Shown here: piece after piece, positions 1 to 64,000 of the stretch | Numbering within the stretch: position 1 is the first letter of the stretch | Layout: each line of letters starts with the position of its first letter | Source of the DNA: a virus | Taxonomy: Duplodnaviria; Caudoviricetes | IMG/VR virus record: IMGVR_UViG_3300021387_001614 | Location: 32,001 to 96,000 of that record | Length of the DNA: 64,000 bases | Reading direction: 5' to 3' (one strand) | Translations under genes and position numbers: made by a program | The notes under the pieces: model-generated | Database searches by the model: none | What the model saw: the letters and a program-made list of their open reading frames with translations, nothing else | Told to the model about the DNA's origin: nothing

Positions 1-2202
1 GTTGGTATTAGTAAAGTCAAGACTTTTGGTTAACCCTATTTCCTCTGCTTCATTTTTACTTATTTTCCAACTATCTTTATCTCTCGTTCTAAAATGAAGA
101 TTAAACCGTATTTCTTTTATATCACAAAAAACATTATCACCACTTGCATTTTTAGTGAGATAAACGGGATAATAAACATCCTTTTCCATATCAACAATGT
201 CATTGACACGCGAATCAACCACATCAGACAACGCTTCGTTTATTATTAAGTCCTCACGATTAATGCCGAGTTGTTTATTGTTTACGAGTGGAAATTTTAT
301 TGACGTTGAATCATTAACAATACTAACCTCAACAATACCAAGTGGGTCTAATGCCGCATTAGATGATACCGGCATTTCAGCCATTGAAAGAAGCATGTCC
401 GCATTAACCGGCTCATACCCAAACGCACCATTGAAAATAAAGAATGAAAAAGATGAAAAATCTTCCATTATGTGCATACAAACGGTGTTTTTGGCACTAC
501 TTGTTATTGTTATGGGCTTGCCAAAATATTCATCGCCAATTATAGGCTCACATATTATCATATTAGAGCCTGCGATTTTAAACACATTTAATTCATACTT
601 TTCTTGTCCATAAACATTAGCGTATTCTATAATTCGTTCATAATCATCATTTGTAAAAGTGTAAGATTCTATTCTGTATCTCACGCCGTCTATTGTTACA
701 CCACTATATTCTGTAATTGGAAATGACGGATATACGGATGCGTCTGTTTGTGGTAAAATATCCATAAGTTCTTTATCTTCACTTATTTTTACAAGGATGT
801 CATGATTAAACACACCTGTTCTGCCACTCTCTGTCTCGATTATATCGAATGTTACCTCTTCATCATTAATATACGCAACCGCTTTATTGCCAATGTTATT
901 ATATGTTAAGTCATAATCAACGTCTAACACGTTAATTGTATCACACAAGTTCTTTTTGGCATAATGTTTTTTGCCGTTAAAGAAAATATACGGGTTTTCG
1001 TCACCGTTTTCATATTCAATATTAACTCGATGATAACTACTCTTGCCCATGGCGATTATTTTATTATTTTCAGCCAAAGGATACCCAAAATCGTTATTAA
1101 TAAAGAGGGAAATAAAACTGCCATTATTATCAGTAACGTATTTATATTTTATATTTACGGGGTTGTTAACAACATCCATACCACCATCAACGATTCCGTC
1201 ATATATTGACGGGTATTCTACTTGGTCACTATAAAAACAGTCAGCCCTATAAAAAACATCATCAATTTCAACGCCAAAACCTAAATTACGATATTCTATT
1301 TTCTCTCTTTCACCATCATCATAATATTTATAAGGTTTAACAACATTGTTAATTTCATAAACATTTCCACCATATTCTACATATGGTTGATAATATCCTA
1401 TTTCGCCCTTATTAACAAGTATTTCTTCATTACCGTCGATATGCACCACAACTTTTAGAACATTGTGCCATTTTGCGTATTCATAATCTGAAATTGTGAA
1501 CGTGTCATTGTTTTCAAGTACTGTTAACGGTTCACTATATTTATTTAATCTAACAGACGGAACTTGATACCCGCCAATTATTGTATCATCTTTGGCTAAA
1601 TCTGTGTCAACCACATATGTTACACCCTTTATGGTTACACTGCCATTCTCAATCCAATGTATTGTTGGTATTCTTATAAATGATGGCGATATTGTCTCGT
1701 AAAAAACATCATCAATTACAAAGCCGTCCACACCATCCCTTTTTACCATGTATATTTGGATGTTGTTATATAAAATATAATAAATCTCAGTCTTTATTGA
1801 AACAGCAATGTCTTTTTCGTCATAATAATACTTTTCACCATCAATAGTGAAAGAAAATTCATCATCGTTTTTATAAACAGCACTGCCATTATAGTTTATA
1901 AACGTTCTACCGCTTGCATCTGTCTCAATATTACGATTGACGTTTCCAATTAGGGTGTTTATTGTATAGTTTTCGTTAACAGTTAAATAACCCTGCCTTG
2001 TGACTTTTTCAACACTTGCTTTTAAGTGTATTGGGGTGTTGGTGTAAGGGAAATTAACAATGACGTTATCACCGTCTTTAATATCATAGCATTGTTTTGT
2101 AACACCCGAAATATAAGTTAAATCGGGTGAAATAAACATCTCTGAAAAATCAAGCACGGTAGTGCCAAAACCGATATTTGTTTTAATTTTATATTTTAAC
2201 AT
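1..2202 (-). CDS. Putative virion structural (baseplate/tail-associated) protein; partial, runs off the window start
   Basis: Not in the ORF track. ATG at 2202 (MLKYKIKTNIGFGTT...) overlaps the stop of 2196..4997. The frame is open at both ends that I translated (...RFNLHFRTRDKDSWK...). Co-oriented with the baseplate operon. Confidence 0.7.
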   Translation of the reverse strand, partial: MLKYKIKTNIGFGTTVLDFSEMFISPDLTYISGVTKQCYDIKDGDNVIVNFPYTNTPIHLKASVEKVTRQGYLTVNENYTINTLIGNVNRNIETDASGRTFINYNGSAVYKNDDEFSFTIDGEKYYYDEKDIAVSIKTEIYYILYNNIQIYMVKRDGVDGFVIDDVFYETISPSFIRIPTIHWIENGSVTIKGVTYVVDTDLAKDDTIIGGYQVPSVRLNKYSEPLTVLENNDTFTISDYEYAKWHNVLKVVVHIDGNEEILVNKGEIGYYQPYVEYGGNVYEINNVVKPYKYYDDGEREKIEYRNLGFGVEIDDVFYRADCFYSDQVEYPSIYDGIVDGGMDVVNNPVNIKYKYVTDNNGSFISLFINNDFGYPLAENNKIIAMGKSSYHRVNIEYENGDENPYIFFNGKKHYAKKNLCDTINVLDVDYDLTYNNIGNKAVAYINDEEVTFDIIETESGRTGVFNHDILVKISEDKELMDILPQTDASVYPSFPITEYSGVTIDGVRYRIESYTFTNDDYERIIEYANVYGQEKYELNVFKIAGSNMIICEPIIGDEYFGKPITITSSAKNTVCMHIMEDFSSFSFFIFNGAFGYEPVNADMLLSMAEMPVSSNAALDPLGIVEVSIVNDSTSIKFPLVNNKQLGINREDLIINEALSDVVDSRVNDIVDMEKDVYYPVYLTKNASGDNVFCDIKEIRFNLHFRTRDKDSWKISKNEAEEIGLTKSLDFTNTN

Positions 2203-4997
2203 TTTTTTATGTTCGATTCTAAGAAATAATTATCAACGTCAGTATTGACATTCTCTAACTCTTCAATGTATTCGCCATTCGGTTCATAATATGGTAATTC
2301 ACTGCTTGAGGGTTCTATATCATCATCATGAAATGGCTGTTGCCTTCTAAGATAAAAATTTATATTTTTGTAAATATAGAAGGCGCCGTTTGCAAATGGA
2401 TATGATTCAATGTTAGAAAAATCATCAAACCCGTTCGGTATCACGTTTCGCCACAAATAATTGCATGCACCGTCACTTGAAAGTTTGGCATATTGTGGTG
2501 TGACTTCATCACGAACACACGCTTTATAGTTATCAATATCAGAAAATGTCTTAGCGGTACTTATCGCTTTTCCATCATCTTCTGTTATGTTAATCAAAAA
2601 CTTTTTCTCACTTAAGCAGTTAATAACCAAACACTTGTATGATTTATTTTCGTTTATGGAATACATTGAAAATTCATCGTTAAGCACAAGATTAGGGTTA
2701 TCTGACAGTCCTATTTCAAACACATTATCACTAACCTTATAATTTATTGTCTCTTTGACAAGTAAAAGTATGTCATATGTTTTTGCTTTTTGTGTTGTGA
2801 GAACAGACGAAACGGTCTTAACTGTTATTTTATAATTCGGTTGATAATAATACCCTTCTTTTCTTGGCAAGGCTATCATCTTCTTATGTTCAACAGTAAA
2901 CCCACTAGACGAATAATCTCCGCTCTTTATATTGTCTATTGTTGTGGCGGAAAAATATTCATAACTTGTATCATCATTGTTAAGTTCTCTTTGTGCTGTG
3001 TTGAATCTGTTCATTACACTTTGTATCACTTGTTCCGAACATTCTGATGGAGAATAACAGCATAAATCCCCATAGAAGTTTATGGCATTATCAAAATCAA
3101 TGGCATATTGTGCCGTTTCTGTGTTCATATCATTTATAACTGCCATGTTCAGTCCATGATTTATTTCGTTATTATCTATGGAGTTGATTATCCTTATATC
3201 ATTCACTATGCCAACATTGTTCGCCTCATCTGAAAATCTAAGTCCACAGATATTTTCACCAAAACAGTGTGAAAACTCAATATTTTCGCTTTGTATGTTT
3301 ATTGGTGAGCCATTCTTGCCATACCACTCTTTATATCCTGCGTTCCGTTTAACTATTGTTAGATACATATCAGATAACGGTCTGCCTAAATTATCCTTTA
3401 GATATGATACATCGATGTCGTCAGTATAAACAATTTCAGATATTGGGTCACCATATATGTTTTTAGAGAATGCCAATTTGTTTATGTGGTTTTCGAAATC
3501 CACTTTAGAACATTCTTTTACATATTCTTTATCATTTTCAATTATTTCTGCGTTTGGTTTTTTATCCGAATATTTAAAGTTCGGTACACGTGAAAATATT
3601 CTAACATAATATTTGCAATCAATGCCATCTTCTGACACTCTTTTAAATGATATGTTTTGCCACTTGGGGTCTACATTAACCGTATCTGTTCCCTCTATGA
3701 CAAAAAATCTTTCGCCTGTTTCGGAAACAAGGATATTTTCATTATCATTGTCAACCGTTAATGTTTCTTCTTGCCCATTAATATTAACCCTTGTATAAGA
3801 CGTAACGCCACTTAAAAGGGTTATTTTTTGAGATGGAGAAGGTATTGACCCCCTTCTTATTTGGAAAATGTATTTATTGTAAACATTATAGACACTGACA
3901 GTTTCACATAAAACATTATTAATTGTTTTACCGCTGTTATTGGTATATGTTTGATAAATATTTACATAATCGCCCACATTTAGACCGTGTTGTGCTATGG
4001 AATAAATTGTAATGAGCGATACGCCGTTATCATCAACGGTTGCATCATCAATGTATACTACCTTTAATGAATTTAATTCCTCATTTAAAAACATGTCAAA
4101 CCCGCTAGTGGTTGATGAACTTGGGTAAGTTATGCAATAGTCCCAATTTTTTTCAATTCTGTTTCTATGGTTATTGTATTTCGGTGTAAACATAAAAAGC
4201 GACCTATCAGGATACATATCAATAAAATCACCTGCTTTCATCGAATTTATTGGCTTTGATATGTCAAGTGGTTTACTCTCACAATTTTGTGTTAACCCTT
4301 TAAAAACATCTTCGTGCGTTAAAAATCTAGAACTATTTTTAAAACCAAACCACCCATTTTCCTCAATAAGATTGTTTTTAATTGCATCATCGAAGTCGTA
4401 TATATCTAACGAACCGTAAAGATGCAACTTTTTTTCATCCGTGCCAAATTGAGTCATGCGCATCGCTTTCACTACCTTACCATCTATTCCCCTTAAGAAA
4501 TCCTCTATTGTATTAAAGTTGTCAACCGATAAGTCACCCTCTGTGGGAAAATTAACGGATTTAAAAGATGTGTTCCTCAATAAATGGTTATTAAAGATAT
4601 CTGCGCCGCAATTATATTTATAGCCACAAGTTTCATTAGAAAGTTGTGTGTCGCGTATGGCTTCGTTCTTATTCCATAATAATGTCGTTTTAACAACCGT
4701 GCCATCAATATAAATCCCATTCTGATAATTTAAAACCTCAACATCTTTGCTGCCCTCATTCTTTACAACCTCTGTTACCGGATTAAATAAAGCGTTTGTA
4801 CAAACAGGATTAAGTGTGCAAATAAGTCTAACCTTATTACATCCATATCTTTCACTATCATAATATTCATACGCATTAAAAGAAGGTGCAACAGGCATCT
4901 CGGGCAACATTTTTTTGTCACCCTTTAAATTCACCGATAACGTTTTAATTTTATCGGTGTTCTTTTTACTTAATGCGGAATCTAAAATAATTTTCAT
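2196..4997 (-). CDS. Putative baseplate/tail-associated structural protein (933 aa)
   Basis: Long ORF overlapping both neighbours in the baseplate operon; no catalytic motif recognised. Confidence 0.55.
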   Translation of the reverse strand: MKIILDSALSKKNTDKIKTLSVNLKGDKKMLPEMPVAPSFNAYEYYDSERYGCNKVRLICTLNPVCTNALFNPVTEVVKNEGSKDVEVLNYQNGIYIDGTVVKTTLLWNKNEAIRDTQLSNETCGYKYNCGADIFNNHLLRNTSFKSVNFPTEGDLSVDNFNTIEDFLRGIDGKVVKAMRMTQFGTDEKKLHLYGSLDIYDFDDAIKNNLIEENGWFGFKNSSRFLTHEDVFKGLTQNCESKPLDISKPINSMKAGDFIDMYPDRSLFMFTPKYNNHRNRIEKNWDYCITYPSSSTTSGFDMFLNEELNSLKVVYIDDATVDDNGVSLITIYSIAQHGLNVGDYVNIYQTYTNNSGKTINNVLCETVSVYNVYNKYIFQIRRGSIPSPSQKITLLSGVTSYTRVNINGQEETLTVDNDNENILVSETGERFFVIEGTDTVNVDPKWQNISFKRVSEDGIDCKYYVRIFSRVPNFKYSDKKPNAEIIENDKEYVKECSKVDFENHINKLAFSKNIYGDPISEIVYTDDIDVSYLKDNLGRPLSDMYLTIVKRNAGYKEWYGKNGSPINIQSENIEFSHCFGENICGLRFSDEANNVGIVNDIRIINSIDNNEINHGLNMAVINDMNTETAQYAIDFDNAINFYGDLCCYSPSECSEQVIQSVMNRFNTAQRELNNDDTSYEYFSATTIDNIKSGDYSSSGFTVEHKKMIALPRKEGYYYQPNYKITVKTVSSVLTTQKAKTYDILLLVKETINYKVSDNVFEIGLSDNPNLVLNDEFSMYSINENKSYKCLVINCLSEKKFLINITEDDGKAISTAKTFSDIDNYKACVRDEVTPQYAKLSSDGACNYLWRNVIPNGFDDFSNIESYPFANGAFYIYKNINFYLRRQQPFHDDDIEPSSSELPYYEPNGEYIEELENVNTDVDNYFLESNIKKC

Positions 4998-7996
4998 ACT
5001 GTATTATCGTTGTTTTTAGTACACCCTGCAAAAAACTTTTCTCTAAATGTATCAATTGCAGTCTTGCCATTGTTTAAACCAAAGTAGAAATAAAAAGAGT
5101 TTTCATATAAGGGAAAAACATACTTTTTGTTATCTCCGGTAATTATACAATAAAAATGACGTCCTCTTCCAAATTTTTCATAAAAAGCGTCTCTATTCGC
5201 ATTTTTTTCTCCTTCGCTTGACCCTCTTCTGAAATGTTTTATAAACGTCTTATTATATTCATCTAAATTGGTTTTTGTTCCCAAATCTTCTTTTGTGAGG
5301 CCGCCTAACCTAAAGAAACCATAGTCAAAATTTGGATAATCGTTTGCAATAATTCGGGGTTGGAATCCTTTACTATTATCACCATAATGTTCAATTGATG
5401 GTCCAAGTCTTCCGTCAAATGCCGATGGATATAGATAACTAAAATTATAAAATTTATAGCCAGTGTTTTTGTCTCTAATGGTAGCAACAAGTTTATTTGC
5501 ATTAAGTGTGGCAAACTTTGCCCTTGCATCATCATCAAAAATATCAGTATTTGTAATGAAACCATCAGGTTGCACAAACAAAAATTCACCCGGTGTGCTA
5601 ATAGTGTAACGTTCATCAGGACTAACACCAAGTTCGCACATTCTCTCTATGTTAACGTATGATTTTTGACGTGTGTGTAAATCCCACGCATCGCTACCGG
5701 TTCCGTATAATCCAAAAAATAATCCCGTGTCGTATTTATGCCCAAAATAAGTTTCTTCTTGCTGACTTTTCCACTTCATGCCCCAATTCATACCCGACGA
5801 ATCAATGTGGTTTGATGCAATCTGTGCACTACTGTCGTCTTTAGCCGCTAACATTGGCGGTATTGTGCAAGTTGTACGAGGCATATCACTTATTTGCGGT
5901 ATGCCGTTAATGTCGTTTTCCACTAAACTGCCAAGCAAAACAATATCCGTCGAAAATAATCTTTTATATCGTCTATAATATACTTTTTCGCCGTCTTCAT
6001 AGGTTTCATAAAACCCTTCTTCGTTTCCTGTTTCACCCGAATTAATATCTTTAAACCCACCACTACTGTCTTTAACGCCAAACGAGTAATAATAAACAAC
6101 GGTTTCATCGCTATTTGTCTTGGGGTAGATTAAGCCATCATTTATTTTAAGGTTAGACGTAAAACCACTAAGCACATTCTTTGTTGCAAAGTTTTCATCG
6201 CCATCAGCAAGGTCAATGCCAAACTTATCATCTTTGTATTCCAACGGCGTAGTATCCATTAAATATAAAGTGGTACCACTGCCATTATTCTTACATTGGC
6301 AATATTCACTGCTATAAGGACTTTGCCATTTTCTGTATTTTTTCTTTTGTTTTACTTTCCAAAACCACATTGGGAAATACAAACACCCGTTAATCCAATC
6401 ATTGAAAAATGATAAGCCAATTCTGTTTGACGCTGCCGCAAGTTCAGAATACGTTTCATCTACGTCATAGATATCTGAAGATGATGAAATAGACCCCTTT
6501 CTCCACAGGTCTTTTATTTTATCTATTACTCCTGTGTTGTTTCTTAAAATACCCTGTACAAAACTACTCCACAACTGTGCTTGAGGTCTAATTTTATTAT
6601 ATGGGAAGGGGTTTGTGGTTTCGGTATCTAACTTATTAACGTTTTTAATACCTATGCACTCACTCGTTCTATTGTTTGTTGTTCCTCTTTGGATTCTTGG
6701 TATATAACTTTTAACTGTATATACCTTATTCCAAAACAAATCCCTAAAACAATTGTCAGGTGTTTTCGAACCAAATTCGTAATAGTCATTAAAATCAATA
6801 CAATCACCTGACGTGGTTGCACTTATTGCAATAAACGGTACGGTTGTTCTCTCATAAAGGTCAGGATTGCACGGAACAAGGTATCTCGCCTTATGTTTGG
6901 TCATTGCGTCATCGTTCGTATCATCAAGCGTAAATCTAAATCTAACACTTGCCCTTGTTGCAATTCCTTTAGACGGGTCATTAGACGGAACAATGTTTCC
7001 ATACTCATCCATTGCCACATAATCAAGATTCATTGGTATCTGATAACACCAAACGCCATCACTATTAATTAATTCGTTTCCCTCTATTGTTTTTTCCTCA
7101 ATGCCACCATATATGTTCTTTTGAATCATCTCTATCCTTCCCGCACAAGTGTTAAGTTGTGAAGCGTCACCAAGCATCTCATCAACTTTGCAATTGTGGT
7201 TGATAGAATTGTTTACGTTGTCAGTTATTATGCTGCCCAAAAAGACACATGATGTTTCAAATTTGTATTGTAAATTAATATCCTTTCTTGTTATTGCAAT
7301 GTCGGAATAATCACTACTTCCCCAAAACGGTGAAACATTAACTGTCTCGTTTTGGCTAAATATTTGTGCAAGGTTATCCAAACTTTTGCCGCTTTTAAAC
7401 TGTGAAGCGTTCTGAAATTGATTTATATTGTACCCCTTTGAAATAAAATCCCTCGGTCTTTGAGAAAGCACACCAATATCAGAAAGGTCAACATCAACAT
7501 GCAGTTCTCTTTCACCCACAGGAACACCAAAAATCATGTAATCACCTGATTGATTGGTAGTTGTGGTGTATTTATAGTATGTGTCATAAACCTCTAACAT
7601 AGAATCATTGTCAAGTACCATTCTCTTGGTAGGAAACGTCCCTACTACTTGATAACATTCATCGTTACTCTTGCCCGGTAAAAGATTATACCTTATATTA
7701 TTTGGCGGCATATATGAAATTGACGAAAACCCATAAATTGATGTTAAATCGGTTCTTTGCTTATCTTCATTTGTTAGGGGGATAAAAACAGACACTTTAG
7801 CGTTAGGCACACCAAAGGCATCATTGGCAAGGATTCTACCAACAATAACACCATAATTCGACTTCTGCAACCTATACATGTCATTTTGATTTATTGACAT
7901 TGTTAATATCTCATATGAATCAATGTCGTTTTTCATATGCAGATTTATTGTTTGGTCAGAGCCGATATTTGCACTAATTCTATACGTTTTATCCAT
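4994..7996 (-). CDS. Putative baseplate structural protein (1000 aa) with an N-terminal carboxypeptidase-regulatory/prealbumin-like beta domain
   Basis: GVIVGRILAN..GVPNAKVSV and TTTNQSGDYMIFGVPVG pattern; directly downstream of the wedge gene. Confidence 0.55.
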   Translation of the reverse strand: MDKTYRISANIGSDQTINLHMKNDIDSYEILTMSINQNDMYRLQKSNYGVIVGRILANDAFGVPNAKVSVFIPLTNEDKQRTDLTSIYGFSSISYMPPNNIRYNLLPGKSNDECYQVVGTFPTKRMVLDNDSMLEVYDTYYKYTTTTNQSGDYMIFGVPVGERELHVDVDLSDIGVLSQRPRDFISKGYNINQFQNASQFKSGKSLDNLAQIFSQNETVNVSPFWGSSDYSDIAITRKDINLQYKFETSCVFLGSIITDNVNNSINHNCKVDEMLGDASQLNTCAGRIEMIQKNIYGGIEEKTIEGNELINSDGVWCYQIPMNLDYVAMDEYGNIVPSNDPSKGIATRASVRFRFTLDDTNDDAMTKHKARYLVPCNPDLYERTTVPFIAISATTSGDCIDFNDYYEFGSKTPDNCFRDLFWNKVYTVKSYIPRIQRGTTNNRTSECIGIKNVNKLDTETTNPFPYNKIRPQAQLWSSFVQGILRNNTGVIDKIKDLWRKGSISSSSDIYDVDETYSELAAASNRIGLSFFNDWINGCLYFPMWFWKVKQKKKYRKWQSPYSSEYCQCKNNGSGTTLYLMDTTPLEYKDDKFGIDLADGDENFATKNVLSGFTSNLKINDGLIYPKTNSDETVVYYYSFGVKDSSGGFKDINSGETGNEEGFYETYEDGEKVYYRRYKRLFSTDIVLLGSLVENDINGIPQISDMPRTTCTIPPMLAAKDDSSAQIASNHIDSSGMNWGMKWKSQQEETYFGHKYDTGLFFGLYGTGSDAWDLHTRQKSYVNIERMCELGVSPDERYTISTPGEFLFVQPDGFITNTDIFDDDARAKFATLNANKLVATIRDKNTGYKFYNFSYLYPSAFDGRLGPSIEHYGDNSKGFQPRIIANDYPNFDYGFFRLGGLTKEDLGTKTNLDEYNKTFIKHFRRGSSEGEKNANRDAFYEKFGRGRHFYCIITGDNKKYVFPLYENSFYFYFGLNNGKTAIDTFREKFFAGCTKNNDNTV

Positions 7997-7998
7997 TT

Positions 7999-10020
7999 TT
8001 ACATCAATTTAACCTTGAGTTCGATATCAGAATCATTTAATACCTCAAACATTGAGTCATAGTCACTGTAGAGTACTTTATCTATTGCTTCTAAATCTAT
8101 TGGGAAAGCCTTGCAACCCTCAGGTGTTCTATACTCCAAAGATACATTATTGTTACAATTGTCAGTAACAACTAATTCGGGGAATGGACACTTATCTGAA
8201 CTATATTGCCCATCATATATATTATACACCCTTAATGATATTAAACTTATAACACCATCAACTAACGTTATTTCTTTTTCTAAGTCACCAACAAATATAT
8301 CATCACCCATGTTATGATTATTAATGTCCATATAATCTTTAATTTTTTCAATAACATTGGTTAATACTGTTGATACGTTATAGTTTTTATCGACAAAGAG
8401 GTCAATAAGGAAGCCGATGTTGTATATCTTGCCGCTTTTTATTTCAATATAATCATTAATTGTTTTATAATGTGACATCCATTCAATCACGTTTTCAACA
8501 AGCCTATCGGGTAGATACTTTGTCAATCTTCCGTTAGATTTAACACCTAAGAAACTCATGACTATTTTATTGTTTTCCTCTATAACACCCGACCTAAACG
8601 GTGCGCCATACTTAGGCGGCATTTGCATTAATTTAACTTGATAATCCTTAACGGTAACACATCTGTCTTGTGAAGATGTGTTATATTTTGTTAAATATTT
8701 TATTTCTTCTGTTGATGGTGCGTTTTTACCTGCAACCGATGCACTTGAGTTACGAACAGTGAATGAGTTTACCACAACACCTTTCTTTCTCGAATCCAAC
8801 CCAACATCATTTTTAAATTCCACGTTAATAAGCGAAAAACCGTTTATGGAATTTGGTGCAAGATTTGTCTCTATGCCGCCACCCACACGATAAAGGATGT
8901 ACATTGTCCACCCCTCACGAGGCAAAACACCAAGCATGTCGTTGTTTATTATTTTAGATGCTCTATATTCTGCATATTTGGTGGAACCGCTTGGTACTTC
9001 GTCGTATGAAACCCCCGCACCAAAAATCAACTTCATATACCCATTATCGGTATATTCAGTAATGAACTTTTGAGTCACGGGCTTCCATTGTCCGCGATAT
9101 ATTCTTGTAGTTCTCTGTGACTCGTAATTTACGTTTCTTTCGTCCGGTGTAATGGCGGGCGTTTCTGTATAATCATCGTATATTTCAGGATTATACTTAT
9201 CCATTATTACGGTATTATCAATATTTGTTGCAGTACCAAACCTATATTGGTCGGCTAAGCTCTCAACCTCGAAAAATCTGAACGTTGAAACGTCCTCAGT
9301 AGACAATTTATATTCTTCCTCGTCAAAATAATATTCTTGCATTGCCGGAGTTTCGTTGTATGACCCTGTTTCCTTACAAATGACCGATTCTACATTCATT
9401 ACATTAGTATCAGGTAAGACAATCTCCATAAACGGCGATAAATCTCTATCCATTATCACCTTTTTATATATTCGTGTCGTGCCATTAACAACAATTACGC
9501 TTTTTGTAACTGTATAACTCGTTATAGAGCCGTTACTGTTTCTATTTGGTGCGTATGTTCTGTTTGAAAAACCATCAGAATTAAATTGCTGCCCAAAATC
9601 CACATCTTCATCTAACTGAAAACTGTAATTACCCGCAGTTACCACAGATGAACGTTTAAGGATTGGTGCATAACGCCAATCGGGTTGTGATATGTTTTCG
9701 GGGTCAATGTCTATTGTGCAACTTATTCTAACCTCACACATACTTGCCTTTGCGCCGGGAACTTTCAGTCCATTTGTCCTCGCAAGGTTTAGAACTGAAC
9801 TTTTTAACTTCGCACTATTGACGTTTGTTTCTTGGTACATCCTATCAATATGATAACTAAGGTTATCAGCAACAGATGAAACCAAATCAACAAACCACGA
9901 CCCAACACTTGTGTCGCTGAAATCATCTGTCATTTCAGGATAGTACTTGTTACTAAAATTAATAAGTTCCGAACGATAATCTTCGAATGTCCTCGCAAGA
10001 TAGTTTATCTTTTTTTGCAT
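7999..10020 (-). CDS. Baseplate wedge subunit (T4 gp6 / baseplate J-like)
   Basis: N-terminal NYLARTFEDYRSELI, DNLSYHID, YRVGGG and QDRCVTVKDY motifs; follows the gp25-like gene. Confidence 0.85.
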   Translation of the reverse strand: MQKKINYLARTFEDYRSELINFSNKYYPEMTDDFSDTSVGSWFVDLVSSVADNLSYHIDRMYQETNVNSAKLKSSVLNLARTNGLKVPGAKASMCEVRISCTIDIDPENISQPDWRYAPILKRSSVVTAGNYSFQLDEDVDFGQQFNSDGFSNRTYAPNRNSNGSITSYTVTKSVIVVNGTTRIYKKVIMDRDLSPFMEIVLPDTNVMNVESVICKETGSYNETPAMQEYYFDEEEYKLSTEDVSTFRFFEVESLADQYRFGTATNIDNTVIMDKYNPEIYDDYTETPAITPDERNVNYESQRTTRIYRGQWKPVTQKFITEYTDNGYMKLIFGAGVSYDEVPSGSTKYAEYRASKIINNDMLGVLPREGWTMYILYRVGGGIETNLAPNSINGFSLINVEFKNDVGLDSRKKGVVVNSFTVRNSSASVAGKNAPSTEEIKYLTKYNTSSQDRCVTVKDYQVKLMQMPPKYGAPFRSGVIEENNKIVMSFLGVKSNGRLTKYLPDRLVENVIEWMSHYKTINDYIEIKSGKIYNIGFLIDLFVDKNYNVSTVLTNVIEKIKDYMDINNHNMGDDIFVGDLEKEITLVDGVISLISLRVYNIYDGQYSSDKCPFPELVVTDNCNNNVSLEYRTPEGCKAFPIDLEAIDKVLYSDYDSMFEVLNDSDIELKVKLM

Positions 10021-10072
10021 TGTCTTCTTTTTTTAAAAAATAAAAATAATTTTTGATTTGACGAGTTTTTTG

Positions 10073-10462
10073 TTAAATTTCTGTTACAATACTGTCATTA
10101 GTTATAACGTTACCCTCCTTAACGGAATAATCTATCCTCACAAAAATTGCATTTGGATTTTCTTCACTTCTTGCCACTTGTATGTCATTTAATGACACGT
10201 TGTTAACATATCTCGAAACTGCTTCCGAAATCTCTGTTTTAACACTTTTCCAAGTGTTGCTTTCATTGGGTTCGAAAATATATTTAATCAAATCCGTGCC
10301 AAATTCGGGCATTCTAACTCTTTGCCCCTTTGGTGTAAATATAACGTGCATTATCTGACTCCTAACCTTGTTTTTCTTACTTGAATTAAGGTCTACAAAG
10401 TAATTTTCTATGTCAGTGGACGTAAATGGGTATTTTATACCAAAATATTGTTTTTTAATCAT
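10073..10462 (-). CDS. Baseplate wedge / sheath initiator (T4 gp25 / GPW-like)
   Basis: IFTPKGQRVRMPEFGTDLIKYIFEP signature; 129 aa. Confidence 0.9.
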   Translation of the reverse strand: MIKKQYFGIKYPFTSTDIENYFVDLNSSKKNKVRSQIMHVIFTPKGQRVRMPEFGTDLIKYIFEPNESNTWKSVKTEISEAVSRYVNNVSLNDIQVARSEENPNAIFVRIDYSVKEGNVITNDSIVTEI

Positions 10463-10485
10463 AAAAATAATATAATATTTTCCCC

Positions 10486-10521
10486 TATAAATATCACAGA
10501 ATAGGAAATACGCTATTTATT
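10486..10521. promoter_or_regulatory. Back-to-back copies of the putative phage late-promoter motif (coding-strand TATTTAT[A/T]) serving the divergent gp25-like and glycosyltransferase genes
   Basis: tataaatatc at 10486 (minus gene) and ctatttatta at 10513 (plus gene). The same motif is at 12378, 18926, 20985, 36266, 38324, 41674, 42880, 45025, 49207, 53097 and 56964, each just upstream of a gene and in the gene's orientation. Confidence 0.65.
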
Positions 10522-10538
10522 ATCAAAAAAGCATTCAC

Positions 10539-12371
10539 ATGGATTTTAAAATTCTACCAACTGATGTCGTTTTATGCGCAATTGCTAAAAACGAAAACAA
10601 TTATATAGAAGAGTGGGTTCAGTGGTATTTTAACTTAGGTTTCGATAAAATTTACATTTTTGATGACAACGAGGACGAAAGAGCGTTGCCGTCACTTCCC
10701 CTTATTAATGAATATGTAGAAGCCGGTAAAATACATATAGAATATTGTGGTAAAGAAAAAATTAACTACAAGCAAATGGTAAAGTATAAAAGTTTTTATA
10801 CTCAAAACAAGTTTGCGTGGTGTGCGTTTTTTGATATTGATGAGTTTTTAGTATTAAAACAACACAAAAACATTAAAGAATATCTTTCGATGGACATTTT
10901 TTCGAATTTCTCAGCGATATCAATATGTTGGGAAATGTACGGTGATAACGGACATTTAAAAAAAGAAAAAGGCGGCGTTGTCGAAAGATTTCCTGAGCCA
11001 TTCACAGGTGACACTAACGGTATCAGCGATGTTTATAACGGTGACAAGATGTTAGTGAAGAAAATTATTCGTGGTGGAATTAAAAACATCGAATTTCCCA
11101 ATCCTCACGCCGTTAGGTGTGTAAATGTTATAAGATGTTGTGATGAAAAAGGGTCATCCGTAAGTTCAGCCAAATTTGCAATCGAAAAAACATATAAATA
11201 CGCTAAAATAAACCACTATTTTACAAAATCTGCTGAAGAATATGCAAATAAAGTAAAAAGAGGACGTGCTGCGCAAAAATCTAACGTGTTTAGAAAAATG
11301 GATGAGTATTTTTCCATAAACCCTAAAACACAAGACAGAATTGATGCGTTAAGGGAAGCCTTTGGATACGAAAAAAAGGATGAAACTGTTAAATATTTTG
11401 GAAACCAACCCATATCAAGCAAAAAAAAGATACTTTTCCTTGTAATGTCATGCAATAAACCCGATTTTATTAAAGAAGAAGATATTGTTAGAGAAACATG
11501 GGCAAAGGAAATTGTTAATAATGAATTCGAAAACATAGATTTATATTTTTATAGAGCCACAAAGGAAAAAGAAATACACGTTGATAAGGATGTTATTTTT
11601 ATCCCGTCAAGGGACGATTGGAACGGTACATATGATAAAACGCTGAAATGTTTTAAATACATATTAGCAAATAAAGATTTCGACTATGTGGTTAGAACAA
11701 ATACGAGCAACTATATAAATGTAAAATGTCTCGTTGACATGATTAACAACATACCCGAAAATGACACAAATATATACGGAACGAGACTTATAATTAACAA
11801 CACATCAAGGGGTTACACGTATTTTAGGGGAAATTGCCTCGTTTTAAAGAAAAGTATCGTTAAGGATATTGTGGATGCTGAAATATCATCAATCCGTGAG
11901 GCTGATGACGGTGCAATGGCATATACGCTTGTTGTTAAATATACAAAAAACGGTATTGATTATCATGAAAAATTAAGACAGTTCCCCATTTCTTATGTTT
12001 ATACAAGTCCGGAAAAATTCAAATATGATTTTGATACAATGAAAGATTCCGTTTGTTTTAGGCTTAAGACAAGTCCACAAGCAAACAGAAACTCTAAACT
12101 TATTATTAGCAAGATGAAAAAAATGGATGCGATAATAAGAGCCGAAGAAAGAAAATTCGTCGCACCAACCAAATTTAATACGGATTATGTGGAAAGTTTA
12201 TATGGAAGATTATCCTTTGATGATGCCATGAAACGTTCAAAAAAGAAATTAGTACAAAGAATGCCAACAGCCGCAAAGAAGATTAAATCAAACGGGAACG
12301 TAACTTACGGAAAAACTAATTTCATACCAAAAAGGCTCATTAATCATCATATAGGGAGGCTATTAGTTTAA
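10539..12371 (+). CDS. Two-domain glycosyltransferase (N-terminal GT2_4/GT92-like, C-terminal GT31/fringe-like)
   Basis: LCAIAKNENNYIEEWV, FFDIDEFL (DxD) and INHYFTKS; second domain ILFLVMSC...YDKT...FDYVVRTNTS...DD. Confidence 0.75.
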   Translation: MDFKILPTDVVLCAIAKNENNYIEEWVQWYFNLGFDKIYIFDDNEDERALPSLPLINEYVEAGKIHIEYCGKEKINYKQMVKYKSFYTQNKFAWCAFFDIDEFLVLKQHKNIKEYLSMDIFSNFSAISICWEMYGDNGHLKKEKGGVVERFPEPFTGDTNGISDVYNGDKMLVKKIIRGGIKNIEFPNPHAVRCVNVIRCCDEKGSSVSSAKFAIEKTYKYAKINHYFTKSAEEYANKVKRGRAAQKSNVFRKMDEYFSINPKTQDRIDALREAFGYEKKDETVKYFGNQPISSKKKILFLVMSCNKPDFIKEEDIVRETWAKEIVNNEFENIDLYFYRATKEKEIHVDKDVIFIPSRDDWNGTYDKTLKCFKYILANKDFDYVVRTNTSNYINVKCLVDMINNIPENDTNIYGTRLIINNTSRGYTYFRGNCLVLKKSIVKDIVDAEISSIREADDGAMAYTLVVKYTKNGIDYHEKLRQFPISYVYTSPEKFKYDFDTMKDSVCFRLKTSPQANRNSKLIISKMKKMDAIIRAEERKFVAPTKFNTDYVESLYGRLSFDDAMKRSKKKLVQRMPTAAKKIKSNGNVTYGKTNFIPKRLINHHIGRLLV

Positions 12372-12404
12372 TAATTAGATATTTATATAGAAAAACACGA
12401 AAAA

Positions 12405-13757
12405 ATGAAAAAATACTTGACCTTATTTAATTCCCACGCTGAATACGAACAATACGTGAGCGGTAATTTTGAGAAGCCAAACGTATCACATTGCGTTCAG
12501 GAAGATGATGTACATTATAATCCTCTACATGACTATTCAAAGGATTATCTTACTTTTGTTGCCCTTGAAGACGGTACAATATCGTTTAACATATTGGACT
12601 CAATGGGAACTGATATGATTACCTCAATCAGTTATTCAACTGATAACGGTGAAACATGGACAACAACAGCAAATCAAAACAATAAACAAGAAAACCTTTC
12701 AATTGATGTTGATGTGAATGAAGGCGATAAAGTAATGTGGAAAGGCATCGCAACACAAACGGGATACTACTTTAACGATGACGATTTTGGTTATTATGTT
12801 GGCTCGTTTTTTAGTTCTGATTGCGAGTTTGATGCAAAGGGCAATGTGATGTCATTGCTTTATGGTGATGATTTCAAGGGTGAAACAACAATAGAGGAAG
12901 ATGCTACATTTTGCCGACTATTCTCTGATACTGATGAAGGAAAAACGTGTGGTGTTGTAAACGCCAAAGAATTATCATTACCTGCTACAACGTTGGCAAA
13001 TAATTGTTATGAAAATATGTTCTATTACTGTACAAGTCTAACATCAGCGCCTGAATTACCCGCCACTACATTGGCAAGTAGTTGTTATTTTGGTATGTTC
13101 TATGGTTGTACAGGTCTCACAACAGCACCTGAGTTACCTGCAACAACATTGGTATTTGGTTGTTATCGGAGTATGTTCGAAGGTTGCACAAGTCTTACAA
13201 CGGCACCTGTATTACCTGCAACGACATTGGCAGATTATTGTTATGCTTATATGTTCAATGGTTGTACAAGCCTTGTGACAGCACCCGAATTATCTGCTAC
13301 TACATTGGCATACCATTGTTATCAAGGTATGTTCGCAAATTGTTCAAGACTTACAACAGCACCTGAGTTACCTGCTACAACATTGGTAGGTTATTGTTAT
13401 AGTAATATGTTTAGAGGCTGTGTGGGTCTTATAACAGCACCTCAGTTACCTGCTACAACATTGGCAAGTTGGTGTTATGAAAGTATGTTCCAAGGTTGTA
13501 AAAGTCTAACAACAGCACCTCAGTTACCTGCCACTACACTGACAACTTATTGCTATCAGAATATGTTCAATGGTTGCACAAAACTTAATTACATCAAGGC
13601 AATGTTTACTACAACACCAAGTACAAGTTATACAAGTGGTTGGGTAAGTGGAGTTGCTGCAACAGGTACATTTGTAAAGAACAGTGCTGCAACATGGAAT
13701 GTTACAGGTGTTAATGGTGTTCCAAGTAGATGGACTGTTCAAACAGCAAGTGCATAA
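12405..13757 (+). CDS. BspA-like leucine-rich-repeat protein with 8 x 26-aa repeats (LRR-1)
   Basis: Repeats LPATTLxxxCYxxMFxGCTSLxTAPx; N-terminal module shared with 18073 and 36742; late-promoter motif at 12378. Confidence 0.85.
   Translation: MKKYLTLFNSHAEYEQYVSGNFEKPNVSHCVQEDDVHYNPLHDYSKDYLTFVALEDGTISFNILDSMGTDMITSISYSTDNGETWTTTANQNNKQENLSIDVDVNEGDKVMWKGIATQTGYYFNDDDFGYYVGSFFSSDCEFDAKGNVMSLLYGDDFKGETTIEEDATFCRLFSDTDEGKTCGVVNAKELSLPATTLANNCYENMFYYCTSLTSAPELPATTLASSCYFGMFYGCTGLTTAPELPATTLVFGCYRSMFEGCTSLTTAPVLPATTLADYCYAYMFNGCTSLVTAPELSATTLAYHCYQGMFANCSRLTTAPELPATTLVGYCYSNMFRGCVGLITAPQLPATTLASWCYESMFQGCKSLTTAPQLPATTLTTYCYQNMFNGCTKLNYIKAMFTTTPSTSYTSGWVSGVAATGTFVKNSAATWNVTGVNGVPSRWTVQTASA
12978..13590 (+). 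repeat. Intragenic 78-bp tandem repeat (8 units)
   Basis: Recurring ttacctgcwacaacattgg...gttat...atgttc...gttgtaca...acagcacct every 78 bp. Confidence 0.9.
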
Positions 13758-13783
13758 AAACATCTATATATCAAACACACAAG

Positions 13784-13842
13784 TGGCATTTTAAGGGTAT
13801 TTATGTTAAAATATTAACGGAACCAACAGGTGTATAGTTCCC
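13784..13842 (+). mobile_element. Orphan right end of an IS-A-type IS1595 element
   Basis: 50/59 gapless identity to 19006-19064, ending in the terminal ...tatagttccc; no partner end found nearby. Confidence 0.8.
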
Positions 13843-13850
13843 ATTATAAA

Positions 13851-13883
13851 AAATGAGCAGCCAAATTAATGGTTGCTCATTTT
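13851..13883. terminator. Bidirectional intrinsic terminator between the convergent LRR-1 and recombinase genes
   Basis: aaaatgagcagcca-aattaa-tggttgctcatttt hairpin with A/T tails. Confidence 0.7.
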
Positions 13884-13885
13884 CT

Positions 13886-15085
13886 TTATTCATCAAGCGT
13901 TTCCTCTTCTCCGAATATAATATCCTCTGCCGACATTTCACCCTTATCATCGTCAGGTGAGTCCTTAATTTCTTCGAGTTTCGATAAAATATCCTTTATG
14001 TATGTCTTTTTATATTCCTCAAGTGACTCTTCGGGAATAATGCCGTTATGCACACAACACATTGTGCCTGAATACGTTATATTAAATGGTGTTGGTAGTT
14101 GATTCTTTGTCACCGCAATCTTTGTTATAATACCGTAATTATACGTATCGCCCTTTGCCGTTGCAGTGAGTTTCTTTGTTGCCGCCTTTGCAACACCACC
14201 CAAGTGAATAATCAGTCTTGCGCCATAGAAGAATGTCTTTCCACCCTTTAACTCGATTGATGGTATTCCCGGCATACCGTTCATACTGTCATTCCAAATC
14301 TTATTAACACAGAACATTGTGTTCGTGTATTTCTCACTAACTTTTCTCGATGTCGGTATTCTGTTGTTAATCAGACTGTTAAATGCCTGTGAAATTGCAC
14401 CTGCATCGAACATGTTGTTGTTCGATTTGCTTGAATATGACTTAAAGGATGTTATCGAACCAATACTATCCCATATGAAACATATTGGCTGCTTAATTTT
14501 TCCTTCATCCTGCATATCAAGGATTTCATTAATGGAAAGCGCAATATCCTCCAATACTGCAACATTTCTGCGTTTTGACACGCGCTTACCTGCTGAATGG
14601 TCAAAATCACCATATTTTTTCGTAAGCGTTTTCGTATCGAAATAAACAAAGTTGCCACGATACTTAATAATGTCAGTTGTTATTTCGCCCGTTTCTTCAT
14701 CAAGAATTTCGCCATAAACGGGAGTTGCATCAACGCCACAATCAATTGCATATTTCCAATCGAAATTGCCCTCAGTTTCATATATAACAGGTAAAATACC
14801 CTTCTTTTGACACGCTGCAATGAGACAGTTTTTAATTGTTGATTTTCCCGTATTAGACCATCCCGTTACCAAAGTCAGATATCCCATGGGGATTCCCGGC
14901 AATTTTAATGCATCTTCAAAAGCCTTTGGCAGTGGTATAAACTCTGTTGGTTTTTCCGCGTTTGACGTTTCCAAGTCGCTTCGCTTAATCGGCTTACTTG
15001 ATTCCTCTATTTCAAGTCCAAGTAACTTATTTATGTCATCAGCTGAAGGTATTACAAATGTTTTCTTTTTAATCGCTTGTTTCAT
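13886..15085 (-). CDS. RecA/UvsX-like recombinase (likely start 15085, MKQAIKK)
   Basis: PGIPMGYLTLVTGWSNTGKST Walker A, IWDSIGS Walker B, VNKIW, GGKTFFYGARL. Confidence 0.85.
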   Translation of the reverse strand: MKQAIKKKTFVIPSADDINKLLGLEIEESSKPIKRSDLETSNAEKPTEFIPLPKAFEDALKLPGIPMGYLTLVTGWSNTGKSTIKNCLIAACQKKGILPVIYETEGNFDWKYAIDCGVDATPVYGEILDEETGEITTDIIKYRGNFVYFDTKTLTKKYGDFDHSAGKRVSKRRNVAVLEDIALSINEILDMQDEGKIKQPICFIWDSIGSITSFKSYSSKSNNNMFDAGAISQAFNSLINNRIPTSRKVSEKYTNTMFCVNKIWNDSMNGMPGIPSIELKGGKTFFYGARLIIHLGGVAKAATKKLTATAKGDTYNYGIITKIAVTKNQLPTPFNITYSGTMCCVHNGIIPEESLEEYKKTYIKDILSKLEEIKDSPDDDKGEMSAEDIIFGEEETLDE

Positions 15086-15698
15086 ACTTTTTAACTCGTT
15101 GTTTTTCTCTAATTTTTTGTTTCCAGCATTTTCTACACATCGGTTGATAAATATCATCACCACCGACAAGAACTTGCTCACCCTCCGTTATTATATTTTC
15201 ATCCTTATCAAACCTTGCATTTATGGATGCCTTTTTGTTACATTTACAACTTGATTTTAATTCTTGAAACTCATCAGCTATTTCAAAAAGCCTTTTTGAT
15301 GCCGGAAAAAGTTTTGACCTAAAATCTGTGCGTAATCCATAACATAGAACGTTAACACCCATTAAATCAACAACGTCCGATAATTGGTCTACCTGTTCCT
15401 CAGTTAAAAACTGACATTCATCAACCAATACCCACATTAACGGTTTGGCTTGTTGTGCCATAAGAACGTTATTATATTGATGTATTGCCTCATATATATC
15501 AACGTTACTATTAACACTAACACACGCCCTTTTTAATCCTGCTCTTGATTTAATCATGTTCTTTCCATCTCGTGTATCAATGGATGGCTTAAGAACCATG
15601 AAAGGTATACCTTTTTCTTCAAAATTATACGCCGTTGCAAGGAGGTTTAGGGTTTTTGACGAACCCATTACACCATAAAAAAATCTTAGCTTAGCCAT
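15069..15698 (-). CDS. tdk: Thymidine kinase (type II)
   Basis: FFYGVMGSSKT, KPSIDTRDG, VDECQFL, YGLRTDF, Zn-binding CKC...CRKC. Confidence 0.95.
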   Translation of the reverse strand: MAKLRFFYGVMGSSKTLNLLATAYNFEEKGIPFMVLKPSIDTRDGKNMIKSRAGLKRACVSVNSNVDIYEAIHQYNNVLMAQQAKPLMWVLVDECQFLTEEQVDQLSDVVDLMGVNVLCYGLRTDFRSKLFPASKRLFEIADEFQELKSSCKCNKKASINARFDKDENIITEGEQVLVGGDDIYQPMCRKCWKQKIREKQRVKKYETSD

Positions 15699-15709
15699 TT
15701 ACATGTTTT

Positions 15710-16693
15710 TTAGAATGGTAACGCATCTTCTGCGTTATTATCTGTATCGGACTGAGTACCTGCCGTTATGGTATTTTTCTCAACCCAATTTGTAAAGTCG
15801 GAGTTTTCTTCTGTTAGATTTTCAGCAAGTTCCTTTTCATCTTCGATTTTTTGTTTTTCCTGCATCACAGATTTATCGACATATTTACCCAATTCTTTAT
15901 CGTAAACGGGAGTACCGCCCTCTACAATAACTGCCATATAGTCATAAGGTTTTACTGTAAATACGTCAGTCCATTTCTTTTCGTCGTTAACCCATGATTC
16001 TGCTTTATCAAAGTCGGTTGACAGTGGTGTGCTGATACTCTTGTCAGTTACCTGTACGCTTGTTTTGTTGTTAGAATCCTTTGTCAGAGTAATAACAAGG
16101 TCTTTTCCTGTATTAAGGTCAAAAATATTGTTTTCAATACCTTCTTCTTTACCTTCTTCCCACCTCGTTTTAAACAAGTTCATTATTTTATCATACACAC
16201 CATCCTTTTTTCTCGAATGAGTGAAAAGCCAAAACTTAACGCCGTCTTCCTCATGGCCACGTTCAATACATCTAACAATCCACGATTCCTTAACACGATT
16301 GAGAAATTCGATGTCACCATATTTCTTTTTCTCGATTTCCGAATTAGATGCAAACCTTAGTCGTTTAGCCTCTTCCGACGTTTCACAGAATGGGCACTTA
16401 TGTTTGTCATCTAAGTCATTTTTTTCGGGGCACACAAATGTCTTCCACCCGCTACTTGTAACTTCCTTGTTAACTTTAACGGTATGCATGTGCACCTTTT
16501 TAAATGGGCTTCCACCCTCAGGAGAAAATGGCAACAATCTGATTGTTATTTTCTTTGTGGTTTCGTCTGAACCTAACCTTGCTTGGAGATAATTTTTAAC
16601 ATTAAATTCAGTCTTCTTTTTTGGGACGTAAGTTTCCTGTTCGTTTTGGCTGATTACAGCAGCCGCATCAATGTTTACATTTAAATTACTCAT
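15710..16693 (-). CDS. Single-stranded DNA-binding protein, T4 gp32-like
   Basis: TIRLLP, FVCP...CPFCE zinc site, GVKFW, FDLNTGKDL, acidic tail ending EDALPF. Confidence 0.8.
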   Translation of the reverse strand: MSNLNVNIDAAAVISQNEQETYVPKKKTEFNVKNYLQARLGSDETTKKITIRLLPFSPEGGSPFKKVHMHTVKVNKEVTSSGWKTFVCPEKNDLDDKHKCPFCETSEEAKRLRFASNSEIEKKKYGDIEFLNRVKESWIVRCIERGHEEDGVKFWLFTHSRKKDGVYDKIMNLFKTRWEEGKEEGIENNIFDLNTGKDLVITLTKDSNNKTSVQVTDKSISTPLSTDFDKAESWVNDEKKWTDVFTVKPYDYMAVIVEGGTPVYDKELGKYVDKSVMQEKQKIEDEKELAENLTEENSDFTNWVEKNTITAGTQSDTDNNAEDALPF

Positions 16694-16742
16694 AAAAAAT
16701 TAATATTTAAAAATGCGTATCAGTATACGCTTAAATTCAGTG

Positions 16743-16774
16743 CAAATATACATAAAAAATGTTAAAAAACCAAA
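16743..16774 (-). promoter_or_regulatory. Bacteroidota sigma-type promoter (TTTG-N20-TATATTTG) for the ssb-tdk-recombinase operon
   Basis: Matches the established Bacteroides -33 TTTG / -7 TAnnTTTG consensus. Similar sites at 21646-21677(-), 36320-36351(+), 41707(+), 45721-45751(-) and 60339-60369(-). Confidence 0.75.
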
Positions 16775-16811
16775 ATTCCGGCAAATTATTTTTTTAAAAT
16801 GCCGGAATTTT
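16772..16811. terminator. Intrinsic terminator-like hairpin
   Basis: aaaattccggca ... tgccggaatttt, 12-bp stem. Confidence 0.55.
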
Positions 16812-17023
16812 TGTGTTGGCTTTAAGTACCATTGGCATTTACTGCCAACTGCTATATTATTATCGGGAACTATATACCTGTTGTCCCCGAACATAGCGAC
16901 TAGCAAACTTTAACTTTTGTCTAGCTATCCTTAACTTAAAAAATTCCCGTTTTACTGGAAAAATGCGTACCTTTGTATTACCTTTAAGACAAAGGAATAA
17001 CATTCAGTAAAACGGGAATAATT

Positions 17024-18019
17024 ATGATAGATTTCACAAATTTCAAGTCACTCAAATCGGTAATCAGACACTTCAACAATGAAGACATCTGCAAGCAAAC
17101 GCTTGTGGAGGCACGTTGGGGTGGCGATGTTGTTTGTCCTCATTGCGGACAGCACCATTGCACCATGCGCAAGGACGGACGTTATCGCTGCAACCATTGC
17201 AAGCATAACTTCTCTTGTACCACAGGTACAATATTTCAGAACACCAAGTTGCCACTTCAAACTTGGTTCATTGCCATGTATCAGGTGTCTTCACACAAGA
17301 AGGGCATTTCCTCATTGCAGATAATGCGTGACTGCGAGGTCACTCAGAAGACCGCTTGGTTCATTCTGCACAAGATTCGTGGTCTCTACGGCATTACCGA
17401 TGAGATTGCCCTTGACGGAGAGGTGGAGATGGACGAGATGTACCTTGGTGGACGTGAAATAAACAAGCACGAAAGCAAGAAGACTGAGGGTACACAGGGT
17501 CGCTCTACCAAGACCAAAACACCAATCTTCGGTATGATTCAGCGTGGTGGCAACGTTGTTGCAATGAAGGTGGACGATACAAAGGGTGCTACCTTGATGC
17601 CCATCGTGAGCCAATTCGTTGAGAGTGGTGCTACCACTTATACGGATGAAGCCAACATCTACCACAAGTTGTCAGAGAACGGCTATGAGCACCTTTTCGT
17701 TAATCACTCACAGCGTGAATACGTCCGTGCCAATGACATTCATACCAACGGAATTGAGGGGTTTTGGGCACATTTCAAGCGTGTCATTTTCTCTACCTAT
17801 CACAGCGTTTCCAAGGACTATGTACAGCGTTATATTGACGAGCAGTCATATCGTTGGAATACCCGTAAATGGAATGCTTCTGAGCGTTTTGAGGATATGT
17901 TCAAGAAGGCTGCAAAGTCCTTTGAGTATGCTGACGTTCTGAGCCTTTCAAGCGTTATTGACGTTGTTGCTTGGAAGACCAAGCACGATAGTTACTATTG
18001 GGCAGGAAAGGTTGCATAA
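17024..18019 (+). CDS. IS1595-family (ISXO2-like) DDE transposase
   Basis: Zn ribbon CPHC...RCNHC, HTH region KGISSLQI...TAWF, catalytic VEMDEMY, YTDE, HTNGIEGFW. Confidence 0.95.
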   Translation: MIDFTNFKSLKSVIRHFNNEDICKQTLVEARWGGDVVCPHCGQHHCTMRKDGRYRCNHCKHNFSCTTGTIFQNTKLPLQTWFIAMYQVSSHKKGISSLQIMRDCEVTQKTAWFILHKIRGLYGITDEIALDGEVEMDEMYLGGREINKHESKKTEGTQGRSTKTKTPIFGMIQRGGNVVAMKVDDTKGATLMPIVSQFVESGATTYTDEANIYHKLSENGYEHLFVNHSQREYVRANDIHTNGIEGFWAHFKRVIFSTYHSVSKDYVQRYIDEQSYRWNTRKWNASERFEDMFKKAAKSFEYADVLSLSSVIDVVAWKTKHDSYYWAGKVA

Positions 18020-18072
18020 ATGAAATTGAGCAACCACTATTGGATTACTCAATTTGTATGTCATTATAGAAC

Positions 18073-18888
18073 TTAAAGTATTCCTTGTGAAGTCCAATTT
18101 CGATATCCAAGATTTCCATCATTTCCCATCCAAGACGAGTAATCACTACCACTTGGATAATATAATACTCCACCTTCTTTGACATATGCCCAAAAGCCTG
18201 ATTGTATTGTTGGTGCAATAGTTGGATATGCGTAGATGGTTTCAAGACTCGTACATCCTTGGAACGCATTAATAATCATTGTTGATACACTACTTGGTAT
18301 TGTTATGCTTTGTAAACTACTACAATTGTAGAAAGCACCACCATCAATACTTGTGACACTATTGCCCATTATTACATTTGTAAGACTTGTACAATGACCA
18401 AAAGCACTACCACCAATGCTTGTAACACTATTCGGTATTGTTATATTCAATAAGTTTGTACAACTATTAAACGTACCAGCCATAATTGCGGTAACATTAG
18501 TTGGAATATTTACATTTGTAAGACTTGTACAATATTCGAATACATTATAATTAAGGCTTGTAACACTATTTGATATTGTTGCCTCTGTAAGAGCGGAACA
18601 ATGGGAAAATGCACCGTTTCCAATACTTGTACATAATTCCCCAACCTCAACACTAACAAGCGTGTTTTTATATATATCACTTACCATTGCTTTTGTCAGT
18701 TCTCCGCTTCCTTCAAGTTCAACTACGCTGTCATCACTGAGTGTCAGTTTGCAGAAGAAAGGTGGCTTATTATAATGTACCGTATTATCTCCCTCTACAT
18801 ATGATACATAAGGTTCTATATATGTTTCACCATCTTCATAAGTCAGTCTTTCAGCATCGGTGCTGAATAGTTTTAAGTAATCTCCCAT
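18073..18888 (-). CDS. BspA/TpLRR-type LRR protein (23-aa repeats), passenger of IS-A (LRR-2)
   Basis: IPNSVTSIGGSAFGHCTSLTNV repeats; N-terminal YLKLF...VSYV...VHYN module; late motif at 18926 inside the element. Confidence 0.9.
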   Translation of the reverse strand: MGDYLKLFSTDAERLTYEDGETYIEPYVSYVEGDNTVHYNKPPFFCKLTLSDDSVVELEGSGELTKAMVSDIYKNTLVSVEVGELCTSIGNGAFSHCSALTEATISNSVTSLNYNVFEYCTSLTNVNIPTNVTAIMAGTFNSCTNLLNITIPNSVTSIGGSAFGHCTSLTNVIMGNSVTSIDGGAFYNCSSLQSITIPSSVSTMIINAFQGCTSLETIYAYPTIAPTIQSGFWAYVKEGGVLYYPSGSDYSSWMGNDGNLGYRNWTSQGIL

Positions 18889-19071
18889 ATTTATATATGA
18901 TATTAGTTATGTTATTATTCTACAATATAAATATCCCGACAAGAAGAGAAATTCCTGTTGGGATATTGTTTATTTTGATATTTTGTATTATATTTGTACC
19001 CGAAATGGTAATTTAAAGATATTTATGTTAAAACATTAACGGGGACAACAGGTATATAGTTCCCTTATTAT

Positions 19072-19632
19072 CTATTTTTTACGAAATCTTTTCGGGCGGT
19101 CTTTTAGGTTACGATTCCCATAATATGAATTCATCAAACCCTTTGTTCTTCTTTTGGCACTCCTTGAGAATCTTTTATAAAAATCTGATAATTCATCATT
19201 GGATAAATCATCGAAATTTTCATAATCATTGAAATGATACGAATCATACGCAAAAATACTATCCGGATTTTCTTTATAATGTCCAAAATCTATACTAATA
19301 TCATCATCACCTATTGGTTTTCTCCATTCTTCAAAGTCATCTCCGTGTATATAATTAGAAAGTGTCCCGACATAATTGTCTTTATCTTTCCACGAATATG
19401 ATTGGAATACTCCATAATCTTTGTCATCAGGCATACAATATTCAAGAGTTTCATCTTGGTCTTCAACCGCCCCATCTTCGAGTGACCTAAGAAAATTATA
19501 AAGGTCTTTGATTTTGTATTTATTCCACTCTCTATCTATCTCTTCCTTTGAAGCCTCTCTCAATATTTTTTTTACCGACCTCTTTACAATCTTATGCAAG
19601 TCAGACTCTGTTAATCTTACTCTTTTTTTCAT
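19072..19632 (-). CDS. Hypothetical protein with N-terminal RLTESDL module (possible internal virion protein)
   Basis: MKKRVRLTESDLHKIVKRSVKKILRE; likely start at ATG 19632. Confidence 0.65.
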   Translation of the reverse strand: MKKRVRLTESDLHKIVKRSVKKILREASKEEIDREWNKYKIKDLYNFLRSLEDGAVEDQDETLEYCMPDDKDYGVFQSYSWKDKDNYVGTLSNYIHGDDFEEWRKPIGDDDISIDFGHYKENPDSIFAYDSYHFNDYENFDDLSNDELSDFYKRFSRSAKRRTKGLMNSYYGNRNLKDRPKRFRKK

Positions 19633-19662
19633 ATTGTTTTTATATGCATTCATCAAATTATT

Positions 19663-20496
19663 TTAATAACCAAATATCTTATTTATATCCTGCTTCAGGT
19701 CATCATCAACATAAAAACTTTGTGCCATATCTCTTTCTGTCATGTCATCAACGTCATTATTGGTGATTACATATTCTTTTGATGTTGGCTCTTGGTTGTC
19801 AAAATATGCGTCATAATTGCTTGTCATACCTTTTTGTTTCCAATAATCAACAGGATTAACGTTAAATGGATATGAATCGAGTGAACGCAAATTCAATTTT
19901 TCGGTTTGTGTCGGGTTTCTTTTTTGGAATTCCTGATTTAACGCCTCGATGTTATTATTATTGCTGTCAATCATGGTTTCCATTTTTTCGATTGCTGTTA
20001 AGAGTTGGTCGATTCGATGATTAACCTTAACCACATCACGCCCTACCGCATTAACTTTATCATTAACCTTTTCCTCTGCGTTGGTAATATCTTCGACATC
20101 AATAACTTCTTCTTCATCACCACCCATAGCGTCGTCCATTGGCATACCGTCATCCATTGGCATATCGCCACCCATGGAATCATCCATAGGGGGTTCATCC
20201 ATTGGCATACCGTCTGTATTTGGGTCGCCCATTGGTGCACCGCCCGCATTAGGGTCGCCCATTGGTGCACCGCCCGCATTGGTGTCATCCATTGGCATAC
20301 CGTCTGCATTTGGGTCGCCCATTGGTGCACCGCCTGCATCCTGAGGCTGTTCGCCGCCCATAGGGTCGTTATTATTCATGTCTTGGTCATCATCAGCCTC
20401 TTCAACAGTACCATAGCCAAAACCTTCTACAATTCTCTTAAAGTGCTTATGTGCCTCATAAAGATTGTTTTCCTTAAGATATTTTACGTTTGTCAT
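19663..20496 (-). CDS. Acidic low-complexity/coiled-coil protein (possible prohead core or scaffold-associated)
   Basis: M/G/D/P-rich repeats followed by a coiled coil; xLxE motifs near the N-terminus. Start ATG 20496 or TTG 20508. Confidence 0.55.
   Translation of the reverse strand: MTNVKYLKENNLYEAHKHFKRIVEGFGYGTVEEADDDQDMNNNDPMGGEQPQDAGGAPMGDPNADGMPMDDTNAGGAPMGDPNAGGAPMGDPNTDGMPMDEPPMDDSMGGDMPMDDGMPMDDAMGGDEEEVIDVEDITNAEEKVNDKVNAVGRDVVKVNHRIDQLLTAIEKMETMIDSNNNNIEALNQEFQKRNPTQTEKLNLRSLDSYPFNVNPVDYWKQKGMTSNYDAYFDNQEPTSKEYVITNNDVDDMTERDMAQSFYVDDDLKQDINKIFGY
20191..20340 (-). repeat. Five 30-bp tandem units (GGAPMGDPNA / DGMPMDDTNA)
   Basis: gggtcgcccattggtgcaccgcc and tcatccattggcataccgtctg recur at a 30-bp period. 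Confidence 0.85.
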
Positions 20497-20664
20497 TTCT
20501 TTAGTCAATCAATAATTCTTTATTATCTTCTGTTAAAACCGTTACTGAACTTTCAGTTCTCTCGATTAAGCCCCTATCTTTTTTGATACGCTTAAACTCT
20601 TGGCATAAAGTCTCGTTACCGAGAATTTCTTCTGCCATTTTAATTTTTTCTTTTGTATCCATCA

Positions 20665-20934
20665 TCATGATTGTGTTTCATTTTCAATCAAATCTTCATT
20701 GGATTTGTTATTTTTCTTCGACTTTGTTGTTTTTTTCTTTGTTGTTTCAACAACTACGTCATTTTCAATTTCTTCTACCACAGGTTTAGCAATCGCAATT
20801 TCTACCGGTTTCTCATTTTTTTCTATTTTAATGTTTTCGACTTTTTTTTCTTCTTTTGCCTCTACATTAACAATTTTTTTTACCGATTGCGGTTGTTTCT
20901 CTTGTGTTTTCTTATTTATAAAACGCATTCTCAT
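20665..20934 (-). CDS. Small Lys/Glu-rich hypothetical protein
   Basis: 89-aa ORF preceded by the late motif at 20985. Confidence 0.55.
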   Translation of the reverse strand: MRMRFINKKTQEKQPQSVKKIVNVEAKEEKKVENIKIEKNEKPVEIAIAKPVVEEIENDVVVETTKKKTTKSKKNNKSNEDLIENETQS

Positions 20935-21033
20935 ATTCTTAAAATTTTTTGTGAATGTTTAAGTGCGAAAAGCACATTTTTCTTTATAAATATCTGTATT
21001 TACAAAAAATGCAACCTTTAAAGGGGTTGCATA

Positions 21034-21630
21034 TTAAAAATCGTCTGAAACTGACATAAAATAAGGAATTATGTAACGGTTATTGTTTAGTCTCGTGCAA
21101 AGTTTTGAAGAAAATGGGCAATCATCTTCACATACAAGATTTTTTTCTTTTAATTTATTTATCACTTTATCCTTTTTTATCCCACAATATTCTAACATTG
21201 TAAGCGAAACCCCCAATATTGTGCCTTCATGTAAAACATAAGCCATATTATTACTAATATAAATGCATTTTTCACCTTCCGAAAATAATATGTTGTATAA
21301 TCTCTTTATTTTACTATATCTTAAAGTGATAATGTTAATATAATAATACTTTATAGTATTTAATACGTTTTGTATAATATATTTAGAAAATTCTTCCACA
21401 TCCCTTTCATAAAATTCACGTTTTTCAGTCTTCTTAAATGTCCAAAAAACATTTTCACTTAACTTCTTGTTAAGAATTGAAAAATTATCTGAATATTTTT
21501 TTGCATTTTCTAATCCTACAATAAGAATAGGCTTTGTTGGGTCAGCCAACGAAACATCACTAACCAACCCAACAAAATCGTCCAATCCCTTTATTTTAGA
21601 CGTACTAACAATATATCCAAGTTTCTCCAC
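21034..21630 (-). CDS. Hypothetical protein (likely start GTG 21630, VEKLGYIV)
   Basis: The ORF-track start overlaps the hub gene; a Bacteroidota promoter at 21646-21677 supports the shorter start. Confidence 0.6.
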   Translation of the reverse strand: MEKLGYIVSTSKIKGLDDFVGLVSDVSLADPTKPILIVGLENAKKYSDNFSILNKKLSENVFWTFKKTEKREFYERDVEEFSKYIIQNVLNTIKYYYINIITLRYSKIKRLYNILFSEGEKCIYISNNMAYVLHEGTILGVSLTMLEYCGIKKDKVINKLKEKNLVCEDDCPFSSKLCTRLNNNRYIIPYFMSVSDDF

Positions 21631-21679
21631 TTTAACTATTTTTAGCAAATATACTAAAAAAAAATGAAAAAACCAAATA

Positions 21680-24600
21680 TTAGCTGCCACCAAGGAAACT
21701 AAAATGCATGGTGTCACCATAATCACCACCCCATCCAATGCCGTATTTGGCTAATATTTTAATAACGGGGTGTCCCCAATGCCATATACACTTCTGTGGG
21801 TCATAACCCCCACCGTACGGACATATTTTTTGTGCGCACCAACTGCTTGCCCTTGTACCAACAGATGGCTCTCGGTTTATCTTACTCTTAAATGGCACTT
21901 TATAGAAGAATGGGTTTCCGCCGCTTCCCGCGTTTATATCAAACGCCAATCCGAGTGCATGGTTAGATGCTCTATTAGACCGGCCATTTCCATTATTAAC
22001 ACATCTAATCTGTAGTCCTGAACCCGCATCGTGCACGTTAAAGTTCGTCGTGTTCTTAATCTCTTCGAACGCCCTCTTTACCGCTTCTGCGACTTTTTTA
22101 TGCAGCGTTATTTTTCTTTTACCGTTACGTGTTTCATATTCGAATTCGACGAACAAATTCTTTGTTAATTGCTTGTACCTATCCTGATTTGCCTTACTTC
22201 CAAACTTAGATAATAAATCTATTGCCTCTTGCGGGAAACCGTATTCCGTTATTAATTTTCTGTTTCTATTAGACCTGTCTTGTGCATTTCCGTCAAAGGG
22301 AATATACGGTCCATCGTAATTTCCACCATACAATAAACCATCACTCGAAGGTACAACAAGGGTGTTACAGTCTGTAATTTGTATACCCTTTTTCATATCA
22401 TCTGAGATAGGTGTTGTAATATATTTGGCGTTTCCACCTTTATTAAGATATTTTGTGATTGATTTAGCGTACTGCTCATTAACCTCAGAAGAATTGTAAA
22501 CACCCTTTGTGTCTTCCTTATATACACCCACAATTTTGTTTGTTCCCGGTTTTTCAGACGCTTTAACATAAATGTATGATGGATTACCTTTTGCACCATT
22601 ATCATTTGGTATCATCCATCTCAACTCCTCAATATAATTAAAATAATCAGTATTAAGGCATACATCGAATACTCCCGGTAGTTTTGTCTTGTCATCACAA
22701 GTAAACCTAATGGTATTCTCTGTTAAAGTTTTTTCATCGAAACCGACATTTCCTTGTATTGCAGAATTAGCACATGTATCGTGCACAGCCCTACCAAGCG
22801 CCTTTATAAATTCTTTTTCTTTTTTGTTTACATTGTCATTTTTAACAGGAACATCCTCTAATTTCCATACGGGTTGAAAGTTATTGTCCGGTGATGCAAT
22901 ATATACGCTATGTCGGTGATGGAACAAATACTTTCCTTTCCACCAAAATAAGTGTTCTCTCTCGTATCCTTTTGAAGTGACGGGGCATCCTGCACCCGGC
23001 TTGCCAATTAAAGCGTGGTCATATCCACAATCAACACAATACAACAACGCTGTTGACAACATTTCATATGTTAAGGTCACTGGCGACGAATATTCTTCTG
23101 TCTGTTTATCCAAAAACACCTTTCTCACTCTATGTGAATTATCAACTTGTGTGGTTTGCCCTATTAATTGTGCGGGACCGTTAAAATAAATAGATTTAAC
23201 AATATCTTTTGATGGCTTACCATCAACTAGTTTATCTTTATTTGCAACAAACGAATACGCCCAAGAAACCCTATTTTTTGTAAATAGCCAAGATTTATTA
23301 TGATGCCAATAATTACATTGAAAACCGGCATGGATTTTCATACCAAGTTCCCCTTCTATACCCGCTTCCTGATATGCCATTGCAGCAAGGGTTTCCCATA
23401 ATGGAAGGTCGTATAACCCATTATCCTTTATTGGTGAATAAGCTTTTATACCGTATTTTTGTATAACATCCCTTGTCTTCATCATTAAGTCTTCCGTTGG
23501 TATAGCACCACCCACACCGCCATTATTAAAGAGTGGATAAACAGGGTATGGACAGTCGTTGTCAACATTAGCCGCCTTATTCTTCATTGATTCAAGGTCT
23601 TGACTGCTATACCCACCCGTACTTGTAGGATTCTTAAGGACGCACCAATCCTGAACCTTACGAGTCATGTTGTTTGCCATTCTCACGCCCGTAAAGTTCG
23701 TTACCATGTTTCCGCGCTCGATGTGATGTGTTACTTTAACAATATAATACGTACCCTTAAACATCGGAACGTTTGTTAAACAGAAATACATAAGAGGCTG
23801 AACCCACGCACAACCCATCATTCTAACATTACATGTATAAGAGTTATTAGAATAGATTGTATACAAGTCCTGACCTATGGCTGTCATATTTTTCTCTGCA
23901 CCATCAGTGCTTTCGTTATTCATCGATGCAATCTGATAAATCGCCTTAAACGTCTGTTCTGTTGACATCGGCGCATCCATATTAACATCAATGTCGGTAA
24001 AATAACTCTGATACATTTTTCCATATGAAACGCCAAATGCGGGAATACTGTATCCTGCTTCCGCACTGTCGGTTAGTGCAACCGGGAAATTAGGACTAAC
24101 TTGAACGTTGTTTCCGTTTAAGCCGTTTATCATAAACGAATCGTCCTTATATTCACTATCCGGTCCCAAATCCAAATGTGAAGATGGCTCATATGGGTAT
24201 TGTATAATAAAATTAGGGTCTGATGACGGCGTTCCCATCTCAAGGTATGGTATCGGCGTAAACATTTTTTCCAAGTTTTCCTTTATTGATAAATCAAGGA
24301 AGTTGTTTATACAGAAAAAGTTAAATTTATTGTCTTGACACATGACCGACAAGAATGAAAGAAGCGTGTATTGTTCATTCATTCTGCAACTATCAATCTG
24401 TTGTCCTATTTTATCAATGTTAACCAAAAAATCTTTGCCTATTTTATGATAGAACGAATCTATAAAGATGAACACAGGTGCTTTGCCATTAACGCCCTCG
24501 AAGAAATACTCAAGACTGTATTTGTCCTTAATTGTGTCACCTGCTATCCACTTGTCATACAATAACTTAAGATAACGGTAAACACCAATCCTAATGTCTT

Positions 24601-27600
24601 CGGGCATTTCCGTTTCTTTAGTTCTGTCTATGTTTCCGCTATTATCACCATTGGCGGCTTCTGTTGGCTCACCATATTGTTTTTTAAGTTCATCACAGAA
24701 TGCAGATAAGAATACCTTGGCTTTATCACTGTTCATGGAAACGTCTGTTGTAGAGTCGGTTGTTGTGTACTTAGTAGGCGTAACAAGCGCATACATTTGC
24801 ATTGCCACCCTTGTAACCTCTTTGGCTGCGTTTGTTTTATCTCGCATACCCAAAAGCACACCGTACTCTAATGGTTGATGACCTTCTGTCTTTCGTGGGC
24901 CGACAACATCCTCGTCAACGGTAAGGTAGTTTTTAAAGAATCTATCACTGCTTGTGTGTTTTATAAAAAATTTCTCAACACCATTTATTGCCATTTGTCC
25001 AACACCAAGAATCCCATCTCTTTCGCTGTCCTGCATTTCTCTAAGTTCATTAAAGAACGCCGTTGTGCCACTTCTAAAGTCTATTTCAAGCCCACCAGCT
25101 ATCACAGGTTTAAATTTCTCATCCACCCATTTTTTAAACTCTGCAATGAATACATTTTTAACATCACGTCTAACGTTGGTGTTTAATCCAAAGTCTGATG
25201 GTTTAGATGGAATACTGTTCCAACGCCCTTCTCCTGTTGGCAATGGATTTGTTTCAAGCCAATATAAAGCGCCCGCCATTAATATTGATGCGTATGGAAC
25301 AAAAAGACATGGAGTGTTGTTTTTTAAAAGATTCTCAAATATACCTTTATACGTAATAAACCCATTCGCACTTTTTTCGAAATCGGAACCGAGTGCATAA
25401 AGGAACAAAAACGCCCTATGGTAATAATCACTATAGTTGTAATAACCTTGTTCACCGAAAAGTGAAACATTTTCATTATTAATTCCGTTTATCACATGCA
25501 AACTGCACTTTGTGATATCTAAATCTGCCCAAAAACTTTTATTTACACTTGTTTCAAACTCTAAATCATCATAATTTCCATGGTCGTCAATGTCAAAAAA
25601 TTCATAGCCACTACCAAACGCTTTGGTCTCATCCGCTTCTGTTTCCGTTCTTCTTGTTTCAGGAAATACATAACTGTTTTTTTTACATGTTGGCGTACCT
25701 TCCATTAAGTCAAACAAAAAATCATTTCTGCTATACCAACCCCCATAGCCACTTTTCGTGAGGTCGAACACATTCATCAAAGCGTCTTTCACAGCAGCGA
25801 TATTCTCATTGTCATCACCCTTCACACGCTCTTCTATAATCATCTTATATCTCTGAGGGAACGGGTCGATTTTTATGAGATTATTGGCACACTCATTGTT
25901 GTTTGTTGTATTGTCAATGCACTTTGTCGCTATATATGATTCACTATTACTTGGTTTATTATATACGTTTCCTGTTGGATTTAAATCACTGTTTATTTTT
26001 TCAAAACCAACACCTTGTACAGGCAAATACCGTCCACCGTTGCTATATCCAAACGTTTTTAATGAAAAGTTGCTATCAACCAAACCATCAACCGTTGATA
26101 AACGAGGGTTACTCCAAGCGTATTTGTTGTCTTTTCCATACGTTGCAACATACTCAGGTTTGCTGTTTGTCAACATATCAAAGGCTATATCGGCAAACTT
26201 ATTATTTTCATCCCCAAGTTTTTCTAAGAATTCATTAGATGGGTTAGGGAAGAATTTTCTAAAATTGCGTGCCTCTGCCCTTGCAATGGGTGAGATAAGT
26301 GTTTCTTTGTCAAGAGTGATACCGCTACTAACAGCACCGAATATCTGCAACATACGAAGACCAATTAATCCCACAACATCGCTGACATCATTAAAATTTA
26401 CACTGTTGCCATAAGGACTTGAAGATAATATCATGTCCATAGGACTAACAGGTATTTCCATTGGCGTGTTTGTGTTTATAACAGTGCCATCACCGGGAGT
26501 TGTTTCTGCCGCTTCTTCGATTTGTGTATTAACTATTTTAACACCGTTAATGAAGCCATTAACAAGTTCTTTCTCAAGCCAATTTCCATTAAGGTTACCA
26601 ATCCACGACTCTTCGTTTATCATCGACCCGTCGGAATTTGTTCGCTGTTCTGTAACTTTAGGGAACGGTGGAACAAATGCACTTTCACCATCCTTAAAAT
26701 CAGGCAAATTATCCGGACCAACACCAAGTGAGGACATGGTTCTCTTAGGTTCAGACGATTCAATCGAAATTGCAGTCTCACGAATCATATGAACATAGGT
26801 TTCAAAATGCGCCATGACTAATTTAGTGATGTTGCCCACACTCGGCACAAAACCAAGCGTATCAATAATAGCCTTTTGGTAAACTTTTGCTATTTCAGCC
26901 TCGTTTTCTTGTATTTTAATATCATTGTTCTCTTTTTCACTATTAAAAATCTTCAGAAAATCTGAACTAATGAAGACTATACCGCTATGAAGGCCAAAAC
27001 CCTCTATGAGATTACCATGAGATTTTTCTTTATCAAATAACAGGTTGTCATTGAAATGTCCAATGCGGTCAAGAATTTTAACATCAGTAATTTGAGTACT
27101 GTTTACTGATGTCATATTAGACCCCATCCAGTTTTCTAACTCAGGATAAGATGACGATAACCCCGTACCAAAAGTAATAACAGTTTTTCCATTGGCGTAG
27201 TCAAATATTTTTTTTGGCCTTAAATTTATGATTTCATTAATATTAACCGTCGGAATCATGTTATTTTCGTTTCCGCCGTTATATTCATTAATAGCCTCAT
27301 TTAATGTTTCAGCACCCTTGCAAATTTTATCTATAAGTCTGTCACCAAGAATTTCCCTCAGTGTTTTTTTAGAGTCTGAATCAGGAACCATTATAGCAAA
27401 AGCGCGTAAATATCCACCCGATTCGCCAATGAATTTCTGCGAAAATGTTACATTAGTGCCACCAAACTTGAAGTCCTTTGTTTCATTATACCCCGACAAC
27501 GCTTCTTTAACTGCATCAGAAAATGTCTTATATGCTGCGGCAACGCCATTTAACGCATCATTATTGATATCAAGTTCGGTTTTGACTTCCATTTCAGGAC

Positions 27601-28531
27601 TTGAATCTGTTATTGCTGAGGCTTGTACGGACGCTTTTTGTATCATCCCATAAAGTTCACTCAACGTTAACATTTTAGAACCGTCATCAAAAACAAATCT
27701 TCCTGCATCAACTTGTGCTTTCCAATAATCAGCACCTATCCAATCAGAATATGGTGCCGCCATGAGCGAATTCAGTGTAATATCACCCAAAAACGAGAAT
27801 TGGAATCCCACGAATTTAACCGTCACATTAAAATTACCTGTGTTTGATTGAAAGGATGCCCTAAAATCCTGAACTGTCAGTGTATAAGTTGTTGGCTTGC
27901 CGTAATACCCCTTCACAACGAGTTTATAAATAGGATAAGGCATTGTGAAAAAACTCTTAAAAAACGAGCCTGTGACATCGGGTCTTTTATATCCCTCCAT
28001 GCCATTTTCAGACCTAAATGATGCCATTTCCTCAGCAGAAAAAAGGGCAACACCCCTTACATCCACAAATTTCATAGTAACTTGTGGAACCATCATGTTA
28101 TTATACTCAATATCAATTGATTCTATACCGAAGAGTTCTGTACTCGGCTTTTCTTGAACGTCGTCAAAGAAAACGTTAGTATAATCAGTCGTTAAAACAT
28201 TTGATGTCTTATTTATACCATCAATGGTACTACCTTGTAAAAAACTAATCTTATCCTTACCTTGTTGTGACTCCCAATTAATGATATATGTGTGATTATC
28301 TTCACTTTCTGTTACGTTTATCGTCCTTCCTCTAACCTCAACCGAAAGATTAACAAAAGTCGAGTAATCCTCCAAATTATTTAGCATCTCGTTAGAATGT
28401 ACACCATGTGAACCTATTGTGGTGTAAGATGTTGTGTAATTTGGCTCAACGTAGTTAATTCTGGTAGAAGGTATGTTGTTATACACCTCTACGGTATCTG
28501 TCTCTGCTGAAATTATTTCGTTTTCTCTCAT
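21680..28531 (-). CDS. Giant baseplate hub/tail-tip protein (2283 aa) with C-terminal M15-family peptidoglycan peptidase
   Basis: FGIESIDIEY...PQVTMKFVDVRG and YTCNVRMMG...GTYYIVKVTHHI hub-like motifs; C-terminal R...SNHALGLAFDIN...WGGDY.DTMHF. Confidence 0.75.
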   Translation of the reverse strand: MRENEIISAETDTVEVYNNIPSTRINYVEPNYTTSYTTIGSHGVHSNEMLNNLEDYSTFVNLSVEVRGRTINVTESEDNHTYIINWESQQGKDKISFLQGSTIDGINKTSNVLTTDYTNVFFDDVQEKPSTELFGIESIDIEYNNMMVPQVTMKFVDVRGVALFSAEEMASFRSENGMEGYKRPDVTGSFFKSFFTMPYPIYKLVVKGYYGKPTTYTLTVQDFRASFQSNTGNFNVTVKFVGFQFSFLGDITLNSLMAAPYSDWIGADYWKAQVDAGRFVFDDGSKMLTLSELYGMIQKASVQASAITDSSPEMEVKTELDINNDALNGVAAAYKTFSDAVKEALSGYNETKDFKFGGTNVTFSQKFIGESGGYLRAFAIMVPDSDSKKTLREILGDRLIDKICKGAETLNEAINEYNGGNENNMIPTVNINEIINLRPKKIFDYANGKTVITFGTGLSSSYPELENWMGSNMTSVNSTQITDVKILDRIGHFNDNLLFDKEKSHGNLIEGFGLHSGIVFISSDFLKIFNSEKENNDIKIQENEAEIAKVYQKAIIDTLGFVPSVGNITKLVMAHFETYVHMIRETAISIESSEPKRTMSSLGVGPDNLPDFKDGESAFVPPFPKVTEQRTNSDGSMINEESWIGNLNGNWLEKELVNGFINGVKIVNTQIEEAAETTPGDGTVINTNTPMEIPVSPMDMILSSSPYGNSVNFNDVSDVVGLIGLRMLQIFGAVSSGITLDKETLISPIARAEARNFRKFFPNPSNEFLEKLGDENNKFADIAFDMLTNSKPEYVATYGKDNKYAWSNPRLSTVDGLVDSNFSLKTFGYSNGGRYLPVQGVGFEKINSDLNPTGNVYNKPSNSESYIATKCIDNTTNNNECANNLIKIDPFPQRYKMIIEERVKGDDNENIAAVKDALMNVFDLTKSGYGGWYSRNDFLFDLMEGTPTCKKNSYVFPETRRTETEADETKAFGSGYEFFDIDDHGNYDDLEFETSVNKSFWADLDITKCSLHVINGINNENVSLFGEQGYYNYSDYYHRAFLFLYALGSDFEKSANGFITYKGIFENLLKNNTPCLFVPYASILMAGALYWLETNPLPTGEGRWNSIPSKPSDFGLNTNVRRDVKNVFIAEFKKWVDEKFKPVIAGGLEIDFRSGTTAFFNELREMQDSERDGILGVGQMAINGVEKFFIKHTSSDRFFKNYLTVDEDVVGPRKTEGHQPLEYGVLLGMRDKTNAAKEVTRVAMQMYALVTPTKYTTTDSTTDVSMNSDKAKVFLSAFCDELKKQYGEPTEAANGDNSGNIDRTKETEMPEDIRIGVYRYLKLLYDKWIAGDTIKDKYSLEYFFEGVNGKAPVFIFIDSFYHKIGKDFLVNIDKIGQQIDSCRMNEQYTLLSFLSVMCQDNKFNFFCINNFLDLSIKENLEKMFTPIPYLEMGTPSSDPNFIIQYPYEPSSHLDLGPDSEYKDDSFMINGLNGNNVQVSPNFPVALTDSAEAGYSIPAFGVSYGKMYQSYFTDIDVNMDAPMSTEQTFKAIYQIASMNNESTDGAEKNMTAIGQDLYTIYSNNSYTCNVRMMGCAWVQPLMYFCLTNVPMFKGTYYIVKVTHHIERGNMVTNFTGVRMANNMTRKVQDWCVLKNPTSTGGYSSQDLESMKNKAANVDNDCPYPVYPLFNNGGVGGAIPTEDLMMKTRDVIQKYGIKAYSPIKDNGLYDLPLWETLAAMAYQEAGIEGELGMKIHAGFQCNYWHHNKSWLFTKNRVSWAYSFVANKDKLVDGKPSKDIVKSIYFNGPAQLIGQTTQVDNSHRVRKVFLDKQTEEYSSPVTLTYEMLSTALLYCVDCGYDHALIGKPGAGCPVTSKGYEREHLFWWKGKYLFHHRHSVYIASPDNNFQPVWKLEDVPVKNDNVNKKEKEFIKALGRAVHDTCANSAIQGNVGFDEKTLTENTIRFTCDDKTKLPGVFDVCLNTDYFNYIEELRWMIPNDNGAKGNPSYIYVKASEKPGTNKIVGVYKEDTKGVYNSSEVNEQYAKSITKYLNKGGNAKYITTPISDDMKKGIQITDCNTLVVPSSDGLLYGGNYDGPYIPFDGNAQDRSNRNRKLITEYGFPQEAIDLLSKFGSKANQDRYKQLTKNLFVEFEYETRNGKRKITLHKKVAEAVKRAFEEIKNTTNFNVHDAGSGLQIRCVNNGNGRSNRASNHALGLAFDINAGSGGNPFFYKVPFKSKINREPSVGTRASSWCAQKICPYGGGYDPQKCIWHWGHPVIKILAKYGIGWGGDYGDTMHFSFLGGS

Positions 28532-28533
28532 TT

Positions 28534-28857
28534 TTAAGAGGGTTCTAATCCGTATAATTTATCATAAATATCTATATCCTCATTATATTGTGCTATTGTG
28601 GTTTCAAGCGGATAAGGTATTCTTAAAATCGCCCCTTGCGGTATTCTAAACTCTAATGAGCCATATTCGGGATTTGCTTGAAGTATTAGCCAATCATAAT
28701 TCGGGTCACCATAGTATTGATACGAGACTAAATCTAATCTCGTTTTTCCGGGTTCATATTGTACGTAAATATCAGAACTCTTTTTAGGAATGGATATATA
28801 AGGAACGCTCTTTATATATCCATTTTTTCTAAATTTCTTATAACGGTCGTATGACAT
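28534..28857 (-). CDS. LysM-like baseplate protein (gp53 / tail X-like)
   Basis: RLDLVSYQYYGDPNYDWLILQANP...GAILRIP. Confidence 0.8.
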   Translation of the reverse strand: MSYDRYKKFRKNGYIKSVPYISIPKKSSDIYVQYEPGKTRLDLVSYQYYGDPNYDWLILQANPEYGSLEFRIPQGAILRIPYPLETTIAQYNEDIDIYDKLYGLEPS

Positions 28858-28860
28858 AAA

Positions 28861-31800
28861 TTATGGGAACAATTTAATTTTATTTATTTTACCCGTATGG
28901 TCGTCATTATATTCGATTTGTTCAGCTCTGTCGTCATATACACCAGTATTGGCATAATAATTGAAAGAAACTGCGTTTTGAAGTCTTGCAATCGGTCCTG
29001 CAATATCGCTACCACCGATAAATATGAAGTTCATCTGAACATTTGCTATCATTGGCATAACGCCAATTCCTTCAGTATTTAAATCCCAAACCAATGGGTC
29101 ATATGTTATCGAAATACTTTCTATAATTATCTTAGTGTAGTAAAAATCACCAATTCTCAATACGCAAACAGGTTGTCTACCGAACGCAAGGTTATTCGCT
29201 GATTTAACAATCTCATCACTTGCACCCACTGTCGGTCCTTGTCTTGTACACTGATGTAAGAACGTTAATCTCGCATTAAAGCCCTCAGGACTTATTGAGT
29301 GGAATGCCGGGTCGAAATATTTTATTTTATCAGTAATTTTATGATGCATGAATGGGTCATTAACCTTTAATAACTTAAAGAATTCAGCCTCTTCATCATA
29401 TCTATGATAATCCCCAACGTCTTCAATAACTGTTGTTGTGCCCGATTCTGCCTTCATCTCAGGTTGTCCCGCCTTATCGTTGTTTTGTACCATCGTTGTT
29501 GAGCCATCGGTGTTCTTAATCGTTCTATTGCCCGTTGTTTGAGTATCATCCACTTTACTGTTTTTATCGGATTGTTCTTTATAGGTATCCTTAGCAGTAG
29601 TACCGTCTGCTTGTATATTAACGTTGCTGCTATTAGGCGGTGTTTCTTTTGTACCCTTTATTAGGTTGGTTGCACGTGCAAGGAATCCATCCTCCGTGAT
29701 GACATTATCCTCTGTCAGCGTTTGTTGTGCGGTTTTTGTATTTTCAACTTGTAAGTTTATTGTTATTTTCGCCGCTCTATAAAGTTTGGCGTTAAGGGCA
29801 CTTGCATCACCTCGTTTTCCTCCCGGACCACCTACACGACCTACGTTTGGCTCAGGCCATGAACCACATGACGACACTTTTTTACAGTTTTTAAGCCAAT
29901 TTAGAACTGTTTTTGCTCTATTTTTAATAAGTGTATTATTTCTTTCAAGGTTCACGTTCTCGTTAGGCGTATGTCCATGACTCGATGCATAGCCTACACC
30001 TTCTATACTGCCTATTTTATATTTTGACAGCATATCGTTTAAGGCTTTCACTCTTGTTGGGTCATAATACCCTGCAAGTACGTTTGCTGCGTCAGTGCCA
30101 ACCATTGCAACATAAACGTCAGTAAAACTATAAAGTGTATCTTCACTTATTCCGTAAGTTTCACAAATTTCTTTGCGATGTCCGCCACTATTAAGTTTAA
30201 AGCTCTGTCTATCAACATAATCAGCCGATTCGTCGAGTTTTTCATTTTTTCTCTTCTCATCAACTCTGTATGCCCACTTTGCATTTCTGTTCTTATCGCC
30301 AACTATTTTTCCAAGGCTTAGGCGTTTGTATGTCTTAGATGTATCATCAAGCCACCAAACATCAGTGATACTGCTGCTTTTTGTATCTGATGAACTCACA
30401 ATACTAACACCTACGCCGTCACGTACCTCATAGCCACCCACTTGTTTTGTGTGACCACTATCAGAATAAACCTTAACAAGCGGCAATATAGAATAATCAG
30501 TACCATTAGCACGCTTCATTGCACCAACACCGTTTGCCAAATACGCCATAGGGACATATGCTGATGGTCGTGCACTTCCGGGTTTTGTGCTTGTATCACT
30601 TTCACCACTATAATCATTAGGGTAGAAAACCATAAATGTGATACTCATTGTCTCGGGCTTTGGCACTGTGTCATCAAAGGCTACTTGGTTATCTTGCCTC
30701 AGTGGAATATCCTTTGCAGTTAACATGTCGCAACCCGCAAAAAACCTTAATAGTTGTTGTTCTGAACTATTTATGTCATCAACCGTAGATGACATCTCAT
30801 TATTATTACGGTTAGTCCAAAAATCAAGTATTGACGGGTGGTCTATTAATAATTTAAATGACAAGCCACCTCTTCTTGATGTATTTGTGTATGTGTAAAT
30901 ATCCTCGCCACGACCAATGAACTGCGTTGAATTCCATGAAACATTAACGCTTTCATTAAGTTGCAAACCATAAGGCGGAAACCACATTATTCTGCCACCA
31001 AACGGACCCCTTTGTTCATCGGATAATCTACCTTCACCATACATTCCTTTCCATGCAAGGTTTTCGATGGAGAACATACAGTTTTTAATGGAAATCTTAT
31101 TTTCACCATCATCAATTGGCGTTATATTAACGAGACCGTTAGGCGATGAGTGCATTGAGCCGTATTTGCTAAGGCGAGAGCCACCGCTACCTAATCCGCT
31201 ATCAGGTGTTCTAAATGATGAAAAATTGTATACATTCTCAAGGTCACCCTGTGAAACAACTTTATCGTTATCAATAAGCGGTCTAATGGCATCACTAAGT
31301 CTGTGATATTGATGATGATACGTCCATACACGACAATACGGGTTATCATATCCCTCTGACTTATCGGGAGTTACCTTTAAAAGGTTTCTACCCTTTGACA
31401 TGCCGTATTTCTTACTTATTGCGGTCTGTGTCGAGTCACCCATATCAATGTCAGTTGATTTGGTATGGAACCTCGCAACAAGTGTTTTGTATTTATCATT
31501 CCTAAAGTTATCGTTCGTCTTTTTAAGCAAGTCATTGGCTGACAATGTACTACCGCCATAACTTGTTACATAACCATAAGCAATTCCGCCATTGAAGCCG
31601 CCATTAATATCACCATTAACGCCATTTTCAGTTTCAGCATAACTCCACAACGCACCATTTATATCAATGTTTTTGTGGGCTGCTAATGTTTGAAATATGT
31701 GTCTTACTTGTGTGGAATTTAATGTTTCTGCACCGGGTGTGATTTTAAGGCTCGTTATATAATCGCTTCCTTCTATGAATTTAAATTTATTCCTCGAAAT

Positions 31801-32553
31801 ATTTTCATCAAAAAACGAACGGGTTTTTTCTGAGCCATTCCTATAAAAATCGTTGTAAGTACCAAGCGACTTAAAAGTGCCATAATTACTTTCATCAAGT
31901 GGTCCCACAATGTTTTTAAGAGGACTTAAATCTTCGAATCTACCGGTTTCTTGACTTTTCTTATCTGAGATTTCAAGGATTTTGTTTTCGAATGCCTTTG
32001 TATTCATTCCGAAATATTCCTTCATAGGTTCGGAAATCGAAAATTTCTTTGCTGCCCTATCATCATTTGCCCTTATTGCATTTGACATGGCAGTATCAAC
32101 AAGAATACTTGTGGTTTTACCCAACATCGTATCCCTATCAGAAAAATTGGGATTTGTAATAATACTGCGACCATTCGAGTTTATTGCTTCTTCAAGCCCT
32201 CTACCGCCAATAACGCCAACTGCCGTATCATCTGAATGAAGGATATAATCTATTTCGTTGTTTATATTAAGTATGCTCGTACTTGCACCATAAACACCCC
32301 TTATATAATCGAGATAATTAGAATATGAAGATTTGTCATCATCATTAATAAACCAAGGGGTTTCCATTATAGCGTTATAATATGGGTTAGACAGTGTGCC
32401 TATTGGAGTAGAATACCCGTCATACGTGAAATTTCCCGTTCCGATATTTCTATCCAAATGTTCAACCATAAACTGATAACTTTTGTTATACAGTCCTATA
32501 GGTCTCACCACAAAACTATCTAAAACATTAATAATACCGTCTAATATTCCCAT
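28861..32553 (-). CDS. Tail tube initiator/baseplate protein with an inserted OmpA-like domain
   Basis: WNSTQFIGRGEDIYTY and PVCVLRIGDFY tube-initiator-like motifs; IEGVGYAS...N..L...RAKTV...R OmpA-like pattern. Confidence 0.6.
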   Translation of the reverse strand: MGILDGIINVLDSFVVRPIGLYNKSYQFMVEHLDRNIGTGNFTYDGYSTPIGTLSNPYYNAIMETPWFINDDDKSSYSNYLDYIRGVYGASTSILNINNEIDYILHSDDTAVGVIGGRGLEEAINSNGRSIITNPNFSDRDTMLGKTTSILVDTAMSNAIRANDDRAAKKFSISEPMKEYFGMNTKAFENKILEISDKKSQETGRFEDLSPLKNIVGPLDESNYGTFKSLGTYNDFYRNGSEKTRSFFDENISRNKFKFIEGSDYITSLKITPGAETLNSTQVRHIFQTLAAHKNIDINGALWSYAETENGVNGDINGGFNGGIAYGYVTSYGGSTLSANDLLKKTNDNFRNDKYKTLVARFHTKSTDIDMGDSTQTAISKKYGMSKGRNLLKVTPDKSEGYDNPYCRVWTYHHQYHRLSDAIRPLIDNDKVVSQGDLENVYNFSSFRTPDSGLGSGGSRLSKYGSMHSSPNGLVNITPIDDGENKISIKNCMFSIENLAWKGMYGEGRLSDEQRGPFGGRIMWFPPYGLQLNESVNVSWNSTQFIGRGEDIYTYTNTSRRGGLSFKLLIDHPSILDFWTNRNNNEMSSTVDDINSSEQQLLRFFAGCDMLTAKDIPLRQDNQVAFDDTVPKPETMSITFMVFYPNDYSGESDTSTKPGSARPSAYVPMAYLANGVGAMKRANGTDYSILPLVKVYSDSGHTKQVGGYEVRDGVGVSIVSSSDTKSSSITDVWWLDDTSKTYKRLSLGKIVGDKNRNAKWAYRVDEKRKNEKLDESADYVDRQSFKLNSGGHRKEICETYGISEDTLYSFTDVYVAMVGTDAANVLAGYYDPTRVKALNDMLSKYKIGSIEGVGYASSHGHTPNENVNLERNNTLIKNRAKTVLNWLKNCKKVSSCGSWPEPNVGRVGGPGGKRGDASALNAKLYRAAKITINLQVENTKTAQQTLTEDNVITEDGFLARATNLIKGTKETPPNSSNVNIQADGTTAKDTYKEQSDKNSKVDDTQTTGNRTIKNTDGSTTMVQNNDKAGQPEMKAESGTTTVIEDVGDYHRYDEEAEFFKLLKVNDPFMHHKITDKIKYFDPAFHSISPEGFNARLTFLHQCTRQGPTVGASDEIVKSANNLAFGRQPVCVLRIGDFYYTKIIIESISITYDPLVWDLNTEGIGVMPMIANVQMNFIFIGGSDIAGPIARLQNAVSFNYYANTGVYDDRAEQIEYNDDHTGKINKIKLFP

Positions 32554-32570
32554 TTTATTTCTCTTTATCT

Positions 32571-35500
32571 TTAAATACCAACATACATTTTTGTTGTATT
32601 GATGTTATTGCTTTCTTTGTTAAATTTGGCTGCATTACCACCCTCATTTAACTTTGTCTTAATTATTTCTGTTATTTGACGTTTAAAGTCTTCGTTTCTT
32701 AATAATTGTCCAAGGTCAATATTGCCAACGTTGCCGTTTGCCTCAAGTCGTATTGTTCCATTAACATTAAGATTAATGTCAGTCGGACCAATATTGAAAT
32801 TAGGCTGATATGTACTGTTTTCTCTAAATGGCAGAACACTCATTGTTTTACCTAATGACTCAATAGGTGTTAATGCCGCTTGTTTAAGTGCTACAAACAT
32901 GGCTTTTTGTTCTTGCGAATTTAATACCATTTCGCCACTATTTAATAACGCCGGTACTTTATCACCCTCGTATGAATGACCCGGTACTATCATACCGCGT
33001 GCGGCTTTCGCTATACCGCCCCTTGAGAACCAATTTAATGGATTAAATATCGAACCCTTTTCATTTTCGAATACGCCATATTCTTCTCCATTTTCCTTAA
33101 GACCCTTATCTGTGTTAAATTTACTTATGAGTAAGTCATGGATACCTATGGTTGCATAAGCAGCCTTTTCCATTATTGCCGGGTCATTAATATCTGTAAC
33201 ACCAAGTTTTTGTGTCTCGAACTGATGTTGCATTTCAAGGTGTTTCTCTTCTTCCTCAGTTTTACTTTTACCGAAGAGATAATCAGTTCCCTTGTCCCAA
33301 GCCGCCGTTGCGAGGTTAACAATATCTTCACCAAATTGGTCTATAATTCCATATACACCGCCAATATAGCCACCTACGGCAGCACCGGCTGCATTACCAA
33401 GTAAAGGTATCGCTGAACCTATCATTGCACCAATACCTGCACCCGTTGCGGCATCAGAGCCAACATTAAGCAGTTTATCAGTAATACCGCCTTCATCCCA
33501 CGCACCTGTCATTTGGCCACCCATGTTAACGAGGTCTGTTGCCAACCCTGCCAATGCCCATGGGTTTGCTGCTTTAGCGATTGTTCCGGCTTTAAGTACT
33601 GCACCTGCTGTGCCTTTAGCACCCATTTTAGCGGCAAGTTTTGCCGTGGGGTTCGCTGCCATTGATGTTATCGCTGCTGTTGTAGACACAGCGTCGGCTG
33701 TATTTTTAACAACACTAACGGGTGTGTCTTCTAAGAAACCTTGTGTTCCTTCTTTCTTTTTCTTGCTAGATTTGTCAATCGAAGAAAGTTTTAATGCGGC
33801 CTCCGAAGATATTCCTGCAAGTTTCTCAAGTAACGCTGTCTGTTTTTCTAACTCACTGCACGTATCACATGTAGCGCTCTGTGTTTGCGGAGTTGCCGGT
33901 TGAACTGCTGTATTTTCGTTATCGTCATCCCCACCACCAAAAACTTTATAAGCACCGTATCCAAGCGCTAAAGCACCACCTGCGATTAATGCACCTTTAC
34001 CACCCTTTTTAATTAACCCTTTAGCTTTAGATAATTTTCTTAACCGCCCAATGTTTTTTCCTTTAAGTGGTGTAGCATTATTTGTTGCGGTGGCACCGCC
34101 CCTTGCTTGTGATTGTGTTGATGGTGACGTTTTTACCTTTCCATTTCCAAGTACTCTTCCCCCCGTAAACTTGCCCCAAACATTGCCAATTGCATTAGGT
34201 ATGCCTACTGATAACGCATTTCTCAGTACACCACTAACAACACTCCCTAATGTAAGCGTCAAAATTGATAAAAAGCCATTAGTCAATAAACCCGCTGCGA
34301 GAACCGACAAGAAGCCATTGTTAAAGGAGTTAGAAAAAAACTGCATTGGGTTTGCAACCACGTCCCTTGCACCGCTTGCATAAAGACCCTCCTTGAAATT
34401 AGTAATATTTTCTTTGGTGCTTTGTGTTTCCTTAGCGGCTGTCTCGAAACTACGTGTTATGCCTAACATCGTATCAAGGTCTTTACGTATCAAAGAAATG
34501 TCTTTATAGGCATTTTCCTCTGATGGCGTTAGGCGTTGTATTTCTTCTAACTGTTTAGGGGTAAGACTGTCAACATATACTTTAGTAACCTCGTTAGTGT
34601 CTGTATTGACGTAGTTAACGTAGTGCTTCTTTTTCTCTGTGTCGTAGTTGTCACCCGCAAGGTTTGCAATTGCAGATTTTTGTTGCTCCGTAAACCCTGC
34701 TGCCCTGTCTATCTCACTCTTAACAACGTTTGATTTAACACGATTTTCAAGGAGACTTATATACTCAGCAGGATTCATGCCAAGATACTGTGCAGCAGCC
34801 TTTAATCGCATCATCTCCTGCGGACCATTTGGTGTTACCATGCCCGTTGCACGGTTATATGCCACACTCGATAATCCCGCCTTAATCGCACGTTCCATTG
34901 CTGCTTCAGGGTCGGCTATACCTTCATACATAGCACCCATTGGGTTGCTATACATTGCAGTGAATGAGCCACCAAGCATTTGGAGATTTGCACTATTCTT
35001 TATGGCATCCTCAATATTACTGAAAGAATCTGCAATTTTAACGACGTTTTCAATTGATGATTTTAACTCTTGTGCCTTTAATGCCATTCTCGTTAAACCA
35101 TCAACACCGTTTCTAAATGTATATTGATTTAATAAACCTAAATTCTTTGCTATTGCTGATGTGGCTTTTTCTACGTCAAGACCCATTCCTTTGGCTCTTG
35201 CCCTTGAAATAGCCATCATATCCCTTGATGTCTCAATGGATGCGCCAAATTTATTAAAACTTGCAGTCCATTCTTTAGCAATATCATCGCTTGTAAGGTC
35301 ACCCATCGTGCCCATCATAGCGATTTGCTCTTTATTAAGGGCAATACTTCGTCCTGTTACATTAACAATGTCCTTTTGGAATCTTATTGCTCTTTCGCTT
35401 GTAATACCAAGGGTTTTACCAAATTCTCTAACACTTTCAAGTTGGACTTTGGTTAAGGTCTGTGCCTGCTCACGGTTCAGTCCCATTGCGCGGGAAGCCT

Positions 35501-36218
35501 TAAATGTGGCGTCCTCGACCTTTAAATAATAACTAACAGAACCTGCAACCGCATTTTTTATGCCATCCCATGCACTTTTTAAAAGGCTTGATGCAAAATT
35601 TGCCTTGTTTATGTTTTTCGTTAAAGTGCCTGTATGAGATGCCGCTTCATCTACGCTCTTACCTAATTCCTTAAAATTGTCGTCAGTTTTTTCAACTTCT
35701 TTATTCCAAGTTCTCAATTCGGACATGTGCTCCCTCAGCATACGGTTTTCTGCTTCCATATCACTGATGAGGTCACCTTCTTTCTTCAGGAGTTCTTTTT
35801 GGTAATCCTTTTGTTCTTGGTAAAACTTTCTTTGTTTATCTATGTCCGTACCCGTTTTGCCGCTAATTCTGTCTATTTTACCTTGCAACATGTTAATTTC
35901 ATTCTGCCTTTTCATCATCATGTCAAGGGTTTGACAGTATTTTTCGGCTTCCTCACGAGAAATGCCAATGGATTCAAAGTTGTCCTTAAAAATTTGGTTT
36001 AACTCAGCCTTTCTCGCTATTAATTTATCATATTCCTGAATGAAACCCCTTAATTCTTTGCGTAATGCACCACTATACCTGGCAGCCTCAGCCCATTCGC
36101 CTCTATTTCTTTCTAACTGTTTCTTTATTTCGGCAATAAGCTTAATACCACTAAGGTCCTCATCACGCATGCGCTTAAGTTCGTCCTTTAATAAATCCCT
36201 TAATTCTTTATCATCCAT
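32571..36218 (-). CDS. Tape measure protein (1215 aa)
   Basis: Helical/coiled-coil, Ala/Gly-rich hydrophobic segments, C-terminal GDKVPALLNSGEMV motif; upstream of baseplate genes. Confidence 0.8.
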   Translation of the reverse strand: MDDKELRDLLKDELKRMRDEDLSGIKLIAEIKKQLERNRGEWAEAARYSGALRKELRGFIQEYDKLIARKAELNQIFKDNFESIGISREEAEKYCQTLDMMMKRQNEINMLQGKIDRISGKTGTDIDKQRKFYQEQKDYQKELLKKEGDLISDMEAENRMLREHMSELRTWNKEVEKTDDNFKELGKSVDEAASHTGTLTKNINKANFASSLLKSAWDGIKNAVAGSVSYYLKVEDATFKASRAMGLNREQAQTLTKVQLESVREFGKTLGITSERAIRFQKDIVNVTGRSIALNKEQIAMMGTMGDLTSDDIAKEWTASFNKFGASIETSRDMMAISRARAKGMGLDVEKATSAIAKNLGLLNQYTFRNGVDGLTRMALKAQELKSSIENVVKIADSFSNIEDAIKNSANLQMLGGSFTAMYSNPMGAMYEGIADPEAAMERAIKAGLSSVAYNRATGMVTPNGPQEMMRLKAAAQYLGMNPAEYISLLENRVKSNVVKSEIDRAAGFTEQQKSAIANLAGDNYDTEKKKHYVNYVNTDTNEVTKVYVDSLTPKQLEEIQRLTPSEENAYKDISLIRKDLDTMLGITRSFETAAKETQSTKENITNFKEGLYASGARDVVANPMQFFSNSFNNGFLSVLAAGLLTNGFLSILTLTLGSVVSGVLRNALSVGIPNAIGNVWGKFTGGRVLGNGKVKTSPSTQSQARGGATATNNATPLKGKNIGRLRKLSKAKGLIKKGGKGALIAGGALALGYGAYKVFGGGDDDNENTAVQPATPQTQSATCDTCSELEKQTALLEKLAGISSEAALKLSSIDKSSKKKKEGTQGFLEDTPVSVVKNTADAVSTTAAITSMAANPTAKLAAKMGAKGTAGAVLKAGTIAKAANPWALAGLATDLVNMGGQMTGAWDEGGITDKLLNVGSDAATGAGIGAMIGSAIPLLGNAAGAAVGGYIGGVYGIIDQFGEDIVNLATAAWDKGTDYLFGKSKTEEEEKHLEMQHQFETQKLGVTDINDPAIMEKAAYATIGIHDLLISKFNTDKGLKENGEEYGVFENEKGSIFNPLNWFSRGGIAKAARGMIVPGHSYEGDKVPALLNSGEMVLNSQEQKAMFVALKQAALTPIESLGKTMSVLPFRENSTYQPNFNIGPTDINLNVNGTIRLEANGNVGNIDLGQLLRNEDFKRQITEIIKTKLNEGGNAAKFNKESNNINTTKMYVGI

Positions 36219-36381
36219 GTTTCACTCTATAATATATGATAATATCTTCTATAAAATACTTTTCTTATAAATATCGGAAACAGTAAATCTATACTGTTAA
36301 GTTTTTTTAACTAAAAAAATTTGGTGTATTTCATTTTTTTATGTACCTTTGCCACTGTAAGAAAAAAAAAAAGAAAGAATT

Positions 36382-36666
36382 ATGAAAATATTTAGAAAAA
36401 TTAATGACGAGGAGTGGGTTGAGTACGAGGAGGTTGATTGGTCAAACTTAACCTTTAAAGATTTCGTAGGTTTTATGATAATGGTGATTGTATTTGCATT
36501 TGTCTGTGTTTCAATCTTTTGTGGCATATGCTACTTCATAACATACTACAAAATCGCAATCCCTATCACCATTGGACTTATTTTCTTGTGGTACGGCGGA
36601 CTTGGTAAATACATTAAAAAGGGTCTCTATTGGCTTGGGGACAAATTTTTTGAAATATTCGAATAG
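36382..36666 (+). CDS. Small membrane protein (2 predicted TM helices), moron-like
   Basis: Two hydrophobic segments; own host-type promoter at 36320-36351 and a downstream hairpin. Confidence 0.6.
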   Translation: MKIFRKINDEEWVEYEEVDWSNLTFKDFVGFMIMVIVFAFVCVSIFCGICYFITYYKIAIPITIGLIFLWYGGLGKYIKKGLYWLGDKFFEIFE

Positions 36667-36686
36667 TGAAAAGTTTTGGTAAAAGA

Positions 36687-36719
36687 AAAGGGATAATCGT
36701 TGTTTGAGATTATCCCTTT
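36687..36719. terminator. Bidirectional terminator
   Basis: aaagggataatc...gattatcccttt stem between convergent genes. Confidence 0.7.
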
Positions 36720-36741
36720 ATTTTTATTGTTTTATTCAGAA

Positions 36742-38310
36742 TTATGCGGATGCTGTCTGAACAGTCCAACCACTTGGAACTGCATAACTGCCAACATAGG
36801 TCCATTGTGCTGCATTGTTCTTGACAAATGTACCTGATGATGCAACATTCAGTACCCAATTACTTGTATAACTTGAAGCCGGATATGTTGTGAACATTGC
36901 CTTGATGTAGTTAAGACTTGTACACCCTTGGAACATAGAAGCATAACATTTACTTACCAATGTAGTAGCAGGTAACACAGGTGCTGTTGTAAGACTTGTA
37001 CAATTTTGGAACATACCACTATAACAATAATTTGTCAATGTAGTAGCAGGTAACTCAGGTGCATTTACAAGGCTTGTACAACCATAGAACATATTTTGAT
37101 AACAATTTTGTACCAACGTTGTAGCAGGTAATACAGGCGCATTTACAAGACTTGTACAACCTCGGAACATGGCATTGTAACAACTACTTACCAATGTTGT
37201 GGCAGGTAATTCGGGTGCTGTCACAAGGCTTGTACAATTAAAGAACATTCCTCTATAACAATTTTCTGCCAATGTGGTAGCAGATAACTCAGGTGCTGTT
37301 ACAAGACTTGTACAACCATCGAACATATATTGATAACAACTACTTGCCAATGTAGTTGCAGGTAACTCAGGTGCTGATGTTAGATTTGTACAACCTTGGA
37401 ACATATAAGCATAACAACTTTCAGCCAATGTTGTTACAGGTAACTCAGGTGCGGTTGTAAGACTTGTACAACCATTGAACATTTTTTCATAACAATTCTT
37501 TGCCAATGTTGTTGCAGGTAACTCAGGTGCCGTTACAAGACTTGTACAACCATTGAACATATAAGCATAACAACTTTCAGCCAATGTTGTTACAGGTAAC
37601 TCAGGTGCTGTTGTTAGTGCTGTACAACCATAGAACATATAACCATAACAACTACTTACCAATGCAGTTGCAGGTAACACAGGTGCTGTTGTCAGTCTTG
37701 TACAACCTTGGAACATAGTATCATAACAATAAATTGCCAATGTTGTTGCAGGTAACTCAGGTGCGGTTGTAAGACTTGTACAACTATTGAACATACCACT
37801 ATAACAACTACTTGCCAAGGTTGTTGCAGGTAAAGAAAGATTTTCAGCATTTACTACCTTTGCATTTCCACTGAACAATCTATAAAAAGCATAACTTTTT
37901 CCTGTAAGGTCTGTTTGTCCCTTAAAGTTATCCCCATATAATAATGACATTGCATTTCCTTGTACGTCAAACTCTGCTGTTGAACTAAATCTGCCAACGC
38001 CATTTGAAGTCGGTGTTATTTCACCTTTCCACATTATCTTGTTCCCTGCCGTTACGGTTGGACTTGCGGTTGCAGCAGCCAATTCTGTCCATGTTTCACC
38101 ATTATCCAACGAATAACTTACAGCATTAGTGCTTAATTGGAATGTACCGTCTTCCCTTGCCACAAATGTTAGGTATTCTTCTGCCCATGTCCAAGGGTTA
38201 TAATGCATGTCATCTTCTTGTACACAATGTGATACATTCGGAAGAATCATTCCACTCTCAGCATATTCTTCATATTCTTCGTGTGTTTCAAATAGTTTTA
38301 CGTATTTCAT
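36742..38310 (-). CDS. BspA-like LRR protein with 12 x 26-aa repeats (LRR-3), paralog of LRR-1; start 38310 (MKYVKLF)
   Basis: Same N-module (PNVSHCVQEDD.HYNP), middle domain, repeats and C-cap (..WTVQTASA) as 12405; late motif at 38324. Confidence 0.85.
   Translation of the reverse strand: MKYVKLFETHEEYEEYAESGMILPNVSHCVQEDDMHYNPWTWAEEYLTFVAREDGTFQLSTNAVSYSLDNGETWTELAAATASPTVTAGNKIMWKGEITPTSNGVGRFSSTAEFDVQGNAMSLLYGDNFKGQTDLTGKSYAFYRLFSGNAKVVNAENLSLPATTLASSCYSGMFNSCTSLTTAPELPATTLAIYCYDTMFQGCTRLTTAPVLPATALVSSCYGYMFYGCTALTTAPELPVTTLAESCYAYMFNGCTSLVTAPELPATTLAKNCYEKMFNGCTSLTTAPELPVTTLAESCYAYMFQGCTNLTSAPELPATTLASSCYQYMFDGCTSLVTAPELSATTLAENCYRGMFFNCTSLVTAPELPATTLVSSCYNAMFRGCTSLVNAPVLPATTLVQNCYQNMFYGCTSLVNAPELPATTLTNYCYSGMFQNCTSLTTAPVLPATTLVSKCYASMFQGCTSLNYIKAMFTTYPASSYTSNWVLNVASSGTFVKNNAAQWTYVGSYAVPSGWTVQTASA
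36912..37833 (-). repeat. Intragenic 78-bp tandem repeat (12 units)
   Basis: caggtaactcaggtgc...gacttgtacaacc...gaacat...ataaca recurs every 78 bp. Confidence 0.9.
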
Positions 38311-38402
38311 GTTTTTTTTTTCTAATAAATATCGGGAATTCACAATGGTCACATATTTCCTATTGTTTTTTTCGCATTTTTTTTTATTTTTTAAAAAAAG
38401 AC

Positions 38403-38891
38403 TTGAGACAGCCGAAGAAGAAAACAAAAGGAAAAAATACCCCGCAAAAAAAGATAAAAATATATGATGCAAGGGGTAAAGTAGTTCGAGACCACCCCAA
38501 ATTTGGTACATCCAAACTCGAAAAAGACTTTGCGAGGGATTTTCTTGATAAACTCGGCGTTAAATATAAATGGCAGTTTGAGGCAAAGGATATAGGTAGG
38601 TTCTATGATTTTTTTATCGAACCAAGCGGTCCAATAATCGAGGTTGATGGTGGTTATTGGCATTCTGACCCACGTGTTATTAAGGAAAATGAACTAACAC
38701 CCACTCAAAAAAAGAATAAAAGGGTTGATAAAATTAAAGACGAATGGGCGTTATTACATGGCATACCCATTTATAGGATATGGGAACTTGACATTAGACA
38801 AAGCCCGCAAAAAGTCATGGAAGAACTAAGAGAAATACTAAATAAACCGGTGGAAAAACCAAAAAGAAGAAGAAAATTATTAAAATCATGA
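38403..38891 (+). CDS. Vsr/DUF559-like PD-(D/E)xK endonuclease (likely TTG start 38403)
   Basis: TSKLE...FYDFF...IIEVDGGYWH...D..K...GIPIYRIWE. Confidence 0.75.
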   Translation: MRQPKKKTKGKNTPQKKIKIYDARGKVVRDHPKFGTSKLEKDFARDFLDKLGVKYKWQFEAKDIGRFYDFFIEPSGPIIEVDGGYWHSDPRVIKENELTPTQKKNKRVDKIKDEWALLHGIPIYRIWELDIRQSPQKVMEELREILNKPVEKPKRRRKLLKS

Positions 38892-39535
38892 ACAGTATAT
38901 TTTATTTACCATACTACAATTACAATGATGGTAATTTTGATAAAGACAGCGACTTTTATACAAGTAATGAGGATTATTTTGCTGCATTAAAAGCCGAAAT
39001 AGATAAAAACGATAAACTTATCGGTAGTAAAATGTCTGATTACCAAAGGGGTGGGTCATTAATGAGTGTTAATTCACAAAACGGTCAGGTATACGTTTAT
39101 GGGCAAAATCCAAGTCAACACCAAGAAGAAAATATCGCATACGCTAAATGTGATGGCATATTAATTGATGAAAATGGTAATGATGAAACCGTTGACAAGT
39201 TCTTTTCAGTTATTTTCTCGAAAGATGTTGCCATTTATATGTTAAAACTTAACATAGACAACGCTGATGAAGAATTCGAAGAAACACTTAATCTGTGGAA
39301 CGATGAACACGCAAAAATTTCATCATATGGCGTTAAACTCGGTGATGATTGGGTTTTTAAAAATGAACCCAAGAGAAATATCCTTGTAAAATTTAAAAAC
39401 AATGCAGATGAGTATCAATGTGCAATGTTAGAAAATTGTAAAATATTAGAAAAAAACGATATATCTACTTATATTATATTAGCAGAAAGAATAAAACTCA
39501 TGGAATATATTCCTGAAGAATCATTAAATCAATAA
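38888..39535 (+). CDS. Hypothetical protein
   Basis: 215-aa ORF translationally coupled to its neighbours. Confidence 0.6.
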   Translation: MNSIFYLPYYNYNDGNFDKDSDFYTSNEDYFAALKAEIDKNDKLIGSKMSDYQRGGSLMSVNSQNGQVYVYGQNPSQHQEENIAYAKCDGILIDENGNDETVDKFFSVIFSKDVAIYMLKLNIDNADEEFEETLNLWNDEHAKISSYGVKLGDDWVFKNEPKRNILVKFKNNADEYQCAMLENCKILEKNDISTYIILAERIKLMEYIPEESLNQ

Positions 39536-39539
39536 AGAT

Positions 39540-40814
39540 ATGGCAAAGAAAAAATTAACAGAAGAACAGCAAAAACAATTAAAATTATTAGAAGCAAATA
39601 ATGAAATGTACGAACGTTCAAAAAAAGAAGCGATGGAACGCGGAAGAGAGAACGCCGTTAAGCAGATAGAATTTGCACAAAATGATATAAAAGCACAGAT
39701 AGCAAAGCTTCTTAAAGGTGAAAATGTGGAATCAATGGAAATTATTAATATTGATGAAAACACACCTTCCATGACTATTACACGCAATAGCGGTGAAAAT
39801 GATGATTCTGTTTTTGAAGCCATCGAAAAGGGAAAAAAGAAAAAGGCAAAAGAAAGGAAAAGTGCAGAAAACGTAGAAAATACCGGAACTCAAAGCAACA
39901 GCGCAACTAACGTACAGTACACTAATATTGACTCAAACGTTCAGTACGACCTTGTTCCTCTGCCAAGTAACGGTGAATGTTACGAAAATAAAATAAATAG
40001 ATTACCCGTAGGGTTTTTAACCGCATACGACGAAAACTTTATTACGTCACCAAATCTTTATAGAGACGGATTGGTTATTGATTTTTTGCTCAAAAACAAA
40101 GTTTTAAGCAATGATATTGATGTTGATAACCTTGTTAAGGGTGATGTTGATGCCATTGTCCTGTTTCTTCGTGCGACAAGTTATGGCGTTGAATTTCCTG
40201 TTGTTGTAAAAGACCCTGAAACGGGTGTAAGTATCGAAACTAACATAGACCTTTCTAAGATTAAAACCAAGCCATTTAACCTTAAATCTGACGAAAACGG
40301 GCATTTTTCTTTCACACTGCCTTCGGGTGTAGAGGTTAAGTTTAAATATTTAACGAGAAAAGAGGAAAAAGACTTGGAGTTTATCTCAAATTTGGAAAAC
40401 GATGCCACTAAAACAACCACTTTACGTGCAGCCGTAAGAACAATTAAGGAATCTGCAAAAAATGACACTGTGCTATCTTCTAATGATAAGACAATTATAG
40501 ATGGACATTTAAAGGACATTGAAAAGTGGATTGATGAACTCGAAAAAGAAAACCCATCACCGTTCAATAAGACGATTACAAACAGAATGGAAATGCAAAT
40601 TGTTGCAATTAACGGTAATTATGATAAAGAATACGTAAGAAAAGCAATAATGAACATGCCTGCGGGTGAGGCATTAAAACTCAGAAGATATATTCTTGAA
40701 AATGAACCGGGATTAGACTTTGAAGTTGAAATAGAACGCCCACAGAATCTGGGAGGTGGTTCTTTCAAAACCTTTCTTGAATGGGACGATTCTATTTTCT
40801 TCAATATCGCCTGA
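39540..40814 (+). CDS. Tail/baseplate assembly chaperone (T4 gp26-like)
   Basis: VPLPSNGECY, FLTAYDENFITS, GDVDAIVLFLRATSYG, FTLPSG..VKFKYLT; ends in FF. Confidence 0.7.
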   Translation: MAKKKLTEEQQKQLKLLEANNEMYERSKKEAMERGRENAVKQIEFAQNDIKAQIAKLLKGENVESMEIINIDENTPSMTITRNSGENDDSVFEAIEKGKKKKAKERKSAENVENTGTQSNSATNVQYTNIDSNVQYDLVPLPSNGECYENKINRLPVGFLTAYDENFITSPNLYRDGLVIDFLLKNKVLSNDIDVDNLVKGDVDAIVLFLRATSYGVEFPVVVKDPETGVSIETNIDLSKIKTKPFNLKSDENGHFSFTLPSGVEVKFKYLTRKEEKDLEFISNLENDATKTTTLRAAVRTIKESAKNDTVLSSNDKTIIDGHLKDIEKWIDELEKENPSPFNKTITNRMEMQIVAINGNYDKEYVRKAIMNMPAGEALKLRRYILENEPGLDFEVEIERPQNLGGGSFKTFLEWDDSIFFNIA

Positions 40815-41043
40815 GTATGAAAGAGCACTCAAAGAAGAACTTTTTGGTTGTTTTAAATATGTTGGCATACCTTTAGACGTGTTGGATAAAATGCCCGTTA
40901 GGGATAGAAAATTTTACATAGCCAAACATAATCAATATGTAGAGCAAGAAAACCAAGCACGCAACAGTGGCAATGCGTCGTCAACAGAAGCGATAGAGGG
41001 ATTTACATCTCTTGAGCAAGACCAAATAAAAAACAGAAACTAA
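40795..41043 (+). CDS. Second chaperone segment (gp51/gpT-like), probably reached by frameshift from 39540
   Basis: ISPEYERALKEELF...LDKMPVRDRKFYI; overlaps the upstream stop and has no good ATG before the conserved part. Confidence 0.6.
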   Translation, partial: FSSISPEYERALKEELFGCFKYVGIPLDVLDKMPVRDRKFYIAKHNQYVEQENQARNSGNASSTEAIEGFTSLEQDQIKNRN

Positions 41044-41050
41044 AAATAGG

Positions 41051-41127
41051 AAAACCTACCAATATCACATGTTGGTAGGTTTTTTATATCATGGCGATAA
41101 AAAATGGCACATGAAACATGTGCCAAT
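41051..41127. terminator. Two hairpins between convergent operons
   Basis: aaacctaccaa..ttggtaggttt and tggcacatg-aaa-catgtgcca. Confidence 0.65.
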
Positions 41128-41151
41128 GCGCCAAACTCGTTGATTGTTAGA

Positions 41152-41640
41152 TTAGTATGCGAGTATTGCATAGTCAAATCTCAGCGTTGCCTGTATTGTG
41201 GCAAGGTCGCTTGAACTATAATCCAACTCACCGAAGTTTACGTTGGTTAACATGGTGTTCTTCAATATCCACTTGGAAACCACAACACCGGTAGGGTCAA
41301 GCATTTCAAGTTCAACGTCACGTTTATAACCTGCTGCGTAACCTTGTCTACCCGTAACAGATTCTGACTGTAAACGCACCCATTCCATAATTGCCTGTGA
41401 TGCTGACGGTCCAATTGGGTCACGGAAAGTCACATTTATCTGTTCCCACTGATATCTACCAACAACATATGTTGATGTGTTGATAAATGGGATTGGGGTT
41501 TCTTCTTGTGTGATAGAAGGACGGGAAGCACTTGACAGCCACCACTCTTGTATTCCTAAGTCAGCTGGAAATCTAAAAAGCCATCGGTTTTTGCGAAGCG
41601 GTTCAAACTGCAACGGCGCCTTCAAAAGTAAATCACTCAT
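41152..41640 (-). CDS. Tail tube protein (gp19-like)
   Basis: EPLRKNRW, RPSI, YVVGRYQWEQINVTFRDPI, YKRDVELEMLDPTG, FGELDYS. Confidence 0.9.
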   Translation of the reverse strand: MSDLLLKAPLQFEPLRKNRWLFRFPADLGIQEWWLSSASRPSITQEETPIPFINTSTYVVGRYQWEQINVTFRDPIGPSASQAIMEWVRLQSESVTGRQGYAAGYKRDVELEMLDPTGVVVSKWILKNTMLTNVNFGELDYSSSDLATIQATLRFDYAILAY

Positions 41641-41741
41641 TTTTCTTATTATTAATCTAGATTATTATTTTATTATAAATATATTGGTTTTTAAAAATAA
41701 AATCCGTATATTTGCAAAAACTATTTCTAAAAACAATATAA

Positions 41742-42056
41742 ATGGAAAAATACGAAATATTGACAGAGGGAAATAAATGCTTAAAAAACTCCCCCGTTTT
41801 TTTTAGGTTTCTAAAAGAAAACCAAATTTATGATAAATGGATAGAGAATAGAGCTAAATTTATTAAACATGAATTGTTAGCCAAATATCCTTGGCGAGGG
41901 ACTATATGCCACACTTATTTTCCACAAAAAGCACTTTTAACCAAATATCAAACTTCCTTTGCGTGGAATGAAACACCTGAGGGTTTTACCTATTGGGACA
42001 ATATAAATACGAGATACTTAAAATTTCTTACAGAAAATCCCATCGACACAGTTTAA
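41742..42056 (+). CDS. Hypothetical protein, moron-like
   Basis: Own TATATTTG promoter (41707) and terminator (42033-42072); FAWNETPEGFTYW motif. Confidence 0.6.
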   Translation: MEKYEILTEGNKCLKNSPVFFRFLKENQIYDKWIENRAKFIKHELLAKYPWRGTICHTYFPQKALLTKYQTSFAWNETPEGFTYWDNINTRYLKFLTENPIDTV

Positions 42057-42091
42057 GTCCGATGGGATTTTTCTCATTATTGGGAAGAAAT

Positions 42092-42478
42092 TTAAAAATC
42101 ACCAAATTCAGCCCTATTTTTCATTTGGCGTTCTTTTGCTTTTTGTATTGTTTCTTTGTCGAGTTCTCTCTTCATCAACATGTTACCCTTTGTTCTGAAA
42201 AGACGGTCTGAATTATTTTTAGCCGTACCACGTTTTTCATTTTCTCTTTCAGAATAATAAACATCAGGATTAACAATCATATTAGCCTTGCCCGCCTTTT
42301 CTTTGGCTGCTTGGTATTGACGAACAGCCTCAAGCCACGCCTTTGTTCCCTTCTTCGACCTCTTTACCCTTGCCTTAAGTGCCTCTAGGTCTTCCTCTTC
42401 TTTTATAATTCTTTTTACTGAATTACTAATAATTCTATGAAGGTCAGATTCCGTTAATCTTATAAGTTTTTTTGCCAT
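42092..42478 (-). CDS. Basic protein with N-terminal RLTESDL module
   Basis: MAKKLIRLTESDLHRIISNSVKRIIKEEE. Confidence 0.65.
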   Translation of the reverse strand: MAKKLIRLTESDLHRIISNSVKRIIKEEEDLEALKARVKRSKKGTKAWLEAVRQYQAAKEKAGKANMIVNPDVYYSERENEKRGTAKNNSDRLFRTKGNMLMKRELDKETIQKAKERQMKNRAEFGDF

Positions 42479-42493
42479 ATCTTTTTAATGTTT

Positions 42494-42865
42494 TTAATCT
42501 TTATTTCCGGTATCGGTTAGAACTTTATCGCTCTCTAAGAAGACCTTTTTGAAAAATTCATATAAACTCGATGTCGGGCTATCTGAATATTTTTTCAACC
42601 CCTCTATTGCGGTCTCTCTAATTTTACCGATAATAGGCTCATGGCGAATAACTTCATTTGCATGCATTTCTTTCTCCTCTACGCTATCACCACGTTCCAT
42701 GTCATCGTGTCCGCCACGCATTTCTCTTTCATCATAAGGCATTTCATCACCTCCACCCATTTCGGGAGAATCAGAAAATTCGTCATCAAAAACATATGCC
42801 TCGCTTAAATATTTTTTGGCTTCATTTAATGTTCTCATGAAGTCGTTTTTAATGTTTCTTCTCAT
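42494..42865 (-). CDS. Hypothetical acidic protein (start 42865, MRRNIK)
   Basis: Late motif at 42880; LNE/LSE motifs. Confidence 0.6.
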   Translation of the reverse strand: MRRNIKNDFMRTLNEAKKYLSEAYVFDDEFSDSPEMGGGDEMPYDEREMRGGHDDMERGDSVEEKEMHANEVIRHEPIIGKIRETAIEGLKKYSDSPTSSLYEFFKKVFLESDKVLTDTGNKD

Positions 42866-42924
42866 ATTTCTATTTTCTATATAAATATTATCATAAACAA
42901 AAAATGCAGCCATTCTGGCTGCAT

Positions 42925-43084
42925 TTAAGTATTTTTTAACGTTTTAGTCGATTTCCAAACATATTTAACGATTCCACAATCATATATTCTAAAAATCTCA
43001 AGTTTTTTTGTCATTTCCAATTCTGTCATCGAAAGCGGAAAACCGTATTTCTTATGAAGGATTTGCTTTCTAAAATTAAACTTA
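42925..43084 (-). pseudogene. 3' remnant of a Hef-like homing endonuclease gene
   Basis: KFNFRKQIL...MTELEM...RIYDCGIVKYVW C-terminus, cut at the IS-B left end. Confidence 0.65.
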
Positions 43085-43196
43085 GGTAATGATATAGCAG
43101 TTGGCACAAAATAGGCTGTTATACGTATAGAAATGTCCTATAAACGCTGGACTTTTCGTAAATTTGCATTATAATTTAAAAGAAAAGTTCAGCGTT

Positions 43197-44183
43197 ATGA
43201 TTAATTTCAAGAAGTTCAACAACATCATTTCACTCACAGCGTATTTCACCTCTGATGAGAAGTGCAAGCAAGCCATTGTTGAGAGCCGTTGGGGTGTTGG
43301 CAATGAACAAGACGTTGTTTGCCCATATTGTGGTAAGCATCACTGCAAAATGTCCAAGAATGGACGTTTCCATTGCACTGAGTGCAACAAGAACTTTTCT
43401 TGCCTCGTTGGTACTATCTTCGAGAACACAAAGTTGCCACTCATCAAGTGGTTCGTTGCAATGTATCTTATATCTTCTCATAAGAAGGGTATCAGTAGCC
43501 ATCAACTGAGTCGTGACCTTTCAGTTACACAGTCAACTGCTTGGTATATGCTTCAGAAGATTCGTCTTCTTTACCCTCAGAGCGATGCAGATGCATTTGA
43601 GGGTACTGTTGAGTGTGATGAGGTGTACATCGGTGGTAAGGAAAAATGGAAACATAAGTCAATGCGCACTCCCAATACCCAAGGTCGTTCCATGAAGACC
43701 AAGACTCCAGTCTTTGGTATGATGGAGCGTAGCACCTTTGAGAATGAGAAGGGTGAGATTGAGCCTATTACGTATGTCCACGCATTCGTTGTTGAGAACA
43801 CGAATAGAGCCACATTACAGCCAATCATTCAGCAGTTCGTTGCTGATGGTTCAAGAGTCATCACTGATGAACTCAATGCATACAATGGACTTGCTGAGTT
43901 AGGATATACTCACGCTGTGGTTGCCCACGGTGCTGAAGAGTATGCCAATGGTGACGTATTCACCAATAGTATTGAGGGCTTTTGGAGTCACTTCAGACGT
44001 ATGATTGTTGGCTGTTATCACGATGTGTCTGATGAGCATCTTCAGCAGTACATTGACGAGGCTGTGTATCGTTGGAATACAAGAAAAATGAGCGAATCAG
44101 AGAGATTCGCCCATATGTTCGACAAGTCAATCGGGCTTGTTCGTAGATGGAGTGAAATTAGAGTTGGTCTGATGGCTGCATAG
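43197..44183 (+). CDS. IS1595-family (ISXO2-like) DDE transposase (start 43197, MINFKKF)
   Basis: CPYC...CTEC Zn ribbon, VECDEVY, ITDE, FTNSIEGFW; homologous to 17024. Confidence 0.95.
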   Translation: MINFKKFNNIISLTAYFTSDEKCKQAIVESRWGVGNEQDVVCPYCGKHHCKMSKNGRFHCTECNKNFSCLVGTIFENTKLPLIKWFVAMYLISSHKKGISSHQLSRDLSVTQSTAWYMLQKIRLLYPQSDADAFEGTVECDEVYIGGKEKWKHKSMRTPNTQGRSMKTKTPVFGMMERSTFENEKGEIEPITYVHAFVVENTNRATLQPIIQQFVADGSRVITDELNAYNGLAELGYTHAVVAHGAEEYANGDVFTNSIEGFWSHFRRMIVGCYHDVSDEHLQQYIDEAVYRWNTRKMSESERFAHMFDKSIGLVRRWSEIRVGLMAA

Positions 44184-44196
44184 ACAAGTATAACAA

Positions 44197-45018
44197 TCAT
44201 CTACGCATTGTTTTTAATATATGTTTACCTGAACTCGTTTGCTCTAAGAAAAAGTCCATACCTTGTTCAATTGCATTGTGTATTATATCTGCCACAGTTG
44301 CATATGCACGTTCATCTAAAATCCATTTTTTTAGCCTTTCTTGATATTGGTCCATTATATTATCATATGCCATATCTGTTGCCTTAGAAACATCATTATA
44401 CAATTCATCATAGCCTGATGCTAACGACCAATGTTCTTTCAATACTCTATTTACTGATTCTTTTACTATCTGTTTCAAATCACTTTCTGTGAGCCTAATC
44501 TGTTTCTTGTTCATATTTGTATATTTTATTTCTGTTATTATTTCTGGTGTTTCGTTTGGTCTTAATACCATTACTTTTGCGTGTTTGTGAGTGTTTGCCA
44601 ATGGGTCTTTAAAACCTTTGTTTTGCCATATATTCTGAACTGCTTGATTTATTAGTGCTGCATCATTATCATCAAGTATTTGGCAGTTGTAAACATACTG
44701 TATAACCTCAAATGATTTCCTTTCACCAACAACATTTCCTTGTTTATCTTTTATTTCCATGTCTACAGACACATCAGATTTATCTTCTCCGTTTTCCGAA
44801 TAAACCACACAAGTGTTTATTGCATAGGATGGGTCATAGTCTTTGTCATACCAAGTCCACAACCAAGTTCCGTGATTTGAAATTCTTGCTTGCATAGGTC
44901 TGCTATCTTCCATCCTATAAGTTCTATAATATGAAGTGTCTCTTCTGTTTGGTTTGAAACCACCATTACGTCTAATTAACTCTATTGCTGTATTAAAATC
45001 AATCATTTTGTTAAACAT
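44197..45018 (-). CDS. IS-B passenger: unknown N-terminal domain fused to an internal RLTESDL module
   Basis: ARISNH-containing domain, then MNKKQIRLTESDLKQIVKESVNRVLKE from 44514; late motif at 45025. Confidence 0.7.
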   Translation of the reverse strand: MFNKMIDFNTAIELIRRNGGFKPNRRDTSYYRTYRMEDSRPMQARISNHGTWLWTWYDKDYDPSYAINTCVVYSENGEDKSDVSVDMEIKDKQGNVVGERKSFEVIQYVYNCQILDDNDAALINQAVQNIWQNKGFKDPLANTHKHAKVMVLRPNETPEIITEIKYTNMNKKQIRLTESDLKQIVKESVNRVLKEHWSLASGYDELYNDVSKATDMAYDNIMDQYQERLKKWILDERAYATVADIIHNAIEQGMDFFLEQTSSGKHILKTMRR

Positions 45019-45068
45019 TTCTAATATAAATAGTTTGTAAGAAAGAAAAATATTAATTTTGCAGCATT

Positions 45069-45539
45069 ATGGCAAAGCAATACAATTCACTTTCTTTTTT
45101 TGATTACCCACCAACAGAATTGTTGGGTAGCAATATCTATGAAAACTCTATTAAAAGGTTATCATTTCAATACAGAACTAAAAATGAGGATAAACTCATT
45201 GCTTATATTGCTGTATCTCAAGACAAACCTAATATAGATGTACCAAATGTAGAAAACCAAATGAATGGTTGCAGAATCTTAGGTATTTATACAGAAAATT
45301 ATCAAATAGGGCACTATCAAGTAACAGATTTACAATTATTAGGGGCTTTACTTGATGAAGCTGAGTTTTACATTAAAGGTTGGGTTAATAACCAAAATGG
45401 TCAATTCCAATTTGATTACTTGTGGTTCAATGTGGTTGATTTTGATTCACAAGATGTTGTAGAAAGAATAGATAATATGATATTGAATAATGGTATAGCA
45501 TATAAACTTATAAAAAGAAATGAGCAGCCAAATCATTGA
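45069..45539 (+). CDS. IS-B passenger, hypothetical (possible degenerate GNAT fold)
   Basis: 156 aa; KLIAYIAV...RILGIY...LLGALLDEAE...FDYLWF; TAATTTTG promoter box at 45054. Confidence 0.55.
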   Translation: MAKQYNSLSFFDYPPTELLGSNIYENSIKRLSFQYRTKNEDKLIAYIAVSQDKPNIDVPNVENQMNGCRILGIYTENYQIGHYQVTDLQLLGALLDEAEFYIKGWVNNQNGQFQFDYLWFNVVDFDSQDVVERIDNMILNNGIAYKLIKRNEQPNH

Positions 45540-45586
45540 CTGCTCATTTTAAATAAGCAATTTGTGCCAACTGCTATATTATTGCC

Positions 45587-45702
45587 TGTTTTTTACATGT
45601 AACAATTATATTGGTTTTCGGGTTAACATATACTGATTTACTATAATCGAATAAATCACCATGTTTCTCTTTTGAACGCCTTATAAATTCCTCTGTGTTC
45701 AT
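45587..45702 (-). pseudogene. 5' remnant of the same homing endonuclease gene (DUF723-like repeat)
   Basis: My translation MNTEEFIRRSKEKHGDLFDYSKSVYVNPKTNIIVTCKK runs into the IS-B right IR; intact promoter at 45721-45751. Confidence 0.7.
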
Positions 45703-45830
45703 AAAATTTTTTCCTTTTTGCAAATATACAATAAATATTTGTAAAAACAAAAAAATAGGGGCAAAAAAACTTTTTATATTAAAAAAAGTGAGAGAAAAAA
45801 TCTCTCACTTTCAAGTTATCTTCTTAACGA

Positions 45831-48800
45831 TTAAATATCGTCAAATGATACAGACTCCGGTGTTATAATAAAGTCGAGAGTGATGTACTCCAATGCATTG
45901 ATAGGTTTGAAGAATATCTTTGCTGGAAGTTCTCTGCGGTCTCTTGCCTCAGGACTGTCATCAACCTCAATTCTATAATCGGAAATACCCCTATTGCTTC
46001 TAATATTGTCAAGAATAGGCGTAACGATTGTCAGGAACTTGTTTTTAACCGTTGGGTCATTTGGCTCAAAAATGAGGTTGCGGCAACCAATTGCAATAAG
46101 TTTTCTCATTCTAAGCAAAAGTCTGCGAACAGAGATACGGTTAAGTTGTGACTCACCAATTTGTAAGTTCTTTTGCCCCCATATTTTAACTCCGTCCGTG
46201 GCAAATGTCTTAATTGGGTTAATACGTCCCTCATAAAGAACATCTTCCTCGCTAACCTTTGTTACGATACGAGCTCTAACGCAACTTACATCACCACGAT
46301 TGATACCTGCTGGTGCATACCAAGGATATGTGCTGTTGTCAGTCTTTGCAAGGTTTCTTACAACGTCCTTAGTTGGTGGCAAGTAAATGTATTGGTTATT
46401 GTCTTGGTCGAGATATTTAACCCATGGATAATACGTACAAGTATAATTAGAGTTAATTTCTGTATCCTCAAGATTAGAAACAACGTCATCTGCTGTGAAC
46501 ATTTCATCAACGAAATCACCTGCACCGCTTGGCTTATCAGGTGTTGTTACAACATAGATTGAGTCTGCACGTTCCTCTTCAATCATTTCAATAGCCTCTT
46601 CAACAAGTGTCTTATTGTTTACGTAATCAATACCCGGAGTTGCAAACACGTTAATATCAACAGCCTCAGGATTAGCAAACTGTCTAATACCTGCTAAGTA
46701 AGCGTACCAGTCAGATGTAATACCGTTCTGATTCAGTCCAATTGCTTCGGGGTCTGCGATTCTGTTAAATGAATAACCTTCACCACTGTTAACATCATAA
46801 GAACCTAAGTACTTAGAAAGTTTAAAGTCGTCTGTGTTGGTTCTCTCATCACGATATATATCCCAACCATCGAAACCGCCATAGAAATAAACAGTAAACT
46901 TACGTAAGTTAACATTCTCATAGATACTTCCCGTCATTGCTGCCTCTGTACCGATTATAGGCGCTTCTGTAAGTATGTTGGTTCTGTTGTTCTGTGACAC
47001 AGCGTCAAACTTATAACCCTTAACACCGTCAACAGTGATTTCAGGTGTTGAATCTGCGTCATAACCATCCAAGTTAAGTCTACTATCCAAGTGGAATCCG
47101 TTTGTAAGGCTTTCAGGTACGTCAATATATGCAGTTTCACCCTTATATGTAAATGCATCGATATCTACACCTACTCTTGAAGAAAGACCGAAATATTGTT
47201 TTCTGTTCTTAACATCCTCATCATAATTAAGGTTGTATTTCAAAATTGGATTAATAATGTCTTCACCATTATTCGGGTCAACGATAGGTGTTCCTGCGAA
47301 ATTAACTTGAGGATATCCTAAGAAACCTGCCGGAACAGAGTTCTCTGTGATTGAGTTCTCGTTAACCTCTACTGTAATGAACTTAGATTTGCTCTCATAA
47401 ACACCATCATAAGAACCAATCTTAAATGCAACGTAATTGTTTGTTCCCGGAACTAATGAACAACGTGAGAATTTCTCCAATGGGATTTGATATTCATCAG
47501 TATCGTCTATTCTGCGAACAACAACGTCGAATACACCCTCGTCAGGACGTACATTCTCAATAGAAACCTTAATTTCATTGTTAGATGAGTTACCATCAGA
47601 AATTGTGTGGAATCTAAACAATTTGTTAATCTCTATCTTATTGTAGTCACCCTTCAGATTAGAAACAATCCAAGGTGTTGATGCATATCTGTACGCTGAC
47701 TTGTAGTTGTTAAGGTCACAATCAACATAGGTTACATCAGTGTTTTCCGAATCTTTCATTCTATAATACAAACCGTCCTGCAAATTTTTTACAATGACCA
47801 TTTTTGTTTCATCTTCTGACTGCAACTCTTTTCCATAAACAAGTTTATCAATAACTGCAACCGTTGTTTCACCACTAGGTATTGTACTCTCATCCCAATG
47901 TCTGTAGAAATATTTGCGCTTACCGTCTGCATCTGTGTATTGTGCCACCGTATAAATTTGACCAACTTGAACATTTTCCACCTTTAATCCGTCAGTTTCA
48001 CCTGAATCCGCTATTGGTTTACCTGTTTTGAAATCATATGGGTGGCAAGTGATTGCCGGTTCGCCGTTTGCTGCATTTGCGTCAGCAAGGAACCTTTGTC
48101 CTACATTCTTTCTTGAAAGGAAATTTTCTTGTACGGTCATTATACCACCAACAGGCTCAAGACCACAATAGTCAGCAGGATAATAAACTTGATAGAATGT
48201 TAAATCGCTGTCAATACTTTCTGCGTGGAAATCAGACTCGTTAGCCTCATTAACTGCTTGTCTTAATGCAACATCATAAAGACTTTCAACGAATACGGGC
48301 GCGTCACCGTCTGATGGTGATGTACCAAGTACATTAAGAATGAAGTCCTTATCTACAGGATTAAGAGAAACAGGATACTCGAAATAACTGCTTATACCTT
48401 CTCCATCATCGGTTGCTTTTTTGTTATCTTTATCAATAGTAGCATCTTTATCGTGAACGCCTGCTATACCGATAATTTTGAAACGACCAAGATTTGTGGT
48501 GCTCACACTGAAATCGCCTGTTTCACCTGAAAACTGCCAATTATCACACTCATTACCCACTGAATAAAGTGGGTTGTAAACATCAAGTGCAAGTGCATTT
48601 GGATTGTACTGAACCGGAGTGTTGCATGTACTACCCGACTTTTTAATTTCACCAACCTCATAAACAAGGCTGTCATAATCTTCATTTGGACATTCGCACG
48701 TTCCCGTGTTTGCGTCAAACTTACGATACTTCTGATACTCTCCCCTTGAACGGAGTACGCATACTGCCATTTTCTTACCATTCTTAAGGTTTGCTGTTAC

Positions 48801-49130
48801 TACCCATGCCGGACCTGCGTTATAGCCACCAAGTCCAAGAACACGAACAACCTCAAGTTGTTTCGATTCTGTCAGATATGATTTTGCAATATAAGGTAAT
48901 TCATACTTAGGATATTGATTACCCTTAAATTTCTCTGTGCTTGTTCCACCAAACATTGATGTGAACTCACGCCAATCTTCAATGTGCATTGGCTGGAATG
49001 CGGGACCTCTCAGTGTTTCACCAACGACACCAAGCGTGGTGATACCAAGACTCTTAACTGCATAAGTCAACTCCACCTCACGTGAATAAACACCTGGAGA
49101 TACGTGAATGCCTCTAGCGTTGTCTGCCAT
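45831..49130 (-). CDS. Tail sheath protein (gp18-like, 1099 aa)
   Basis: VSPGVYSRE, GETLRGPAFQP, YYPWV, PWYAPAGINRG, INPI...IWGQKNL, RISVRRLL, IFEPND. Confidence 0.95.
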   Translation of the reverse strand: MADNARGIHVSPGVYSREVELTYAVKSLGITTLGVVGETLRGPAFQPMHIEDWREFTSMFGGTSTEKFKGNQYPKYELPYIAKSYLTESKQLEVVRVLGLGGYNAGPAWVVTANLKNGKKMAVCVLRSRGEYQKYRKFDANTGTCECPNEDYDSLVYEVGEIKKSGSTCNTPVQYNPNALALDVYNPLYSVGNECDNWQFSGETGDFSVSTTNLGRFKIIGIAGVHDKDATIDKDNKKATDDGEGISSYFEYPVSLNPVDKDFILNVLGTSPSDGDAPVFVESLYDVALRQAVNEANESDFHAESIDSDLTFYQVYYPADYCGLEPVGGIMTVQENFLSRKNVGQRFLADANAANGEPAITCHPYDFKTGKPIADSGETDGLKVENVQVGQIYTVAQYTDADGKRKYFYRHWDESTIPSGETTVAVIDKLVYGKELQSEDETKMVIVKNLQDGLYYRMKDSENTDVTYVDCDLNNYKSAYRYASTPWIVSNLKGDYNKIEINKLFRFHTISDGNSSNNEIKVSIENVRPDEGVFDVVVRRIDDTDEYQIPLEKFSRCSLVPGTNNYVAFKIGSYDGVYESKSKFITVEVNENSITENSVPAGFLGYPQVNFAGTPIVDPNNGEDIINPILKYNLNYDEDVKNRKQYFGLSSRVGVDIDAFTYKGETAYIDVPESLTNGFHLDSRLNLDGYDADSTPEITVDGVKGYKFDAVSQNNRTNILTEAPIIGTEAAMTGSIYENVNLRKFTVYFYGGFDGWDIYRDERTNTDDFKLSKYLGSYDVNSGEGYSFNRIADPEAIGLNQNGITSDWYAYLAGIRQFANPEAVDINVFATPGIDYVNNKTLVEEAIEMIEEERADSIYVVTTPDKPSGAGDFVDEMFTADDVVSNLEDTEINSNYTCTYYPWVKYLDQDNNQYIYLPPTKDVVRNLAKTDNSTYPWYAPAGINRGDVSCVRARIVTKVSEEDVLYEGRINPIKTFATDGVKIWGQKNLQIGESQLNRISVRRLLLRMRKLIAIGCRNLIFEPNDPTVKNKFLTIVTPILDNIRSNRGISDYRIEVDDSPEARDRRELPAKIFFKPINALEYITLDFIITPESVSFDDI

Positions 49131-49253
49131 AATTTATTTACTTTTAATTTAATAATTTTTTATTTTTCTATTAGGAAAGGGCAAGGTTATGCCCTCACTA
49201 TTTAATAATAAATAGTTTAAATATTTCCAAAGTTACATTTTTCTTAAAAAAAC

Positions 49254-49469
49254 TTAAAAAAAAATTTCTTCTTTTTCCATTTTTTTCTTATATTCTTCCA
49301 ACTCTTCTATAGAATGGGACTCTGAATATTCTGCAAGTCTATTAAAAAAAATGGACGTGATTTCAGATATTTTTCTCCACCTTATTAAATCTGAAAGGGG
49401 TAATTGTTCGTTTTTTTTCTCCAAATACCCCTTTTCCTCTATCATTAAATCCTTAATTGTCATTATCAC
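49254..49469 (-). CDS. Small hypothetical protein
   Basis: 71-aa ORF overlapping the upstream stop. Confidence 0.4.
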   Translation of the reverse strand: MIMTIKDLMIEEKGYLEKKNEQLPLSDLIRWRKISEITSIFFNRLAEYSESHSIEELEEYKKKMEKEEIFF

Positions 49470-50823
49470 CGTTGATTATTATATCTTCCTCATCAGGAAC
49501 GACGTCAAGTTCTGATTCGGGGTCAGTTCTCTTATCGAAAACGATATTCGGGTCATAACCTACTAATGTCAGTGATGTTGGCAAATATTCATCGTCTCGT
49601 GATACCTTTACCTCCACTTTATCGCCATCAATAAATTTAATATCCCACTCAAGGTCAGCGTATTCGTCATTTATGAATAACTTAAAATCATAAACATTGC
49701 TCGTTTCAACTGACGTTAAGACCATATCGTTATCCATATAAAAGATAACATTTTTTTCACAATCGGGTATATTAATAATGACTTTTATTATCTTATTATA
49801 GTAAAATTTATCATCACTCTCGTCATTTTCAACGCAACAAGCATCCGGAAGTTCTTCTTCCTTAAGAACAACTGTGGGTTTTTTCTTTGTGATATCAACG
49901 GGGTCTAAAATATCACATTTGCCTAAATAATCTAAATTAAACGCCTTATTTTCGGCTTCCGCGTTTTTTGAACGTTTCTTACTTGAAGCCTCAGTTTCAG
50001 ACAAAGAATAAGATGGTATAAGGTCATCGCCACTGTTTCTTTTTTCGATGCTACGTTTATTGTCACCAAATCTATCTTCTGTTTCAAGAAACCTCATAAC
50101 CAATCTCGATGGCAGATGTGTGACTTTCATATCCTCTTCCCTTATAATATACCCCATGAGTTTGATTATATACGTCTGTGAGTAAAACTTACGGTCATCT
50201 ATTGTATATTCAGACTCATCGTTAATTCCATCAAGAAACATTGGCATTGGGTGGTCATTTGGTGCTATGTAACATTCAAGGCCGCTAAAGGTATAATTAA
50301 TTAATTCATTAAATTTGTTAAGTAATTCATACTTATTACACACAAAATTAACTGTATATATAAAATTAACAGCAAACGGCTGCTTTATCGAATACATATC
50401 ATACGCTTCCTCACCGTTTTCTTGTAGCACGGGAACGTAAAATATGGGATAATCACGATGTCCGGGTATATTATACGAACTACCTTGGCTTTCTCCGTGT
50501 TGCGGGTTATTCTCTCTTGTTATTGTTTTAAAATTAACAACAAGATTACCCGTTTCATCAAGGTTTTGCCACGTTTGCGAATACTCACTAATTTTTTGGG
50601 TACTAAAAAGACGATACGTAGGTAATCTCTTACCCATGTACGATATATCGAGCGTTTTATCTACCCAATTAAAAAACGCTTGGTCTATGTCTTCATACTT
50701 AATCGGTTTCGGAAAGGGCGTACCTCTTTCAAGAATCATCTTTGAGATGTTTCTTCTTCTTTCGACACCAATTGCATGGTTTCTCAAACGCAATCTATTT
50801 AAAAACGGTTTTGGCTGCTGCAT
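49453..50823 (-). CDS. Putative tail terminator/neck protein
   Basis: Lies between the neck-like gene and the sheath; EDIDQAFFNWV and PFAVNFIYTVNF patterns. Confidence 0.5.
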   Translation of the reverse strand: MQQPKPFLNRLRLRNHAIGVERRRNISKMILERGTPFPKPIKYEDIDQAFFNWVDKTLDISYMGKRLPTYRLFSTQKISEYSQTWQNLDETGNLVVNFKTITRENNPQHGESQGSSYNIPGHRDYPIFYVPVLQENGEEAYDMYSIKQPFAVNFIYTVNFVCNKYELLNKFNELINYTFSGLECYIAPNDHPMPMFLDGINDESEYTIDDRKFYSQTYIIKLMGYIIREEDMKVTHLPSRLVMRFLETEDRFGDNKRSIEKRNSGDDLIPSYSLSETEASSKKRSKNAEAENKAFNLDYLGKCDILDPVDITKKKPTVVLKEEELPDACCVENDESDDKFYYNKIIKVIINIPDCEKNVIFYMDNDMVLTSVETSNVYDFKLFINDEYADLEWDIKFIDGDKVEVKVSRDDEYLPTSLTLVGYDPNIVFDKRTDPESELDVVPDEEDIIINGDNDN

Positions 50824-50835
50824 TTTCTATTTTCT

Positions 50836-51720
50836 TTACTCTTCTGTTGTATTTTCAAAAACTATTCCGTATCTCTTGCGGTCTTGCTCTTGATTATATA
50901 GTATTTCTTCTTCATTTTTTAATGTTTCATTTACAATATTTGTAAAACTAAAGCCTTCGTTAGTGGTGTAAAGTTTATTTTCGTCAGCACCAAATACACC
51001 GTCATTAGCAAGCGCTTCCCTTGATGCCACGCTCATATCACCCCTGCCATATCCAACATTCCACTCAGGTTCTTCTCTCTGTGGGCTTCTTGTTATGGGC
51101 ATTTCCGAAAGTTTTCTCACCTCAAAAATGTGTCTGCCAATGCAATCACACGCACTTTTTTTATCAAAATAAGGTTTTCCGCCACGCTTAGTTCTTGGTT
51201 TTACACCATATTTGTTTAACGTAATATATATGGCTCTTTCTGTATAATTGCCTTCGTAACCATGCATTTTAAGCATCTTGATTATTTGTGCCGTAGATAC
51301 TAAGTTTACAAACTTTCGCTTTATTTCCGCTTCTGTTAAATTCGTGGTGTTTCCCCCGTTTAACAATCCGTTTATCTCCCTTTGTCCGTTAGGGTTTGCT
51401 GAATGCACATAGAAACGTGGTAATTCCTTATTATTTGCCTTACAATATTTAAGAAGCCACTTTGCACATTCAAACCCCTTTTTCAGCCCCTTGCCAAGGT
51501 CATGGTCAAACGAAATAAACTGAGGAATGCCGTTTTTTAAAATAAACCCCGTAAATTCTTCAAAATTCTTTACCCACACAAACTTAATGTTTCTTTTATT
51601 CATCAAGTTATCATAGTAAGATTTGTTTCTTTTAAAGGTCTTTGAATCTGATTTTTTATTTAAATAGTTATATGGGTTGCGTTTATCGTCTAGCCACAAA
51701 ACAGTTAAATTTTTGCCCAT
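50836..51720 (-). CDS. Cyclic-phosphate-processing receiver-like domain fused to an unknown domain
   Basis: LWLDDKRNP, ISFDHDLG, GFECAKWL, VHSANPNG. Confidence 0.7.
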   Translation of the reverse strand: MGKNLTVLWLDDKRNPYNYLNKKSDSKTFKRNKSYYDNLMNKRNIKFVWVKNFEEFTGFILKNGIPQFISFDHDLGKGLKKGFECAKWLLKYCKANNKELPRFYVHSANPNGQREINGLLNGGNTTNLTEAEIKRKFVNLVSTAQIIKMLKMHGYEGNYTERAIYITLNKYGVKPRTKRGGKPYFDKKSACDCIGRHIFEVRKLSEMPITRSPQREEPEWNVGYGRGDMSVASREALANDGVFGADENKLYTTNEGFSFTNIVNETLKNEEEILYNQEQDRKRYGIVFENTTEE

Positions 51721-51739
51721 TTAAAATGTCTTTTAGTTT

Positions 51740-52282
51740 TTAAGCCTGAAACTCTGATGTATCCACCGGAGCACAATTTATTGTTCTGAATAACGGACAA
51801 GTTCCGAATAATGTATGCGCATTATCGTAATAATTTCGTCCATCATTGGTTACCGTGAAAAACTCCATATGTTCGGGTGTTATTTGTATGCCTATGTAAT
51901 CACCAACAGTAATTTCTATCCCCAATTCTGTCAGCGTTTCTTGATAAACACCAATTGTGAGTTTTCCCGTTTTCATATATGTCCCAAGATTTTTGGTCTT
52001 ATCGTATGATTTAAGTTCGGGTTGTTCTATTTTGTAAACACAGTGAAACTCTACGGGTGTTTTAAAAACCACATTATTATCGGTTTCCCCATAAATGGCA
52101 TCGACGTTTGACTTAGAGATATCAACACGATACAACACTGCCGTTTGATTCATGTCCTGTTCAATGTAGTTTTTACCCACATCACGCTCGAACTTAAAAG
52201 AATCCTCACCATAGAAAAGTCTGTTTCTATTGACCGGAACCCTTCTTATGTTCTTTGTATTAAATTCTAATCCGTTTGCCAT
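51740..52282 (-). CDS. Putative head-closure/neck protein (gp14-like)
   Basis: VLYRVD...DAIYGE...PVEF...GKLTIGVY...VGDYI pattern; in the structural region. Confidence 0.55.
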   Translation of the reverse strand: MANGLEFNTKNIRRVPVNRNRLFYGEDSFKFERDVGKNYIEQDMNQTAVLYRVDISKSNVDAIYGETDNNVVFKTPVEFHCVYKIEQPELKSYDKTKNLGTYMKTGKLTIGVYQETLTELGIEITVGDYIGIQITPEHMEFFTVTNDGRNYYDNAHTLFGTCPLFRTINCAPVDTSEFQA

Positions 52283-52284
52283 TT

Positions 52285-53085
52285 TTATCTGTAAAATAAA
52301 TGTTTATAATATTGTCTGTAATTATTTGTAAACCAATTAATTACGTTAATTAGCCCTTTATTGGCATATAGTATTCTATCACTAATTATTGATTTAATAT
52401 ACCACACACCTCTTGCATAATCATGAAATATAGGACATACGTATCTGACTGCTCTGCCATTAAATATAGCATCATATTCTTCATCCAACGCATGATATGT
52501 CTCAACACCACTTGCAAGACAAATGACACAATCTTTTCCGTAACATGATTGATTCATCTGCTCGTATTTTATTGTGTTTACAAGATGACCAAAAGCGAAA
52601 ACACCGTTTTTCTCATCGGGCATTAAATTATGCGTCCACGGAAGTTGTTCAAAGTCATCTACACCTTTTTTAAAGCCTTCCTTTGCAATTTCCTCCGCAT
52701 GGTCAGTAAAGTGTATAACCCACTTATTAGAAAATGTTTTTTCGTGGTGCATTGTTAAATGTGCAGGTGCACCATGAAACTCTCCATACCCATTAACAAA
52801 ATTTTCAGACATTTCGTTATAGAAATCATTTGGGTTTGCACCCATTTCAATCGCCATATCATAAATCTCGTTAAAATTATAATATTTAAGATTGTTAAAT
52901 TCATTTCCATATTTTGATACACACCACTCTATAAATGCACCGGGATATTTCTCAATGCACTGTCTTGTTTTCTTCTCTGTATTGGTAAAATAATTTTTAA
53001 GGTCTATACCCTTTTTTTCCCAATACTCAGAAACAGAATTTTCGAAAAGTTTCTTAAATGTACCTTCTGAAATAACAAGTCTCAT
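52285..53085 (-). CDS. Hypothetical protein with N-terminal ISE..LFE tag-like segment; possible ART-like C-terminal domain
   Basis: MRLVISEGTFKKLFE; VIHFTD....IAKEGF; late motif at 53097. Confidence 0.55.
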   Translation of the reverse strand: MRLVISEGTFKKLFENSVSEYWEKKGIDLKNYFTNTEKKTRQCIEKYPGAFIEWCVSKYGNEFNNLKYYNFNEIYDMAIEMGANPNDFYNEMSENFVNGYGEFHGAPAHLTMHHEKTFSNKWVIHFTDHAEEIAKEGFKKGVDDFEQLPWTHNLMPDEKNGVFAFGHLVNTIKYEQMNQSCYGKDCVICLASGVETYHALDEEYDAIFNGRAVRYVCPIFHDYARGVWYIKSIISDRILYANKGLINVINWFTNNYRQYYKHLFYR

Positions 53086-53207
53086 GGGTTTTTCTTTATA
53101 AATATCACTTTTCTTAAATGTCTCTGCATCAAACCGTTTACAGACTTGAAATATATATAAAAAATGCTATATTTTATATGTAGGGGGGGTGATTAAATAA
53201 GAAAAAA

Positions 53208-55166
53208 ATGGGAATATCACTTAAAAAAGTAGAAGAAGCACATTTAATTTTAAAAGAATATAAGGGGAATAATCCATATATTATTTCTCTTAAAAATGGC
53301 GTATATGCATATAAAACCGCCTCACTTAACGATTTTCAAGTGGAATTCATATTAAGAAACCACGATAAAGAACCCATTTACGTGAATAAACTTGTTAAAA
53401 TCACAGAATGGTATGGCGAAAAGCTAAAAGAAAAGTGGGAAACTGAATTTACGCCCGAAATGTTTGTTATCGGGTGGTATATGGGCGATACATCAACACA
53501 CTATGTGTTTAATTGTAAATACAGAAGAAGTCAGGATAAACCTGTTATGCTTTTTGCACCCAAAAACGCCATTTTAACGGACTTTTTGGCTGATGAATAC
53601 AATAATATCGAACTTGATTTTTCGAAATATGAGGAAAAAAGCGGCAGAACCGTAATGGAACACCAAAAAGAGGCTGTAAAGTTCCTTATTTCAAGGAAAA
53701 AGTGTATTTTGGCAGACCAAATGGGGGGAGGCAAAACCATGTCCGCCATTCTCGGTGCATTAATGGGTGATTATAAACATGTTTTAATAATTTCACCCTC
53801 ATCGGTGAAAAAAACATGGGAAAATGAACTCAAATTGTTCGTGGATGATGACGATATCACTATTGTGCAAGGGTCAAAGTGGAAAGACGCCAAATTTACC
53901 ATCATCAACTACGATATTTTGGATAATTTCTATACCATACCAACGCAAAAAATCAAGAAAAAGGAAATAAACGTTGATGAAAACGGAAAAATAGTCACAG
54001 AATATAAGGAAAAAGAAATTGTTTCAAGAAGCAAAAAGATTATTTCTGAGGCAATGGCTGAAAGTCAGTTATTTCAAGCAAAATACGACCTTATAATAAT
54101 AGACGAGGCACATAAACTTTCTAATAATACATCGGGTAGATTTAAAATTATTTCCGACCTCGTTAAAAGAAGTAATCCAAAGGGTATTTTTGAGTTAACG
54201 GGTACAATGATTACGAACTCAAGTAAAAATTTATATAATATTCTTAAAATCATTAATGTTCCCGTAACACATGATTGGCAAAACTACATGACAAGGTATT
54301 GTGGTGCTAAGTTTTTCTTTAAAAAGAACGAGAGAAACGCTTATACTGCTATGTTTTGTAAATCTATGGGAAAAAATGAATGGGCTGAGTTATCTTACGA
54401 TGAAAAAGGAAAATTAAATGAGTTCTTAGAAAAGAAATGTAAAAAAATATGTATTCCCGGTGAAGATACAAACATGGAAGAACTACAGGAAATAATCAAG
54501 CCTTATTATTTAAGACGATTAAAAAGTGATTTTGCTGATATTGTTAAAAAAGAGGTGAAATATTTGCACTATGAAATGACTGACGAAGAAAAAGATTCTT
54601 ACAATCAATTATGGGAACAATATTTAGCGTTGCAAGAAGACACCGAAAAAACAATTAAAAACAAGCAACTTATTGAGACAACGTTAATGCGACAATGGTT
54701 GGCTGATAAGATGATTCCAAGAACAATAAAACTTGCTCGTGAAATTATCGAAAAGGGGCACAAAGTGATTATTTTCTGTGCATATGACAATGAAATAGAC
54801 AAATTCAGAGAAGAATTTGGTGACATATGTGTTTATCATAATGGTAAACTAACAGAAAAAAAGAAAAATGACGCTGTTGAAAAATTTCAAAATGACGACA
54901 ATATAAAGGTGTTTATAGGAAACGTTATAAGTGCGGGTGTTGGTTTAACTTTAGTTTCAAGTGATACCGCAATATTTAATAATTTTTCATTTGTTCCTGC
55001 TGACTGTTTGCAGTGTGAGGATAGAATACACCGCCTTAACCAAACTAAACCATGTACCATATATTATCAGTCATTTAATGGCACTTATTATGATAAAATG
55101 TTAGAAATTATTCATAGAAAACAAGATGTCATTGATAAAATAATTATAACTGAAAAAGAAAAATAA
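53208..55166 (+). CDS. SNF2-like superfamily 2 helicase
   Basis: LADQMGGGKT, IIDEAH, LTGT, GVGLTL, QCEDRIHR. Confidence 0.9.
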   Translation: MGISLKKVEEAHLILKEYKGNNPYIISLKNGVYAYKTASLNDFQVEFILRNHDKEPIYVNKLVKITEWYGEKLKEKWETEFTPEMFVIGWYMGDTSTHYVFNCKYRRSQDKPVMLFAPKNAILTDFLADEYNNIELDFSKYEEKSGRTVMEHQKEAVKFLISRKKCILADQMGGGKTMSAILGALMGDYKHVLIISPSSVKKTWENELKLFVDDDDITIVQGSKWKDAKFTIINYDILDNFYTIPTQKIKKKEINVDENGKIVTEYKEKEIVSRSKKIISEAMAESQLFQAKYDLIIIDEAHKLSNNTSGRFKIISDLVKRSNPKGIFELTGTMITNSSKNLYNILKIINVPVTHDWQNYMTRYCGAKFFFKKNERNAYTAMFCKSMGKNEWAELSYDEKGKLNEFLEKKCKKICIPGEDTNMEELQEIIKPYYLRRLKSDFADIVKKEVKYLHYEMTDEEKDSYNQLWEQYLALQEDTEKTIKNKQLIETTLMRQWLADKMIPRTIKLAREIIEKGHKVIIFCAYDNEIDKFREEFGDICVYHNGKLTEKKKNDAVEKFQNDDNIKVFIGNVISAGVGLTLVSSDTAIFNNFSFVPADCLQCEDRIHRLNQTKPCTIYYQSFNGTYYDKMLEIIHRKQDVIDKIIITEKEK

Positions 55167-55167
55167 T

Positions 55168-55797
55168 ATGATTAATTTAAATTTAAAAGAGGAAGATATT
55201 AAGGAAATAAAATGCACTCTTGATAACGGAAAAATTGTAACATTTAGTATGAGAGATTCTGTTTTACAGGATGTAGACGTAGTTGTGCCACAAGACAACA
55301 CCAAAAGAAATGAAGAATTAATGGGCAAAGAATTTGAAAAATTATTCGATGATTATATCAAGTGGACTGACAAATACAAAAAAATACCCCTATCAAAACA
55401 GGATTTTAAGATACTGTTTTTATCAAAAGAGGGTGTATGGAAAGGCGACACTAAGTTCCCAATCATTACAATTAATGAAAGCAAGACGCCAACATCTTTA
55501 TCTAAAAATGGAGATATCCGCAACACATTAGAAGCCGCAAGAACCGGTGAATGGAAAGAAAATGTTAAGGCAACAGGCTCTTTTGTGCCAAAACCCGAAC
55601 CTCGTGACGGTAAACCAATTAATCGAACACCAACAGCAGCTTCAGATGAAGAAATAAATGATTTCAAGGAGTCACAAAAAGAAAGTGATGAATATAGATG
55701 GGATAAAATCAAAAAAAGCATAGAGAAAGAAGAAGACGAAAAAATAAAAGAGGCTACTGCAATAATTGAACACCGTAAGTATCGCAAACAAGATTAA
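55168..55797 (+). CDS. Hypothetical protein
   Basis: 209-aa ORF in the helicase operon. Confidence 0.6.
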   Translation: MINLNLKEEDIKEIKCTLDNGKIVTFSMRDSVLQDVDVVVPQDNTKRNEELMGKEFEKLFDDYIKWTDKYKKIPLSKQDFKILFLSKEGVWKGDTKFPIITINESKTPTSLSKNGDIRNTLEAARTGEWKENVKATGSFVPKPEPRDGKPINRTPTAASDEEINDFKESQKESDEYRWDKIKKSIEKEEDEKIKEATAIIEHRKYRKQD

Positions 55798-55799
55798 AA

Positions 55800-56192
55800 A
55801 TGGAAGAATTATATTTAGGTTTCGTTAAGTTAATAGGACAAGAAACAGATGGATTAAACAGATATGAGTTTATTTTCACTGATAATGTTGATGAATTTTG
55901 GGGTGAGGATTTCGATATAAAACCCGCAGGATTATGTAATGACATTGCCCCTGATGATAAATATATGTCCGAAATTCATATTGTTAGAACAACAATGAAA
56001 TTTGACCTTGCTCAAAAATGTAATTGTTTTTCCATGCAAGACTGTATAGATGGGTGTATTGCACTTGCGTGGGAAAACATTGACGATTATGAAGAATATC
56101 CCGAAGATACTGGGAGATTGGTCTTTAATTTTGGAGAACCGTTTGATGAAGTTGAAAGAAAGTTCGCATTAAGGGGCATTTTATTAAATTAA
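55800..56192 (+). CDS. Hypothetical acidic protein
   Basis: 130 aa, FSMQDCIDGCIALAWE; followed by the terminator aaaaaaccggtg...caccggtttttt (56191-56220). Confidence 0.65.
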   Translation: MEELYLGFVKLIGQETDGLNRYEFIFTDNVDEFWGEDFDIKPAGLCNDIAPDDKYMSEIHIVRTTMKFDLAQKCNCFSMQDCIDGCIALAWENIDDYEEYPEDTGRLVFNFGEPFDEVERKFALRGILLN

Positions 56193-56226
56193 AAAACCGG
56201 TGATTTTTGCACCGGTTTTTATTTTT

Positions 56227-56559
56227 TTAATACCCACTATCAGGCCATTCATCAGGGTGTTCATCCAAATCATTTATGTCATCATCGTTTCCACCAAACT
56301 GACTTCTCTCAAAGTTTCTTACAGCCTCACTTTCGTCATCTTCAATACCGCTAAAATCAAGTCCTACCTCACCGAGTTCGTCAGCAGCGTCCAATTCGTC
56401 ATCTGACGGAACGTCAAATTCATCATCTTGATGCTGCCATTCATTGTCATTTGTTTCTAATGAATCATAATCATCAATGCCAAATTCTTCATTGACAAAA
56501 TCCCTAATTGTTTTTTTAACCGTTTCAAAAATTAATTGGTTTGAAATATTCTTTTTCAT
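56227..56559 (-). CDS. Highly acidic protein with a tag-like N-terminus
   Basis: LIFETVKKTIRDFVNEE followed by a D/E-rich tail. Confidence 0.55.
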   Translation of the reverse strand: MKKNISNQLIFETVKKTIRDFVNEEFGIDDYDSLETNDNEWQHQDDEFDVPSDDELDAADELGEVGLDFSGIEDDESEAVRNFERSQFGGNDDDINDLDEHPDEWPDSGY

Positions 56560-56570
56560 GATGTTTTTAC

Positions 56571-56948
56571 TTATTTTATCGTTATCATTAATTCTTCTCT
56601 TATGGGCATTATTAGTTTACCCTTTGGAAAAGTTAAATCGTCTGACTTAATTTCCCCAAATGTGATTTCAAATGTCCCCTCATAGGTTCCTGCTTCTTTT
56701 GTATCCCTTTCCTTCCAATCATAACATATTGCATATTGATTGGTGCATCCACCTATTTCTCTTTCTTTAATATATGCCGGTGCTTTTGCAATTTTAGTTA
56801 CACCCGTTTCCATATTTACCATCGAAAACGTTATTGTGGCATTCTGTATCGCATCATAAAACTTCATATAATCATGCCTACCGTCATGAATCAAATCCAT
56901 TCTGAGGATGGGTAACACAGCACCTTTTCTTATGTAGAATTCCTGCAT
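56571..56948 (-). CDS. Putative virion protein (BppU N-terminal-like beta domain)
   Basis: FYIRKGAVLP...YDW...DT..AGTYEGTFEITF; late motif at 56964. Confidence 0.55.
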   Translation of the reverse strand: MQEFYIRKGAVLPILRMDLIHDGRHDYMKFYDAIQNATITFSMVNMETGVTKIAKAPAYIKEREIGGCTNQYAICYDWKERDTKEAGTYEGTFEITFGEIKSDDLTFPKGKLIMPIREELMITIK

Positions 56949-56972
56949 TTTTATCTTTTTTTAAATAAATAG

Positions 56973-59900
56973 TCAGGTTTCTATTGTTTCAAATTCGGGA
57001 CTACGAATATCATCAAAAACAAATCCACCCGTCGAAGGTCTAACATCAGGTAATTTTTTGAAATAGAAATACATATTAGAATCCATTGTGACAATATCAC
57101 TTAACTGTTTCGGAATAATACCCTCATTTTCAAAGTCTTCTATATCTTTATTCGTAAGGCTATTAAGTGCTTCAAGATATTTTTCATCTTCTATTTTAAA
57201 CAGTTCAGTGTCTTCTTTTTTCTTTTCTTCGATATATTTTTCAACAAGTTCGTCCCATTTTATTCCACACTCATCAATGAATGGCGGTCTTTCGTTTATT
57301 TTAAGCCAAAACTCAATTTCCTTATTTTCTGGCGTCATAAGTGCCTCATATGTATCTTGGTCACCGGGTTTATTTGGGAAACCTGATACAAGTTTTGACT
57401 CTTCTTCCGTGAAATATTGTCTGTCAGAAGGCTTAGTGATAATAATTTTATCCCTTATTTCGGGCGAAAAACAAACCAATAACGGTGTTATTCTTTTATT
57501 GAATTGGTCGATGTATTTTTCAACGTTATATTCCATATCATCAACATCGCTACACAACACATCACCTTCACTATTTACAATTTCATTTGGTACGAGTTTG
57601 CAATTCAATATAATCTCATCTTCTTCCCTAACAACGTATTTACTAACCATCTTTTTTAAAGCGGCCGTTTTAACACTTTTTATGTCTATACCTTCTTTTT
57701 CACAATCAGGTAAAATTAACTCTTTTGCCAATTTAGTGTTAAGTTCTGTTTCCACACCGTCTTGAATAACAAACTTATGCGTTATTCTTTTAACATCGGA
57801 ATGTGCTTTCTTGGTTCCCGTATTAATATAGTATATCGTATCGCCCACGTCTGCATTAATACCATCCTTCATAACAAGTTCATACCACGCTTGTCTTGCC
57901 TTTTTGTTTCCTGCCTTTGTTACTGTTTTGCAATCCTCCTTATATTCTGCAATGGTTTTCTTTATTTTACCCTTTGATGCAATTTCCTTTATTGGTATTC
58001 TATAATTGTATATGTTGTCAATATACTCATAATAATTTTCAAGAAATTCGTGTCCTTTACCCCTTAGTAACAAGTCAACACCCATGTCAATAAATCGTTC
58101 GAGATACCCGCTCATTTTTCTTGATTTAATGGTATTCCCTACCTTTTTGGTTGACCCGTCAGGCATAAGGTCGGCATAATTCTTTCTCGAAAATTGAATA
58201 CAAGCATCACAGAACTCGTCTATTCCTAATCCCATCTTATTAATACCACCATCATACGCCTTTGAAAGGAACAGGTCTTCAAATTCCGCAACATCGGCAT
58301 TAACTTTGGTATAGGCTTTACCCTTAACGGTATTTCGCCCTTCACCGGTACTTATATACGGGTGTTCATCTGTATACCTAAAATGCTCATTATCAGGCAT
58401 TTGAAAATTAAATCCGTCAGTATCACCCACGATAGGTGTGTATCCTATCGACGTGAAGTGACTAATCATTAGGCGTAAACTCATTCGCCCTACGCATGTT
58501 GTTTTTTCAGCACCATCTATATCACCAAACGGAAAAATAAGGGGACAACCATAAGAACCGAAAAAACTATTTGCTAAAATTTTAAGTGGTAATTGTTTTT
58601 TATCGTTACCTGTTTTCTCCATTTTCCAATGGTGAATTTCTTTCTCTAATTCAGTTCTTTCTTCGGGTGTTGCGTCCTTAATTTTTTCTTTAATTTTATC
58701 AACCATGTCACCCGCTTCACCCTTAAGTTCTTTATATTTTTCACGTTCAGTAAGAATATATTCGAGAAAATATAACATTACGTTCATGACATCCAACGCA
58801 GTTCTAATGTTCCACGTAAGAATAATTGATGGGTATAGAGAATTAAAGTCAAGTTTAACAATTCTATCAACCCACCCTGTTTTCAAGAGACGTGAAAGAC
58901 CACCCGTAAATCGTTTATTTGTTCCAGTTGCAGGAACTGCCAAATCATTTTCATAACACCACGCAAGCATTATAAGTTTCCATATTCCCGCAGTTCCCAT
59001 TGTACATGCACGCTGAAATGTGGTAGGAAGCATTTTTCCCACCAAGAAATTGGACTCATTTAATTTAAGTTCGACTTGTTCCGCCTCCCAAATATCATCT
59101 AAAAGATAGCGTTCGACAATGTATTTTCCTGATTTAGGCACGTACCCATCTTTAATTTCTTTTCCTTCCTTTATTTCATACCAATCGCCATTACTATTAT
59201 TAAAAGCAAATTTTTCGTCTGTTATATTCCATATCTTACTAATATCATTTCCCGGAACATACACACGATTTTCTTTCTTTAAATCAAGGTATTTGGTGAC
59301 ATATTTAAGGTTTGCCATCTTCATGTTTGAATCCAATGCTTGCGCACGTCTAACAGCATGAAGAGAATCAAGAATTATAAAACCCCACATTATAGTAGGA
59401 TGAAAAAACTCCATTTCGCCACCAAGTTTTAATATTGTTTCACGCTTACGTTTATATATAGGATGCCTAAAATACTTAAGCGACATTTTTTCAAAATCAC
59501 TTCCAAGAACCTCGGCTCTAACCATCAAAAAATTCCAATCAAAGTTCTCTGAGTTATGCCCAAAAATCGTGTCCGGTTTTTCTTCCGCAATAATTGCAAG
59601 TGTTTCATCTATTGCTGCAAGTTCATTTTTGCGTTTTTCTTCTTCTGTGTTTCCTGTGATGGATATAATTTTTTCAAACCCTTGGTTTGTCCTTATACCG
59701 ATTTGTTCTATTGCGTGTATTTTAGGGTTAAGTCCTTGGGTCTCAATATCGAATGACATTCTTTTAAGTTCATCATAATTTTCATACCCTTTAAATAATC
59801 GTTTTCCCGTAGAAATCATGTATTGTTCGACAGGGGAAACCGCAAGAAATTCTTTTGATGATGTGTTGTCATCAGAACCTTTCTTTTTCCTCTCGTATAT

Positions 59901-60287
59901 TGGTGTACCGGCGTCCGTGAAAAACGCAAGAAAACTTGTATATGACATTTTACGTGTGGCATAGAAAATATAAACATACCCATTATTTAACCGTTCACTT
60001 TCTTCTGCTTTTTCACCTTTATTAAGTGTTTTAATCCATATGCCATATTCTCTTAGTTTTCTCTTAAGTGTACCTTTATTTCCTTGATACATTCGTATCG
60101 CAGCGCTGTGTTTAACCCAAACAAAGGGCTTAAAGTCATCCTGTTTAACCCTTTTTTGCCCTTTTTCATTAACATAAACAATACTAACCTGATTTTCGTT
60201 GTAATCACACTCAATCGTGATTATTCTTTCCATTGGGTCGTAACCACTAAGAAATTTGTTTACTACATCTGCCGTTATTTCCTTCAT
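56973..60287 (-). CDS. Family B DNA polymerase
   Basis: Exo FDIET and GHNSENFD; Pol DFNSLYPS, KILANSFFG, GDTDG. Confidence 0.95.
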   Translation of the reverse strand: MKEITADVVNKFLSGYDPMERIITIECDYNENQVSIVYVNEKGQKRVKQDDFKPFVWVKHSAAIRMYQGNKGTLKRKLREYGIWIKTLNKGEKAEESERLNNGYVYIFYATRKMSYTSFLAFFTDAGTPIYERKKKGSDDNTSSKEFLAVSPVEQYMISTGKRLFKGYENYDELKRMSFDIETQGLNPKIHAIEQIGIRTNQGFEKIISITGNTEEEKRKNELAAIDETLAIIAEEKPDTIFGHNSENFDWNFLMVRAEVLGSDFEKMSLKYFRHPIYKRKRETILKLGGEMEFFHPTIMWGFIILDSLHAVRRAQALDSNMKMANLKYVTKYLDLKKENRVYVPGNDISKIWNITDEKFAFNNSNGDWYEIKEGKEIKDGYVPKSGKYIVERYLLDDIWEAEQVELKLNESNFLVGKMLPTTFQRACTMGTAGIWKLIMLAWCYENDLAVPATGTNKRFTGGLSRLLKTGWVDRIVKLDFNSLYPSIILTWNIRTALDVMNVMLYFLEYILTEREKYKELKGEAGDMVDKIKEKIKDATPEERTELEKEIHHWKMEKTGNDKKQLPLKILANSFFGSYGCPLIFPFGDIDGAEKTTCVGRMSLRLMISHFTSIGYTPIVGDTDGFNFQMPDNEHFRYTDEHPYISTGEGRNTVKGKAYTKVNADVAEFEDLFLSKAYDGGINKMGLGIDEFCDACIQFSRKNYADLMPDGSTKKVGNTIKSRKMSGYLERFIDMGVDLLLRGKGHEFLENYYEYIDNIYNYRIPIKEIASKGKIKKTIAEYKEDCKTVTKAGNKKARQAWYELVMKDGINADVGDTIYYINTGTKKAHSDVKRITHKFVIQDGVETELNTKLAKELILPDCEKEGIDIKSVKTAALKKMVSKYVVREEDEIILNCKLVPNEIVNSEGDVLCSDVDDMEYNVEKYIDQFNKRITPLLVCFSPEIRDKIIITKPSDRQYFTEEESKLVSGFPNKPGDQDTYEALMTPENKEIEFWLKINERPPFIDECGIKWDELVEKYIEEKKKEDTELFKIEDEKYLEALNSLTNKDIEDFENEGIIPKQLSDIVTMDSNMYFYFKKLPDVRPSTGGFVFDDIRSPEFETIET

Positions 60288-60383
60288 ATTCTTAATATTT
60301 TTTTAAGACATATTTTAATGCCATTTAACTTTCGTTTGCAAATATACTAAAAAAAATAAAAAAAACAAAATATATTCATAAAA

Positions 60384-60412
60384 AATGAGCGAACCTTTTT
60401 TGATTCGCTCAT
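60384..60412 (-). terminator. Intrinsic terminator after the fibre gene
   Basis: atgagcgaa...ttcgctcat stem with a plus-strand A-run (U tail on the minus strand). Confidence 0.65.
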
Positions 60413-60443
60413 ATTTGGGTATATATTCAAAATATAACTAACT

Positions 60444-63400
60444 TTAACTTTGTGGCGTATATGCGAAACCATTCGTAAGGTTAGTAATAATTTGCTCAAG
60501 TTCAGCAACACGTGATGTAAGTGCCCTTAAATCATCTTTTAATGATGATATATCATTGGCGTTGGTTGTAACATCATCTTTAACGTCATTTAAATCTGCT
60601 GTAATCGCTGAATTTGCAACAGGATTGATAGAATCGGCATCGAGCGCTGTATCAACCATCACAACACCAAAAGTCTGATTACCTGCCACCGGTATGTGTG
60701 CAACACCATCAGCCACCTCAACATTGTGCCATGACGTACCACGCATCACTGCCACGCCGCTTAACTTATTACCGGTGTCTGCCGAAATAGTATTAATTCT
60801 ATCATCAATATCAGTAAGTGCTGCTGCTATAACTTGTTCATTGTTGCTAACAACATCTTCTAAACTCGTCAATCCCGAAGCATCAGCCTTATCATCGAGC
60901 AAGCCATCAACGTCAGTCTTGGTGTAAGTTGTTGCAGTGTCGGCCTTGTTAGCAAGCGCTGTATCAACATCGGTCTTATTATAATAGTTTGACGGGTCGA
61001 ATATGTCCGTCAGTGGTATAGAAATTGTTTGTTTACCTGATTCTTCATTAAATGTGATAACCAAATTATTACCACTAATTTCAACATTATCAACCATGCC
61101 GTCCTTTATAAAGTTGGTAGCATCAATATTAGCTATTGGCTCATCTGCTGTAGATGTTGGGTAGAAATAAATCTTCTTTGCAGTGCTATCATATGCAACT
61201 GCGCCGAATTTACTATTTAACGCTGTTGCAATTTCAGTAGCACCTGATGTTTCATCCTTTGCATAAACATCACTTGCATTTGCTTTTGTAGCAATGGCTG
61301 CCGTATTTGCAGTAACAGCACCACTAATTGTGCTAATATCACTACTTACACTACCCGTGTTGGTTTTTAACGTTTCAACATCACCGCTAATTGTATTGAC
61401 ATTGCCTGATATTTCATTGATTTTCAATGTAATAACTTTATTCTGAACAGGGTTTTCTGATGTTGTAGAAAGAGCGTCATCAACAGTGCCTCCACCTTCA
61501 ATAACTATATTACCCGGTCCTGCAAGGCTTTCACCGTTGATTGTTTTAAGGTTATTAAACCTATCGTTAAGGTCGTTAAGCGATGCGGCCGTAACCCTCT
61601 CATTATCAACAATAGTTCTTGTAACTGCTGAATTCGCAACAGGATTTGGTGAATCCATATCCATTTCATCATCCACCTCTGTTACCACTTCTATAGCGGC
61701 TACTTTATCTGTTACAACAACTTCATCACCGTTAAGCGTTATTGCAGTTATAACATTCTCTTCTGCTTTATTCCACTTAGTTTTATCTTCTGTTGTTACA
61801 TGTATATCCGTATTACCCGTATGTTCTGTGATAGCAGTGTCAATTGCACCAAGGGCAGAAGCTATTTCGGTAGCACCAGATGTTTCCGATTTTGTATAAA
61901 CATTATCAGCGTCTGCTTTCTCCGCAAGTGCGGTATCAACCTCTGTCTTAGTGTAAGTGGTTGCTGTGTCCGCTTTTTCTGCAAGTGCTGCTTCAACGTC
62001 AGCAGTGTTTGCCTTTTCTACAAGTGCTGTTTGTACCTCTGTGAGTGCGGTTTCAATGCCGCTAACAGACGTTTCAAGTGCGCCTACTCTGCCTTCAAGT
62101 TCGTGTACGTCACCCGTCGCTTCCTCAATTCTCTCGTCAGTTTCTGCTTTAGTATAAACATTTCCTAACGCATCCTCAACAGAGTCGCCGTTAGGCATCT
62201 TTATATTGCTTGCACTACCGTTTACATAAAGGTAGTTACGAAGAACATCACCTTCTGTATCAGGTATTAATTCGAGAATATTGTTTTCACTTGTAGAAGC
62301 AATGTGTGTGGTTGCCGATAATCTGTTTTTGTCGGTGCTATCCTTATATTTAATTAACTCAACGCCCGTTGGGAATTCATTTTCAAGAACACCGATTTCA
62401 TCAAATAAATCACTAACAGGAACAGTAATTGTCTGACTTTGGCCCGCTGCATTAGTATATTTTAACTCAAGTGATTTAGTGTTTGGGTCATAATTAATGT
62501 CATTAATTATTGTACCCACACCAAGTGGAATTTCCTTAGAGCCTTCTGTTGTTGTAAATTTTAAGGTGTTGGTGGCTGCACTATATTCAACATCAACCTT
62601 AACATAAAGTCCGTTTGTTGTGTTAATTATGTTACCTGCCTCTGTGCTAATTCTAACATTACCACTAATAACATTTTCATTAGACTTATTAAGTTCTAAC
62701 GTGTTAGTACTTGCAACTGAAACGTCAGCATCACCTATTTTTTCATCAACTTCTGTTTTAGTATAAACGTCTGCTGCATTTGCCTTGCCATCAATTCTGT
62801 CACTTAAGTCTTCATCTGCATGCGTTCTGTTTGCAGTCTCATCGTCTATCAAATGTTCTAACATTGTTTCGGCATTTGTTGCCCTTGTCTGCTCTGCTGT
62901 TACTGCTGACTGTAAGGCAGTCTCGGCACTTGTTGCTCTTGTGATTTCTCCGCTTACAGCATCTTGTAATGTACTAACAGAAGATTTAACATTGGCAATT
63001 TCTGTTTCAGCACTGGTTATTCTTACATCTAATGCAGAGTCGGCTGCTGTTCTTGCTGCCTCTTCGTTTCCTAATTCAGTTTCAATTTCAGCGGTTCTTG
63101 CTAATAATTCGTTAATATCATTCTCATTATCAGTTGTTTTTCCCGATAACTCATTAATATCTACTTCTATTTCATCAAGGAATGGACTTGTTGGTATTTT
63201 TAATTCGTGTACCTCATGTGCGGCTGTTTTGTATGTAATAACAATTTCCTCGTTTGTTTGGTCATAGCCACTATATACAATATTGGTGTCTGCCGACAAT
63301 GGAATTTCCCTTATAACACTTGTTTGTCCCGATTTCGATGTGTCAGAAACTTTAATAACATTAGTGTTAGCGTCATAATCAATTGTCATGTAGATACCGT

Positions 63401-64000
63401 CAGCAGCTGCAAGTATAGTGTTGTTTGTCATTTCCGCGATTTTAACATCTGCTGAAAGCGTGTCAACACCCGCATCTTCGGTCTTGGTTAATGCAACGGT
63501 ATTTGTGTCTTCAACAACAAAACCTTGGTCTTCAACCTTACCGCTTAATTCTGCAATATCGTCAGTATTTTTATCAACTTGCTCAGTTAATGATGATAAA
63601 TCACTCGAAATTGTCTCAACGTTACCGCTAATTTCATTAATTTTATCATTAATTTCACTCTTTTCTGTATCTATTCTATCAAGAGCACCTTTAACGGTTT
63701 CGTCGTCGCTATACTTAATATTTGACGCCTCGCCACGAACAACTAACATGTGGTCGGAAACCTCAAGAATATTGGTTGGAACTGACGTTTTTGACGCAAT
63801 TTTAACGTCGGCTGAAAGAATATCCTTGCCCGGCGTGTTGTGTTGTTTAACAAGTTCTACCGTGTGAGAATCATTATTAACTACCCATTCGTCGATAATA
63901 TCAGCCAACTTAATATCAATACTATGAATATTACCGTTTTGGTCAACGTATCTAATTGTAAGAATTTCTGTTACAGAATCATATGAAATATCATCAATAA
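60444..64000 (-). CDS. Long fibre-like virion protein; partial, true start lies beyond the window
   Basis: Frame stays open from 63908 to 64000. Coiled-coil KAD...YTKTEVD repeats, VDDALS..S.NPV.N motifs and YD...L.I.Y beta modules. Confidence 0.75.
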   Translation of the reverse strand, partial: IDDISYDSVTEILTIRYVDQNGNIHSIDIKLADIIDEWVVNNDSHTVELVKQHNTPGKDILSADVKIASKTSVPTNILEVSDHMLVVRGEASNIKYSDDETVKGALDRIDTEKSEINDKINEISGNVETISSDLSSLTEQVDKNTDDIAELSGKVEDQGFVVEDTNTVALTKTEDAGVDTLSADVKIAEMTNNTILAAADGIYMTIDYDANTNVIKVSDTSKSGQTSVIREIPLSADTNIVYSGYDQTNEEIVITYKTAAHEVHELKIPTSPFLDEIEVDINELSGKTTDNENDINELLARTAEIETELGNEEAARTAADSALDVRITSAETEIANVKSSVSTLQDAVSGEITRATSAETALQSAVTAEQTRATNAETMLEHLIDDETANRTHADEDLSDRIDGKANAADVYTKTEVDEKIGDADVSVASTNTLELNKSNENVISGNVRISTEAGNIINTTNGLYVKVDVEYSAATNTLKFTTTEGSKEIPLGVGTIINDINYDPNTKSLELKYTNAAGQSQTITVPVSDLFDEIGVLENEFPTGVELIKYKDSTDKNRLSATTHIASTSENNILELIPDTEGDVLRNYLYVNGSASNIKMPNGDSVEDALGNVYTKAETDERIEEATGDVHELEGRVGALETSVSGIETALTEVQTALVEKANTADVEAALAEKADTATTYTKTEVDTALAEKADADNVYTKSETSGATEIASALGAIDTAITEHTGNTDIHVTTEDKTKWNKAEENVITAITLNGDEVVVTDKVAAIEVVTEVDDEMDMDSPNPVANSAVTRTIVDNERVTAASLNDLNDRFNNLKTINGESLAGPGNIVIEGGGTVDDALSTTSENPVQNKVITLKINEISGNVNTISGDVETLKTNTGSVSSDISTISGAVTANTAAIATKANASDVYAKDETSGATEIATALNSKFGAVAYDSTAKKIYFYPTSTADEPIANIDATNFIKDGMVDNVEISGNNLVITFNEESGKQTISIPLTDIFDPSNYYNKTDVDTALANKADTATTYTKTDVDGLLDDKADASGLTSLEDVVSNNEQVIAAALTDIDDRINTISADTGNKLSGVAVMRGTSWHNVEVADGVAHIPVAGNQTFGVVMVDTALDADSINPVANSAITADLNDVKDDVTTNANDISSLKDDLRALTSRVAELEQIITNLTNGFAYTPQS

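Follow-up and report, generated by a model that had tools for sequence, protein, structure and literature searches.

A single subfamily of cargo-carrying IS1595 transposons with phage-type passengers in a rumen jumbo phage and in Bacteroidales chromosomes

What do two insertion sequences carry within a phage genome, and between which genomes do they move? The DNA analyzed here (the window, 64,000 nt) belongs to a 147-kb fragment (∼44%) of a rumen Bacteroidales jumbo myophage and contains two such elements, IS-A and IS-B, which are genuine transposons of a single large cargo-carrying IS1595 subfamily. Our reading of the whole, to which we assign a probability of about 0.75, is that these elements combine a cargo slot of phage type with a promoter in their backbone and are exchanged between phages and Prevotella/Bacteroidales chromosomes.

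IS-A is a complete IS1595-family transposon of 2200 bp (16865–19064, plus strand). Its 25-nt inverted repeats (IRL 16865–16889, IRR 19040–19064) are identical at 25 of 25 positions, with a chance expectation of 0 matches, and the 8-bp target duplication TTATTATC flanks the element (left copy 16857–16864, right copy 19065–19072), the right copy sharing one base with the stop codon of gene 19072. The transposase (331 aa; 17024–18019, plus strand) matches the IS1595 zinc ribbon PF12760 (E 2e-12) and PF12762 (DDE_Tnp_IS1595; E 8e-45); it is 52.6% identical to the IS-B transposase, and the PF12762 match spans the full domain length in both. Convergent with this gene is the passenger, a BspA-type LRR_5 protein of 271 aa (18073–18888, minus strand; PF13306, E 3.9e-48) that bears an ∼40-aa LRR N-module, as seen in the N-module alignment, and is 40–50% identical to a 1533-aa LRR gene resident in this phage. 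The passenger promoter region (18886–18996, minus strand), with the motif TATTTAT at 18927–18933, forms part of the backbone.

The mobility of IS-A is directly visible. Contigs of runs X3 and X5, from two further independent cattle studies, link position 16856 to 19065, with 2208 bases absent and 8 shared letters at the junction, which is the exact empty site of IS-A. IS-A is a recent, polymorphic insertion. A distant blastn search of the INPHARED phage records with IS-A gave no match.

Contigs of an RNA-library run (X19) extend across genes 15710, 19072, and 19663, with none across IS-A; such contigs cannot show transcription or its absence.

IS-B (2502 bp; 43085–45586, plus strand) repeats this layout, with 26-nt inverted repeats (IRL 43085–43110, IRR 45561–45586) that match at 24 of 26 positions. 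Its transposase comprises 328 aa from the ATG (43197–44183, plus strand; PF12762 E 6e-45, PF12760 E 2e-9) in an open reading frame that opens with TTG at 43164, and the passenger (44197–45006, minus strand; open reading frame to 45018) is again convergent with it. A second passenger of 156 aa (45069–45539, plus strand), to which no family is assigned, is followed by a terminator-like hairpin (45520–45548) resembling one at 13843–13883. The Pfam matches and inverted repeats confirm the initial claim of two IS1595 elements built on one layout, and TATTTAT is likewise present on the minus strand of both, in IS-B at 45026–45032. No target duplication flanks IS-B in the window, because the element replaced ∼1 kb of an endonuclease-like gene. 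The two fragments of this gene, both on the minus strand, are separated by the element: an N-terminal 38-aa piece, from the reading frame (45587–45703), and a C-terminal 52-aa piece (42925–43084), recognized by its likeness to homolog C termini and 60–67% identical to those of the best three of four intact homologs (422–625 aa). An element 92% identical to IS-B, at locus L027, has the same layout with a perfect 8-bp duplication, TAAGGAAA, on either side.

The first IS-B passenger comprises a conserved 165-aa N-domain, the RLTESDL module (44434–44514), and a variable C terminus. Its real start is probably Met5 (45006), as most of its relatives (278 representatives) align from their own residue 1 to query residue 5; they stop at ∼196. 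The module occupies residues 171–196 rather than the N terminus. The AlphaFold model has a pLDDT of 81, and >90 for the N-domain. Foldseek against the PDB returned nothing at E 0.001; nuclease folds appeared among the weak rows at a probability of 0.07–0.21, and this candidate was set aside as too weak for use. VIA-align matched the helical tail alone, at Z <7, the level of common helical arrangements. Neither the IS-B passengers nor the resident module genes matched Pfam or PHROGs, and the same was true of ten passengers from other loci.

The relation between backbone and cargo is clearest from a comparison of IS-A with the chromosomal element L051. The passenger promoter regions are 81% identical and the coding parts unrelated, with conservation covering the transposase and 110 nt upstream of the passenger start. 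The promoter region with TATTTAT therein is element backbone, and the cargo is exchanged from the start codon onward. Of the 121 genes of the phage genome, 23 are preceded by TATTTAT, ∼8 times as many as chance would give. The share of genes with the motif in the 60 nt upstream is 3.6% in bacteria, 19% in phages, and 31–45% inside elements. The motif is also found upstream of a scaffold-like gene beside the prohead protease in three of three related jumbo phages. TATTTAT is a putative phage late promoter. In line with the plug-in cassettes proposed at the outset, the elements are cargo carriers that share one plan: an internal promoter region with TATTTAT, a peptide module that is conserved, and a body that varies.

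The ends of the subfamily read GGGAACTATATACCTGTTG or the variant GGYAATRATATAGCAGTTGGC. A 19-mer of the IS-A end is present in 23 viral loci and, among the matches listed, in at least 120 stretches of Bacteroidales/Prevotella genome bins; the IS-B end is found in 10 viral loci. Because the repeat sequence itself was the means of gathering these loci, the counts refer to elements whose ends are well preserved. Perfect or near-perfect 8-bp duplications accompany at least 30 element pairs. All 17 copies with a transposase have passengers, 11 with the RLTESDL module and two with the LRR N-module, and the bias is seen directly in both kinds of replicon: genes with either module make up 10 of 26 inside elements and 18 of 377 outside in viral loci (p 1e-6), and 10 of 31 against 8 of 664 in bacterial loci (p 2e-10). 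Copies that lack a transposase but keep family ends and 8-bp duplications include L012, L024, L007, L005, L014, L034, L038, and others. The L012 cassette (1279 bp) has perfect repeats, the duplication TACATTAT, and two module genes; the other gene cassettes without transposase (L024, L007, and L003 [LRR]) hold gene types as in full elements. Their duplications suggest that such cassettes may be mobilized in trans.

Both modules are also present on resident genes of the phage, as the first-pass annotation had noticed. The LRR N-module is common to the IS-A passenger, LRR-1 (12405–13757, plus strand; LRR_5 E 7.8e-9), and a second LRR gene (36742–38316, minus strand), whose true start is probably 38316, an internal Met. 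It is found in four LRR proteins of one phage, one of them the 1533-aa gene, which lies amid fibre-like genes. The RLTESDL module is shared by the IS-B passenger and, as the module alignment shows, the N termini of genes 19072–19632 and 42092–42478 (both minus strand). An ESM Atlas look-up for gene 19072 gave nothing usable (best feature score 0.76, structural matches at TM <0.5).

Two solo relic ends recognized earlier near these genes are genuine. An IS-A-type right end (13781–13842, minus strand, tip at 13842) begins 23 nt past the LRR-1 stop and shares 84% identity with the final 62 nt of IS-A (profile E 0.004); no partner left end was found for it. LRR-1 lies on the inner side of this relic, in the orientation opposite to that of IS-A cargo, which speaks against LRR-1 being immobilized cargo, as had been proposed. 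An IS-B-type end (16839–16864, minus strand) has 4 of 26 positions mismatched (profile E 0.12). IS-A inserted precisely at its tip, which in the empty-site allele touches the stop of gene 19072, and the relic is absent from the corresponding intergenic slot of related phages. The geometry rules out gene 19072 as former cargo of the adjoining relic, because the gene does not lie on the relic's inner side. At genome position 100511–100532, a third solo end sits on the upstream side of a half-module gene, as with the IS-A cargo.

Where such elements belong is less simple than the cargo alone suggests. Copies in Prevotella genome bins have transposases 84–87% identical to that of IS-A, identical repeats, and RLTESDL or LRR-N passengers, and they adjoin ribosomal protein genes, rpoC, and transketolase. 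Many miniature copies are present per bin; in the transposase tree, phage and bacterial copies are intermixed, and that of IS-A nests among chromosomal ones. Given this abundance and nesting, the elements may be host transposons merely visiting phages, and an ordinary host IS that landed in the phage by accident, with generic hypothetical genes as passengers and an incidental likeness to phage genes, would also be consistent with the disruption of a phage gene by IS-B. We consider such an accident quite unlikely: the modules and promoter motif that the passengers have in common are frequent in phages but rare among bacterial genes, the elements are present in many unrelated jumbo-phage contigs, and the module copies of the bacterial genomes examined are situated within or next to these IS ends. 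The element GC content of 35–39% fits phages and is also common for insertion sequences. The opposite extreme, in which the transposons are phage-adapted, shuttle virion-addressed cassettes inside a phage and from one phage to another, and leave resident paralogs as immobilized former cargo, is favored by the cargo bias, by the phage-type motif inside the elements, and by module counts of 8–18 per jumbo phage versus 0–4 per bacterial genome, a density ∼30–100 times higher in phages. The slot of gene 19072, empty in relatives L160 and L204, and the third solo end also fit it. However, the same elements and cargo types occur in chromosomes, an outcome that the first-pass annotation had named beforehand as refuting its view and that the 84–87% relatives bear out in part; together with the intermixed tree and the positions of gene 19072 and LRR-1, this makes the strictly phage-adapted account doubtful. 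The phage-adapted view has partial support: the module is denser in phages, and TATTTAT seldom precedes ordinary bacterial genes.

The RLTESDL module terminates in an invariant (L/I/V/M)-x-E; in two alignments conservation stops after the Glu; it is predicted to form a short extended piece and then one helix. It matches at least 6253 protein clusters and has no Pfam match at E 0.01. Its position is internal in the IS-B passenger and in some relatives, and multiple copies are present in some proteins. A search with the single protein 42092 found 6 relatives only, because the module is short. The tight association with elements and the predicted fold would suit a DNA-binding or regulatory piece, for example one resembling ribbon-helix-helix proteins, acting on element ends or the promoter, and the Arc repressors that a preprint reports from IS605 transposons (bioRxiv 10.64898/2026.09.24.754181) offer a precedent. 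In this genome, however, 8 of 9 module copies lie outside any element, the C termini joined to the module are unrelated across thousands of proteins, Pfam offers no family, and conservation ends after one helix, therefore leaving no second helix of a ribbon-helix-helix fold. We regard a regulatory role as highly unlikely.

A different possibility comes from phage morphogenesis, where T4 targeting sequences and giant-phage propeptides of 20–254 aa are established (PMC3012670, PMC10052503). The RLTESDL leader falls within the range of propeptides known to be cut by S77 proteases (∼20 to >200 residues in the same sources). Like T4 internal proteins and these propeptides, it is a short conserved leader on unrelated, fast-changing proteins and ends in x-E, and the protease family is encoded by related phages: four of five related jumbo-phage records bearing these elements have a Peptidase_S77 gene above the curated cut-off. 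The contig that contains the window, an ∼44% complete fragment, gave no hit to the S77 prohead protease or T4 Gp23 capsid profiles. RLTESDL has no sequence likeness to the T4 leader, its cleavage and packaging are putative, and some of its copies ride transposons in bacterial chromosomes, a location not known for T4 internal proteins. As a prohead-targeting propeptide cleaved by a T4-type protease, the module is a tentative candidate.

Exchangeable phage tail fibres and spikes have conserved N-terminal anchor domains. The 40-aa LRR N-module resembles these in its presence on several proteins of one phage, with virion attachment putative, and differs in occurring on chromosomal passengers as well (L144 and L140); it may anchor fibres to the virion. 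Targeting of the cargo to the virion is plausible. That the family is a vehicle diversifying two virion-loaded repertoires, RLTESDL proteins packed into the capsid and trimmed by protease and LRR N-module fibres, with chromosomal copies under the phage-type promoter and switched on only at infection by such a phage, we consider unlikely. If true, the chromosomal copies would be a shared reservoir for phages, or host-encoded decoys packed into progeny.

The reading that we prefer, exchange of one cargo-carrying subfamily between phages and hosts, would work as follows. The backbone comprises a pair of inverted repeats and a zinc-ribbon DDE transposase, together with an internal promoter region that contains TATTTAT and faces the cargo slot. 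The transposase would cut and paste the whole unit into AT-rich intergenic DNA, generating 8-bp duplications, and would also move derivatives without a transposase, from empty 150–600-bp miniatures up to single-gene cassettes. The slot is filled mostly from two phage-typical families, RLTESDL-module proteins and BspA-type LRR proteins with the 40-aa N-module, and the family would travel both ways between jumbo phages and Prevotella/Bacteroidales chromosomes.

Insertion sequences of the IS1595 family with passenger genes are reportedly what Siguier et al. in 2009 called, in the terms of ISfinder, "transporter IS." The elements described here likewise have a DDE transposase whose N terminus carries a zinc ribbon, inverted repeats at both termini, 8-bp target duplications, and extra genes between the repeats. 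In contrast, every autonomous copy recovered here bears cargo, the cargo promoter belongs to the conserved backbone, the cargo consists of two phage-typical families rather than resistance or metabolic genes, and the elements inhabit chromosomes and jumbo-phage genomes alike. Mobile insertion cassettes and MITEs, of which MIC231 of Bacillus is one example, derive from insertion sequences and have no transposase. The cassettes L012, L024, L007, and L003 likewise keep the parent's repeats and duplications, lack a transposase, and sometimes hold one or two passengers; they differ in carrying phage-type module genes and in being located in phage genomes.

In phage genomes, insertion sequences are regarded as rare and badly tolerated (PMC3429520). 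In contrast, one IS family recurs here across many jumbo-phage contigs, carrying genes every time, importing its own phage-type promoter and exchanging cargo at the start codon. This offers a concrete, testable route for fast accessory-gene turnover in jumbo phages, and one by which genes could pass between these phages and the Prevotella/Bacteroidales that host them. The elements also offer a handle on the very large uncharacterized protein family defined by the RLTESDL leader. Should this leader prove to load proteins into the capsid, these transposons would act as natural shufflers of injected proteins.

Both transposons in this region, IS-A (16865–19064) and IS-B (43085–45586), are members of the IS1595 family, to which they conform in every defining feature that could be tested. 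The IS1595 DDE domain is matched in full by both of their transposases, which also carry the IS1595 zinc ribbon and have 52.6% identity between them. As described in the first-pass annotation, the two elements share a layout in which the passenger is convergent with the transposase, and both passengers bear modules that recur on non-mobile genes. In IS-A the passenger belongs to the BspA-type LRR_5 proteins, and its first 40 residues, the LRR N-module, can be aligned with those of the resident LRR genes 12405 and 36742; in the IS-B passenger the RLTESDL module, which genes 19072 and 42092 also have, is located at residues 171–196. Tandem 78-nt (26-aa) LRR units, with copies 62–78% identical, fill both resident LRR genes (12899–13664 and 36836–37915), and the two arrays are 75–80% alike on opposite strands.

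IS-A is bounded by perfect 25-nt inverted repeats, with no further copy in the window at three or fewer mismatches, and is bracketed by the 8-bp target duplication TTATTATC. Filled and empty sites, a comparison suggested at the outset, could be contrasted for this element by placing contigs from four public sequencing runs on 16000–20000. One contig each from X3 and X5, runs from separate studies, joins 16856 to 19065, skipping 2208 bases, the combined length of the 2200-bp IS-A and a single copy of the 8-bp duplication, with 8 letters that fit either side. Flanking matches extend over 458+161 and 538+126 bases and contain few differences. These contigs represent this phage locus as it was before the insertion, and IS-A is a recent, polymorphic insertion. 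Contigs from a cDNA metatranscriptome (X19) are 99% identical to parts of genes 15710, 19072 and 19663 (16000–16375, 19367–19511 and 19910–20000), which hints weakly at phage activity in the sample but may also reflect DNA carry-over.

IS-B has 26-nt repeats matching at 24 of 26 positions and no duplication. On its left, 42925–43084 encodes a 52-aa C-terminus similar to the ends of four intact 422–625-aa proteins in related phage loci, the best three being 60–67% identical. On its right, a 38-aa open frame runs on the minus strand from 45703 into the repeat and, by our own reading, resembles the N-terminal repeat motif of the same proteins. IS-B thus replaces ~1 kb of a disrupted, endonuclease-like gene, either by insertion followed by deletion or by recombination between two copies, and this loss explains the missing duplication. 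A relative of IS-B (L027), 92% identical and with the same three-gene layout, has a perfect duplication. Two terminator-like hairpins, one after the relic end beside the resident gene LRR-1 (13843–13883) and one within IS-B next to its right repeat (45510–45550), are 83% identical, which suggests a mosaic of element pieces.

The record that contains these elements is a single IMG/VR contig of 146,936 bases, ~44% complete according to CheckV. Its genes include one for a tail sheath (PHROG 23, E 3.5e-54) and others for very large proteins, its close relatives are contigs of 235–412 kb, and we take it to be part of a jumbo myophage genome. The runs in which it occurs are metagenomes of cattle gut or rumen. 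Across IMG/VR, a 19-mer from the IS-A end occurs at 23 loci and the IS-B core at 10, and the two end types intergrade; the 19-mer is also found in at least 120 stretches, and more, of rumen Bacteroidales/Prevotella genome bins. Pairing of ends yields ~60 elements, about half with perfect or near-perfect AT-rich 8-bp duplications. Three classes can be told apart: empty miniatures of 150–600 bp, transposase-less cassettes with one or two genes, and full elements of 1.9–4.2 kb. All 17 transposase-bearing copies have at least one passenger. The GC content of the elements is 35–39% everywhere, similar to that of phage flanks (36%) and unlike that of bacterial flanks (median 48%). One locus (L020:11438–12885) lacks an IS1595 transposase and has IS-A-type ends around an ORF of 374 aa that, by our reading of its sequence, resembles an IS200/IS605 TnpB; this unit may be one element nested in another, or a hijacked one.

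The proposal that these elements are phage-adapted is only partly supported by this wider survey: related full elements with module passengers (L051, L107, L116, L117, L136 and L152) or LRR N-module passengers (L144 and L140) reside in bacterial chromosomes, with transposases 68–87% identical to that of IS-A. The settings of such full elements, assigned by our own reading of flanking proteins rather than from database hits, are plainly chromosomal and include sites near ribosomal proteins L21 and L27 (L051), adjoining the end of rpoC (L107), near transketolase (L116), near SecDF (L130) and among metabolic genes (L144). When 16 transposases are placed on a maximum-likelihood tree, the five viral ones require four label changes and cluster no more than shuffled labels do, and the IS-A transposase is nested among Prevotella copies. 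The elements are not phage-specific. The chromosomal element in a Cryptobacteroides bin (L130:4482–7628) has three passengers, a module-like 327-aa gene and two small genes; the first small gene we take to be akin to a DUF4065/antitoxin-like family, and the two may be a toxin-antitoxin pair carried by the transposon.

The RLTESDL module itself is phage-typical. A profile of it finds 9 copies in the 147-kb record and 8–18 in three jumbo phages of 345–401 kb, but only 0–4 in five bacterial bins of 2.1–3.4 Mb, and the bacterial copies examined lie within elements or no more than ~2 kb from an element end. Against a collection of 5.8 billion proteins the profile matches at least 6253 clusters at E 0.01, nearly all of them metagenomic and without Pfam domains.

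Cargo is strongly biased toward this module, in line with the initial expectation of enrichment. Among full elements, 11 of 17 carry a module gene and two of 17 an LRR N-module gene. Transposase-less forms include a 1279-bp unit with perfect repeats, the duplication TACATTAT and two convergent module genes (L012), units of ~500 bp and 516 bp with single module genes of 132 and 98 aa (L024 and L007), and a 1993-bp unit with a 578-aa LRR gene bearing the N-module (L003). With a profile built from the loci themselves, and with loci picked through their repeat sequence so that the background is local, the module is present in 10/26 non-transposase genes inside elements versus 18/377 outside at viral loci (odds ratio 12, p 1e-6), and in 10/31 versus 8/664 at bacterial loci (odds ratio 39, p 2e-10).

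Comparison of IS-A with the chromosomal element L051 shows that the promoter region containing the TATTTAT motif is part of the element backbone. The two are 83% identical in DNA across the left repeat and the first 1088 bases, the passenger bodies (one an LRR protein, the other a module protein) share no sequence, and similarity resumes, at 81% identity, in the 110 nt immediately before the passenger's start codon, where TATTTAT lies; the right ends are also alike. IS-B and L027 have the transposase and ends in common, but of the cargo just the part that encodes the module. These two comparisons imply that cargo turns over much faster than the transposase, with exchange points at the start codon or the module. 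In the record itself, 23 of 121 genes have TATTTAT in the 60 nt before them, ~8 times chance, mostly 19–31 nt from the start. Over all loci the share of genes with the motif is 3.6% for bacterial genes outside elements, 19% for phage genes and 31–45% for genes inside elements, and most genes with an N-terminal module have it, including those in bacterial chromosomes. All three complete related jumbo phages have it before a scaffold-like gene adjoining the prohead protease. We infer that it is a phage late or structural promoter. In L154 (2302–3570), L155 (2371–3582) and L156 (2288–3469), a ~400-aa gene directly after the S77 protease, with TATTTAT upstream and an N-terminus rich in K/E helix like the module, is probably the scaffold.

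What the module may do is suggested by its alignment. Beyond the start, the sole invariant residue in 26 copies is the Glu closing an (L/I/V/M)-x-E motif, where conservation ends. The specificity of T4 gp21 is (L/I)-x-E. In passengers of the IS-B type a conserved 165-aa N-domain precedes the module and the variable part follows the Glu; the predicted model has a confident N-domain and forms the module as one helix. A Peptidase_S77 protease scores above the curated cut-off in four of five related jumbo-phage records bearing elements. The internal proteins of T4 are diverse, with only a capsid targeting sequence in common (PMC3012670), and in the giant phage SPN3US the prohead protease removes N-terminal propeptides of 20 to 254 residues (PMC10052503). 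Taken together, the invariant Glu, these parallels, the S77 proteases and the gp21 specificity make a protease-trimmed loading signal our best single guess for the RLTESDL module, at a tentative probability of about 35–40%. The LRR N-module is also present on a 1533-aa LRR gene sited among fibre-like genes, which would fit virion attachment.

Relic ends beside LRR-1 and gene 19072 had been taken as signs that resident genes may be former cargo. The ends themselves are upheld: the 62 nt after LRR-1 (12405–13757) are 84% identical to the IS-A right end, and an IS-B-like end lies at 16839–16864, with IS-A placed exactly at its tip. That tip faces 19072, so the gene lies outside the former element and its status as cargo is not borne out. 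LRR-1 is located inward of its relic end, and its 3′ end points to the tip, opposite to the IS-A cargo, and no partner end occurs within 4 kb. Gene order g21034–g19663–g15710 is conserved in relatives; L160 and L204 have a gap of ~175 nt in front of g15710, and in L164 this gap is occupied by another module gene. Alignment of this slot identifies the hairpin and promoter before g15710 as ancestral, and 19072 and the IS-B-like end as additions in the present lineage. A second module gene, at genome position 106499–107410, has the same geometry as 19072 with a weak end-like match. In our reading the slot has served as a landing site repeatedly, which is not proof that 19072 was cargo. Gene 19663–20508, conserved in relatives and adjoining the slot, contains tandem 30-nt repeats (20131–20339). 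Outside the window, a third solo end of IS-A type (genome position 100511–100532) is found ~60 nt upstream of a gene of 240 aa, which starts with the second half of the module (genome 99726–100532 overall), arranged as are the IS-A cargo and right end.

The transposase-less forms fit both mobile insertion cassettes and MITEs. Unlike described IS1595 elements, the transposase-bearing copies studied here always carry cargo, supply it with a backbone-built promoter resembling the phages' own structural-gene motif, draw it from two phage-typical families and divide their life between jumbo phages and hosts. Insertion sequences are reported to be poorly tolerated by phages (PMC3429520), which makes a family recurring in many phage contigs notable.
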